A stretch of 64,000 nt of DNA, taken from positions 18,662,001 to 18,726,000 of the forward strand of contig CATNEN010000001.1 of the NCBI GenBank assembly GCA_950097015.1, read 5' to 3'. Shown one piece after another: positions 1 through 64,000 of this stretch (positions are counted from its first letter, which is position 1; every line of letters starts with the position of its first letter). Position numbers and translations under genes: made by a program. The stretch comes from Macrostomum hystrix (lineage: Eukaryota > Animalia > Platyhelminthes). The notes beneath the pieces are model-generated. The model did no database searches. It was not told the origin of the DNA and saw nothing but the letters and a program-made list of their open reading frames with translations.

Positions 1-566
1 CCTCAGTCTGCACGCCTGGCCGGGAACTTTGACTGCACAAAACTAACTGTGTCCTGTCTGCTTGCACTCAGTATGGGGGCCACTGACTGACTCATGGGCG
101 CTGTACGCTTCTCAACTCACTGCGCACCGAGTTTCCCGTTGTACGTTCACATGCCTTCCCCTGCCACCTAACGGCCGTGGACTAGCCGGCCCCAGCTCAC
201 GGTAAAAATTAGACGGCTAGCCCAGGTCACCTCACCGTGCCATGAGTCCGGCTAGACGAGTGCAGCTCATGAGCTCCCTGTGGGAACGTGAAGCGTGGGA
301 ACCCCATGATGAAGCGTGGTTGGCTGGGAGGGGTTGTTTACGCGAACTTGGGAACGAACTAGACGATGGTGCCATACATCCCTATTTGAGCGGGGGACAA
401 AGGGGAACGAGCTGTTTTTCCTCTTCCCACCAAAACTCGAATAGTAAAGAGCTCGTCGAGTCAAAACTTCAAATCTAATTCTATATACTATACTAGCTAG
501 AATTGTTAAATAGAAACCTTTTTTATTAGCTCAAATAAGAACTGACAGGTAAGCCAAGTTTAGGTG

Positions 567-998
567 CCCATGTCGGTTTAATATTTTCCTATTTGTAATA
601 ATGTATTGTAAGAGTTTGTGGCATGTCAAAATCAATCCATATTTGTTATTTGACCCATGTCAGTTTAATATTTTCGTATTTGTAATAATGTATTGTAAGA
701 GTTTGTGGCATGTCAAAATCAATCCATATTTGTTATTTGACCCATGTCGGTTTAATATTTTCGTATTTGTAATAATGTATTGTAAGAGTTTGTGGCATGT
801 CAAAATCAATCCATATTTGTTATTTGACCCATGTCGGTTAAATATATTTTCCTATTTGTAATAATGTATTGTAAGAGTTTGTGGCATGTCAAAATCAATC
901 CATATTTGTTATTTGACCCATGTCAGTTTAATATTTTCGTATTTGTAATAATGTATTGTAAGAGTTTGTGGCATGTCAAAATCAATCCATATTTGTTA
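567..998. repeat. 87-bp AT-rich tandem repeat, ~5 copies
   Basis: CCCATGTC(G/A)GTTTAATATTTTC...TTGTTATTTGA recurs at 567, 654, 741, 828, ~917; explains ORFs 601..861 and 831..1043. Confidence 0.95.
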
Positions 999-3159
999 CT
1001 GCTGTATAATAATCTACATAGTTGGAAATTGCTGGTATTATAAATATTACTATCAATATTTATAGTAGTAATAGCTCATTAATGCTGCCTGCTAAACAAG
1101 CTTTTCATGCAGATCTAAACAGTGGCATACATTGCATAGAAATCCATTCCAGGGGTCATTACTGTCTCGGGTGTCACGGCAAGCTCATGCTGATAATTTT
1201 CGCTAATTTTTGGTGCTCAGAATTCTGTTGAGTAATTGTAATGGGGCTCCAACCCCTCAGCCACATAGATCGTCACAGCGTCACCTATCCTATATGCAGA
1301 GGATAGGCCACCCTCTCCCATTCAAATGCACGCTCTCCTATTTCCCCTGTGTTAGGCAGATTTCTGGTAACCCATACTACTAGTGTTCGGCTACTAGTAG
1401 CTAGTATGACCCCCTCGCCTACGCCATTCAGATCAAGGTGTCAAATCTTAGATAGTCCAACTCTTAATCACCCACACTGCACCCACACCTGCAGCCCGGA
1501 GAAATATGTAACATGCCCTGTGGCCTGTGACTATGACCTGTTAAGAGTGCCTTCAAGGAAGTGAATATTTCAGTCAAACCAATACAGAAAAGTTGCGACA
1601 CAGACTACTAGATGAGGAGTAGTATCAACTGTTAGCCGTTCTTACTCTGCATCTGGCGCAGGAGAAAAGGGGAATGACGGAGAGATCGGGAGAGAGAGCA
1701 GATGAAAAAAGCACTGTGGAAAGCGGCAGAATTTGAATGTAATTGAAAGTTAGAAACAGGAACAGCCTCTATTTGTCAAAGTCAGTGTGTTAAATATAAG
1801 GAAAATGCCTGACCATAGCGGGCATGTCTCCTCGAGGCTGATGTAGAGAGGAGAATCTGAGAATCACATGGAATCGAGTCCTCGTTTAATTATTGTTATT
1901 AGCATGTAGCATTAATAGAATGGGACCATATAGGGCCAAAACACCTGTTTATAAAAAATGAGGGCCATTGCATTTGAATTCACATTGAACTGTAACTTTC
2001 ACAAAAGCAATCAATATTTTTATAGATATTAACTCACACGCTCGTCCAAAGAGTCGAGCTGCAGGCTGATAGTAGCTAGCTCTGAGAGCAAAAGTATTGC
2101 AGTAACTTGAGGCTTGCCTAGAACCAGACAATGGCAATTTGACAGCATAGACCTAGTCGTCCATTAGAGTCCATAATGTTGACAAGCGAACAGTCAGGCA
2201 GCAAGCAAGGCAGGCTGGAAATGTTTGAGGAAAATGTATTAGTATCAATATTTAGTGCAAAAACTGAAAACCATGATTAAACTGTGATTACCTCTTTAAA
2301 AGTTGAAAAAACTCAAAGCTTGTGAAATGTGTGCAGCATGTGTTTTGACTAGGGCCTGTTAAGAGTACCTTCAAGGAAATGAATATATCAGTCCCACTGG
2401 TAGCTATAGAATACTTAAATAGCTGTTCCAAGACCAAAAAATTCACCATGCCCATGCTAAATAATTCCTGAAGAAAAAGTTTCAAAGTAGAACTAATTTT
2501 CAAGTTAAGAATTCGAAATTGTATTTCATGAATTTTTTATGCTTTTTCCTATTAATAGCAATGGTGACATGTTACAGTTTTGGATTTTCTAACTTGACCA
2601 TTTTGTGGCCCTATAATATGGTATTACTTGACATGCCTATAGACTCCAAAAATATATAGTTTGCCAATGAAGTGTAGGTAAATAGTTCATGTGAGTATGT
2701 GACAGACATTTGATTTACATATTGCTAAAAACTTAATTTTAGATGGGACCTACTAGCGGCAATGAATTTCTTCGAAAGAAGGGCTGTGCTATTAAGTGTT
2801 TTATATACAGTAAGATTTAAAGGAATTGGGCATTTCTGCACCTACTAACTTGGTTTTTGTTCAGAATTGTACAGCTGACTGGAAAAAGGAAAAGGGCAGC
2901 TTTCTTAGTTTCTAAAAAATGGGTGACTGCCTTAAAAACTTGGTAAATATGCTTTCATGCATAATGCTGGTTTGGGTGTTAATTTTTCATTTTATATTTA
3001 AACAGTTAATTCAGTAATGGTGTTGTTCTCTCCCCTGAGGTCAAGGGGAGATTACCTTAAGCATGGCCTCACTTTTAATTCTTGCAGTTCTGGACAAAAG
3101 CCTAGTTTAGTGGAAATCTCGTTTAAATATTTTTAATATCATATACTTCTTCATTTCAG

Positions 3160-4295
3160 CTTGGACTTCAGCATTGCTAGAGAAGTATAGGGGTCTAAGT
3201 ATAGCAAAAAAAGAACGACTAAGAAAAGCTGCTAAAAATCGACCTCGCCCAATTAAAAGAATCATTCAGGACTTGGACAAACATAAAGAAACTTACATTG
3301 TTATTAGAATTACTGAACATGACAGAGCCATTTATCACTGTTCTAAAGATGTCACTGGCACTTTGAGTGGACAGGTCCAAGAAGCATGTAGTTCTATTGT
3401 TGATTTTATAAGAGCAGATAAGCAAGCGCAACACAGGCTTCAAAATTTGCAGCAGCTTCCTCAAACAGAAGGAAAGTTTGAAGAAATTATTAAAAAGGGT
3501 GTTGTCTACATGCGCAAAGAGCTTAGTAAAATAGCTAAGGACGCTTATGAAAGGGCAGGCAACTCTGGTGCAATTCAATGGGCACTTATGGCTTCTGATT
3601 TAGCTACAGGTCAGAAGAAAGGGCCAGGACGTTTTAGTCCCAACTTCTCTTCACCCCATAATCTTAACCAACAGCAATGTGTTGCACAATTTCAGGCAAT
3701 TTCTGATCATGGTGAAGTAAAATTTTGGTCTCATTCAGAATGGAATGAGAGAAATGTAGCACCTACAATTAGCACTGAAGGTACTCTGGCAAACCAAAAT
3801 GAAGCATTGCTTGTTGGCATGCAAGGTACTAGTGCAAATGGTAATGATTCTGCAATAGTGGCTACACAGCAAAATGACTATGCTGCTGAGGCTGAGATAA
3901 GCCTCAATGAAGAATGTAGTCAAAGTGCAGAAGCATCACAAAGTAATGTCAATGATATTACCAGTCTCAACAATACTACTTCAAATATCAATAGTATTGA
4001 AAATTTATTCCAAAATCCAGACGCTTATTTAGAAGACATTCATTTGCAGCAACTTAGAAGTTCTCAAAATCAAGTAATACATAGTCACCTAGGTCTTGCT
4101 CAGTTTTCGCAGAATTATTACCCAGGTATGTTATTGCCACATGAAATACAGATATCTGAGTCTCAAGTACCTCCTCAGGTACCTTTACAATTTTCATTAC
4201 CAAGCCTGTCACATATGACACAGCAAAGTGCTGCTGAAGAACATGTTATCTCACAACAGCCAAACAGTAGGACAGTCCATCTTTTTCCTAGATAG
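3160..4295 (+). CDS. Large terminal exon of an uncharacterised protein; weak resemblance to an HMG-box C-terminal helix and a GTF2I-like repeat, then a Q/S/N-rich tail
   Basis: ~375 open codons in AT-rich DNA, preceded by acceptor ttcttcatttcAG (3158-3159); LEKYRGLSIAKKERLRKAAK resembles HMG helix 3; possible degraded upstream exons at ~2743-2809 and ~2865-2942. Domain calls are weak. Confidence 0.55.
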
Positions 4296-6165
4296 ACTAG
4301 ACTGCAAATTGTTAAATAAAACAGTTCAGTATATTGCACTTTATAGATGTGCTATTAAAATCAATGAGGATAATGTACATTGCACTCTTTAGAAGTGCTG
4401 TAAGCCTCAGTAGAAAGCTTTTTAATGTAGATTGATATAGCTATTATGTGCTGTATTCATTTTAACCACTTGCATTTAACATAGTGCTGTGAAGCTAAAG
4501 TCTTAAAAATTGACCAAAGCTCTGAATACCTTGCACTCTAAATCTATGGGCACTTCTGGAAACCTTCTCGCTTGGCAAAAATGGATAAAAATATAGGTAG
4601 GGTCAGCTGTCAACTCACTATTTAAATCTGAGATCCATATTTGCCATCTGGTGTGCCTGATAATCTTTTGTATACAGTTATTTTGCTACTATACAAGGTG
4701 ATAACCTTGTATTCTAGCATTATAAAAATGTTTACAATAGAGAGCCAATTCCAGTTAAAAATTACCAATATATATTATGTTTTACATATACCAACATATA
4801 CAAAATAATTATTTGCTTCCCTTTCTAAACAAGTAGCTATATAGTCTACTCTACTATTTGATCTTAAATTATTATTTCACTTTGCTAGTTCAATATACAC
4901 ATAAGAAAAATTGATAGGCCTACAAAGCAATGTTATAGCCTGACTATATTCCTAGAGCCATTATTTTTCCCTTTTGAATCATGTTCTACTTGCTTTTTAT
5001 TTGATATTTCTAATTTCATTCATGTTATCTTCATGTGGACAAAATTCATGAAATTATCTTGCATAATAAAAGGGTTACAAGACATTTACTTGAATTCTGA
5101 AACAATTGAAAAGTTTTTGTTTGACTAGAAGGTCTACTCAAGACTGTCTTTTTGGAGACTAAATAAGTTCATTCAAGGAATACAAAACTTGAAAAAAATA
5201 TTCAACTCTTTTTCAAACCCTGGGCAACTATATAGTTCTCATTTTTAGACTAAAAAGCCATAATTTTGAATTTATGCCTAGTTATAACATAGATATAATT
5301 AGATAGATAACATAGATAACATAGATATAATTAGATAGCAAGGAGAGGAAATTTTTAGTTATTAAATTATTAAATTTGGTCTATGAAAATAAGAGCAGCA
5401 CTGATTATAGGCATAGCTAGTTATGTCTAAATATAAATATTTATTCCATCCTTAAACTGAAGGAATTCCTCTAGCCAAATAGGGTTGTAACTGTAACATT
5501 TATTCCAATAAAAACATATAATAGCTAAATTTAGGCTAAGAAATTAGTATCTTCATATAGGACTAGCTACTTCTGTTCTGTCCTCTTCAAAAGAGACTTT
5601 AATTTTTTAAAGATTCGCATAGGGCATAGCTATAGCTATGCTATAGCAAATGTTTACAAGAAACTCACATAGATAATTCACACAAATGATATATGTGATC
5701 CTACATTAGTACTACTGTTTGTTGTATCTGACTTTCTATCTAATTTTTTATATAAAAATTCGAATTTTTTAATGCAGAAACCAAATTATTTGTCCTTCTA
5801 TGCATGATATTAGATCATTAGTATATTAAAGTGCTAAACTTTACCCAACTTTTAGAGTAAAATTAAACTTAGTAAAGTCAAAGAAAAAATTTAAGAATTT
5901 GATGAAGAAAATCAAGTATGATTATCTTAAACAATAAAGCTATTAAGTGGCAAAGTTTTGGTATTTTCTTAGAAAAGAAAAACTCTTTCATGTGTCCAAA
6001 GAGGCCAGGTAATATTTGAACTGACAAACTCACCTATAACTTACATATACTGCTATAGCTACCTCACCGTTAGTTTACTGGTACAACACTTCCTTGAATC
6101 ATGTTTGTTAATTTCCAAGAAACATAATTTGCGTGATTAACGAGTTTGGCAATACATAATTTCAG

Positions 6166-6777
6166 GCATCAAAGAAAAAGTCGGCCGGCCGAAAGAAGGG
6201 TCGGGCCGACGCCCGGCCCTTGCGGACCCCGCCACGCCCCCCGCCCCGCCCCCCGCCAACGCCTCCGCCATCGCCGCCACCGTCCAGGCCGGCCACCAGG
6301 GCTTCATATGCCCGGGTGGCCGGTGCTCCCCCCCTGATCCCGACCCAGCCTGCCCCTGCCCCAGTCCGCCCTCTTCTCCCCGCCCAACCCAACCTTCCAG
6401 CCCGCCCCATCCCTCCTCAACCCAACCCAGGCCCACAACCCACCCTCACCACCCCTGCCCCAGTCGGCCAACCGCCCCGTCCAGCCCGCCCCATCCCTCC
6501 TCAACCCAACCCAGGCCCACAACCCACCCTCACCACCCCTGCCCCAGTCGGCCAACCGCCCCGTCCAGCCCGCCCCATCCCTCCTCAACCCAACCCAGGC
6601 CCACAACCCACCCTTACCACCCCTGCCCCAGTCGGCCAACCCCCCCGTCCAGCCCGTCCCAACCCTCCCCAACCCAACCCAGGCCCAGATCACCCTCCCC
6701 CCAATCCCCAGCAGCACAGCCGCCGCGGCCGCCCTCGTCATCGGGGAGGCCGCAAATGGCGGAACTGGAAGACGAAT
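6166..6777 (+). CDS. Putative phase-0 exon encoding a Pro-rich protein with basic ends and an internal 84-bp (28-aa) repeat
   Basis: Acceptor aatttcAG at 6164-6165 is in frame with ORF 6220..6801; donor GTGAGT at 6778; 612 nt open; PARPIPPQPNPGPQPTLTTPAPVGQPPR x3+ from 6397. Confidence 0.4.
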
Positions 6778-7574
6778 GTGAGTTTCTGTGCCTTTAAATA
6801 GTGCTGTTGACAAAGACCCTCCTAACTCTATAAATTAATTCTTCAGTGCAGTCAATAGCAGAAATATGCATTTATTCGTTGATTCGGGGTTTTGGGATTT
6901 ACAGCTTTAATCCCAGATCCCAAGCCCTTCTCTGATCCACAAAGCCTTCTCCAAATTCCCACTTCTTCAGTTATTGACTTTATCATGCAATCATCCCCGT
7001 TCATTAGTTATCCTATTTCATGAGTTATCCCCGTTACTCAGTTATACAGGATTGTACTAACAACCGTCCTTCGTCCTTGCTCTATATTTTTTCTTTTAAA
7101 AATTTGCAGAGAGACAGCGTGCGAGCCTACCTGCTCCTGATGGAGCAGGTAAAGCTCAGAAGTTTATCTGCCTATTGCCGAGGGTGAGTAAATTTTTTGT
7201 CAGATTCACAGCTAACGATGGAATCAATTCAATTGCCAGAAGGCCTTGTATTTTGCAGAAATATCGGTTTCATGCCGCCCTGGCATTGGGGCCCGGGCGG
7301 GCCGCCAGGAGGCGGCGGCATCGCTTTTTGGTGAGTTCTGGGGAAGCAAAAATTTGGAAAAGTCGGTCCAGCCAAAAAATAAATACGCTATTTTCTGTCT
7401 ATCTGCCCTGCCCCTGTGTAAATCGGGCAATTTTATTGGCCACAAGTCTTAGAAAAAAGGAAGATATCAGCTCCGCTTCCAGTCCAAATTTTAATTTTAG
7501 AATGTGAATAGCAATTAAGCCGCCCCGAATTATTCAGTTATTAAAAAATTCGTCACTAACTAAATTCGTCACTT

Positions 7575-7797
7575 CATCAGATATCCCCTTAAGCAGCTAT
7601 CCCCTTTCACCAGTTATCCCCCATCTACAGTTATCCCATATCGGCAGAAATCCCATTTCATCAGATAGCCCACTTCAGGAGTAATCCCACTTAACCTGTT
7701 ATCTTACTTCAGCAGTTATCTAACTTCATCCAGTAATTCAACTTCTGCAGTTTTCCCAGTGCAGCAGTTATCCCACTTCAGCAGTTATCCCACATCA
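7575..7797. repeat. Degenerate ~17-bp tandem repeat (AGTTATCCCACTTCAGC-like)
   Basis: Repeated motif read directly; related copies at ~6950-7050. Confidence 0.75.
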
Positions 7798-8799
7798 GGG
7801 GTAGCAGGGGCCATCAGATTAGCGAGTTTAAAAAATATGTTTATCCAGACGCAAATGTATTTTATCTTCAAGGGCAATGAATTTCGAAGGTCCCAGCGAA
7901 AAAAGTAAATTTCTATGTGCATCCGTTTAAAAAAGACATCGCTTAGAAAAGTGGCCTTTAATAAAATTTACAGTCTTTAAGTGTCGCGACCTTCTACTCT
8001 AGTAGTCCTTGCAAATAACTACTAATTTTGACTACTAACTTAACTTTTCCGTTTAGCTTCCAGTGCAGATGCTGTTATATAGGGGTCCTTTGACTAAACC
8101 CTTCTCACACCGAGCCAAACTAACGGCCGTTTAATTTATCGATCCTTCCAAACCAAAAATATTTGTCAGTCATTTAACACCCACCCCATTCCCAAAACCC
8201 CATATTCGCGTGCGATTCGCTGTGATTCATTTAATGACACCCACCCCATTTCCCAAACCCCATAATCGCGTGTCCTCTCTGTCTTGAGGCTCCTGGCTTG
8301 CCTATTATGGTGTCCTGCATATCACACCATCTATTTAACACAAGACCAGAACAAAGACGCTCGTTCAGTCTCGACTCTCAAACTATTTTGTCATTAGATA
8401 GTGGACTTGTTGATTCTATTAAGAAAGAAAATTGTTTATCGAATCTAATAAACTTCAGTACATCTTTATTTTTATAACGTTGAGATTTGCAAAGACTATC
8501 TGAGATTGAGAAAAACAGAATAACTCTGAGAAGAACATATTCTCATCGCATTCTCCCTAACTCTCCTCTTTATTAAAGACCAAGGAACAACTAAACATCA
8601 TTATTTCGTTTCTTTTATTAAAAATGGCTAATTTTGTTGACTATATTATTGACTATTTTCGTATTGTGGATTGTTCATATTGTTCATTGTTTAATTCGGG
8701 CAGACAGGAGGGAGTGAGGGGCAGAGAGGAGAGAATTGAGATCATGGGATTAGAATTGAGATCATGGGATTGGAAAGGGGATCGTGGGATTGGAAAGTG

Positions 8800-9156
8800 G
8801 TCAGTGCCCTCCTTGCTAGAGAGGGGTCAGTGCCCTCCCTGCTAGAGGGGCCAGTTCCCTCCCTGCTAGAGTGATCAGTGCCCTCCCTGCTAGAGAGGGG
8901 TCAGTGCCCTCCCTGCTAGAGGGGCCAGTTCCCTCCCTGCTAGAGCGATCAGTGCCCTCCCTGCTAGAGCGGCCAGTTCCCTCCCTGTTAGAAGGGGTCA
9001 GTGCCCTCCCTGCTAGAGAGGGGTCAGTGCCCTCCCTGCTAGAGGGGCCAGTTCCCTCCCTGCTAGAGTGATCAGTGCCCTCCCTGCTAGAGGGGCCAGT
9101 GCCCTCCCTGCTAGAGGGGTCAGTGCCCCCATGTTATAGAGGGGACCAGTGCCCTC
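8800..9156. repeat. ~22-24-bp minisatellite CAGT(G/T)CCCTCCCTGCTAGAG(G)n
   Basis: About 15 tandem copies read directly. Confidence 0.92.
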
Positions 9157-11503
9157 AGGCAAGCAGGCAGGCAGGTAGGCAGACAGACAGGTAGACAGAC
9201 AGGACAGGATCAGATATCTACCCCATACTTTACTTGTATGGCTTACTAAATCTAGCCCAAATCTACCAAACCCAACCCCAACCCCACCCAATGCAGCCTC
9301 CTCTCCACTCCACCCTAGCTCTCCACCCTCTAAGCTTCTACTCTTCTACTTACACTTCCACTTCTTCCATGTGTTCATGAGCCATGACCCATGTGCTCAA
9401 ATCTCTATCTGGCCTACAAGATAAAAATGGTTACCAACCCTGTCCTAATAGGTCAGTGTCCATAGATCTTATATTCCCTAGATAACCTACTCCCCATTCA
9501 AGCAATGTGAAAAATGTGATCCCACTAAAAAACATTTAATAAACTTGACCATGTCCATGCTCACTCAGAGCTCAAGTTCAGTAGCTATGGGACATAGGCA
9601 GTTATTTTTGTTTGGATGGCATTAAAAAGATGTAGCAGAAATTTATTTAGTTGCCAATGTTTCCTATCTGTGTGAGCTATGCTCAATAGCAAATAGATGG
9701 TGCCAGAGTATTAAACTCATGTAGCTGCGGTATGAGGAGCTGCGCCACCCAAGTGCCACAGGGCCACAGGGATCCTTTTCCCTTCCTCCAATTCCTATTC
9801 ACTCATATTCCTATCCTTCTAGCCTAAACAGAATTGTAGTCTATACTTTGACAGCACTTCATATGGCACCACAGAACATTAAATCAGTATTAGCACTTGG
9901 CAATTTTTTTCAAGTCTCCTTTTGTTTCTTTGCATGGGGCTTAGGTATCTTTACTAGGCATACTCTTGCTATAAAATGCAACATGTAAAATGAATATTTA
10001 CATAAAATACTGGCAATTTTCTCTCAAGCTACTGAGCTTAAACCAAATTAGAAATACATTGGGTCTAGGGGCACACAAAAGTCCCTAGAGTGCTACATCT
10101 AGGTAATAAAGATCCATGGATTTGTCAATGATTAGAATAGTTCTAACGTGTTACATGACACTCATAAAACAAAGTCATACACAGTCATAGACAGTTAGGC
10201 CTACAGATGACAGATGTTAGACTTTGGTTCCAATTTTCTTATTTCTTCCCCTCATTTTATTAGATCTTTCTTTTAAAAGCACCATTCTTTTAAATCTGTG
10301 ACCTATGAAGTGGGTGCAAATTGGCAAGTATACCATACTGACCATACCATTTTTGGAATTGGATATACAATAGTCAATTAGTTTACTTTGGATTACATAT
10401 TCCACTAATTATCAATTCAATCATAGAATTAAGCCCTGCGGAATTTTTTAGGGGCAACACTAGTCCTTGATCCTAGGCTCCCAGCTCATAGATCCCATAT
10501 CCCAGTAGTTGCTTGGAAATCTTAATAAGAATTTATATTCCTGGGTCCCAATTTCATTTAGAATAATTCATTGTTTCCATACAATTATGACAAGTTGCCA
10601 GCCAATAAGCTAGGCCTATGCATATAGACTAATAGACCCAATATACAGGTTTTTATTCTAATATTAAGACTTGTTAAGATAAGCATAAACTCTGTAGCCT
10701 ATGTAAAAAAGGCTTGGATAGCTCACTATTTATAATACACTGAAACTTTATACTCTTAGAGGTCTACATTTTAATACATAAATGGAATGTGGGTGCATTC
10801 ATTTAGTGATGATCATAGCAGGTCACATATTAGCTATGAGCCGAGCTGACAAGTTAGGACAGTGGCACTGGGTTGAGAGCAGTAGATTCATATTGTTTGA
10901 GTTAAACACTTTGAATGTGCAAGTCAAACATAAAACAAACAACAGACTCATACTACCTCCCCAAGCCTGTGATTAGCAGTAACACTTGTCCAGCTCTGCA
11001 CATTACTTCGTATTGTATTCTGCTAAATTTCAATATTCTCCGCTTTCACATTATGCCTTGCTTTTATACTGTGAAACAAACTATTTATAACTTGACGTAC
11101 CCTTGTTCTCAAAGAAAATGACCGCGAAACGTTAATTTAAATGGTCCCTCATAACATACAGTGCAGAAACCATCTTTCCTAGAAAGCAAGTCGTTTCATA
11201 ACGTAACTGTTGTTGCTCGGTCGTATAAAATCTCATTCGAATTATGACTTTCCAATGCTCATTTAAATGGGCCAACTTTTCTACAGAGCATGCTTTAGGA
11301 CACATTATTGTTATTGCTTACTTATAAAAAACTTTCGCTCGGGGAAACTGTTAACTTTCATTGCCTCCCAATCATCATTCTAATTTTCGAAATTATTCCT
11401 TTAATCCTACTTCTAAGTTGGAATTCTATTTTCCTAATTGAAATTTTCTCCTAATTTTAAATTTCATTTAAAGCATTTAATGCATTGTTGCAGAATGGAT
11501 GCT

Positions 11504-11538
<35 letters not shown>

Positions 11539-12177
11539 AGTCGCTGCTGAACGGCGGCGCCTACGGCGGCTAAGATCTGGAAATATGCGAATCTGGAAGA
11601 TATGAAATGGAAGTTATGGAAAGATAAGATAAGATTAGGAAGTTAAGATATGGAAATCTGGAAATTGTTGTAGCAGTAATGACAGATATGACAGAAATGA
11701 ATGATAGACAGCGTCTATTTTTGTGTCTAACAGAACTCGCCAACACAACTCGCTGTTCACGGATGCCGACTTTGAGAATGGCGGCGGCGCCAAATAAAAA
11801 GGAGCCTATTTTTGGATAATTGTGTTGCCTTCAATCTTCTTTCCTTTGCCATCACGGAGTCATTTTATCGCAGTACTTCATTCACTTTGATTTGACATTA
11901 TTAATACGTTGTGCTAAAGCCTGCACCATTCCAGGATTAACTTGTGTCTGATGGCAGCTGCTGACTCTTGTTGTGCGATTCTGCCTAGTGCACTAGCCAC
12001 GTGGCTACCTCTCTTCGACCTGTGGTCTAGATCAGTGATGCGCCTGCATTTCCAGTAAGTTACTTGACATTTTCTAATGTGAATATGAATGAAGATCAAG
12101 TCCTGTTTTAATCTGTCCATCACTAGTCATTCTGAAATTCATTTGTCATTCTAAATCTGTCATTGTGGAATTCATTT

Positions 12178-12372
12178 CTGTTAGAAATACCTGTTAGACC
12201 AAGAGCGTCATTTGTTAGGCCGACAGCGTCACTTGTTAGACAGAGAGCGTCACCTGTTAGACAAAGAGCGTCACCTGTTAGACAGAGAGCGTCACCTTTT
12301 AGACAGAGAGCGTCACCTGTTAGACAGAGAGCCTGTGATCACCTGTTCTGTTAGACACAGTGTTCACCTGTT
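12178..12372. repeat. 21-bp tandem repeat CACCTGTTAGACAGAGAGCGT
   Basis: About 7 copies, degenerate at the edges. Confidence 0.9.
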
Positions 12373-12445
12373 CTGCTTGGCATGGTACCTGTTAAACATC
12401 AAGCCCGTACTCACCTGCACTACTCAAACAGGCCTACCGACACGT

Positions 12446-12754
12446 ATGGCCTTCATCAGACGCATCAACGGGCTCTCAAACTTGGTTGTCAACTTGGACA
12501 ATCCATCAGCTCCAGGCTTGTCCCGTCAGGACCTGCTACAGGAGCTGCTGCAGTCCAACCTGATCACGGAGCTGCGCTCGAAACCGGAGGTCAAGCGAAT
12601 GGGCCTGGACGTCTGCTGCCTGGGTTGGCGGCTTCGGTGGCGGAGGCGGCGTCGCAGCAGAAGCGGCGGTGGCGCCACCGGCAGACGGAAGCAGGGCCAG
12701 GTGTCACCCGTGCTGCCGATATCGGATCCGCAGACCTGCCTCACCGACGCCTGA
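12446..12754 (+). CDS. Small hypothetical basic protein (102 aa)
   Basis: ATG at 12446 (MAFIRRINGLSNL...) in a GC-rich, coding-like island; WRLRWRRRRRSR basic tract; no family recognised. Confidence 0.3.
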   Translation: MAFIRRINGLSNLVVNLDNPSAPGLSRQDLLQELLQSNLITELRSKPEVKRMGLDVCCLGWRLRWRRRRRSRSGGGATGRRKQGQVSPVLPISDPQTCLTDA

Positions 12755-14221
12755 CTTGCGTGTTGAGAAAGTGCAAACCCTGGACTGACCTCAGTGAGAC
12801 AGGTGGCAAGCTGTCTCGCAAGACTGAATCTTTCTCCTGTTGCGCCCGCTTTTGTATGTGCTCCTGCTTAATCTGTGCTAATTATTGCTTCTCTGTGCTC
12901 ATTATTGCTTATCTGTACTCATTATTGCTTCTCTGTGCTCATTCTTGTACTGCTGTGCTGTGATTCTGGCTACGACTCCAAGAAAAGGTTACGACTCTGT
13001 CAAAATCCTAATCGAACTGTTTACTACAAATCATTCATAATAGGGCTCATATACTTCAAAGCTCAAAGTGCTTTCTAAGAAAATGATTCACCGGTTTCAT
13101 TGGCATCAATGAAACTGTCAATCACACAAACGATTAGAATTTTAGCAGATATTTCGTCATTTTCAAGGCGAAAATGTTTCATTTTTAATGCGTCATTGTA
13201 CTTCGTCATATCATGTGGAATTGTGTTCTAGCTTTTTGCGTCATCATTTCAACCACTACGCTAATTCTTTTCTATGTAATCCAACTAATTTTTGTAAGTA
13301 AACTTTGAAGTTTATCGCTAGTTATTAATTTTTTAAACAGCAGCACAAATCTTCATGCTGCAATAATTATTAAAAGTATACTTTTGTTCATAAAAAAAAT
13401 TATTTTATTTCTGTGAGAGTGCAAAAGTGACGGTTGCACATTCTAGAAAATATGACATCTGTGTGTTCTGTGTGTACCCCAACATTTCTTTTATTTGGAG
13501 AGGCAACTGAATTTGAAATTGAATACATAAGTGAATCCGCCAGGTGGATTCTACCAGGTGGAAAAATGCATCCATCAGAGTGGGACCAATGACAGTCTGA
13601 CTCTCTCCTCTAACCATCGCTGCCACACCGTGACACCAGTGCTAAATGTAGTCGAAGCTGCACTATATGGCCTAATTAATATTAATATCTCGGGTTCATC
13701 TACTGACAAACATATAAAGTACGGTACAGTAGTTGTACTGACTAGGTTAAGCCAGATACACACACATATTTATTGTATTGATATGGTCAGTGTTCGTTAA
13801 ACTCTGACTTACCTCATTATTGACTTCGTAGCACCTCATTTTGCTCATAGATGAGTATATATATGTTCATGACGAATGGTTCCCTTTAATTTCCGTTTCT
13901 CTGAGGGATGTCATATCTGTGTGACATTCACAAAATCGTGCTGTGCATCCACAAGCTACATGTATATATCTTACTGATAATTTGTAAACGGCTTCTTAAG
14001 TAAGTTGTAATAACTCAAAGGCAGAAGTAAGGCCAGAATTGAAACACACAGTAAAGAACCAGTCTGATATCGCGGCTCCTTATATATGCGTTCATACAGT
14101 CTAATTTCCAGACCCGGCAGGGCTGGGGATTTGGGGGATCCCAGACAGACGGCCCAACCCAGTCGCACGCAAACCAAGCATGAGACACAAACAACAGCAG
14201 ACAGTGGTGACAAGTGCATGC

Positions 14222-16945
14222 AAACGGCAATAGGTGCCCACAAGCTCGAGCCCCAGTTAAAGTTTATAACTCTGGCTACAATAGTAATAATTACGTAGTC
14301 TGTGTGCTGCGAAACAACAACAACAACAACAACAATATACGCCAGGTCTCTCCATGGAAACTGGAGAAACTGGGGAAACTGGGAAACTGGCTGCGAAACG
14401 CATGCATTTAAGGCCAAGCGTGGCACTGCAATTGTTGGTTTCTTGAATTTTCCTAAACGGCAATAGGTGCCCACAAGCTCCAGTTCAAGTTTATAAATCT
14501 GGCTACAATAGTAATTAAGTATAGTCTTTGTAGTGCGAAAATCATGTAGTTGAGGCCAAGCGTGGCACTGCAATTGTTGGTTTCTTGAATTTTCCTAAAC
14601 GGCAATAGGTGCCCACAAGCTCCAGTTCAAGTTTATAAATCTGGCTACAATAGTAATTAAGTATAGTCTTTGTAGTGCGAAAATAATGTAGTTGAGGCCA
14701 AGCGTGGCACTGCAATTGTTGGTTTCTTGAATTTTCCTAAACGGCAATAGGTGCCCACAAGCTCCAGTTCAAGTTTATAAATCGGGCTACAATAGTAATT
14801 AAGTATAGTCTTTGTAGTGCGAAAATAATGTAGTTGAGGCCAAGCGTGGCACTGCTATTGTTGGTTTCTTGAATTTTCCTAAACGGCAATAGGTGCCCAC
14901 AAGCTCCAGTTCAAGTTTATAAATCGGGCTACAATAGTAATTAAGTATAGTCTTTGTAGTGCGAAAATCATGTAGTTGAGGCCAAGCGTGGCACCAATTA
15001 CTGGTTTCTTGAATTTTCCTAAACGGCAATAGGTGCCCACAAGCTCCAGTTCAAGTTTATAAATCGGGCTACAATAGTAATTAAGTATAGTCTTTGTAGT
15101 GCGAAAATAATGTAGTTGAGGCCAAGCGTGGCACTGCAATTGTTGGTTTCTTGAATTTTCCTAAACGGCAATAGGTGCCCACAAGCTCCAGTTCAAGTTT
15201 ATAAATCTGGCTACAATAGTAATTAAGTATAGTCTTTGTAGTGCGAAAATCATGTAGTTGAGGCCAAGCGTGGCACTGCAATTGTTGGTTTCTTGAATTT
15301 TCCTAAACGGCAATAGGTGCCCACAAGCTCCAGTTCAAGTTTATAAATCGGGCTACAATAGTAATTAAGTATAGTCTTTGTAGTGCGAAAATCATGTAGT
15401 TGAGGCCAAGCGTGGCACTGCAATTGTTGGTTTCTTGAATTTTCCTAAACGGCAATAGGTGCCCACAAGCTCCAGTTCAAGTTTATAAATCGGGCTACAA
15501 TAGTAATTAAGTATAGTCTTTGTAGTGCGAAAATCATGTAGTTGAGGCCAAGCGTGGCACCAATTACTGGTTTCTTGAATTTTCCTAAACGGCAATAGGT
15601 GCCCACAAGCTCCAGTTCAAGTTTATAAATCTGGCTACAATAGTAATTAAGTATAGTCTTTGTAGTGCGAAAATCATGTAGTTGAGGCCAAGCGTGGCAC
15701 TGCAATTGTTGGTTTCTTGAATTTTCCTAAACGGCAATAGGTGCCCACAAGCTCCAGTTCAAGTTTATAAATCGGGCTACAATAGTAATTAAGTATAGTC
15801 TTTGTAGTGCGAAAATAATGTAGTTGAGGCCAAGCGTGGCACTGCAATTGTTGGTTTCTTGAATTTTCCTAAACGGCAATAGGTGCCCACAAGCTCCAGT
15901 TCAAGTTTATAAATCGGGCTACAATAGTAATTAAGTATAGTCTTTGTAGTGCGAAAATAATGTAGTTGAGGCCAAGCGTGGCACTGCAATTGTTGGTTTC
16001 TTGAATTTTCCTAAACGGCAATAGGTGCCCACAAGCTCCAGTTCAAGTTTATAAATCGGGCTACAATAGTAATTAAGTATAGTCTTTGTAGTGCGAAAAT
16101 AATGTAGTTGAGGCCAAGCGTGGCACTGCTATTGTTGGTTTCTTGAATTTTCCTAAACGGCAATAGGTGCCCACAAGCTCCAGTTCAAGTTTATAAATCG
16201 GGCTACAATAGTAATTAAGTATAGTCTTTGTAGTGCGAAAATCATGTAGTTGAGGCCAAGCGTGGCACCAATTACTGGTTTCTTGAATTTTCCTAAACGG
16301 CAATAGGTGCCCACAAGCTCCAGTTCAAGTTTATAAATCGGGCTACAATAGTAATTAAGTATAGTCTTTGTAGTGCGAAAATAATGTAGTTGAGGCCAAG
16401 CGTGGCACTGCAATTGTTGGTTTCTTGAATTTTCCTAAACGGCAATAGGTGCCCACAAGCTCCAGTTCAAGTTTATAAATCTGGCTACAATAGTAATTAA
16501 GTATAGTCTTTGTAGTGCGAAAATCATGTAGTTGAGGCCAAGCGTGGCACTGCAATTGTTGGTTTCTTGAATTTTCCTAAACGGCAATAGGTGCCCACAA
16601 GCTCCAGTTCAAGTTTATAAATCGGGCTACAATAGTAATTAAGTAGTCTTTGTAGTGCGAAAATAATGTAGTTGAGGCCAAGCGTGGCACTGCAATTGTT
16701 GGTTTCTTGAATTTTCCTAAACGGCAATAGGTGCCCACAAGCTCCAGTTCAAGTTTATAAATCGGGCTACAATAGTAATTAAGTATAGTCTTTGTAGTGC
16801 GAAAATAATGTAGTTGAGGCCAAGCGTGGCACTGCAATTGTTGGTTTCTTGAATTTTCCTAAACGGCAATAGGTGCCCACAAGCTCCAGTTCAAGTTTAT
16901 AAATCTGGCTACAATAGTAATAATTAAGTATAGTCTGTGTGATGC
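14222..16945. repeat. 142-bp satellite, ~18 copies plus a detached diverged copy, with higher-order structure
   Basis: AGGCCAAGCGTGGCAC at 14411, 14553, ...; 140-bp variant (CACCAATTACTGG) at ~14993, ~15559, ~16267; diverged copies at 14222-14313 and 16861-16945. Confidence 0.97.
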
Positions 16946-16946
16946 G

Positions 16947-17049
16947 ACGCCGCAGGCTTACTTATTGACCCCGGATTTCGACAGGGATCGCTTCTACGTC
17001 TATCCCAGAATACGGGGAATCAAATCCCATCGAAATTCATCAAAGTTAA
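16947..17049 (-). repeat. Dispersed non-coding module A (inverted relative to copies at 34632-34734 and 35992-36080)
   Basis: Reverse complement aligns ungapped to 34632-34734 with 10 mismatches in 103 nt (manual count). Confidence 0.9.
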
Positions 17050-17262
17050 CTTTCTCCTCTCTGTGCCCTCACTTTCTCCACTCTGTGCCCTCACTTTCTC
17101 CTTTGTGCCCTCACTTTCTCCACTCTGTGCCCTCACTTTCTCCTCTGTGCCCTCACTTTCTCCTCTGTGCCCTCACTTTCTCCTCTGTGCCCTCACTCTC
17201 TCCTCTCTGTCACCCCACTCTCTCCTCTGTCACCTCACCCTCTTCTCTGTCACCTCACCCTG
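17050..17262. repeat. 21-bp pyrimidine-rich minisatellite CTCTGTGCCCTCACTTTCTC(C)
   Basis: About 9-10 copies read directly. Confidence 0.9.
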
Positions 17263-17636
17263 TGATTCCAAGAAAGAAGTAATAATAATAACATTATAAT
17301 ACTTTTAGTCAGTATACCTTGCAGCAGGTCACCTATGCCGTGCCTGTGCGGCACAATTTTTGCCAATGAGATGCGCTGATATGTTTTGATAAATTAGCTT
17401 ATGTATTTTCCCTGAAGATTGACACGGAAAAGAATTGGTGAAAAGTCCTAGTTAGACAGAAACATTAATTGAACAAAGTACAGACCCTCACGTAAAAACA
17501 CATACAGTGCATGCACAGTGAGCATAAAGAAAGCAGGTATTAGAGTTTGATATTTTATCATTGTCAAACGCGTTCAGAACTTCAGAACTCTCTCCTCTCA
17601 CTCCGCTGCTCGTTTGCAAGGGAGCACGACCATTGA

Positions 17637-17906
17637 AGAAATTGCATGACTACCAGGGAAAACTGAATAATTTAGTCATCGGAACATATTCTGAACAGTT
17701 TGACTCTAGCTCTCCTCTGACCATCCAAGAAATTGCATGACTACCAGGGAAAACTGAATAATTTAGTCATCGGAACATATTCTGAACAGTTTGACTCTAG
17801 CTCTCCTCTGACCATCCAAGAAATTGCATGACTACCAGGGAAAACTGAATAATTTAGTCATCGGAACATATTCTGAACAGTTTGACTCTAGCTCTCCTCT
17901 GACCAT
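17637..17906. repeat. 91-bp tandem repeat, 3 near-identical copies
   Basis: ATTGCATGACTACCAGGG at 17641, 17732, 17823. Confidence 0.95.
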
Positions 17907-18325
17907 TGTTGCCACACCTGGGCTAAATTACTCTAGCTAAGTGTAATGACTATAGGTAAGTCAAATACATGCACAAGTAGGATTGCAGGCAAGCAGACAC
18001 GAAAGGTGTACACACGCATATGAGCATTCACACTTGTATGCATATGAACGCATATGAAGCAATTATGAAGTCAGATTGGCCGAGTTCGCATAACAACAAA
18101 ACGCCTTGGACGACTGGAGGGAATTGAAAAATGACATTAGACAAGGCTAAAGGCGTAGAAGTGCGTAGCCACGTACCTTTAATTGTGCAAATAGTTATAA
18201 AAGCTAAAATATCGTTAGCAAGATGCTTCTTCAAAGATTGGTCACAACGGTTGAAAGACCAGAAACACCGCCTAAAAAATTGTATGGATCGTCATTTCCA
18301 TTGTGTTGAATGCTCGCGCACGTCA

Positions 18326-18859
18326 TCATGTTGACATCGCGCACGTCATCCTGTTGACATCAGAATTGTAGCTTAAAGCTGCAGCGGAGCGTTGATTACA
18401 ACTGTAGTCTTGGGCCCCAGGCACCTGTGGATTTAAATCAACTGAATGAGCACTCGTAGGTTGACCAGCTGCTGGAAGAGCCGGCGATATTTCGTTGGCA
18501 GGAGTTTTACCACCAACAGCGATGTTGCGTAGCTCGTCAATGAAACTTAATGCAGCAAGGTTAGCAGCTTTGAAGTCCTCAGTCGTGATGATGATTCTAT
18601 CGCCTCCTCTTCTCCCGCGATTGTGAATGAGCATGTGCATATCGAATCCCGAAGTGATAGTAGAGCAATATGGACAGAGATAAAAAATAGGAGACAACTC
18701 TAGCTTATGTTGTAGGCGACAGTAGCGAAGGTTGGCGTCGATTCGCCTTTCAGATAGGTCCGGATGAGCTCCGCGGCAATGCTGTTTAAAACCTGATGCC
18801 CTGCCACTCCAGTGGCACTGAAGACACGTAATCGCGGCGTGAATGTTGGGAGGTGTCAT
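18326..18859 (-). CDS. Stand-alone double C2H2-finger + helix module protein (177 aa)
   Basis: ATG at 18859; CLQC-x11-H-x4-H and CPYC-x9-H-x3-H followed by an amphipathic helix (AALSFIDELRNI); upstream tttcAG acceptor (~18886) and TATA-like TTTATATA (~18961-18968). Confidence 0.7.
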   Translation of the reverse strand: MTPPNIHAAITCLQCHWSGRASGFKQHCRGAHPDLSERRIDANLRYCRLQHKLELSPIFYLCPYCSTITSGFDMHMLIHNRGRRGGDRIIITTEDFKAANLAALSFIDELRNIAVGGKTPANEISPALPAAGQPTSAHSVDLNPQVPGAQDYSCNQRSAAALSYNSDVNRMTCAMST

Positions 18860-19767
18860 CAACTTTCAATGGAAGTGATGCTGGCCTGAAATTTATTCGA
18901 GATTGAAGTTTGAAACGTTGACAATTAAAGCTAGACCCTAAATGAAGGCGTGAACGCTAATATATAAACGCTAATAAGGACATTGATCTGCCATGCATAA
19001 AATTGTATAAAGCAGGCAGTCTATTCTCAAATGCACATCTATCTCCATTTGTCCTAGTTGTTCCCTGCACAGCCAACTAATGAGCAGAAAGAAAGCGCAT
19101 CTAAAAAACAAGCAATTAAAAAACGAAAACGCGAAACACTGTTTAGGAGCCCCTCCATTTATTTGACAGACAATGAAACTGTGAGCTATATAATAATAAT
19201 AAAACGGAATTGAACGGAAAAGCTGATAAATGAACGAATTTAATAGTGTCATTAGTCCCACGAATAAAAACAGCTAACGTAAGTACACTGCCAGTCCGCT
19301 GGATAGTGCAAACATGCACGGTAAGATTGGCAGCGCACGGTAATTAGCAGATTTTATTCGCGCTCAACGAGTCCGCCGCGAGAAGGCTGACACATGGGCT
19401 CATAGCGCTTTAAAATGTAGCGCTTCACAGCACATTGAATTGCATGTGCAAAGTGACCTGTAAATATTTTGCTAGTTGAAAGAAATATGTGTCCAAACTT
19501 TGGGCTTACTGGTATTAATTTTAGCGTTCTTAAACTTAACGCTTCACAGCACATTGTATTGCATGTGCAAAGTGACCTGCAAAAATTTTGCTAGTTGAAA
19601 GAAATGTGTCCAAATTTTGGGCTTAATGGTATTAATTTTAGCGATCTTAAACTTAACGCTTCACAGCACCCACACAAAAGTAGGTGCAGAGTGACTTTAC
19701 AAGGCAGCGCTTGACTTCAATTAAAAACACAAGTAACGGTGGAATCATCAGTACACTGGTTGGATAC

Positions 19768-22215
19768 TTAATCGGAGTCGCTATCAGAAGACTCCGAATC
19801 TTCTGAAGCAACCGCTTCATTAGCGCTCTGACTCAGTGTGCTGAGGGAGAATTTATTCGCAAGAAGATATTTTACAGCATCAGTCACGCTTTTACTTGCA
19901 ACATCTTCAAGCAGTCTTCTAAACAATTCCCGAAATTGAGCGGCTAAGCCCGGCTGATTCGCTAAGTCATCACAGAGGCTCTGCAAATTAACCTGAAGGT
20001 CAACCCACTCATCTGAAATAATATGCGCTTCTTCTTTTAGGCGTTTATATTTGTTACTGACGTCTATAGCCCGCTGACGAAATCGGATGGAAAGGTCGGT
20101 TCCAGACAAATGTTCATATTTCGCACTACGCGGTTTTTTATATTCATCGAAAGAAGCTCTGTCTTCAATTGGAAGACGAGCGTAGAGTTTTTTCATGTCG
20201 GATGCATAACTTTTAACCTTTCGCAAGCACATTCTGGTTTGACTTTGGCCAACTGACTTACCAACCTGTTTACTCCAATGATCTCTGTGCACTGCAAGAG
20301 CGCGTAGCTCACATAGGATATCATCTTCCGAGTTGTGTACAGCTACTCGGAGGGAATCTTCATACCATTGGGAGCCTAAATCCAAAATTTCATCCTCAGA
20401 GATGACCAGACTGTCATTTCGGACCCCCGAGTGCTGCAAAATCGCAGACTGGCTTTGTAGCTCTTTTAGTTCACTTAGAATGCTTTTTCCCGCACCTACC
20501 ATAAGCTTAATACGTTGTGTAAACCACCCAGAAGCGCTAAGAAGCTGTTGTGCATTAAAGAAGTATAGAATATGCGCCATGTATTGTGCTCGTCGGTCTT
20601 TCCGCATGTACTTTAAAAACTTACCGAACGGCCTGAGTTGAGACCAGGCTCGCTCAGTATTCTCTCCATCGCATAGACCTGCGCCTGGAGTAACGCGAAC
20701 AGAAAACTTTTTTTGACAACTGGGCAGGTGACCAAGAGCATGAAAAGCGTTTATTGCACAGCTACTCGCTTGAATGTTGGCACCAGACTTCGCAATAGCG
20801 GATTTAACCCGGCTGGATACGCGACAGCCTGTGAATTGGGATAAAGAGTAAGTCATGTTGTCATATAACTGTACACAAGCAACAGTATTTCATAGATTGT
20901 ATGCATTTTATAAAATAATAATAAACTTACCCACGTCATATACGACAAGTAATTCCTTAGACACTTTGACGTTTCGCAGAAAGTGTTCAAGGCACTGTTC
21001 CAGGTAGCAAAACTTTTCTCCACCAGTTGTGATATTTGAGCCACACAAAAGGCGATTGTGACGACAGAATAATCCAAAGAAACCCGTGACATCATGTCTC
21101 TGCTCACGGCTTAATGGTTCATGAGCACCGGCCTTCCAATTAGGACAATTCTGTTCCTCTGCTCGATTTTTTGGCACATCCGCTTTAATATCTACATAGA
21201 CAAGCGGCGTAGGTAATGGACGACCATCTGATGGTATTTCCAGTTGTGTACGCCCCCTGGCTTTAAAGCGCTGCCAACCAAATAGAGCATCTGCACAGAC
21301 AACAGTTTTGCGCACAGCGTGATTATCTGGACAGAGAAGACAATTATTTGGCCATTTTGCTGAGGCCATTTGCAGGTGGCGAAACCGCAGCAAAACATCA
21401 TGTCGTTGAATGCGTTGATAAGTGCTTTTTACAAGAGCCAAATTATATGTACCTTGTCCCAGAGTTGGCCCAATGAGCAGTGTACTGACCGCTCTGTGAA
21501 CAGGCAACTGCCCAGTCATACACAAACTGTCTAGCAGGGACAAAAAGGTAAAAGAAAAGAATGCATACCCATCTGAATCAGGCTTTGACCCTTCGCAACA
21601 AGGGAAGAACCCTTGAGAAAGGAGTGCACCAATAAGATCACAGGAGTCGCAGGTAATAAAAATGACCTTTACGCTTCCAGCCAGATCTATAAGGTCAACT
21701 TTTGTAGCCGCACAGACATTCAGATTCAATTTACTAGAAGCGCAGCAAAACATTTCAAAAGCATCGTGAGTAGCATCCAGTTCCTGAAACATTAGACTCT
21801 CCTTATTCCATATGAGAAACTTGTGGGCTGAAAACTTTTTATGCGTCTCATTCTTACAGCTGGCACATAAGCTAAGTCGACAAGTAACACATCGATATAC
21901 ACCTTCGTGCTCATAGCAAGAGGAACACAGATTTAAGAGAAAATGCTTCTCGTAACTACCTCTGTATTTCTCAGCAAAGCTGTCAAAATCTACCCATTCA
22001 ACATCTTCTACTGTAGGAGCAAAAGACTCAGGCATACCGACATCATTCTCGGTGCTAGCTTCCACTGGAACAGGAGTAGTTTCAGACACAGGACGCCGAG
22101 ATGTTGAGCCTCGATTTCGGCCGCTAATGATTGTCTTAATCTTTCTGGGTCGCCCACGACAGCCAGTTTGCAGTGTAGCTTTGACAACACGCTTCAGTTC
22201 GATGCCGCGATACAT
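19768..22215 (-). CDS. KDZ (Kyakuja-Dileera-Zisupton) transposase with AT-hook, B-box-like and CxC cysteine clusters; 2 exons (22215-20931, 20828-19768), 781 aa, apparently intact
   Basis: Splicing the GTAAGT...ttcacAG intron 20930-20829 joins the two ORFs to give YDVG|CR. Motifs: CADALF, GFFGLFCRH, GGEKFCY, YDVGC, FHALGHLPSCQ, GAGLCDGENTERAWS. N-terminal RGRPRK, CSSC..CVTC..LCASC...H...H, CDSCD..LL..GFFPC. 1285+1061=2346 nt. Confidence 0.93.
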
Positions 22216-22821
22216 TGTCTGGAAATGAGAAAGTAATTTATAATCATTGGTTTACAGTATTTAATATTGTAGACAGACAACTGTTTTCTATTTAATACTA
22301 TAAAGTTTTATATATTCTATAATGAAATCATAGCACTTATATTCAACATATATTCCCACAAGTATTGTGGCCATGTAACTACAGTCTGTGGAGATTGCTG
22401 ACCTGCACTTGGGCGTCATTTCTATACACTTGCTTGAATATAAAGAATTGAACATTTACTTAAAAATTTGCACACAAATCCCTTTTTCTCACTCTCACAA
22501 ATTAACACATTACTGCCACCCATGGACTCAATGGAATGTGACAAAGATTGGCAGACTTGGGGTGGCAGTTTGCTCAGCTTTGCCAGGGCCAGACTGTCAT
22601 GCTGCAGTGTCCAGCTGCAGCTATTCTGCCTAGATGATCAGCCTGTCTGATACTGATACCAGCATGGACTTCTCTAATCCTCCAATGGATTGCCACTAAT
22701 CTCAGTCGAATACCTTCTCAAGTGATTGATTTCAAGATTTCAATTTCACTATTTACGATATAAATATTGATCTTAAGTTCAAGGTCCACTGGAAAGAAGC
22801 CTTTATGTGCAAAGAGTATGC

Positions 22822-23255
22822 GGCAATGTTCTACTTCCGTTCGTTATATTATTTTTTCATTTGCAAATGACAGATAACGACAAAAACAAGTTTAACGGTA
22901 ACAATAAGTCTGTAGTTTGATCAGACAGTTCTGAAAAGTCTTGGTCAGTCTTTCTTCTTTCAAACCGGGTAAGTGCCTAATCCAGTAGAGGAGGGCACCG
23001 AAGCTATTCTTGGGGTATAGACAGCGCCATAAGAATTCTTTGAGGTGGCTTTCGAATAGAGCAGCATTCGTGCCATGCATTTGACGCAGCTTGGCCTTCA
23101 CAAAATCTTCAGCTGCAGAATTTCTGTGCCTAAGCTTCCTGTTCCCCCATATTTGCCAGATTTTGCCATAGACATAGATCCAAGTGTCAAGTCACGGCAA
23201 AGCCATGTCAATTCAAACGAAAAAATAATATAACGAACGGAAGTAAAACATTGCC
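22822..23255 (-). mobile_element. Non-autonomous Merlin (IS1016/ISXO2-like) DNA transposon, 434 bp
   Basis: TIRs GGCAATGTTCTACTTCCGTTCGTTAT / ATAACGAACGGAAGTAAAACATTGCC; perfect 8-bp TSD GAGTATGC (22814-22821, 23256-23263); internal remnant KAKLRQMHGT...ESHLKEFLWR matches the ISXO2-type C-terminus. Confidence 0.9.
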
Positions 23256-25230
23256 GAGTATGCATTAGTTTTTTTGAGATCTTGCCCTAATAACTATTTA
23301 CTTTATTTACTATTTACCAAAGCCTACTTGACTCAATGTTAAAGTTACTTATATTGGTGGTGCATGTCACTTATTACATTGTTTATAATTTCTTTCTGGC
23401 ACACAGAGCCACCTTTTTGACTCTGGAAGTAGGCTAGGAGGCTAGGTCTAAAGACCAAATGAAATTAGTGACTGTTGCTTCATAAAAAGTTGCAGAGCTT
23501 GGTACACTGTTAAGCAAGAAATGCAAAGAAACTAGCAGCAGAACTTAATAAATAAAAGTGAATATTATAGTCGGACAACTGTTTCTAATTTAATACACAC
23601 TGGCACAACCTCTAACAAAATTTTGGATTAACCCATCTTCAATGTTAACTAAATATGAGTAAATGCTTATAGGCACTAGCTATAGTACTGGTTTACTGCC
23701 GAGTTAACTAGTTTCTAACCTGCCAAAGATAGTCAGATAATATTTCCTATTCAATACTAGCTATCTAGAGTGTTATATTACATCATATTAACCATGTAAT
23801 TTTGCCATATAGCGACATATGTTATTTTCCAACTGACATTGTTTAGACATTTATCGAGTTTTTAATTACTTTGTGCAAATGACTCTGATTTGTCCAAAAC
23901 TAAGTGAAGAGTGAGGTAAACAATACAAATATTTTTGTTTTTAACCTTAATTACGATTTACGAAGAACGAAATTAGCTACCAAAGTGGCAATAATCTAGA
24001 AAAAGTAACAGTAATGTGGAATGATTGCAATTGGTACAATCTTGTACTTTTTTGTCCCGATTTACCTGTCTTTCACTTTCAGTTGAATTCAAAGAGAAAA
24101 TTAAATTACTAAATTAATTAAAATTCAGTTCAAAATTAAAATTTGAAAAAGCTAAAAACAACATGGCGGACAACTCCGACGAACATGCATCTGAAATTAT
24201 TTAAACCGCGCCAAAAAAATCTGCAGAGCCTTCTTTATGTATATGTCTAAGAACATAATTATTTGTTTTTTCAAAGCAGTATTAAGTAGCCTATACCTTT
24301 ATTACGATTTTGTTTTTTTAAACTCAAACGCTACGAGTACGTTACGGTTTACATACGTAAGTTGCGGGTAATATCGAGCCGATCTTCAAGAAAGGAAAAT
24401 AATGTGTTTCGTAGCTAATTATTTGGAATACCTTGGTTTTTCGAGAATTATTAAATTAAGACCTAATATACCAGAAAGTCTTACGGTTTCCCTACTTTGT
24501 GGCAGAACACGAAAGCTCAGACACTTTTATTAAAAATATATAATATTTGTAGATGAATTAACTAAATCGATGTTTCAGTAGGTTGAACTCGTGCGATTAT
24601 ACTGCTTTTGCAACAGAATGCAATGACTTTGCATCAATTAGATTTATAAATTGGTCGATTATTTATCATGTTGATTTCTGTCGAAAAGGTTAAATGTTCC
24701 GGAAACTTTATGTAACTCTAAACAAAGTAAAACATTTAGATACTGGTGTGAGGCATTGCACTTCGTACCCTACAAAATTTAAACGCTGTTTTGCCGTTTT
24801 TATGCAGTATGTGTTTAAAAAAATCTTTTAGCGAACTATTTTCGCTTCAACCTTTCCTTTAAGTTACTTTTATGCTTTAAAAATAATGATTTTTGCCTTG
24901 CTGGTCTTTATTTAAAACTTTATGGATTACATGCAATGACAAAAATAAGTAGAATGTTTGGTGCAACGATAAATCGATGACTTTCGTTACGGGTGCTAAT
25001 AATTTTGACTTTTGCTGAGTTTGTAATAAATTTGTAATATTGACGTTCACCCTTTTGGTTTTTGAAGCTTTGCAGATAAAATTTGGGGACCTGCTGGACC
25101 CGTCGTTAGATAATGGAGCGATTCGCTAGCTCGCGATATATTTGCTTGCGTTGCTAATATTGCGTTGCGAATTTGATCGCTACGATGGCCATTGCTTAAA
25201 ATAAGAAAGCACAAGCTGCAGCCTGCAGCC

Positions 25231-26191
25231 AAAAAAGTATTCGAACGAAAGAATATATACTAATAAATAGTAATTCTTCGTTGTATTTGGCCAATGTCAT
25301 GTGGTGAAACTGGTAGCACGTCAGCCTGATAACTGCGGGTCGTTGGTTCGACTCATTTTTTATTTAAATTAATGATTATATGTTTTGCAGAACAACAAGA
25401 ACATCATATAAGCCTACTCATTTCTTAATCTGGCTGAGTAAGAAAAAAAGCGGTTTTACGCTGATTTACATAAATATCAGCACTATACAGTACACTCGAA
25501 GCACCAAAGGAATCACATACAGTAGGATAGCCTATATGTTTTGAAAAACTCTGAAAAAGTATTCGAACGAAAGAATATACTTATAAATAGTAATTCTTCG
25601 TTGTAAACTGGCAATGTCAAGTGGTTTAACTGGTAGCACGTCAGCCTGACAACTGCGGGTCGTTGGTTCGACTCATTTTTTATTTAAATTAATGATTATA
25701 TGTTTTGCAGAACAACAAGAACATCATATAAGCCTACTCATTTCTTAATCCGGCTGAGTAAGAAAAAAAGCGGTTTTACGCTGATTTACATCAATATCAG
25801 CACTATACAGTACACTCGAAGCACCAAAGGAATCACATACAGTAGAATAGCCTATATGTTTTGAAAAACTCTGAAAAAGTATTCGAACGAAAGAATATAC
25901 TAATAAATAGTAATTCTTCGTTGTATATGGGCAATGTCAAGTGGTGAAACTGGTAGCACGTCAGCCTGATAACTGCGGGTCGTTGGTTCGACTCATTTTT
26001 TATTTAAATTAATGATTATATGTTTTGCAGAACAACAAGAACATCATATAAGCCTACTCATTTCTTAATCCGGCTGAGTAAGAAAAAAAGCGGTTTTACG
26101 CTGATTTACATCAATATCAGCACTATACAGTACATTCGAAGCACCAAAGGAATCACATACAGTAGGATAGCCTATATGTTTTGAAAAACTC
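25231..26191 (+). repeat. ~320-bp tandem repeat x3, each with a truncated tRNA-like Pol III cassette
   Basis: Units start ~25231, ~25554, ~25874; each has TGGT(GA/TT)AACTGG (A box), CTGA(T/C)AA loop, GGTTCGACTC (B box), then ATTTTTT. Confidence 0.85.
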
Positions 26192-26214
26192 TTAAATTAA
26201 GAAAACTCTTAAAG

Positions 26215-26470
26215 AATTTATTTTTCCAAACATATCGGCAGCATCCGAACCCCACAGAATTGCCGCACAGAACTGCTTTATTCCACGCCAGCCAGAATTA
26301 TTATTACCCGACGAAATGTCGGTACTCATCTGCAGCTGAGTAGACTGTGTGCACATCAGGGCAAAGCAGCTTGCCAAGGGCTGCACGAATAGTTCTAGAC
26401 TAGGTCGGGAGTCGAACCCAGGACCATCTGATCCAGAGTCCGACACCTTACTGACTGAGCTATCCGCCCT
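26215..26470 (-). mobile_element. tRNA-derived SINE
   Basis: Minus strand GGGCGGATAGCTCAGTCAGTAAGG...GGGTTCGACTCCCG head, then a SINE-core-like CCCTTGGCAAG...CTCAGCTGCAGATGAGTACC segment. Confidence 0.8.
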
Positions 26471-26865
26471 CATGGGCAACCTCTCCCCCTCCTCCTCCCC
26501 CCCGTCACCTTCCTATCCCATATCCGAGGCCCACACCAGGAGCGCACCCTGGGCCCATGGGCTGGGCTCATGAGCTGCGATCGGCTAGCCCAGCTCACCT
26601 CACCATGAGGGCACCCTGGCTAGGCGCATAATAAACGCATGAGCTGGGGCCGGCTAGCCCGCGGCCATAGACTGTCCCCTGCGCTTGTTGTAGCCTGCTT
26701 TGTCATAGGCCGAGAGCCCTCAAATATAATGTTGAGCCTGACTGGTTGGGCTCCACACACTCTTCTGTTCCTCCTTTTCTGTCTGCTCCCAGTGAGAGCC
26801 GAGACACTTGAAATTGGAGTTCGTTTTGACTTCTAACACAAGTCATTACACTGCCTATCATCACA

Positions 26866-27340
26866 TCTATATATATATAAGTGAAAACTCTGTCTGTGTG
26901 TCTGTGTGTGTGTGTGCAACCTTTTGTCTTTATAGACGCCGAAACCGCTCAACCAAATCGCACCAAACTTTGCACATACCTGAAACGACCTACGCTGAGT
27001 TCAATAGGCTACTCAAATTCCCGAAAAATCATTTCCTTCCTGCTCAAAAGTGCAAAAACTGCTCAAAATCGTCAAAAAAGCACTCAATTCGACATATCGT
27101 CGCCCCACTTTGTCAGATTTTCTCCAAATTTGATCCACTTACACTTTACATGTTTTCCAACAATGCTGTCAATTTTGAACATCTCTACTCAATCCAGAAC
27201 AAAGCTGCATTATCTCAAAGTGAGTCACTTTTTGTTTTCCGAGGACAGCCACCCCAACTCCCCTCCGCCACTCTGCGGGCCAAATTTTATTACAGCCACC
27301 CCCTCCCTTCCCCGGGCGCCGAAGCCCCAGACTGTACATT
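26866..27340 (+). mobile_element. 5' part of a non-autonomous Helitron-like element (3' end not seen)
   Basis: A|TCTATATATATATAA start, (GT/GTCT)n microsatellite, then AAACCGCTCAACCAAATCGCACCAAACTTTGCAC, a layout typical of animal Helitron-N 5' ends. Confidence 0.6.
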
Positions 27341-27345
27341 GTATT

Positions 27346-28080
27346 TCAAGCCGTGAATCCCACTTGGACTTTCAGCGAGACGTCGGGCGGATAGATGCCT
27401 TCCCTGTGTAGTGTGAACACGTCTTGGCTGGAGGTGTCTCCAGGAGCTGTACTGTATGCGTTGGCGTGAATCTGCTGTTGGACTCTGTTGCTGCTTAACC
27501 GCGGCTGGCGGCAGGCCTTTGCTAGGTGGTTTGGCTTGCCACAGTTGTGGCAGATTTTGTCCTTGGCTGCGTCACAGGAAGCGTGGCCGCGCTCGCCGCA
27601 GCGGTAGCAGGTCTGTGACTGGCTCTGCCTGGCCTCGCTGTGTGGTCTGCGTTTGTCTGACGCTGTTTGGCTTTTATTGGCCACGCTGGCCACCTGCGAC
27701 TCGGTGGTCTTCTCCATCTCAGCAGCCTGTTCTTCCGCAGCTTCGAATGCTCTGGCCTTCCGCAGCGCGTCTTCCAGTGAGATGTTTGCTTCCTGGAGCA
27801 GCCGTCTGCGCAGCTTGTCGGAGGTGCATGTAGCAACAAGTTGGTCTCGGATGAGGGAGTCGCGTAAGTCGCCGAATTCACATGGTTCAGCAGCCGTCCG
27901 CAGTCTGCTGTACCAAGCTTCGATTTTCTCACCAGATTGTTGAACACACAGACGGAACTAGTATCGAGCGTAAACGATGTTCTTTCTATCGTCGAAGTGT
28001 TGCTTCAGCCCCTTGAAGATTGTCTGCAGTGTGTGCTCCTGCTCCTGGCCGTCGGCGTCAGACCTGGGCTTTGGTAGTTC
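27346..28080 (-). pseudogene. Ty3/gypsy gag fragment
   Basis: One frame reads LKQHFDDRKNIVYARY*FRLCVQQSGEKIEAWYSRLRTAAEPCEFGDLRDSLIRDQLV...LRRRLLQE, then knuckles CYRCGERGHASC and CHNCGKPNHLAKAC; internal TAG at ~27958; no pol or LTR seen. Confidence 0.88.
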
Positions 28081-30260
28081 CCGAATGCTGAGGAGAACTT
28101 ACGCAGCATGTCGTGATTAAACTGGTTACGACGTGCGTCGAAGTTCATCATCTCGTTACACAGTGACTTAAGCAGCTGGCTTTGCCAAAGGGACTTCATG
28201 ATGTGAATATGCTTCTCTTCCGTTAGCATGCCTCCTGTCTGTCGCTGGGCACGCTGGTAATCCATCACGTCGTCCCTTGCTGCCCGATTCGTATTTTTGC
28301 GAGCAGTCAGCAATTTGTTTGCGATCTGCAGCAGACTTGCAGGGCTTACTGGGAGCTGGTACTTAAGGTAATCATACTCGTCAGATTCGGCAGCGGCGTT
28401 GAACTCAGTGGCAAGCCAGTGAATTGATAATATTAAATTCGCCACCCGCTTGCCACCGACGCGCCAAAAAATGCAGACATTAAGCGTCTTAAATTCAAAA
28501 AACTCGTCCATTGTTGGCGGTCTTCCGAAAACTGCTGTAACGCGTTGCCAGCAATGATTGATGTTGGCGAGTTGTTCATTCAGCACCCTGTGGCGCTGAA
28601 AGAATCTGCCAGCGTCAGGTTCGTCGGGCTGCGCCGGGTCGACGGTTGGGTCACGGGCACCACCAAACTTAGAGGTAAACCGACCTCTTTGAGCTCTGTC
28701 CTCGACCACTTGCAAAACCCGGTCCAGTTCACCAGCGCTGTTTACACTAACGCGTCGGCGAGGATGTATATGCTTATCCGGACGAGTCCAGTACGGATGG
28801 TGCAAGTCGGATTGCCACGGCAGAGAAAAACTGGGCCCGAATTTTTTACGCAAAGCGTGTAGCATCGCGTAGGAGATTTCCGCAGTCATCTTGCGGCCCT
28901 TCTCTCCGAAAGGAAAGCTTTCCTCAACGGAAGCGAGTTCCTCGCGGCTAATTTGCTCAGGGTCGGGCCATAATTCAAACTGTGGCTGATTCCTGCCAGC
29001 AGCTGGTGCTGCTGCTGCCGCTGCCGGAGGTGGCGCTGGCGGATTCGGCACATTGGCTGATGCTGCTGCAGCCGTAGCAGGTGGCGGGGGCGGCTGAGGT
29101 ACATCCGAAAATTGGACGTCGTCTAATACTTCCACAACGTCAAACTGTATGTTGTCAGGGTCAACATCACAATCGAGGTAGGGCACAAGGCTAGGCATAG
29201 AGGATGACCTTCGACTCTGCACGGGCCTTGCCTTTACGGCCAGCAGGGTCGTTTGGGGCTGCTGAGGCATCGCTAGCCCGCGCCCAAAGCAAGGTCTTGC
29301 TCGGACAGCCGGCTGGGGCGTTTGGGGCTGCTGAGGCATCGCTAGCCCGCGCCCAAAGCAAGGTCTTGCTCGGACAGCCGGCTGGGGCGTTTGGGGCTGC
29401 TGAGGCATCGCTAGCCCGCGCCCAAAGCAAGGTCTTGTTTGGAAAGCCGGCTGGGGCGTTTGGGGCTGCTGAGGCATCGCTAGCCCGCGCCCAAAGCAAG
29501 GTCTTGCTCGGACAGCCGGCTGGCCGCGATCTCGGCCAACTGCAGACCCAAGTCCAGAAGGAGTCGTTGCTACAGCACCACGACCACGGCCAAGTCCAGC
29601 AGCAGGTAAAGGCTGGCTGGAGGACTCAGCGGGTCGGTAGGTCGGTAAGGACCGGCTCTGGGTAAAAGACAGGCTCTGATTAAACTGAACGTCGAGCTGC
29701 GTCACCTGATTGAGGCCGCTGCCACCCGCACGTCGAACAGGGGCTGCACGTGCCTCAAGCCTCACAGTAGAATACTGGGGCCACTCAGATGGATGCTTCA
29801 CCTGATTCGTATCGCCATTTTGGACGTATGTACTCAGGTATTGGACATAATCATCCAGCATTTTTCGGCAGCGCTGCACATTTTCCCGCCCTCTGATGAG
29901 ACTCGCATCTTCACCTGGATGTGTCTCCACAAAGTGCTGGCGCAGTCTTTGCCCGATGCGGCTACATTTTGGACAAAGCAACAGAGGAGGTTTCCTACCT
30001 GCTCGATTCTCGTCGATCCTCGCCTCGTAGTTCGCCAGGGCGCTGATCACAGCTAGACGAGTCGAGTTTGTCTCATTGTGCATGGATTTGACGTGATCCA
30101 TCAGTTTGTCGCCTCGCTTCGTTGCTGCGCAGAAGGGGCACTTCACTGGAGCACCATGGGTTCGGCCGCGCCTCGGATTGTCGTCGTCGGATGACTCTTG
30201 GGCAGCCCCTTCAGGAGGCTCGTTATCGGACAGTGTGTCGTTATCGTCCAAAGTAAACAT
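28005..30260 (-). pseudogene. Double-C2H2-module protein with a tyrosine-recombinase-like C-terminal region (paralog 1), truncated by the gypsy fragment
   Basis: 751-aa ORF: CPFC..RGDKLMDH..H / CPKC..LRQH..H, 69-bp repeat linker, then a domain alignable with the 38760 gene (WP.PE..S.E, FS.PW..D..HPYW, GRF.S..GGARDP, FWRVG.KRVAN). Homology stops at LRKFSS (~28090); the last ~25 aa are out-of-frame gag. Confidence 0.7.
29250..29525. repeat. 69-bp (23-aa) coding tandem repeat x4
   Basis: GTTTGGGGCTGCTGAGGCATC at 29251, 29320, 29389, 29458. Confidence 0.95.
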
Positions 30261-30544
30261 AATTTTAGTGAGTAATAGGCAATAAATAATAACAAGAGTC
30301 CAAATAAAACGAATCAGAGGATTTGTCTGAAAGAAGTTTGATGTCTGAAAGAGGAATGAATTTTGAATAAGAGACTCTTAAATTCTCCCAAATCTGTCTG
30401 TCTCCCAATCCCCTAGGCTCCCAAACCCATTTTGGAATTCGCGGGTCTCCCAAACCCATTATGCTGTTTTAATATATATGAGGCAAATGCCCTGCTGTCG
30501 GGCATTTCAATTCTTCAATCTTTTCTAATCTTTTCAATTCAATC
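30261..30544. promoter_or_regulatory. Putative bidirectional promoter between divergent double-finger genes
   Basis: 284 bp between ATG 30260 (-) and ATG 30545 (+); symmetric TA run TAATATATAT at ~30470; inverted repeat AAATGCCC-N7-GGGCATTT at 30485-30507. Confidence 0.45.
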
Positions 30545-31565
30545 ATGGCTAAAAATTTAACTACAAATTTTTTTAATTGCCCCTATTGTGATGCAAGCAT
30601 GAGGAGTAACCATCTGCGCGATCACATAGGCCGCATGCATGGACGCGATCCCGACGTGGTGCTGCAATTTCTTCGAGCAAGCTCTCGAGGATCCATTGCT
30701 TTGTAAGTTGTGCTTGCATATTTGCCAACCTGCTTCGATGCGCAAGCACCTTCAGGCCCTCCACCCGGACAATTTGACCAAACATTGAAACATTCTGTCA
30801 GGGCACAAAGCTGCCGAAGAGTGCAGGGCGCTGGCTAGAGCCTACATGGCTTCACTTGCGGAATACGTCAATGTTCCCATCGGTCAACGCCCTAAGGCGA
30901 TACCGACGCATCCGAAGCCAAATTTCTTGGTGCCCGAATGCGAGGCGCCCAAAGCAGTGGTGCCCGAATGCGAGGCGCCCGAAACTGATCTGACTGCTGC
31001 AGTAGCATCAGGCCATTCACAGTCAGCTGCTTTTTTTAGCCCGCCACTTCTTCGAAGCTGTGTGGTTCAACGACCCCGCGCCAACTTTAATGAAGTTCAG
31101 AGACTGCTGAGTAGTCTCGACGACAGCGCAGTTCATGTTGTTCAAACCGGCACAAAGGGCAAAGGCGCAATTGCAGCATGTCCTCTGGCAAAGGGAGCCT
31201 TTGTGGCAGAATATCAAAGGATCCTCCTGAGTCAGGAGGAAGGTGAAGCCAGAGAGATGCTGATGCAAGCATCCGGCGAAGATCCGTGGCTGCTATTTAA
31301 TTTCAAGTCAAGTGGCAGAAAATATGTGATTGATGCCTCTGGAAGCGAGCGTGCAGGGCGCTATCTAAATCATTCTAGAAGGAACCCGAACTGCAAGGCA
31401 TCGACTTTCGTGGTTAGCCATGGCGATCGTGGCAAGATCCCAACAGTCTACTTCAGCACCACCCGAGATGTCAATGAAGGTGAAGAGCTGTTGTTTGACT
31501 ACCTCGGAGGCGAACCGGAGCTCTCCTTGGAAGTACTCCAAAATTGTCCATGGTTGCTTGAGTGA
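30545..31565 (+). pseudogene. Double-C2H2-module + PR-Set7/KMT5A-like SET lysine methyltransferase; frameshift ~30685 and in-frame TGA ~30786, SET domain itself open (30846-31565)
   Basis: SET motifs KGKGA, FVAEY, IDAS, GRYLNHS, GEELLFDY and terminal PWL as in SET8. Upstream reads MAKN..CPYC..RSNHLRDH..H /fs/ LLCKLC..MRKH..H..KH*NILSG..ARAY, in frame into MASLAEY. No introns. Confidence 0.85.
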
Positions 31566-31974
31566 GCAAATTACCGGAGTCAGAACTGCGCTGCCCGCGG
31601 ACGCAAGTCCGCCGAGGCGTCCAGCTTCAGGCTCAAAAATACTGTTATGCCCGCGGAAGATAATCAGCCGAGGCGTCCAGCTTCAGGCTCAAAAATACTA
31701 TGATGCCCGCGGAAGATAGTCCGCCGAGGCGTCCAGCTTCACGCTGAAAAGCAATGTGATGCCCGCAGACGTAGGTCCGCAAAGGCTCCCAACCTCAGGG
31801 TTGAACTCCGCCATAGCCGGTCCCAAGCCCGGTTGCGAAAGGAGGAGGGTTAGAATGGGGCTGTCAAACCCATCCAGTAAAATCCTGTCACGTTTTCCGT
31901 TAAAAAATTGAGTAGAAATCATAAATAGTATGGGCGTTGTAGCTACAATTCAGCGAGGTACTCAAATGTTTTTC

Positions 31975-32400
31975 GTATGTTTCGTCAGCTTTTCTAGGTA
32001 ACTTTCCAGGTTAATAAAGTCGAGTAGAATTCATTTGAAATCATGAAACCAACTGAAGCACGTAGGAAATTTTTTGTAGATTGATTTCCTATCGCATTCG
32101 ACTCGGGTAAACTGCGCTCAAATCCATTGGGCCACCCGTATGCTACTGACAGTAGTCAGAGACGAAAAATGATTAAAAAGTAAGAAAATAGTCATAACTT
32201 TTTTTCACAAAAGACATCGAGCTCGGACCGCCTCGAATGAATTTCGCTTCGAAAAATAGTTTAGAAACATACTACCTGAGATTATGGAAGCAGTAGCTAT
32301 CAATCAGCTAGGTACTTGATATATTTTCGCATTTATTTCGTCAATTTTTCTAGGTAACTTTCCAGGTTAATAAAATCGAGTGGAAATCGTTTGAATCACC
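31975..32400 (+). repeat. Dispersed non-coding module B (direct copy ~34770-35210, partial ~34035-34140, inverted ~51641-51774)
   Basis: TTTTCTAGGTAACTTTCC.GGTTAATAAA.TCGAGTAGAATTCATTTGAAATCATG...CTCAAATCCATTGGGCCAC shared between copies. Confidence 0.88.
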
Positions 32401-32618
32401 TATTGGTGATTAAAAAAACTACTGTAATATTTTTTTCTCACGTTGTAGCTACAATGTACTTTCTTTAAATAGCGTCATAAACAGTCAAATAGTTCCCAGC
32501 TCCTAAAAGCTCCCAAAACTAGCTCCCAAGCTCCTAACATTAATGTAATGTTCCTACAAATATTCATCATTCGATTTTTTGCAGATTATACAGACTGCGA
32601 AAACCGTGAACTAATACC

Positions 32619-33537
32619 ATGGCCGACGAAAAGAAGGAAGTAAGCAAAAGCGACGAGGAGTATGAACATTTAACAATCATCGCGGACGTCTCATATAAAT
32701 ACGAAGATCTAAGCCTTTCGTCAGCCTCTGCCCATGGTGTGCAGACGATGTGTATCGAGGCACACGATGTCACAGGCTCTAATTCACGTGGAGCGTGCGC
32801 TGCCTCGAAGTCAGTTGGTGATTGCCCTGCCTCTAAATCTGCTGAATCCGCGGTACTGCCTACAAGAGCGAAAAAAGAGTGGCCTTCTCTTCTCGTGACT
32901 CTTCTAAGCCTAATTTTAGGACTTTCGTAAAAGAAAAAGTGAATCTGTTTTTAGACAGCATGACGAACTATGACACCGAGGTTTCATACGATCCTTTTTC
33001 GCCAGGTGGCGCTTCGAAGCACACGTCGATAGATTATCTGGACTCGTCCGCAGCCGGTCGTATTTCGTCATCATCAGCTGCTAGAAATCTAGAAGAAAAC
33101 AATTCCTCTGATGATCCCTCTCAAGAATCCGACGACTCGTTCCAGTTGCAATCTAGCGGTTCTGAGTATCAGCCGCCTGAAGGGCTCGACGAAAAGCTCT
33201 CATTTCAAATCGCGACGCGCTCCAAACTTACGGCTGCTGCTGCTACAGCAAGTATTATAAAAGAAGCTAATCAAGCCAGAGAAATCTCAAAAGATGGAAA
33301 AGAAGAAAGCTTCTTTCCAGATGCTGGAATGCGAGCTCGGTCATCGTTTACGAGATCTTGTAGATCGTCTAGCCAAAGACTATGGACTTCGAAGCCGAAA
33401 TCCAGAAGCCTTCAAAAAAGAGGCTGTTGGAATTCATAAAACGCGAAGGATGCTTTCCACACGAGAATGACCCGCTCCTGCAGAAGTTCATTGGTCCGAT
33501 CCTCAATCGGTGGAAGTGCCAGTTTAGAAAATATTGA
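32619..33537 (+). pseudogene. Hypothetical Ser/acidic-rich protein gene broken across frames
   Basis: Good-context ATG (ACCATGG) after a tttgcAG acceptor; overlapping ORFs 32619-32930 and 32879-33439, plus a further frame ending ...ILNRWKCQFRKY*; no family recognised. Confidence 0.4.
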
Positions 33538-33539
33538 CC

Positions 33540-33945
33540 AGATAAGCCAGTGATTTACTATTTTGACGTATAAAACTTCATTCTTTGTTGCTTTTTTAGC
33601 AGCGTGTTTGATAATATAGATTAGGCATTATTACTCTACAGATGTTTGTTTGATCGAAAAAAAACCAGATACTAAGCCAGTGATTTACTATTTTGACGCA
33701 TAAAACTTCATTCCTTGTTTCTTTTTAACAGCGTGTTTGATAATATAGTTTAGGCATTATTACTCTAGTGATGTTTGTTTGATCGAAAAAAACAGATAAT
33801 AAGCCAGTGATTTACTATTTTGACGCATGAAACTTCATTCTTTGTTTCTTTATAGCAGCGTGTTTGATAATATACCTTAGGCATTATTACTCTTAAGACG
33901 CTTGTTTGTTAACAAAAAAAAACAGATAAACAGCCAGTGATATAA
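33540..33945. repeat. ~130-bp AT-rich tandem repeat x3
   Basis: TAAGCCAGTGATTTACTATTTTGACG at ~33543, ~33673, ~33800. Confidence 0.9.
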
Positions 33946-36254
33946 TATTACTGACCTAAAACTGACTTTTTCTTGCTTTTATCGACTGGAATGAATAGGT
34001 GTCTTCCGATGCTAAAGTCTATCGGGCGACACCTGCACTACTGACAGTAGTCAGAGTAAAGAGACAGCTAAAATATAAAAAACAGTCATAAAATTTTTCT
34101 TCAAAAGACATCGACCTCGCACCGCCTGGAATGAATTTAGGTGTACTTGATTTTTTTCCAAGTATCTGGCCAAACTCGGTTGTTGGAGGTCTACGAGTTT
34201 GACTAGCCATTTTCGCAAAGTCACTAGGCTCCAACTAAGGATGTCAACCGCATGTGACATCGATTTCGGACAAACGCACATCGATAGTGCATGTCTACAG
34301 CTTTCCGACGACACCAAGAACGTTGAGAAATAGCCACCAGAAGGCTGTCAAATGATCTCTAGAGTGTCAGAGGCCCCATTAATTGGAGGTCGCAATCTGT
34401 AGACTATGACGCTTTACTACACCGACTGCCAGCCGACTACGGCAGTAGATCTATCGACGGGATGAACGACATCCGACGCAGCATCTATCGACCTACCAGA
34501 CAACGTCAGTCTCATCTCGCTAGATGAAGCGGTTTTCAAATGGGGTCCGCTCAAAGTCGATACCCCCCTGCCTATCGAGGCTTGTCATTTTGACGGGGGT
34601 ACCACTGACAAAAGTGATTTCGGGATGCCACTTAATTTTGATGGATCTCGATGGGATTTGATTCCTCATACTCTGGGATAGACGTAGAGGCGATCCCTGT
34701 CAAAATCTGGGGTCAATAAGTAAGGCTGCGGCGTTTAGAATGTTGCCGCAGTTGTAGTCCATCTTCCCTATGTATTTCGTCAATTTTTCTAGGTAACTTT
34801 CCCGGTTAATAAAATCGAGTAGAATTCATTTGAAATCATGTAACCAACTCAGTCGCGTAGGAAATTATTTGTAGATTGATTTCCAATCGAATTCGACTCG
34901 GGTAAACTGTGCTCAAATCCATTGGGCCACGCGTACACTGCTGACAGTAGTCAGAGTCGAAAAAATGACTAACAAGTAAGAAAATGGTCATAACTTTTTT
35001 TTCACAAAAGACATCGAGCTCGGACCGCCTGGAATGAATTTCCCGTCCAAAAATAGGTTAGAAAACACACTACCTAAGAGTATGAATGCAGCCGATATCA
35101 ATCAGCTAGGTATATAAAAATATATACTTGATATATTTTCGCATGTATTTCGTCAACTTTTCTAGGTAACTTTCCTGGTTAGAAAAATCGAGTAGAAATC
35201 ATTTAAATCACAAAAGTATCACTAAAGAATCTTCAAACCTACTGGTGATTTGAAAACTGATCGAATCCTATCCAATCGAATCAGTCTTGATAGTACGAGA
35301 GTCTAATTGGCCACCTACTCAAGATTAATTAAAACTTGAGTGGCACAGCAAGATATTAATTTTCGTAAAAAACTTTTTTATATCAACTTTTGCAACAGCA
35401 CTATTTTCTTATCGTATTAATAAAAACATTTTCTGGCCTGCAAACATTTGACGGTATGTAGAGACAGTAAAAAACGTAAAATTAAAAAAAAAATTTAAAA
35501 AAATTTTAAATTAAAAAAACTTAAAAAAAATAAAAAAGCAGCAAACCCTCAAAGGGAGACTAATACATAAAAAAATAGACAAAGATACACTTTTGGGGAC
35601 AAAAATACACTTTTGGGGTCAAATATACACAAAAGTGTATTGGTCTCCCTAACCCTGTATTAGTCTTCCCAACCCGAAGTGTATAACCCTCCCCTTGTCC
35701 GGCCCCTAACCCAGTGCATTGAAAGTCTCAAGGTACCTACAGGCACTGTAACGGTGAGGGGGAAATTACACGGCTGCCAGTCGTAGACACATCTATTGAT
35801 GTCGGTAGCACATCTATTGATGAGACAAACGGCAACCGACGCATCGATAGATGCTCTATCACTTTCTAAAGACTCACCTGCCCAGACTGAACCGGTCTCG
35901 AATGGCATCCAGTCAAACTTGAGCTATACAGGCCTGTCTAGACTGGCATTTAGGCGCCCCACCGGTCACAAAAGTGCTTTCCGAGTGCCCCTTAATTTTG
36001 ATGGATCTCGGCCGGACTTGACCACCTGTACTCTGGGATAAATTTAGAAGCGATCCCCGCCGAAATCCGGGGTCAATAGGTCACTCTTTGGGGCCAGCTT
36101 GTTGCGCACTAGTTAGCCTAGGCAAACGCTATAAAACGACTGAGGGAATTATTACGCCTTACTTGGCGCGCTGCCAAAAAAGAACGGTGGCATCTAACTG
36201 CGCGCCGCGAGCGTCTATAGACACTTTAATAACTGCCCTATCGTCTGACGATAG

Positions 36255-36480
36255 TGGCGCCACTTTGGCGCCAATAGCGCCGGAGCTGGAGCCTTGGAAA
36301 CTTGCCCCTCTAACCCTGGAAAAATTGAGGGAATTATTACGCTTTGCGACAGCGGCTACCCGTCGACAATGGAAGCACATCTTGGGACGTGTGAGGCGTC
36401 GTTAGAACGAGGACGGCCTAGACTACATAGTGGGCTGGTCGGCCAGTCGGAGTCGAGCAGCTAAGAGAATTCTATACTAC
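36255..36480 (+). repeat. Dispersed non-coding module C (diverged direct copy ~56352-56580, partial ~56947-57010)
   Basis: GGC.CCACT.TGGCGCCAATAGCGCC..GCTGGAGCC...AATTATT.C.CTTTGC...GTCGGCCAGTCGGA...TTCTATACT collinear in both copies. Confidence 0.82.
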
Positions 36481-36486
36481 TTACAG

Positions 36487-36640
36487 TATAATGAAACGGG
36501 TTTTTTAGGCGTAAAATGGCGTTTAATTCCTCGGCTGCAACCAATGGCCCTCGGCTTGCTACGTTCGCCTCGAGACTATTAAACGCAGCCTCGGACATTT
36601 TAACCACAGAATGTGAATGAAACGGCGTTTATTATTTACG
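36487..36640. mobile_element. Crypton-like terminal structure (nested CCTCG motifs with inverted flanks)
   Basis: CCTCGGCTGC..AATGGCCCTCGGCTTGCTACGTTCGCCTCGAGACTATT..GCAGCCTCGG, bracketed by AATGAAACGG direct repeats; resembles from memory the subterminal motif of animal Cryptons. Confidence 0.35.
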
Positions 36641-36924
36641 TAAAATGCTTAATGGACCGTATTTTTGCTATATAAAGTGTTACAGTATCAATCATAAAGT
36701 GACATCATTATAACTTTTCAATTGTCATGCATTCTCTTGCACTTTAGTTCTTGTGCTTTTCCTCGCTGTGTAAACTGAGAAAGGGGTGCTTTATTGTTTT
36801 TGTAAATGAAAGAAACATTTTTTCAATACTTTTTTTTAGTTTTTTTTAAATACGATTCTAGGAAAGTGTCCTTAAATCGTGGAAACGCCCGTGTACGAGC
36901 GTATCAAGCTCAAGCTCGTAAAGC

Positions 36925-38228
36925 TCACTCAGAAAGTCTTTAGCCGGAACAAGAAAACAGCAACATATGAACTAAAAAACCATTACAACTGCTCAAAGTA
37001 CTCTCCCCCCGCATTGATACAGGCTTGCATCCTGTGGAACCAGCTGTCGAAGCACTGCCGCCAATCCTCATCCCGGAGCTCCCCGATGACGTCTTTGAAC
37101 TCATTCACAGCTTCTTCCGGCGAAGAAAAAATCTGGCCCTTTAATATCTTCTTGCACTTCAGGAATAAAAAAAAGTCGCACGGTGCCAGGTCTGGACTGT
37201 ACGCAGGGTGAGTCATCAGCTGGACACCACAGTCGGCCAGAAACTCGAGAGTTTGAGCTGCCGTGTGCGCACTGGCATTGTCGTGGTGCAGAAGCACCCC
37301 ACGCATTCCGCACCTTGGGCGCCTCTGGCTCACAGCAGAAAAAACTTTGGGCAGGCAAACCGTTGTGTACCAGTCAGCGGTGACTGTCCGGCGATCTTCC
37401 AGTGAAACGGAAGCCACATGTCCAGTGCGCATGAAGAAGCAGGCCACCATCTGCTTGCCGACACTCCGGTTGCGTCGAAACTTGGTTGGGCTGTCTTCGT
37501 CTCTGAAGGTTTACATGGATGACTGGCGCTTGTTTTCGGGGTCGTATTGATAAATCCAGGTCTCATCTCCCGTGAGGATGTCCCAGATACGCCGGCTGGT
37601 CCCAGATTCGAATTTCTGCAGCATAAATCGGCACCAAGCCACCCGGGTGTCCCTCTGCTCGTCCGACAGCTGATGGGGGATCCACCGGGAAGCCAGCTTC
37701 CGCACTCCGAGGTGTTCGTGCAGAATGGTGTGCACACTCCCCGATCCAATGCCCATCTCCTGCTGGATCTGCTGGTAGGTCACTCGCCGGTCAGCGTCAA
37801 TCATGCTGGACACAGCGCAGATATTTTCTGGGGTCACTGCGTCGCAGGGTCTCCCGGATCGATGCTCATCTTCGAGGCTTTCTTGACCTCGGCGAAACTC
37901 AGCGAACCAGTTTTTGACGGTTGCGTATGACGGACACAGATGAGCGAAAACGTCTTGTAAAGTTTGAAATGAATCGGCCGGCGACTTGCCTTGCTTGAAA
38001 TGCAAGTACATCATAGCTCTGAAGTCACGATTTTCCAGCTTCATTGTGCAATTGAACGGCGCAAGGGGTGAACTGACCTTGGCTCACTGCAGTGGACTCA
38101 AAAGTAACTGCTTCTGTTTGAAAATTTAGCTATAAGACTTTTAAAAGGTGGTCTTCACCATAGACAAATTTCATGCTTCTGCGTCTCGTGGATCATACTC
38201 AGGCTAAAGACTTTCTGAGTGACCCTCT
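36925..38228 (-). mobile_element. mariner (DD34D) element, ~1.3 kb
   Basis: 21-bp perfect inverted match TCACTCAGAAAGTCTTTAGCC (36925-36945) / GGCTAAAGACTTTCTGAGTGA (38202-38222); left outer TIR bases lost. Confidence 0.92.
36983..38044 (-). pseudogene. mariner transposase (353 codons) with one in-frame stop
   Basis: WIPHQLS, TGDETW, HHDNASAH, YSPDLAPCDF; the two ORFs share a frame and are separated only by TAA at 37511-37513, where a Trp is expected (QSSM*TF). Confidence 0.95.
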
Positions 38229-38229
38229 G

Positions 38230-38500
38230 AGTATCAAGCTCCTATAAAGTGCATTAAGCTCCTATAAAGATTTTCTACTAAGTGTACAAACCTCTTGAGG
38301 TGGTGTATACAGCTCCTAATAACCGTATACGGCTCCTATAGTGTACAAGGCTCCTATAAAGTGTACAAGGCTCCTATAAAATGTACAAGGCTCCTATAAA
38401 GTGTACAAGGCTCCGATAATGCGTATTAACCTCCTACAAAACCAGGATTAACCTCCTACAAAACCAGGATTAACCTCCTACAAAACCAGGATTAACCTCC
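38230..38500. repeat. ~20-21-bp tandem repeats (GTGTACAAGGCTCCTATAAA; ATTAACCTCCTACAAAACCAGG)
   Basis: Read directly; related GTATCAAGCTC also lies left of the mariner (36901), suggesting the mariner inserted into this array. Confidence 0.8.
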
Positions 38501-38759
38501 TGCAGCACTCAACCCCATCTGGCGTCTTCATGCCAATTTACTTTACTTTCACTAACATAAGAATGTCATCTTAGTTTAACTTTTTATACATTCGTTTGTA
38601 TACTTTTTTTATATACTTATATACTTTATATATGACCGTTATAAAGTAAAGGAGTCGAAAGCACTTTATATATTTATACTTTATACGTTTATATACTTAT
38701 ATATTTTTTATATTTTTATACTTCGTTTCAGCTGAATATTTTTTCTCCTCTGAACAACA

Positions 38760-39622
38760 ATGGCTGCAGCATGGCCTGAAGATTTCGAGATCGATCCTGA
38801 GGTTTCAGATTTGATAGAAAATCTTTTTAATTTTGACAAAGGGGACGACGACGACGACCAGGACGTGCGCGGCGCTGCAACTGCTGGTCGCGGTCGGCGA
38901 CAACGTGGCCCAAAGGGTTCATCTACTGGGCACGGTGAGTACAGGTCATGCCCACTGTGTGGGGCGACTGACCTGCGCTCTGATAACCTGCGCACTCACC
39001 TTATCGCGGTCCATCGCGAGGCCCACCCGATTCGCCGATCTGCGATCGCAGGTCTGGCAGCGCTTGAAGCGCCCATAGCAAAAAATGCGCGCAACTCTAG
39101 ACTAGGACTTTTTATGTGCGCCGAATGCCCGCGAGTTGGGCAGCGGATGGGCCAGCACTTTAAGAAGCGACATCCGCAAAAAGATCCTAGTACTGTCCAG
39201 GGCCGCGAAGCTAACCAGCGTATGCGAAATATGCTGGTTGACTTCGTTGACTATCTGCGACAGTATATTCGCGCTGGCTCGGTGGACCAACTCCGTCACC
39301 CGAAAGACTGGCCGAAATATGCAGCGCAAACTGCACCAGCCTCCCGCCCAGTAGGCCGTCCAGTAGGCGGCTCTGAGATTGAAAGACAATTTGCCTTCTC
39401 GGAGCAGTTCTCCTCAAGCTGCCGAGTGGGCGAACGGAGTGGCTCGGCTCCGCCTACAAATCGGGTGATGCCGCAAACAGGAACTCCGAATCAGACACTT
39501 CAAATTCAGAGAACAGGTAAGATATAAAAACACATGTCATTATTATGAAGTATATTTACTATTAATATTATTATTAATATTATTGTTATTATTATCAATG
39601 TTATTATTACTATTATTATTAC

Positions 39623-39653
<31 letters not shown>

Positions 39654-41366
39654 ATGACTATTGACTATATGTACAATCTTAATTCGATTCATCTATTCGC
39701 AGGATCAGAACCACCGGTGCAGAATCCTCGTACGTTGAATGCACCGCCTCCTGTGGCGGCTCCGCGGTTGCGCCTGCCACAGGTGACGCCTGGCCTAGCG
39801 CGTGGAACAGTGCGCATGATGACGCCGGTGCTCGAGTCACCGGTCAATACGCCGCCGCCGGAAGCAGGCGCAGGTGAAGCTGCAGGCGCGGATGCAGAGT
39901 GGCCATGGCAAGCAGGCGCATGTGCAGTGCCAACGCCAGTCACATGTGCACCGCCACCAGGCGCACGAGCGACACCATCCTCTGGACAAGCCCTGCCACC
40001 AGCCGCACATGCAGTGACACCATGGCAGACAGGCGCGTGTGCAGTGCCAACGCGTCACATGTGCACCGCCCCTTCAGGCGCACGAGCGACACCATCCTCT
40101 GGACAAGCCCTGCCACCAGCCGCACATGCAGTGACACCATGGCAGACAGGCGCGTGTGCAGTGCCAACGCCAGTCACACGTGCGCTGCCACCAGGCGCAC
40201 CAGCGACACCATCCTCTGCACAAGCCCTGCCACCAGCCGCACATGCAGTGACACCATGGCAGACAGGCGCCTGTGCAGTGCCGACGCAAGCTGCGCGAGA
40301 ACCACCACCAGCTGGAAATACACGGCCTTTCTTTGAAACTTGGCCCCAGCCTGAAAATGTGTCCGAAGAAGATATGGCCAGAATTGAGGACAGCCTGCCA
40401 GAGTGGACGGGGAGGCACTTGTATAGTGACACCAGCTACGCCACTCTGTTTTTGCTTCGCAAAAGATTTCCGGGCTTCTCAATTCCGTGGTCAACCGACG
40501 TGTCCCATCCATATTGGGAGGACCCTTTTAAATATCAACATCCGCGTCGGCACCAGACTGTCCAGCAGACGGACATGCTTGAGCGGCTGCTCAATGTTGT
40601 CAAGGATCGGGCTCGCACCGGCAGGTTTGTGTCCCAGCTCGGAGGGGCTCGCGACCCTGTTGCTAGACCTGCCTTGCCGAGTGAGCCGGACGGCTCTGCG
40701 CAATTCCAGCGCCACAAGGTTCTCACCGAAAAGGTGAAGAACCTGGTCTGCCTCTGGAAGAGGCTGGCAGCAGGCCTGGGCCAGATGCCATCGCTGAAAG
40801 ACCTGACGGACGAAAGAATTCTTTCGGCCACATGCTTTTGGCGCGTAGGCCCTAAGCGCGTGGCCAATTACATAACTGCCATCAACTGGTTTGTCGGCGA
40901 ACTATGCGCCGCGATGCGGTCAGAAGAGTACGCCTACCTTGCTGGTGGCCAGATTGACATTCCGCCTGAGGCGCTAGAAGATCGCCTCAAGACACTGCTG
41001 TCGTGTCGGCGGAATGCAAATATCGCGGCCCGCGTCGACGTTCAAACCTATCAGCGCGAAGAGCGCCACGCTGGTGGCACACTCACGCTGGAGTTCAGCA
41101 TTCAGTTGATGGCTAAAGTGTGGCATTCCGATCTGATTACTCGTCTCCAAGACGAGATCTTGCAGCTGAATGAAAAATCGCCGGCATTGACACCGCAGCA
41201 GTTGAGGCGTTATTGCTCGGTGCTGATCCTGAGCCACATGCGGTACCAGCAGTTCAGGATGGACGCCTACCGCCAACTTCGGTTCTTCCACCTGGACCCA
41301 CCTCAGCTGCTAATACTGGATGACGTAATACGTAATATTATATTACGTAATAATATTAAGTCATAA
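38760..41366 (+). pseudogene. Double-C2H2-module protein with a tyrosine-recombinase-like C-terminal region (paralog 2); exons 38760-39516 and 39703-41366, 806 aa, probably 3'-truncated at ~41310
   Basis: Phase-1 intron GTAAGA...ttcgcAG joins the 255-aa and 570-aa ORFs in frame (RT-G-SEPP). CPLC..RSDNLRTH..H / CAEC..MGQH..H. KRVANYITAINWF resembles a core-binding helix; LILSHMRYQQFRMDAYRQLRFFHL resembles box I with the first catalytic Arg. Sequence turns into TAATACG repeats after DPPQLL; HxxR and Tyr motifs absent. Confidence 0.72.
39900..40285. repeat. 117-bp (39-aa) coding tandem repeat x3.3
   Basis: CCATGGCA at 39903, 40020, 40137, 40254. Confidence 0.93.
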
Positions 41367-42959
41367 TACGTAATACGTAATACAGGTAAGTCAGTTCTTT
41401 AAAATGGCATGAGCAAGTCAGAAAGAGATCAGAAATAGATTTCCTCTATCCCCGCTTCACTCGTGAAATGAATTCTGTTCCAGAATGTTCTAGAATGTTC
41501 TGCAGTTTTAGCTGTCATGTTCAGCCTAGATTCTCCCAAATGTTTCTTATCTAAAAACAAACCTCATAAGCGAACAAGATAGATCATCTTCGTTGCAACG
41601 AGCGTGTGAATTAAAAAATGACTGTCAACACAGGTGGACAGGCGGCTTATTCTGAAGTTCTGACGGGCTTTAAGTTCTCTGAGTCGTTGTTCCCTTTGAG
41701 AAAACAAACTTCAGAATTTTTAGATAAGGGTCAGCATGGCGTAACCCAGTCCATGGACTGAACACTTCTGCAGCCAGCAGCTTGATCTTCGTAAAAATAT
41801 TTTGTTTTATAAAATTAAAAAGCGAGAAAACCGAAACCGAATTGATATTTAGAACTGCAGCAGCATTACACAGTTGTAGTTAGAATTTTCATAATGTACA
41901 GCGCTAATTTCCTACGGCATTGTCAGTCTTGACGCCACTTTGGCTTAACAACAGCCAGTGAAAAAGTGTTTTTGTCCTTCAAAAAGCCAGTCACAGCAAT
42001 AGTTAGAAAATCATAAACATATTTCATATCACATACTTCTCAAACGTAGAATTTGAGAATTCACATTTATTTTGGCTTGAGCAAATCACTTTTTAAACTG
42101 CAATGCACTGCAAACCTTTGTTTTCACTTTTACTTTCACTTCTCCGTTAATCTAATGCAAGTGTGAAACTTCAAACCGATTAACATAAGTTGACACTGAA
42201 ATTAATTAGACAAGACGAAATAAATACAAACACTCATGAGATTTTTTCCTGCCATTATTTCACGAAACATAGCTGGAAAGTTTATTTTGCAAAGCTAATT
42301 ATTATTTCAAGCATTAAATTGCTAGGAATTTCAGCCATATGTCATAATTATTTGAGTTGGCATTTGTATTTAGAGTATGAAGTTTGTGTATAGGTTCTGA
42401 AATATTTATGCACTGTAGCTACAGTTTTTACAGAAGGCACATTTTTACCATTTTACCTTCAAGTCTCTTATAGCAGCTCAAGTTCTGTGTTTATCTATAT
42501 TAGCAAATTTTTAAATGTCAACTAGGGATAAAAAGAGGGCCTCAGTTTAATCAATATTCATAAAGGCATTCAGAACAAGATTAGTTTATTCACACTTAAG
42601 TCAATCATGTCTTTTTGGTTGGCACTCAACAGGCTGTTGTTGATTGTTGGCCATTCAGCTTCAACACCCGACTCAGATTCTTGGGACTCTTGTCCTGTTA
42701 GATAAGCTCTCCTTGTCCTGTTAGGTGTGAGAGGTGAGACAGTTGGTTTGCTGTTTGTATTTAGATCTATAGCTAGGCAAGAAGGGGCAGAAGGCTGATA
42801 AGAGCTTATAAAGGATTGTTAGCTATATTAGGTTAAATAGGACCACAATTGAGGTAATTATACATGGCTGGTATGAACTATGTATGGGGCTTGAGCATAA
42901 ATGTACAAGATCTGATAGCTCAAGTGTACACTCTAGTACATCAGATAACTCAGTAAAGA

Positions 42960-44250
42960 TAGCTAGCAATGCCACAATTCTAGCTAGTGTTATAAAGACC
43001 TGGGGAAAATAGTGTTCATAAATAAATAGTCACTAGCTAGAGGAATTTCATAAACAGCAGTTTCAAGGCAAACAACTGCTCATGCAGTATCAAAACCAAT
43101 AGCTCAAGGCAAACTGCTGTGCGTGCATTATCAAAACTGAGAGCTCAAGCAACCAGCAAAAAATTACACTAGGATCACTTATATTGCTTGTAGAAACAAG
43201 AAGAGAAGAGGAGAATAAAGGCAGGAGAGAAGAGGAGAGGAAAGAAGAGCAGAGGAAAGGAGGGGAGAGGGGGAGAGGAGAGGAGAAGAGGAGGGGGGAG
43301 AGGAGAAGAGGAGAGGAGAGAATTTGATAAACAGCAGTTTCAAGGCAAACTAACTGCTCACGCAGTATCAAAACCAATAGCTCAAGGCAAACTACTGTGC
43401 ATACATTATCAAAACTAAGAGCTCAAGCAACCAACAATTGTGTGTTGGGTATCTTGGGCTGGGTTGGGCTGACACTAAAAATGATTATGTACTTAAGCAC
43501 TTACCATAGCCTTTAATCATATGTGATTAGTTCTCATATGCCCTTAGCTATGCCATGAGAGTGAAGACAACGAGAAGCCACAATTCCAGCTAGTGAGCCA
43601 GTGTGATAAAGACCTGGTAAAATAAAGCTGATAAATAAATAGTCATTATAAGGAAATTTCAGAGCAAAGTTATATAACTGTACTAGACCAAATAACTCTA
43701 GTGTACACTAGGATCACTTATATTGCTTATAGAAACAAGAAAAGAAGAGGAGAATAAAGGCAGGAGAGAAGAGGAGAGGAAAGAAGAGAGGAAAGAAGAG
43801 CAGAGGAAAGGAGGGGAGAGGGGGAGAGGAGGGGGGAGAGGAGAGGAGAAGAGGAGGGGGGAGAGAAGAAGAGGAGAGGAGAGAATTTGATAAACAGCAG
43901 TTTCAAGGCAAACTACTGCTCATGCAGTCTCAAAACCAATAGCTCAAGGCAAACTACTGTGCATGCATTATCAAAACTAAGAGCTCAAGCAACCAGCAAT
44001 TGTGTTTTGGTATCTTGGGCTGGGTTTGATATAACACTAAAAATGATTATGTACTTAAGCACTTACCATAGCCTTTGATCCTATGTGATTAGTTCTCATA
44101 TGCCCTTAGCTATGCCATGAGAGTGAAGACAACCAGATGCCACAATTCCAGCTAGTGAGCCAGTGTGATAAAGACCTGGTAAAATAAAGTTGATAAATAA
44201 ATAGTCATTATAAGGAAATTTCAGAGCAAAGTTATATAACTCTAGTGTAC
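42960..44250. repeat. Complex local duplications (~540-600 bp) containing GA-rich tracts
   Basis: TAAACAGCAGTTTCAAGGCAAAC at ~43050, ~43328, ~43892; GA tracts 43195-43320 and 43735-43885. Confidence 0.85.
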
Positions 44251-45447
44251 ATTGGGATCAATTGTTATTGCTTTGCAGGAGCTAACCAACAATTTTGGGT
44301 TGGGTACCTAGCAAACACTTTACAACAAATGATTAGCCAAGCTTTACCAGTTCTCAGATGCCAGCCTGAAGATAGCAAGCAAAGCCACCATTCCAGCTTG
44401 TGTGATAATCCATGAGCAATGAGCTGCAGCTCAGGAGCATTGAGCTAAAAGCTAGGTTTCTCTAGCTAGCGAAACCAAGCTATACACTTTTAACATCCTT
44501 TTAACTACCTTAAATCCATTTGAACATTTTAAACACCCTTTGTTACACTTATTTTACTCTTATTCACTTCTACTTTTTGCTTTACTTTACTTTTACATAT
44601 TTACTTTTAAATTTTCAGATAATTCAATTGGTATTAATTCAATTATAATTCAATTCAAAGAATATCTTAATTGCAACCATGGAAAAACAGCCACAGCAGC
44701 AGCAGCAGCAGCCTCCCATAGCTCCCAGCAGCCCCTGGGCGCTGCAGCCCATCGTGGTGGCCGGATTCCGTTCCGAAGTTCCGAAAGTACAGTGGTGGAA
44801 GTGTAAGGGAGGGGCCGGGGCGGCCACCAATTTCTCGCCGCCGAAGGCGCCCCGGTGCCCTCCCTCGGCGAAGAAATGAAAAGGTTTGTCTGAGCTGCCT
44901 ATATGTGATACCTTTAGTCCTTAATTCTTAATCCTTTATCGTTAATTCCTTAAATAAGTGCTAAGCGTACAATTATACCCGGTTTCAGGAGTAAGTTTTC
45001 ATTGACTCTGGTAAAACAATACTTACTTTTAGCCATTACAGCAACATTTAGCAAAATGCGATTGTCACACCACAATGCTAATGCAATAGTACAACGTAGC
45101 AAAATGTACTCACATTCAATGATTGTAGCCTCAATTTGCTTTCTCATCCGTCAAAATCGAAAACTCCCCTTTAGAATCTAAATTCCCCAAAGAGAGACAA
45201 TTACACAAAGAGAAACTTGGGCTCCTAAATCAATTTTATACAGCCACACCAATCGCTATTAGTAGACGTACCTCTAATCCACATACGGCTAGGGCGATGC
45301 GAAGCGATTGATCCACTCGTGACTTGCCTTCCTGGCCCTCTTCCTCGCTGTCGGTGAAGGACAAATCGACGTTGCAGATGGGTTCAACATCAGGGACGGC
45401 GCGGTTTTTAGTCTAGGAAGTTGTTGTGCAAAATTATAATTTATCAA

Positions 45448-46205
45448 ACCTCTCACTCTACCTGTCACTCCACCTCTCACTCTACCTCTCACTCTTCCTC
45501 TCACTGCACCTCTCACTCTTCCTCTCACTCACTCTTTCTCTCACTCTACTTCTCACTCCACCTCTGACTCTTCCTCTCACTCCACCTTTCACTCTACTTC
45601 TCACTCCACCTTTCACTCTACCTGTCACTCCACCTTTTACTCTTCCTCCCACTCCACCTCTCACTCTACCTCTCACTCTTCCTCTCACTCTACTTCTCAC
45701 TCTTTCTTTCACTCTACTTTTCACTCCACCTCTGACTCTTCCTCTCACTACACCTTTCACTCTACTTCTCACTCCACTTTCACTCTACCTGTCACTCCAC
45801 CTTTCACTCTTCCTCCACCTCTCATTCTCCCACTCCACCTCTCACTCTACCTCTCACTCTTCCTCTCACTCTTCCTCTCACTCTACTTCTCACTCTTTCT
45901 CTCACTCCACTTTTCACTCCACCTCTGACTCTTCCTCTCACTCCACCTTTCACTCTACCTGTCACTCCACCTTTCACTCTTTCTCTCACTCCACCTTTCA
46001 CTCTACCTGTCACTCCACCTTTCACTCTTCCTCTCACTCCACCTTTTACTCTCTCTCACTCCACCTTTCACTCTACCTGTCACTCCACCTTTCACTCGTC
46101 CTCTCACTCCACCTTTTACTCTTTCTCTCACTCCACCTTTCACTCTACCTGTCACTCCACCTTTCACTCTTCCTCTCACTCTTTCGCTCACTCCACCTCT
46201 CACCC
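45448..46205. repeat. Degenerate 12-bp CT-rich minisatellite (CTCACTCYWCCT)
   Basis: Read directly; explains the L/S/T/H-rich and RVRG ORFs. Confidence 0.95.
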
Positions 46206-47626
46206 TACTTAAGTTAACCATAATAGACACAGACTGTTAGAAGAATAAAGCAGGTGTAAAAATAGCTGAGTTGCTGCTTCTGATGTCTCACCTCACTGAG
46301 GGCGATCGATGCGCGCTTCAAACGAATTTTTAAACTGGGCCTGAATGTGCCCGCACCTTCGCAGTCGGATATTAGCCACTGATCACTGTTATCCATCGAA
46401 AGGTAATTGCTTCTGTGATGACAATGAATCGCAAAAGAATTTCAGGTGCGCTGACAATGAATGTCAATGTAAATACTTCAGAGCTTAAAAACTCGCAATT
46501 TAACGGCTGCCTAACGGGGTTATAAGCAACCCCACCGCCGCCAATCCAACTGGCCTGCTGTCCAGGAATGTGTACTGGACTTCGAGTGTCATGTTCAAGT
46601 TTTCAACCTAGATTCTCCCAAATGTGTTTTCAAATGTTTATTTAAAAACAAAACTCATCAAGCAGCTCACTTATAACTAATATTTTATACTTACCTACCT
46701 CTAACTTTCACTCTACCTTTCACTCTTCCTCTCACTCTTTCTCCCACTCCACCTCTCACTCCACCTGCGCTGACAATGAATGTAATAGATTCTAGCCTAG
46801 ATTTTCCCAAAAGTGTTTTTAAATGTTTATATAAAAACAAAACTCATCAAGCAGCTCAATCATAAATTATATTTTATATTTAAAAAATATTGACAATAAC
46901 TTGTTTTTCGTTTAAAAATGTACTTTTTTCGGAAGCTAGGCCTTTTGACATTGATAGCTTCCAGACTTTTTTCAATTCCTTCTCGTCGTGGCTCGGAGGC
47001 ATGACTGCAATTTAGGGAATTAAATAGTAGTCAGCTTCCTTTCTTGGTTTGATCGTCAGGGTCTTTTGTTAACCGAGAAGGAGGCCCTTCCCTGCCGCAG
47101 CAGCAAGCATATAGCCTATGCTCTTGAGAACATTTCGGAATTATGAAGTGGTGTTGATTACCCGAGACTAGTTTTTTTATAATTTCCTTTGCTTATTATG
47201 GCCAAGTGATATCACTTGTTTATTTAATTATGCTTGCTGCTGAAGAACCAAGTCGAAGCCACTATCGCATGTAAAATATTGGTTTAAAAAGAATGTCGAA
47301 AAGAACAGTGCAGGTACTTGCTACGGTGCTAGGTGCTAGGTGCTAGGTGTGCGGGCATGTGGAAAGTAATTTATTGTTTTTTCTGTCTATTTTTCAGATG
47401 TAATGATGCGGAAGTTTATCATGACACAATTGTATGAACAGAATAAATTGTATGTCTCATATATACAGCTTAGCCAAGACAAACGATTTGTATTTTTTTG
47501 TGCTTTTTGTACAATTTTAAAATGCGATGATGCCAAAAGAAATGGAGTATACATACACCCAGTTCTGTGAACGGGATAATTTTGTTATGTCCAGTAAAAT
47601 GTATGTCTGTAACAAATAGCAAAAAT

Positions 47627-47696
47627 CCTGACTAGCTGAGTTGGCAAATAACAGTTACAGGCCTGTAACTGTTATTTGCCAACTCAACTAGTCAGG
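47627..47696. repeat. 70-bp spacer-less palindrome with one mismatch
   Basis: CCTGACTAGCTGAGTTGGCAAATAACAGTTACAGG|CCTGTAACTGTTATTTGCCAACTCAACTAGTCAGG, centre 47661/47662. Confidence 0.97.
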
Positions 47697-48151
47697 GGAC
47701 ACTTATCTTATCTGCTTCGAATTTCCATAGAATAGTGGATTTTAAGTTGCTACCTTGCCCCACCCCAGAGGCAAGTCGACAAGTCAAAGTCAAGGGTAAA
47801 CAAAGTAACCTATTTCTTATTGCACGCCAGACCAAACGCCCTTCAGCTTATCTTCGTCTGTTGTGGTCCCTGGTCGGCTCGTCTGAGTTGCAAGCGAATT
47901 TGGGAAGCAGAAAATCGGCGGCCGTTTTGTCAACATAGGTGGGTGGATTCTGCCTAGGGCTCAAGTTCCCACACTATTTGCTCCTTATCTCTCCTCACGT
48001 CGATAAGGGCGCAAACCTTTCCTAAACAATTTGCAAAGTTTCCTGTTTGCTAAACCCAAATCCAAGTTTAAGTTGTGTAGAGTAGATAAGAAAATTTATG
48101 AACATGTGGCACTCGTAGAAGGGGATAAACAAGGCTAGCTTTCCTGTCCCG

Positions 48152-48705
48152 TTAGCGGAATGACGTAAAAAAGTCGTCATTTTGGGCCGGTCTACTAAGA
48201 GCTTTCGGAAGCAGCCAACATTTTTGCCCTGGGCGGCCAGTTGCGATTTCGGATGTTAGGCGGTAAACTCCAATCCTAAGTGCCAGAGAGTCGTAAGGAT
48301 AGTTGTAGACATTGTCGAATTCCTGGAGCACTCTGCCACTTACCATGCCGTCCGGTTTAACCTTATCAATATGAATGCATGTCGTCCCAACGAAGCAGCA
48401 ATTGTCACCCTTCTTCGTGCTGAATTCTATAGTTGTTTCTGCTGGCTGGCTGAGGTACATATTTCGTACTTGTAGTACTTGACAAACTGAATGAGCGGCG
48501 ACATGCCTGGTGACTTTGACCCTTCTCTTGATTGCTCCCAGATAGCTTTCGAATGGAAATGTACTAAAATTATTTAAGCTACCTAGCCTTCTAACAAACT
48601 GGTCGAGGTGAAGAAGTGCATGAATATTGTAGCTAATTGATTTTTGGCCAAATATCTTTGACATCTGTTCGACGAATACCTCGATGCAGCTTTTCGCTGA
48701 ATCCC
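48152..48705 (-). pseudogene. C-terminal fragment of a CACTA/EnSpm-like transposase
   Basis: FVEQMSKIFG...SYNIHALLHL...LGSLNNFSTFPFESYLGAIKRRV matches the H..LH...GPL...S.FPFE motif; N-terminus replaced by a TAGATTCTCATCC repeat (48705-48870). Confidence 0.8.
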
Positions 48706-49238
48706 ATAGATTAGATCCTAGATTCTCATTCATCGATTATCTTAAATTCTCATCCTAGATTATCATTCTAGATTATCATTCTAGATTCTCATCCTAGATT
48801 TTAATCCATCGATTATCCATCGATTATCTTAGATTCTCATCCTAGATTCTGATCCTAGATTCTCATCATCAAGAACCCTCATATATTTTGCTGTTTAAAA
48901 GTCACGTTATTCATTTTTAGTTACATTCTGTTTTGTCTGTCCACTGTCTCTTTTTCTCCATCTCCATACGCACACCTCTACCTATCTTACCTATCTACCT
49001 ATCTCTATCTACCTATCGAATCTCAATAAATCGATAATGAATAATAAATCACTAACAACGATTATCCACCAAAATTGGATTATCTAATTACAATCACTAT
49101 TATTGATAATCAATCAATATTGATAATCATCCAATGCCAGTAACCCCAACCTTTTCCTGACTTATTTATCCTCCAATTTATCCGACCTAACAGGACGTAT
49201 CCACTCGTTCTGCGTCCGACACCGACGGCTTTTTTGGA

Positions 49239-50363
49239 TGTTCGGAGGAGCCAGTTGAATCTGAAGCGCCGATTCTAAAGCTGCCCTACGTAGACGTGCC
49301 GTCTACTGTCGCAAAGCTGGTGCCACTGCCGTCTACGATTCCGAAATCTGCGTCCACAGCATCTGCAAAAGCCGCGGCAGCTAAGGCGGCAGCTGCAAAG
49401 GCAGCAGCGGAAGCAGAGGCAGTAGCGGAAGCAGAGGCAACAGCGGAAGCAGCAGAAGCAGCGGAAGCAGAGGCAGCAGCGGTGGAAGCAGAGGCAGATA
49501 CAGAAGCAGCGAAAGCAGACGATGCCGAGGTGACTTCAGCAGTTTTCCGAAACATCCCGGGCATCTCCATCACACGACTGGAGCAGCAAATACAGTCGGA
49601 GGTGGATTTCCCATTAGGAAGCAATCGCGGCCTTCTGTACGTCGCCCTGCTCGCATTGCGCGAGAGTACCCAAGCGAATAAGAAGATGGAAGCCAGACAG
49701 GAGAAACTAGCCAACGAGCTGGCCTCCGTTAAGGAGGAAGTGCAGCAACTGCGCCTGTCGATAGCGAAAGACCAGCAGCCAGTGCAACAGCTCCAGTTAT
49801 GGCCCATCGACTCTTGGGAGACGTTATGTCCACTACGCGGAGAACACGCCTGCAGAGTGGACTTACCAGTTAAAACAAGCCCTGCCCAACCTAAAAACGG
49901 CGACTGTCGCAGCCACCTTCCGCTCATGGTTAGACACCTGGTTGACTTCAGAGATGCAGATTAAGGTTAATTACAGCGGTGTAGGCCTTCGCGCAAAATG
50001 CATCCAGGACGGAGTCGTAACGCGGTTGTCCGACACGGAACTTGGGTTCAGGAGCGTCCTTTTGCGACGCTTCAGAATGCCGCCACCAGCATCTACGGCC
50101 CGACTATCACAGTGGACGCCGTCGAATGGATGACGGCCACGTTCGTCGGTAGCCGCATCGTCGACATGCTCCATCGAGCCAAGGACCGCCGAGGAGCCAG
50201 ACCGCATCGACGCCTGTCAGTTTCAGGTCCAGAGTCATCTGCCACGAGTTCGCCAGCCGTCGCCCCGCCAGCCGGCGGTAAAAGACCTGGCTCGCAGCTC
50301 AGTCATGCCTCGCAAAAAAAGGCATTCTTTGCAGCCGCATCACAGTCGAGCAGCTCCAACTGA
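49239..50363 (+). pseudogene. Transposon accessory gene: Ala/Glu-rich region, coiled coil and DUF4806/BEN-like C-terminal domain, frameshifted
   Basis: Stitching frames gives WPIDSWE..LMVRHLV/TSEMQIKVNYSG..K../FATLQNAA..IVDMLHRAKDRRGAR, a pattern seen in accessory proteins of animal CACTA-like elements. Confidence 0.55.
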
Positions 50364-50994
50364 GCTGTTGGAGTGCTCCGATGAGAAGGCTGATTGCCTG
50401 ATGAGCTACATGACTGAGGAGGACTAAGTCCCAGGTCCCTACCAGTTGCGGGACCTGGTTGATTTGTTATAAAAGATAAGTAGCGTTTGAATTTCATGTC
50501 TTTCATAGTCATATCTTATAATGGAACAAAAACACAGAAGCATCTTGTCTTTTGCATCAATTACATAATGAATAATTTTTTCCAGTTCTACCATTGTGCC
50601 GGGACGTCTACCGGTTGCGGGACCTGGTTGACTGGCCATAAAAGATAAGTAGCGTTTGAATTTCATGTCTCCAATGTTTAATCTTATGCTCGATCTTGTA
50701 TTTCAACTCATTCTGAATCTCATGTTTGATCTTATGCTTATGCTGCTCTATGCGACCGATTCGCTTTGAAATTGATAAAAAATCTGTACCTTTAGCTGCG
50801 TCAAAAGTATTCAATGAGACTAGAAGAGACATATTCGTAAACCATTTATAGCGGTGACGAATAGGAAATTTACATGAGCATGTTCAATTTTATTTATTTA
50901 AAGTGATTGCCGCTTTATATATACGGCGTGCATACAACAAAATGAAACATACGTATGAAAAGTACATGGTCAGGAGGGAGGGGGCAGCGTGGCG

Positions 50995-51097
50995 AGCGGA
51001 GCTGCTGGGGCAGGAGCGGAGCTACTGGGCAGGAGCGGAGCTACTGGGCAGGAGCGGAGCTGCTGGGCAGGAGCGGAGCTGCTGGGGCAGGAGCGGA
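50995..51097. repeat. ~20-bp GC-rich tandem repeat GCGGAGCT(G/A)CTGGGCAGGA x5
   Basis: Read directly. Confidence 0.9.
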
Positions 51098-51281
51098 ACT
51101 AATGCGAAACTAAAAATTTTAATTGTTTTCTTTGATCTCTCTCTGACTTATCATGTCATTAATGGCATTAATAAAATAATTAAAACTTTAAATAACTGAC
51201 TTCCCTGTACACCTGGGAACATTCGTAAATACAACTCAACTCGGATTCCTGCGAAATCTACTGCATCTAACTACCACACTT

Positions 51282-51639
51282 CCTCTCACCCTACTGCTCT
51301 CCCTCTCACTCTACTGATCTCCCTCTCACCCTACTGCTCTCACTCTCACCCTACTGCTCTCCCTCTCACCCTACTGCTCTCCCTCTCACCCTACTGCTCT
51401 CCCTCTCACCCTACTGCTCTCACTCTCACCCTACTGCTCTCCCTCTCACCCTACTGCTCTCCCTCTCACCCTACTGCTCTCCCTCTCACCCTACTGATCT
51501 CACTCTCACCCTACTGCTCTCCCTCTCACCCTACTGCTCTCCCTCTCACCCTACTGCTCTCCCTCTCACCCTACTGCTCTCCCTCTCACCCTACTGCTCT
51601 CCCTCTCACCCTACTGCTCTCCCTCTCACCCTACTGCTC
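51282..51639. repeat. 20-bp minisatellite CCCTCTCACCCTACTGCTCT, ~18 copies
   Basis: Read directly. Confidence 0.97.
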
Positions 51640-52009
51640 GGTGTCCCAATAGATTTGAGCACAGTTTATCGAGTGGGATTCAATTGAAAATCAATCTAGA
51701 AATGATTTCCTACACGACTGAGTTGGTTTCATGATTTCAAATGATTTCCATTTGAACTTATTAACCTGGAAAGTCAAAGCTTAAAAAATACAGCGCAGCC
51801 TACTAACAGTAGACTTTGAGGATATGCCCCGAATTTAATTTACCCTTCTCACCCACCTCCCACCGGCGGGATCCCACCGGTTTGGCTATACGCCCCGCCG
51901 GCGGGGCGCTTGGCCAAACCGTACGCCTCCCCACCGGCGCCCGGCGGGAGGGCGCATAGTGGGGCGTACAGAGGGGCGCATAGTAAATGTCCCACCGGGT
52001 TGCAACCAG

Positions 52010-54138
52010 ATGGCCTCACACTTTGCCTGCCCAGCATGTGACGACGGAAAGCTATTCCGTTCTGACAATCTCCGGTGTCATATGGCCGAAAAACATCATG
52101 CCAAACAGGAGGCAATGGATGAGACCCTTAAGTATTTGCACGCCAGATCGAAGCCTGGAGTATTGATGTGTACGTTGTGCACATGTTTCAGGCTTCGAGC
52201 TGGCCTGAGAGAACACTTGAGAATAAACCATGGGCAAACACCAGCCCAGATAAAAGAAATTTTCACATCCTCAAATATTGGAAGACTATTCAAAAGAGTA
52301 TTTGACATCTTTTGAAGATATTTTGGCCAGCGGTGCCTGGCCTGAATGTCTACCCCCGCACCCTGCTGCCAAAGGCCAGGCAAGCCCTGAAGGCGCCACA
52401 AATGAAGTCTCCAACACTGCTGGGCGAAAAAGGCGGCGTATAGACTCGGCGGCTCTGGTCTCTGGTAAGTTTTGTTTTGAAAATTAGGCTTACTTGCATG
52501 CAAATTTTATTAATTTTATGCCAAGAATTCCAATAACTTGCGATAAAAATCTGTATATATTTTAACAATATCATGTGAACCATCTCATTTTAACTTTCAA
52601 CAGACTAGTGGCCAAATTGCTGAGGCCTACAGCCTCCTGCGGCAGGCCGTTAAAGAGGCTGGGCTGAAGGTAACTGTGGGTTGCTGTTAAATATATTGAT
52701 TGTAAATTGCTGTTCGTCATTACTTACTCTAGCTATGAAAGATAAATTATGAATTTTTACACTGGCTAACTCTGGCACGAAATGCCCCACACTTTGATTC
52801 ACAGCTTTCAGAGAACCTAGAAGAAAGGTGCAGACACGCCGATAATCTATTACGGCAGGCTGGCCAAGCCAATGGCGCTGAGGCCACAGCCGCCGCCACA
52901 GCTGCCGCCACAGCCGCCGCCACAGCCGCCGCCACAGCCGTCGCAGCAGCATCGGACGAAACTGTAAGTCTTCTGGATATGCAAAACACTTCTTACTAAA
53001 TTAGTTACTGGCAAAATGCGTCACCCACTTGAGTGTTCCTGACAGTTACTTTATTTTTTTCAGCTTAAGCTTCTAGCACGTCTGCTGGCCGAAAGGCCAC
53101 GGAAAGTCGTTTCCCAGCGCCGAGGCATCAAGCTCACTGCGGAGCACATACAGATCTTGTGCTCTCGGCGCTGGTTCGACGACGTGCTCATTAATTTTTT
53201 TGTCATGCGTCGCGCATTCTAAAGTGTACCCTTTTCTAACAAAATTTTCGGAAGCGCTAATAAATGGAAACAGTGTTTCCGCTTTTACGAAGAGGGTAAG
53301 TTAAAAATCAATTCCGCTTTATCTTATTATTCAATCGCTTACAGCCTGTGTTATGTTAAGATATGAATTTTTTTTAATAAGTTGACATTATTAAGGTCCT
53401 GAAATTTCATACTCAGGTGAACATATTTGACTACGATCTTCTAAAAATGCCAACGAACACCGGCCAGCATTGGATGCTGCACGCCATTGATATGCGCGCA
53501 AGAAAGGTGCTCGTAGCCGACAGCGTGCTGTCCCTAGGCCGGCCGTCCACCAACCATCTCATTTTACATTTTTTGGGCGCTGAAGCGCGAAGGCAGCAGC
53601 GCCCACACGTGCATTTTGAAGAAGCGCAGATGGATGTATTGCAACAGGAGAACGGATATGACTGCGGCGCATTTGTGTGCCTCTTCGCCGAGGCATTATG
53701 CCGCGGACAGCAGCTTGCCCAGTTAGTCCAGGTAAATATTTTTTGCAAATAAATATCTGCATCCTTTAGTAGTGGGTTTGGCGAAATACTGGCGCAGAAT
53801 AGAACCTCTATTAAAAACAAAAAATAAATAAAAGCACCAGTGAATGATCAAATTCAGAATTTCGATGCATTAGCGCAGGGCAAACTAGATTAAACTGCTG
53901 CTTACAATGCACCTTTTGTGTAATTACAATTTCGGGCTAAGAAAATCCTATTTAACTTATAATCCGTTTAAACGCAAATAATCACCCGTTTCTGAAATCA
54001 GGACGAGCATCCCAGGACGAAGATTTTGACCACAATTCTAAAAACAATAATTAACAATAAAAACCATTTACATTTCAGAGCAGATCACCATACAGACTTA
54101 CAGCATCCCCTGATGTATATGCCATGTGCTCAGCGTGA
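52010..54138 (+). pseudogene. Double-C2H2-module + Ulp1/SENP (C48) SUMO-protease-like gene, multi-exon, frameshifted
   Basis: Exon 1 from ATG 52010: CPAC..RSDNLRCH..H / CTLC..LREH..H /fs ~52275/ EYLTSF..PPHP, donor 52465. Small exons ~52604-52669 and ~52805-52963. Exon 53064-53295: RRWFDDVLINFF../fs/..FTKR. Exon 53417-53731: GQHWML, VADS, QQENGYDCGAFVC (His-Asp-Cys triad intact). Probable last exon from ~54079. Confidence 0.82.
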
Positions 54139-54584
54139 CGCCAGCGAACGCGAACGTTTCTCTGCTGAGAGGCAGCGTAATTAACAATTACCAAAAATTA
54201 CCTCAATTCACTGACTATGCTGTTTTATATTTACGTTTTTAGTTTTTAATGCGCCTTATGCAACATGACTTCCAATTAAATCTTTAATTTTACTGTATTT
54301 TTTATCAATATTTTGTAAATATTTATTAGATTACGTTCTAGCATTTTTTACTTTTAATTTTAATTTTAATTGCCAGCATTTCTGCCACGTATCTTTCTTG
54401 CATTTTTTACTATTAATTTTAATTTTAATTGCCATCATTTCTGCCAAAGCTGCCATGTGTTCTTTCTTGCATTTTTTTATTATTAATTTTAATTTTAATT
54501 GCAACCATTACGTTTTACTTTTTTAATTGTAAATAAAATTTGCAACTTTTATTTTTATTCCCTTAAGAATAGCATGCAGTGCTT

Positions 54585-56312
54585 GATCAATATTAGTTAC
54601 TTAACTGCTTCACATTACTTACTAATTTTCTTACATCAATATTACTTACTAAACTGCCACACATTAGTTACTAAATTTGTTACTGTTACACGATTAGGCA
54701 AATAGATGTGATGGAATTAATTTCTATTGAACGACATACAACCAGAGTCCTATAAAAGTCTACAGAGTGTCTACAGTTGACTTTCGCGTCAGAAAAGTAC
54801 GCTGACCTTGAGTAACATTACTTACTGAACTGCCACACATTACTTACTAAATTTGTTACTGGTACACGATTAGGCAAATAGATGTGATGGAATTCATTTC
54901 TATTGAACGACATACAACCAGAGTCCTATAAAAGTCTACAGGCAGTGTCTACAGTTGACTTTCGCGTCAGAAAAGTACGCTGCCCTTGATCAAGATTAGT
55001 TACTAATCTGCTACACATTACTTACTAAATTTCTTACTAACACAAAAATAAGCAAGTATATGTGATTGCAATTCGTTCTTATTCAAGCTTCGTGCTACCA
55101 AAGTCCTTTAAAATATTTCACGGACTTCAGAGAAGAGCAACACGCTTTTTTGAAGGCTGCATAACCTGGAAATAAAGTTGTACAAGGGCCCACACAAAGT
55201 TACCAAAACACTTACATTTTGGCAGCTTGACTTAAAACGGAAAAGTTTTGTTTCTGAAACTAAATAAAATTACTGTGACCAGTAAGTTATACCTCTATAC
55301 GCCTAAACATTTAATTCAGACTTATAAAAGGTACAAAAAATTATTTAAAAAATATTTTTTTCTTATTTTCTCAAAAAACGGATAGGACATTTACATGCGC
55401 AAATTGAGCTACTTATATAGTAGTCCAAATAGCATGTTTGTAATAATGTTTTTTTATCCGAAATATTTATTAGCTATGTAAAATTTTTCGCAGGCAAACA
55501 GTTTAAAGGTTGGTATATCAGTTTAGTTATCACTGACAATAATTTCCTGCTTTATTGAGCACAAACATGCAGGACTAAAAAGCTGCCAAAAGTGAAACAT
55601 TTGCTATGTTGAAACTTAGTGATGAAATATGGCCATAACTTTTAATAATTGACTATTAGGTACGACAGCTAGGACTCTCACTATCAGCTTCTGAAGTATA
55701 AAGTAACTATTGTACTAAAAAGTATTCTTTAAATATCCGGAGTGTCTACAGTGAGCGTTTGCATCAGAAAAGTACGCTGACCTTGATTAACATTACTTAC
55801 TAAACTACCACACATTAATTACTAAATGTGTTACTGGTACACTAGAAGGCAAGAATATGCGATGCAATTGGTTTGTATTGATTGTACAATCAAACTCCTC
55901 TCGAAATATAAAGATAGTGTCTACAGACGGCTTTTGCATCAGAAAAGTACAATGACCTTGATTAACATTACTTACTAAACTGCAACACATTAGTTACTAA
56001 ATTTGTTACTGGTACACTAGTAGGCAAGATTACGTGATGTAATTCATTTTTATTTAAAGACATACAACTAAAATCCTATAAAAGTCTACAGAGTGTCTAC
56101 AGTTGACTTTCGCGTCAGAAAAGTACGCTGACCTTGATCAATATTACTTACTAAAGACCACACATTAGTTACTAAATTAGTTACTGGTACACTATTAGGC
56201 AAGTAGATGTGATGGAACTCAATCCTATTGAACGAAATACAACCAAAGTCCTATAAAAGTCTACAGACAGTGTCTACAGTTGACTTTCGCGTCAGAAAAG
56301 TACGCTGCCCTT
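54585..56312. repeat. ~176-bp tandem repeat, ~6 copies, interrupted by ~600 bp at ~55140-55740
   Basis: ATTACTTACTAAACTGCCACACATT...CAGAAAAGTACGCTGACCTTG at ~54641, 54817, 54996, 55792, 55967, 56143. Confidence 0.9.
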
Positions 56313-58724
56313 CGTCAAGTCACTGATGGATTATCTATTGACTGGAAAAAGCGGCACCACTCTGGCGCCAATAGCGCCAAGGCTGGAGCCCCGGGAACTT
56401 GGCCCTGACACCCTAGGAATTTCGAGTCAATTATTTCACTTTGCAGCGGCGTCTGCCACTAGACAGCGGAGACACATCTAGCAACGCGCAATGCATCGTT
56501 GCAACGATGGAAGCCTGGGCTACACTGTGCGCTAGTCGGCCAGTCGGAATCTGACACTTGGCGAATTTCTATACTCTATACTACTTCTAGTACAAGGTAA
56601 GGGGCTATTTTAGGTGTTTTTTACTGCAGCGACTTTAGATTGCGTCGGACGGTCTCGCGACCGTCCAATTCCGACTCTACGCATTGAAATACAGCGGACT
56701 AGGTGTCTTTGATTTTTCAAAAGTGTCTCGCCTAAATTTTTCCACTCAGGGGTCTAGGGACATGACTGTCGACTTTCGGGAAGTCACTCTGTCCCTTTGG
56801 AATCTAGGTGGCGCTTAAATCCGATGATGTCAATTTGATAGAGCCATCATCAGAGCTTTCCAACGACACCAAGAACGTCGAGAAAGACCTAAGGGAAAGC
56901 TGGCAACTTGGTCTCAAAGTGTCGGGGTACCCTACGGACTGAGTGGTGAGTCAATTATTACACTTTGCGGCGCCGGCTGACAGTCGATAAGGGTGGCGCA
57001 TCTAGCGACGGAACAAACGCCACTCGACGCGTTGATAGATGGCATGCCCTTCTAGCTTCATAGGCCCATAGCTTTATAAACAGTTAAAACCCTTTTACTT
57101 AAAGAGCACCTTATTTTTACAATATCGTATTAGATTAATAATTAAAGACAATCTTAACTACAGAATACACTAAAATATTTTAGTTACTAAATAATTATAG
57201 AAATCACAGACAAAACCCTAAACGATAGGACAACCATATTAGAATATGAATAATGCGCGAAGACGTTATTCAGAAAACGGCACTTTGTATTCTTACCAAA
57301 AACATTCAAGAGTGATGAAAATAAAGAGCTAAGAGAAATATGCAATTTCTTTGGAGAGACTAAGCGTAACATACCCACTGCCGAACCAACTAACTTTAAA
57401 TAGAACGTTCGAGTGAAAAGTGGTTCGATCGATATTACGCTCTCGTTGAAACGACAATTTCTATTGGTGGACGAAAAAGTAGTAGTATTTTATCTCACTT
57501 CGTTCATATTCTTACTTTTATGCTTACTTAAAGTAGGCATACATGTTTCTTCGCGGATTTGTGACTACAACGTGAACAAAGGATCGATATTTATTGGAGA
57601 TGCGATCAAAAGAAACGATACAACGATGATTGATAGTATTTTAATATATTATTAGTTATTGAATGATTCATAATGAATTATTTAGAAAAACTTATACTCG
57701 AAGTGAAAATATCAATTACAATGTGTGAGGAATACGCACGTCCGCTTCAACTATGGAAAAGTCAAAGCCCTTTCATGGCTACAAATAAAAGATATTTAAA
57801 TTTTCGTGCAAATATCCACTCCAGCTGGATTCACAATCCTCTATCCACAAAAATTAAACCCAGTGTAAATTTATTGCTCTGTTTATTATTTTTAAGTGAA
57901 ACTTAATACTTAGGACATGTAACTGAACAAGTGGTAAAGGTAGAACATATAAGTCCACAAGTATAAAGGATAAATCTGTGAGTACAATTTTACAACTGTG
58001 CATGTTTAAGTCGAATATTCAGTTCCCGTAATGTCTTATGCTTACCATCTTTCGAATTAGCCAAAAGTTAAAACGGCCCTTTTTAGGTCAATAGAAGTGA
58101 ATTAACTGAAAACAGATGAATGTGTGTGTTTCCTAAATAATTCTAAAGGACAGAAGTTCTGAAATTTTAGACACAAGAATTAAAAAAATATTTTATGGTT
58201 CTTTTTTAGAAAAACCGAACATAACAAATATTCCGTTTCATTTTATTTTACGCTTGTCGTTGGATTCGTTCCATGCCTGAGTTTCCCTGCGAATACACTT
58301 GCTTTACCCTGTTTTACCCTACAACATGATCAGGTCATCAATTTACGCACTACACATCAATATAGTTTCTTGTGTGTGAAATTTCGTACTTTTTTACCCT
58401 ATCAGCCCCACGGATGATAGAAAAAAAACTGAAGCCAGAACCGATGGAAAAGAAGGCACAACAGTTACGGGAAAAAGACAAATGGAAGCCGTAGGTAAAG
58501 TTGTTATATAATTAATCTAAAAAATGGGTTCGCGCTTTCTGTGAAATCAGGCGGCTACTTATTTCATTCAAGCTTGAGGAAAAACAATAATTGGCAAGGA
58601 AATACCGTATCATCATCAAAAGACGAAAAGGCTTTGGGTTGCTTGTTGTTCTGTTTTGTTTAAAAGAGCAATTTCTCAGAAATGATTTTTGTTTCATTGC
58701 TGTCCCGATGCGTTTCTTCAGCGT

Positions 58725-59703
58725 TCATTCGTCATCCTTGCCTCGCTTGATGAGATTGGTGAATTTGTTATAGTCCATCTTGCCGGCTGTAATTGGAGCC
58801 TCCTTCCAGGTCTGACGAATTTCCTCCTCACTGAAGTTGTCGCCCATGTTCTTCATCAGATCTTTGAAGCTGCAATGATGGATCACGTTAAGAATAAACA
58901 GCCATTGCTGCGGCCCTGTTTTTTTATCGTACGAGTACTTTAAGAGCACAAACTGGAGCACAATAATGTCGCCGACTCACTACTCCTCGTCCAGCATGCC
59001 TGTATTGGCGTCGTCGAACATCTTGAAGGCGTTGCGCAGCGCGTCTTCAGGGTCTGAGCCAGTCAGCCGTTCGCCGAAAATCTGCAGGAAGGCTGTGAAG
59101 TTGAGCGGACCAGGCGACTCTTTCAGCATCTCCTGCAGCTCCTTGTCTGTTGGCTGGCGGCCTTGAGAATTATTTGAAAGCAGACTGCTATTTATTTCAA
59201 AATGATGTCTCTGATGCAAGTGTCCCAACTGAATGAGGCAAAGCAGTCATGAACTCACCTAGGGAGGCGTACATGTCCTTTAGATCCTCCACGTCGATGA
59301 ACCCGTCCCGATTCTGGTCGATCATAGTAAAAGCCTGAATGATTTATTTAGAGAAAGGCTCATGGATTTTTGGGAGCCACTGTGAGACATGAAACTAAAG
59401 AATCTCTCCCCATTTACCTCCTTAAACTCTTGCACCTGGGTTTGCGAAAATGCGGCGAAAACGTTCGAGGTAGCCCGCTGAGCTCGTTTGCCTTCCTGCT
59501 TCTGCATGGTGAGCGGGGGAAATTGGTGGGTCGAAGGGGATTATCAAGTTTTAAAGGTTTTGATATTTGCATAGGGATTAAGAGATAGGTGATGGACTAG
59601 TTGAGTCGGGGGGCTGACGAGGAAATTCGGATAATCATTTGGGATATTCATGCTGAAATTCAGAGCGGCAGTGGAGCTAGCACAGACTCACATCGTCAGC
59701 CAT
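58725..59703 (-). CDS. Myosin regulatory light chain (EF-hand), 165 aa; coding exons 59703-59692, 59501-59418, 59334-59259, 59161-58981, 58869-58725
   Basis: All introns GT-AG and phase-consistent (12+84+76+181+145=498 nt). [63 protein letters not shown]...GPLNFTAFL...-..GKDDE. Non-coding upstream exon ends at 59821 (intron 59820-59745). Confidence 0.96.
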
Positions 59704-60659
59704 TGTTATACTCAGACCTGCTTTCGTTCAGACCAGCTCAACTTCTGAAAAATTAGAAATAACTCTCGGATCAACAGGCAAGTCAGCACTAAGAATCGAC
59801 TAAGATACACGCAAACTTACAGGAAGGTTCCTTCGGCAAACTCTGGCAGGGCCGCAGCGGTTAGTCTGGCGCGGCGAATGACAGTCTTTTATTAGGGAGA
59901 ATTTCCGCATTAAAATGTGACACCAGCTGACTGGTCGCTGTGGGCCGGGAGGCTGAGGTGGTTGGGCAGAGGTTCATTGCTGGAGTTCTGCGCTAGGGTG
60001 GCAGCAGTTGGTTAGATTTGGCCCTGCACGCTTGCGTGCAATTCAAGCGGGGTGGGTGGGCTAAAATCGATGCCTCCTAAAGGTTGCAGTTGCAAGGGGT
60101 TCCGGCTGCTGTGACGGTGGGGCATCGCGATCTTCGCGACCGCATGCGGGCCGCAATGGCCAGTGTGTGCCATTTGCAGCATTTGTTAGAATTTCATACA
60201 AGCGTCTTGCGCAGCTGCGTCTATGCTTGCCGAAAGGTTGGCGCAATCAACATCTGACATTTCAAATTTCCCCAGTGTCAGCTAACACTGCGCCTACAGT
60301 GCGACATCAGCTCTCAATGCAACTTTTTAGATTCTTTTCATTTTTTATTTCATCCCCAAGAGCCCGAAGTTGAACATTGTTCCAGAATCTAAACATTGCT
60401 GGCGGGAAAATACTTCGTCAAACTATTGTAATTACTGGCTGGAGCAGACCTGACTCAGGTAGACCAAAAGAAAGATCAGGTAGACCAGGTAGTCGAACTT
60501 TTCGTCTTGAAAGCAAGCTTGAAATTTTGCTTCGTTAAATTTTGCTCTGTTTGTTCTGTTTGTATTGTTTGTACTGTTAAAATGCATTGACACTAAATTG
60601 GAATGTTAAATAACAATGCAATACAATATTATTTACTTAAAATAATAAGCTGCTATATA

Positions 60660-63600
60660 GAGGTGTTACTCATCAACTATGCTCTTTAACACAACTGTTA
60701 GACAAATGTGTTACACAAATCTGCTCTTAAACACAACTGTTAGATAAATGTGTTACAAAATCTGCTATTCTGTACGGCTGTTAAATAAATGTGTTACACA
60801 ACTCTGCTATTCTGTACGGCTGTTAGATAATTGTGTTACACAACTCTGCTATTCAGTACAGCTGTTAGATAATTGTGTAACACAACTCTGCTATTCAATA
60901 CAGCTGTTAGATAAATGTTACACAACTCTGCTATTCAGTACAGCTGTTAGATAATTGTGTAACACAACTCTGCTATTCAATACAGCTGTTAGATAAATGT
61001 TACACAACTCTGCTATTCAATACAGCTGTTAGATAAATGTTACACAACTCTGCTATTCAGTACAGCTGTTAGATAATTGTGTTACACAACTCTGCTATTC
61101 AATACAGCTGTTAGATAAATGTGTTACACAACTCTGCTATTCAGTACAGCTGTTAGATAATTGTGTAACACAACTCTGCTATTCAATACAGCTGTTAGAT
61201 AAATGTTACACAACTCTGCTATTCAATACAGCTGTTAGATAATTGTGTTACACAACTCTGCTATTCAATACAGCTGTTAGATAAATGTGTTACACAAATC
61301 TGCTATTCAATACAGCTGTTAGATAAATATGTTACACAACTCTGCTATTGAATACAGCTGTTAGATAAATGTGTTACACAACTCTGCTACTCAATACAGC
61401 TGTTAGATAAATGTTACACAACTCTGCTATTCAATACAGCTGTTAGATAAATGTTACACAACTCTGCTATTCAATACAGCTGATAGATAAATGTTACACA
61501 ACTCTGCTATTCAGTACAGCTGTTAGATAATTGTGTTACACAACTCTGCTATTCAATACAGCTGTTAGATAAATGTTACACAACTCTGCTATTCAATACA
61601 GCTGTTAGATAATTGTGTTACACAACTCTGCTATTCAATACAGCTGTTAGATAAATGTGTTACACAACTCTGCTATTCAATACAGCTGTTAGATAAATAT
61701 GTTACACAACTCTGCTATTGAATACAGCTGTTAGATAAATGTGTTACACAACTCTGCTACTCAATACAGCTGTTAGATAAATGTTACACAACTCTGCTAT
61801 TCAATACAGCTGTTAGATAAATGTTACACAACTCTGCTATTCAATACAGCTGATAGATAAATGTTACACAACTCTGCTATTCAGTACAGCTGTTAGATAA
61901 TTGTGTTACACAACTCTGCTATTCAATACAGCTGTTAGATAATTGTGTTACACAACTCTGCTATTCAATACAGCTGTTAGATAAATGTGTTACACAAATC
62001 TGCTATTCAATACAGCTGTTAGATAAATATGTTACACAACTCTGCTATTGAATACAGCTGTTAGATAAATGTGTTACACAACTCTGCTACTCAATACAGC
62101 TGTTAGATAAATGTTACACAACTCTGCTATTCAATACAGCTGTTAGATAAATGTTACACAACTCTGCTATTCAATACAGCTGATAGATAAATGTTACACA
62201 ACTCTGCTATTCAGTACAGCTGTTAGATAATTGTGTTACACAACTCTGCTATTCAGTACAGCTGTTAGATAATTGTGTAACACAACTCTGCTATTCAATA
62301 CAGCTGTTAGATAAATGTGTTACACAACTCTGCTATTCAGTACAGCTGTTAGATAATTGTGTAACACAACTCTGCTATTCAATACAGCTGTTAGATAATT
62401 GTGTTACACAACTCTGCTATTCAATACAGCTGTTAGATAAATGTGTTACACAAATCTGCTATTCAATACAGCTGTTAGATAAATATGTTACACAACTCTG
62501 CTATTGAATACAGCTGTTAGATAAATGTGTTACACAACTCTGCTACTCAATACAGCTGTTAGATAAATGTTACACAACTCTGCTATTCAATACAGCTGTT
62601 AGATAAATGTTACACAACTCTGCTATTCAATACAGCTGATAGATAAATGTTACACAACTCTGCTATTCAGTACAGCTGTTAGATAATTGTGTTACACAAC
62701 TCTGCTATTCAATACAGCTGTTAGATAAATGTTACACAACTCTGCTATTCAATACAGCTGTTAGATAATTGTGTTACACAACTCTGCTATTCAATACAGC
62801 TGTTAGATAAATGTGTTACACAACTCTGCTATTCAATACAGCTGTTAGATAAATATGTTACACAACTCTGCTATTGAATACAGCTGTTAGATAAATGTGT
62901 TACACAACTCTGCTACTCAATACAGCTGTTAGATAAATGTTACACAACTCTGCTATTCAATACAGCTGTTAGATAAATGTTACACAACTCTGCTATTCAA
63001 TACAGCTGATAGATAAATGTTACACAACTCTGCTATTCAGTACAGCTGTTAGATAATTGTGTTACACAACTCTGCTATTCAATACAGCTGTTAGATAATT
63101 GTGTTACACAACTCTGCTATTCAATACAGCTGTTAGATAAATGTGTTACACAAATCTGCTATTCAATACAGCTGTTAGATAAATATGTTACACAACTCTG
63201 CTATTGAATACAGCTGTTAGATAAATGTGTTACACAACTCTGCTACTCAATACAGCTGTTAGATAAATGTTACACAACTCTGCTATTCAATACAGCTGTT
63301 AGATAAATGTTACACAACTCTGCTATTCAATACAGCTGATAGATAAATGTTACACAACTCTGCTATTCAGTACAGCTGTTAGATAATTGTGTTACACAAC
63401 TCTGCTATTCAGTACAGCTGTTAGATAATTGTGTAACACAACTCTGCTATTCAATACAGCTGTTAGATAAATGTGTTACACAACTCTGCTATTCAGTACA
63501 GCTGTTAGATAATTGTGTAACACAACTCTGCTATTCAATACAGCTGTTAGATAAATGTGTTACACAAATCTGCTATTCAATACAGCTGTTAGATAATTGT

Positions 63601-64000
63601 GTTACACAACTCTGCTATTCAATACAGCTGTTAGATAAATGTGTTACACAAATCTGCTATTCAATACAGCTGTTAGATAAATGTGTTACACAACTCTGCT
63701 ATTCAATACAGCTGTTAGATAAAGGTGTTACACAACTCTGCTATTCAATACAGCTGTTAGATAAATGTCTTACACAACTATGCTATTCTGTACCGCTGTT
63801 AGATAATTGTGTTACACAACTCTGCTATTCTGTACGGCTGTTAGATAATTGTGTTACACAACTATGCTATTCTGTACCGCTGTTAGATAATTGTGTTACA
63901 CAACTCTGCTATTCTGTACGGCTGTTAGAAAATTGTGTTACACAACTCTGCTACTCAATACAGCTGTTAGATAAATGTTACACAACTCTACTATTCAATA
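60660..64000. repeat. 40/42-bp minisatellite, roughly 80 copies, runs off the window
   Basis: TTACACAACTCTGCTATTCA(A/G)TACAGCTGTTAGATAA(A/T)TG(TG); higher-order variant pattern present. Confidence 0.98.

Follow-up and report, generated by a model that had tools for sequence, protein, structure and literature searches.

Transposons that carry chromatin enzymes are known in few lineages, and how these enzymes are aimed is little understood. Ulp1 is carried by several transposon superfamilies, the Zisupton transposase has been described with an Ulp1-like domain, and in plants En/Spm TnpA is an element-encoded accessory factor. Fungal KDZ (Kyakuja-Dileera-Zisupton) elements carry TET/JBP cargo genes (PMC12730594), and that paper cites HarbingerS and Phytophthora MuDR families as SET-carrying DNA transposons and VANC of the VANDAL elements as a plant anti-silencing factor. 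Oomycete Cryptons encode a C48/Ulp1 peptidase beside their tyrosine recombinase (PMC3212892).

Here we analysed 64,000 nucleotides of the flatworm Macrostomum hystrix (positions 18,662,001-18,726,000 of contig CATNEN010000001.1, assembly GCA_950097015.1; hereafter the window), for which a sequence-only reading had proposed five genes sharing one N-terminal double-zinc-finger module. All five modules, M1 to M5, were found at the proposed places:

18326-18862 (-), M1 module ORF (ORF list and profile)
28005-30260 (-), M2 module ORF (ORF list and profile)
30545-30788 (+), M3 module (two-frame reading and profile)
38760-39527 (+), M4 module ORF (ORF list and profile)
51959-52315 (+), M5 module ORF (ORF list and profile)

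They have the proposed architecture in common, namely CxxC...H-x4-H, a linker of 21-34 residues and then CxxC...H-x3-4-H. In the explanation that we prefer, the module would serve for targeting: by binding nucleic acid or chromatin it would bring a partner enzyme to particular loci, plausibly a KDZ element's own repeat arrays. It is combined with a SETD8-like methyltransferase, a PIAS protein, an orphan recombinase-like domain and possibly Ulp1, and also occurs alone; a KDZ transposon carries three tandem module genes, each behind the same ~420-bp upstream repeat, and the window holds one internally deleted KDZ copy (with M1 only) beside a second cluster of truncated or decayed genes, M2-M5. 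Taken whole, we regard this explanation as probable on balance. Its demonstrated parts (the family, the fold prediction, the partner list and the transposon linkage) are jointly held with high confidence; on the targeting function, with the binding, target and anti-silencing effect that it would entail, our judgement is nearly evenly divided and tilts slightly to the negative.

With profiles from which one group had been left out, every omitted group was recovered at 45-96 bits and E <= 1e-6 (Z = 1.8e9). The tail after finger 2 on its own exceeded 299-300 of 300 shuffles in seven of nine groups and the linker on its own did so in six of nine, that is, tail-only and linker-only profiles pick out omitted groups against shuffles. 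On these sequence comparisons M1-M5 are one family and not chance C2H2 look-alikes. What emerged was spacer and helix homology instead of the generic C2H2 similarity, and genome matches mostly inside KDZ copies instead of the dispersed single-copy host genes, that the sequence-only reading had set against its own proposal, and its central idea of a shared N-terminal unit on different C-termini, strongly linked to mobile DNA, is supported. Among 1.84 billion representatives, whole-profile single-unit matches (59-105 bits) comprised only Macrostomum lignano proteins and one source-unknown protein of a Logan assembly, and a Pfam scan of ten further profile matches from other organisms returned only generic finger proteins, one with a TIR domain. 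A word-based search with module alignment A5 gave nothing at E <= 0.001, a blank of little weight because known members were missed as well. No Pfam model reaches its cut-off on the module, the best being zf-Di19 (13-25 bits against 27.5), with zf-C2H2 at 13 bits against 25.2. Together with the lack of a clear solved-structure match, this agrees with the earlier suggestion of a module family without prior description, and by sequence we consider the module a previously undescribed protein domain, so far found only in Macrostomum. Supported pairs in the module tree were limited to M2 with M4 and L049 with P0031 (two PIAS-type sequences, see below), and we therefore claim no order of fusions.

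The module, ~115-130 residues long, starts with a near-classical C2H2 finger followed by a long helix and continues with a short C2H2 finger and a second long helix, often with a PLPxYP-like motif; it forms the N-terminus of its proteins and is an exon of its own in at least one gene. In 13 aligned sequences C, C, H and H are invariant in both fingers, and the module has the Cys2His2 ligand spacing of a classical C2H2 finger. Finger 2 is short (9 to 12 residues from the second Cys to the first His) and the two fingers lie far apart, without the canonical linker of DNA-binding arrays. The zf-Di19 family (PF05605) and the finger pairs of ZNF451 and ZNF462 show the same zinc ligand pattern and weakly similar individual fingers (13-25 bits), whereas only the Macrostomum family has the helices of the linker and tail and the PLPxYP motif. 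AlphaFold2 confidently predicts a single compact unit (pLDDT 89.4, pTM 0.79) with two long antiparallel helices, H34-54 and H93-116. Foldseek searches of the PDB with this model gave no match at E <= 0.001, returning just generic finger arrays with a TM of about 0.2, and VIA-align wide gave helical hairpins and coiled coils (best Z 4.7); after both searches, no known fold was assignable to the whole module. All modules are basic (net charge +2 to +12, pI 8.3-10.2).

The two long antiparallel helices, the hairpins and coiled coils as best structural neighbours (albeit at Z <= 4.7) and the presence of three module proteins on one element would also suit a protein-protein docking or oligomerisation domain, whose helices form a bundle shared with other module proteins or the transposase to assemble a cargo complex instead of binding DNA. 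We consider this unlikely in view of the monomer model, which is already confident and compact, and of the uniformly basic modules. Against the targeting role that we prefer, in turn, count the distance between the fingers without a canonical linker, the short finger 2 and the occurrence of the domain beyond mobile DNA.

M1 lies within a KDZ element whose features in the window are as follows:

19768..22215 (-), KDZ transposase gene in two ORF pieces (Pfam KDZ, PF18758)
13400..26600, approximate, no strand, internally deleted KDZ element copy (depth of aligned copies)
14411-16947, 142-bp x 17.9 tandem array within the KDZ copy
25232-26196, 320-bp x 3 tandem array within the KDZ copy
19109..19552 (-), upstream repeat unit in the window KDZ copy (matches three places in the complete copy L031)

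Pfam KDZ confirmed the transposase gene above the cut-off of 26.6 on both ORF pieces (59.9 and 38.6 bits); the gap of ~50-100 nt between the pieces is probably a short intron, and the transposase has an N-terminal B-box-like zinc finger. The genome contains 104 KDZ matches and at least 14 copies of this element, which are 96-99.7% identical and have in common the sequence flanking the cargo genes on either side; the element has long repeat arrays near both ends and is recently active. In a search for TIR and TSD, copy boundaries were ragged in the 10-kb loci compared. Module matches co-locate with KDZ matches across the genome, most of the 37 module profile matches lying inside copies of this one element. 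Complete copies have the gene order KDZ, module-SET, 254-aa module gene and 179-aa module gene (M1 type), and the cargo ORFs are intact in nine of 14 copies (179-aa), eight of eight (254-aa) and six of seven (SET exon). In the KDZ-borne module-SET gene, a GT-AG intron joins the module to the SETD8-like SET to give a 300-aa product (candidate exons were joined by script solely as a check that the frame stays open), which equals the annotated M. lignano protein P0008 in length, and the identity of 60% to the M. lignano counterpart suggests long retention of module-SET.

In L031, three direct repeats of ~420 bp with 99% identity lie one upstream of each module gene. The matching unit in the window is the likely site of the deletion by which this copy lost two of its three module genes and retained M1, the third cargo gene, a stand-alone module protein of 178 aa with the module at 18509-18847 (own-genome profile match E 2.3e-40, about 14 copies; 45 bits when omitted from the profile). 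The five genes thus do not form the single toolkit that the sequence-only reading had seen in them: M1 sits on the internally deleted KDZ copy, and M2-M5 lie outside it, truncated or decayed. Like the fungal TET/JBP elements, the Macrostomum KDZ element is large and multi-gene, has a transposase of the same family (PF18758) and places a chromatin or epigenetic enzyme beside it. By contrast, its cargo consists of a SETD8-like lysine methyltransferase and two zinc-finger-only proteins instead of a TET/JBP dioxygenase, the same N-terminal module and the same upstream repeat recur in all three of its cargo genes, and its host is a flatworm. HarbingerS and the Phytophthora MuDR families, compared here by citation, are likewise DNA transposons encoding a SET histone methyltransferase, but differ in transposase superfamily and host.

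Within the second cluster, M3 leads into a SET gene, as the following features show:

30545..30703 (+), M3 piece a, finger 1 and linker start (24.4 bits, profile positions 3-46)
30639..31565 (+), M3 piece b in the +1 frame, finger 2, stop, tail helix and SETD8-like SET (46.9 bits, profile positions 47-112)
30786-30788 (+), in-frame stop within M3 piece b
30846-31565 (+), SET ORF downstream of the M3 module (Pfam SET 60.2 bits)

A module-SET fusion hidden by a frameshift and a stop had been postulated here, and M3 indeed reads via one of each into the SET ORF: the two pieces, split by the frameshift, abut at profile positions 46|47 (the stop was read through as X for profile scoring). With these two lesions the window SET gene is a pseudogene. 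The SET domain itself, also part of the earlier proposal, is closest to SETD8/KMT5A, which was the top solved match for the window copy (E 7e-13) and for L047 (1.5e-22), with the next family at 1e-12 and 4e-13, respectively. The SET ORFs contain the NHS, ELLxDY and C-terminal PWL motifs, and judged from sequence both SET domains are of the SETD8/PR-Set7 (KMT5A) type. L047, an intact module-SET gene of 407 aa, occurs once in this genome. The same combination occurs in P0008, P0058 and P0060, and the module is joined to a SETD8-like SET in at least five lineages.

A further partner is a PIAS SUMO E3 ligase, identified from its Pfam domains: P0031 combines the module with PINIT (43.4 bits) and zf-MIZ (76.2 bits), and at L049 the module, PINIT and zf-MIZ follow one another on one strand. 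The module-PIAS gene adjoins a second PIAS gene, its surroundings yielded neither a KDZ nor any other transposase, and the module is present at one of the eight PIAS-type loci in the genome. Since no transposase was detected near the module-PIAS gene and L047 is single copy in this genome, the domain extends beyond mobile DNA. A SUMO ligase and a deSUMOylase would have opposite effects, so the module may also serve host genes or host defence.

Gene capture by DNA transposons is common. On this basis the module could be a host gene-regulatory domain, the KDZ element having merely captured and duplicated a host module-SET gene, the other window copies being pseudogene debris and the domain having no role in transposon biology; the setting of module-PIAS, the intact single-copy L047 and the broken state of M3, M2, M4 and the Ulp1 gene (see below) are consistent with it. 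This too we find improbable, given that the cargo ORFs are mostly intact, that the same 99%-identical repeat precedes each cargo gene, and that the M. lignano counterpart points to long retention of module-SET.

As to the targeting role, a compact zinc-finger domain common to three cargo genes of a young animal KDZ element is a concrete candidate for an aiming device, and it recurs on a SUMO ligase and a recombinase-like protein. VANC and TnpA are related to the proposed role in concept, as element-encoded accessory proteins that recognise the element's own repeats and change its chromatin state, which the module proteins might do as well; there is no relationship in sequence or fold, and the accessory proteins here include a catalytic histone-methyltransferase-like domain. 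Hints of such a role are indirect, namely the basic charge of the modules and the repeat arrays of the KDZ element. If the module binds the element's repeats, it would be an animal counterpart of these plant factors; otherwise it remains a new domain family, and one that goes with an unusual expansion of SETD8-like genes. In the sister species M. lignano, RNAi and transgenesis are available. The boldest version, in which the module is a sequence-specific reader of KDZ repeats, the element aims an H4K20-type methyltransferase and two adaptors at its own chromatin, a recombinase and a deSUMOylase are directed likewise by related elements, and the host has placed the same domain on a PIAS SUMO ligase to silence the element, we regard as unlikely; if true, transposon and host would use one address tag in an arms race between them in an animal.

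In other animals, transposons are silenced through the action of SUMO ligases (Drosophila Su(var)2-10, mammalian KAP1). With PIAS belonging to this class, the module at a single PIAS-type locus and no transposase found near it, some fusions, above all module-PIAS, might conceivably be host defence, in which a transposon-derived recognition domain directs SUMO-dependent silencing in an arms race; we think this very unlikely, as the PIAS module is just 20-25% identical to the KDZ cargo modules. The least credible reading, whose probability we take to be negligible, is generic C2H2 resemblance with chance spacing and no specific family: the top database matches by total score are long poly-C2H2 proteins and Pfam returned generic finger models below their thresholds, but in the profile search of 1.84 billion representatives generic poly-C2H2 proteins reached <=30 bits per unit and ended near profile position ~80-95, whereas family members gave 45-105 bits across positions 3-120, and on these scores, with those of the leave-out, tail and linker profiles, we reject it.

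The sequence-only reading had called M2 and M4 recombinase-like. Their parts are:

29766-30164 (-), M2 module
28083-29198 (-), M2 orphan C-terminal domain
38928-39326 (+), M4 module within ORF 38760-39527 (46.6 bits when omitted from the profile)
39654..41366 (+), C-terminal part of M4 (paralogous to the C-terminal domain of M2, with 43% identity)

In M2 the module is followed by a Pro/Gln-rich repeat region and the orphan domain. M2 ends before the putative recombinase-like motifs and the M4 C-terminal part just past the first putative Arg box, so neither window copy extends to the putative catalytic residues. The earlier label comes down to motif spacing in a longer relative, P0156 (97% identical to M2, ~400 aa longer), with the candidate tyrosine-recombinase residues R383, K420/K422, K511-x-x-R514, H541 and Y550; Lys stands in place of the first His of the R-K-H-R-H/W-Y series, and the putative catalytic His and Tyr are 9 apart, as in XerD and Cre. 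Searches were blank: P0156 gave no relevant match in Pfam, PHROGs or NCBIfam or, by phmmer, among PDB sequences, the M2/M4 domain matched no Crypton, DUF3504 or phage-integrase model, and word-based homologue searches returned only P0156 itself. The AlphaFold2 model of P0156 (mean pLDDT 38) was too poor for fold comparison, and a cluster annotated as integrase among the ESM Atlas neighbours is no more than a lead. From its sequence, we class the M2/M4 C-terminal part as an orphan domain with putative tyrosine-recombinase-like motif spacing. The M2/M4 loci resemble oomycete Cryptons in bringing a recombinase-type gene, putative here, and an Ulp1 gene together on mobile DNA, but differ in lacking a match to the models above and, in the window copies, the catalytic part.

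The M5 ORF encodes both fingers and the linker (51.9 bits, positions 3-86, when omitted from the profile); its tail was not recognisable as a family tail in the tail profile tests. A hidden canonical tail was dropped as a candidate, as no GT-AG intron was found that joins the finger frame to a +1-frame peptide ending in PPHP, and this peptide has no family-tail score. On the same strand, 0.7 kb away, lies one further feature:

52990..53752 (+), decayed Ulp1/C48 protease gene (N-terminal half in two frames; ORF 53417-53752 keeps the His, Asp and Cys motifs)

Of the module-Ulp1 fusion proposed here, the protease and its frameshift were borne out (Pfam C48 60.3 bits, cut-off 20.7; the ORF has the motifs HW, D and NGYDCG). 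The fusion to M5 was not, and the profile matches among the 1.84 billion representatives included no intact module-Ulp1 protein; Ulp1 is possibly a module partner. Unlike the Ulp1-like domain of the Zisupton transposase, the window Ulp1 gene is separate, decayed by its sequence and outside the KDZ copy. Compared with its paralog L048, it has a frameshift near 53200 that L048 does not share, L048 having a different one of its own, and at these two loci in the genome, the window and L048, the Ulp1 gene is preceded upstream by an M2/M4-type module gene.

The double-zinc-finger module constitutes a domain family that sits at the N-terminus of a set of partners and is triplicated, in a young KDZ element (a Kyakuja-Dileera-Zisupton DNA transposon), behind a common upstream repeat. 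All five copies in the window (M1 to M5) were found where the sequence-only reading had placed them, and every one has the architecture CxxC...H-x4-H, a linker of 21-34 aa and then CxxC...H-x3-4-H. That reading had also proposed a shared unit beyond generic C2H2 likeness, and profile tests revealed the expected homology in both linker and tail. To this end, the window modules, further modules of this genome and four database proteins were arranged in nine groups, the profile was rebuilt with one group omitted each time and the omitted group was then scored. Each of the nine was recognised as one unit and scored 45-96 bits (E <= 1e-6 at a database size of 1.8e9). With a tail-only profile (45 residues after finger 2) the omitted group beat 299-300 of 300 shuffles in 7/9 groups, the exceptions being M5 and L045 (a module locus elsewhere in the genome), and a linker-only profile gave the same result for six of the nine groups. 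Searching 1.84 billion representative proteins with the profile (E <= 0.001) yielded 1326 matches, in which the top summed scores belong to long poly-C2H2 proteins that match in many stretches. Such proteins reach no more than 30 bits per unit, the match mostly stopping at profile position 80-95, and only four clusters match as whole units (positions ~3-120, 59-105 bits). The closest database proteins come from Macrostomum lignano (~60% identity), a level that sets the sequenced worm apart from this species as a congener, and no description of the module was found in the open-access literature. The database protein with the highest summed score, P0001 (3179 aa), has 36 near-identical 83-aa repeats with one C2H2 finger each; this unusual protein is unrelated to the module family.

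The common fold that was sought with AlphaFold2 (13-row alignment) emerged as a confident model (pLDDT 89.4, pTM 0.79) with two beta-beta-alpha fingers and two long predicted helices (residues 34-54 and 93-116), but Foldseek comparison of this model with the PDB returned nothing at E <= 0.001. The predicted fold is compact, and the high pTM suggests one unit rather than beads on a string. In an all-against-all structural search the best Z was 4.7, against generic helical hairpins; these two results do not in themselves establish a new fold. With the modules, no Pfam model reached its cut-off, the best being zf-Di19 at 13-25 bits versus 27.5. All modules are basic (net charge +2 to +12); finger 1 of several members has near-classical C-x12-H spacing and an RSDNL-type helix, and in the short finger 2 the second Cys and first His are separated by 9 to 12 residues.

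A genome-wide profile search (220-Mb assembly) recovered this one family at 37 places, most of them adjoining matches of one KDZ family, in line with the proposed association with mobile elements. Complete KDZ copies, such as the one at locus L031, carry in order the transposase, a module exon and SET exon, a 254-aa module ORF and a 179-aa module ORF (corresponding to M1). The module and SET exons flank a canonical GT-AG intron (L031 2493-2602), and the joined exons, checked for open frame only, encode 300 aa, the length of the annotated M. lignano protein P0008, with which identity is 60-62%. The 179-aa and 254-aa proteins, like L045, are stand-alone modules with no other domain. Each of the three module genes of L031 is preceded by a direct repeat of ~420 bp (1468-1886, 3197-3615 and 4615-5033); these repeats are 99% identical to one another, and the mutual identity of the three cargo proteins is only ~25%. 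The repeats point either to homogenisation under way or to strong constraint on the upstream sequence, and may represent a shared promoter or binding platform. KDZ copies are 96-99.7% identical, and the cargo ORFs are open in 9/14 copies (179-aa), 8/8 (254-aa) and 6/7 (SET exon). We found no KDZ element in the open-access literature with a single N-terminal domain and a single promoter-like repeat common to its cargo genes.

Mobile-element remains fill the window region, whose features include the following.

Features of the window (position, strand, description)
19768-22215, minus strand, KDZ transposase (Pfam)
27346-27957, minus strand, gag-like ORF, two CCHC zinc knuckles
30846-31565, plus strand, SET ORF
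36983-38044, minus strand, mariner/Tc1-type transposase, HTH_48 and DDE_3 pieces
53417-53752, plus strand, Ulp1/C48 fragment

The KDZ copy of the window (~13.4-26.6 kb) has a single repeat of the ~420-bp type (19109-19552) and lacks the SET and 254-aa genes, a loss that fits deletion between repeats. Tandem arrays lie near its two ends, 142 bp x 17.9 (14411-16947, 97% match) near one and 320 bp x 3 (25232-26196) near the other. On visual inspection, the 320-bp unit appears to include a tRNA-like sequence (GGTTCGA, resembling a T-arm).

The module is joined to SET in at least five lineages: the KDZ gene with P0008, an uninterrupted 407-aa ORF at locus L047, the database proteins P0060 and P0058, and M3 of the window, with 28-37% identity between lineages among the pairs compared. 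M3, which lies head to head with M2 (285 bp between them), is a single module broken by a frameshift, as had been surmised for the SET gene: a piece with finger 1 spans profile positions 3-46 (24.4 bits), and a piece in the +1 frame (X at the single stop) spans positions 47-112 (46.9 bits) and runs in frame into the SET ORF. The closest relatives of these SET domains are SETD8/KMT5A, and SETD8-like domains are expanded in the genome (at least 30 places). Most of these places are on one contig arm (C1, 14-20 Mb), and there is a multi-copy class of 189-190-aa SETD8-like ORFs that differs from the KDZ cargo gene. SET genes may also be carried by other element families.

M2 and M4 are paralogs (43% identity) that had been read as two recombinase-like proteins. 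P0156, a protein from a Logan assembly, shares 97% identity with M2 and is ~400 residues longer, and its R383, K420/422, K511-x-x-R514, H541 and Y550 follow an order and spacing that recall tyrosine recombinases. Comparison of P0156 with Pfam, PHROGs, NCBIfam and PDB sequences gave no relevant match, and both window genes lack the P0156-type C-terminal part. The predicted structure of P0156 is unusable, and its language-model neighbours serve as a lead only. The gag-like ORF is located exactly at the M2 cut-off point, and M2 may have been truncated by retroelement insertion. Between module and C-terminal domain, M2 (28900-29500) and M4 (39900-40330) have differing Pro/Gln/Ala-rich tandem peptide repeats, that of M2 being ~23 aa (RPCFGRGLAMPQQPQTPQPAV) x 4.

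The Ulp1 domain of the window is real, with catalytic motifs present. It has a frameshift near 53200 that is absent from its paralog at L048, which has a different one; since each has its own frameshift, both are decaying. In the window, M5 is found 0.7 kb upstream of the Ulp1 domain, on that same strand. At L048 the module fragment in this upstream position is of M2/M4 type, with an M5-type module 21 kb off. A module-Ulp1 fusion, as the sequence-only reading had claimed, is possible, but no module-Ulp1 protein was among the profile matches in the 1.84 billion representatives. The locus L024 holds a shorter, rearranged relative of 33.5-41.4 kb of the window and, inverted, 51.64-51.98 kb too, so that the surroundings of M4 and of M5 are found together at one further locus at least, a hint of a second composite element, perhaps of the recombinase-plus-Ulp1 kind seen in oomycete Cryptons, which carry Ulp1 (PMC3212892). 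With all genes of this second cluster damaged, and the KDZ copy short of two cargo genes, the unity and intactness claimed for the window's genes were overstated. The mariner sits inserted in the repeat-bearing stretch upstream of M4, and L024 lacks this insertion. A 193-aa ORF (48152-48733, minus strand) has a weak match (E 0.079) to DUF4218, which is found in CACTA/En-Spm-type transposases, and may be what is left of a further transposase in the vicinity of M5.

The sequence-only reading was largely right in its observation, and its functional interpretation, an element-encoded anti-silencing or mobilisation toolkit sharing one address tag, is plausible in outline. We infer that the module would most likely serve in targeting: by binding nucleic acid or chromatin it would direct its partner to defined loci, with the repeat arrays of the element itself as the obvious candidate targets. 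Such a role is likened to that of En/Spm TnpA and, by analogy, would resemble that of VANDAL VANC (as cited in PMC12730594). Chromatin-related cargo has precedents in TET/JBP of fungal KDZ elements (PMC12730594) and in SET of HarbingerS and Phytophthora MuDR (as cited there). The main rival explanation is that the module is a docking domain rather than a targeting device.

A partner that complicates a simple anti-silencing toolkit is PIAS. In P0031 and five near-identical M. lignano proteins the module is followed by PINIT and SP-RING, and the same order, module-PINIT-SP-RING, occurs on one strand at L049, beside a second PIAS gene. The genome has eight zf-MIZ loci, to our knowledge more than in most animals, and the module is present at 1/8 PIAS-type loci. 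The PIAS fusion could reflect use of the module by host genes as well, or its redeployment by the host against the element. The two PIAS-type SUMO ligase genes of L049 (574-1965 and 4503-8250; C3:11.609-11.617 Mb) lie in tandem.
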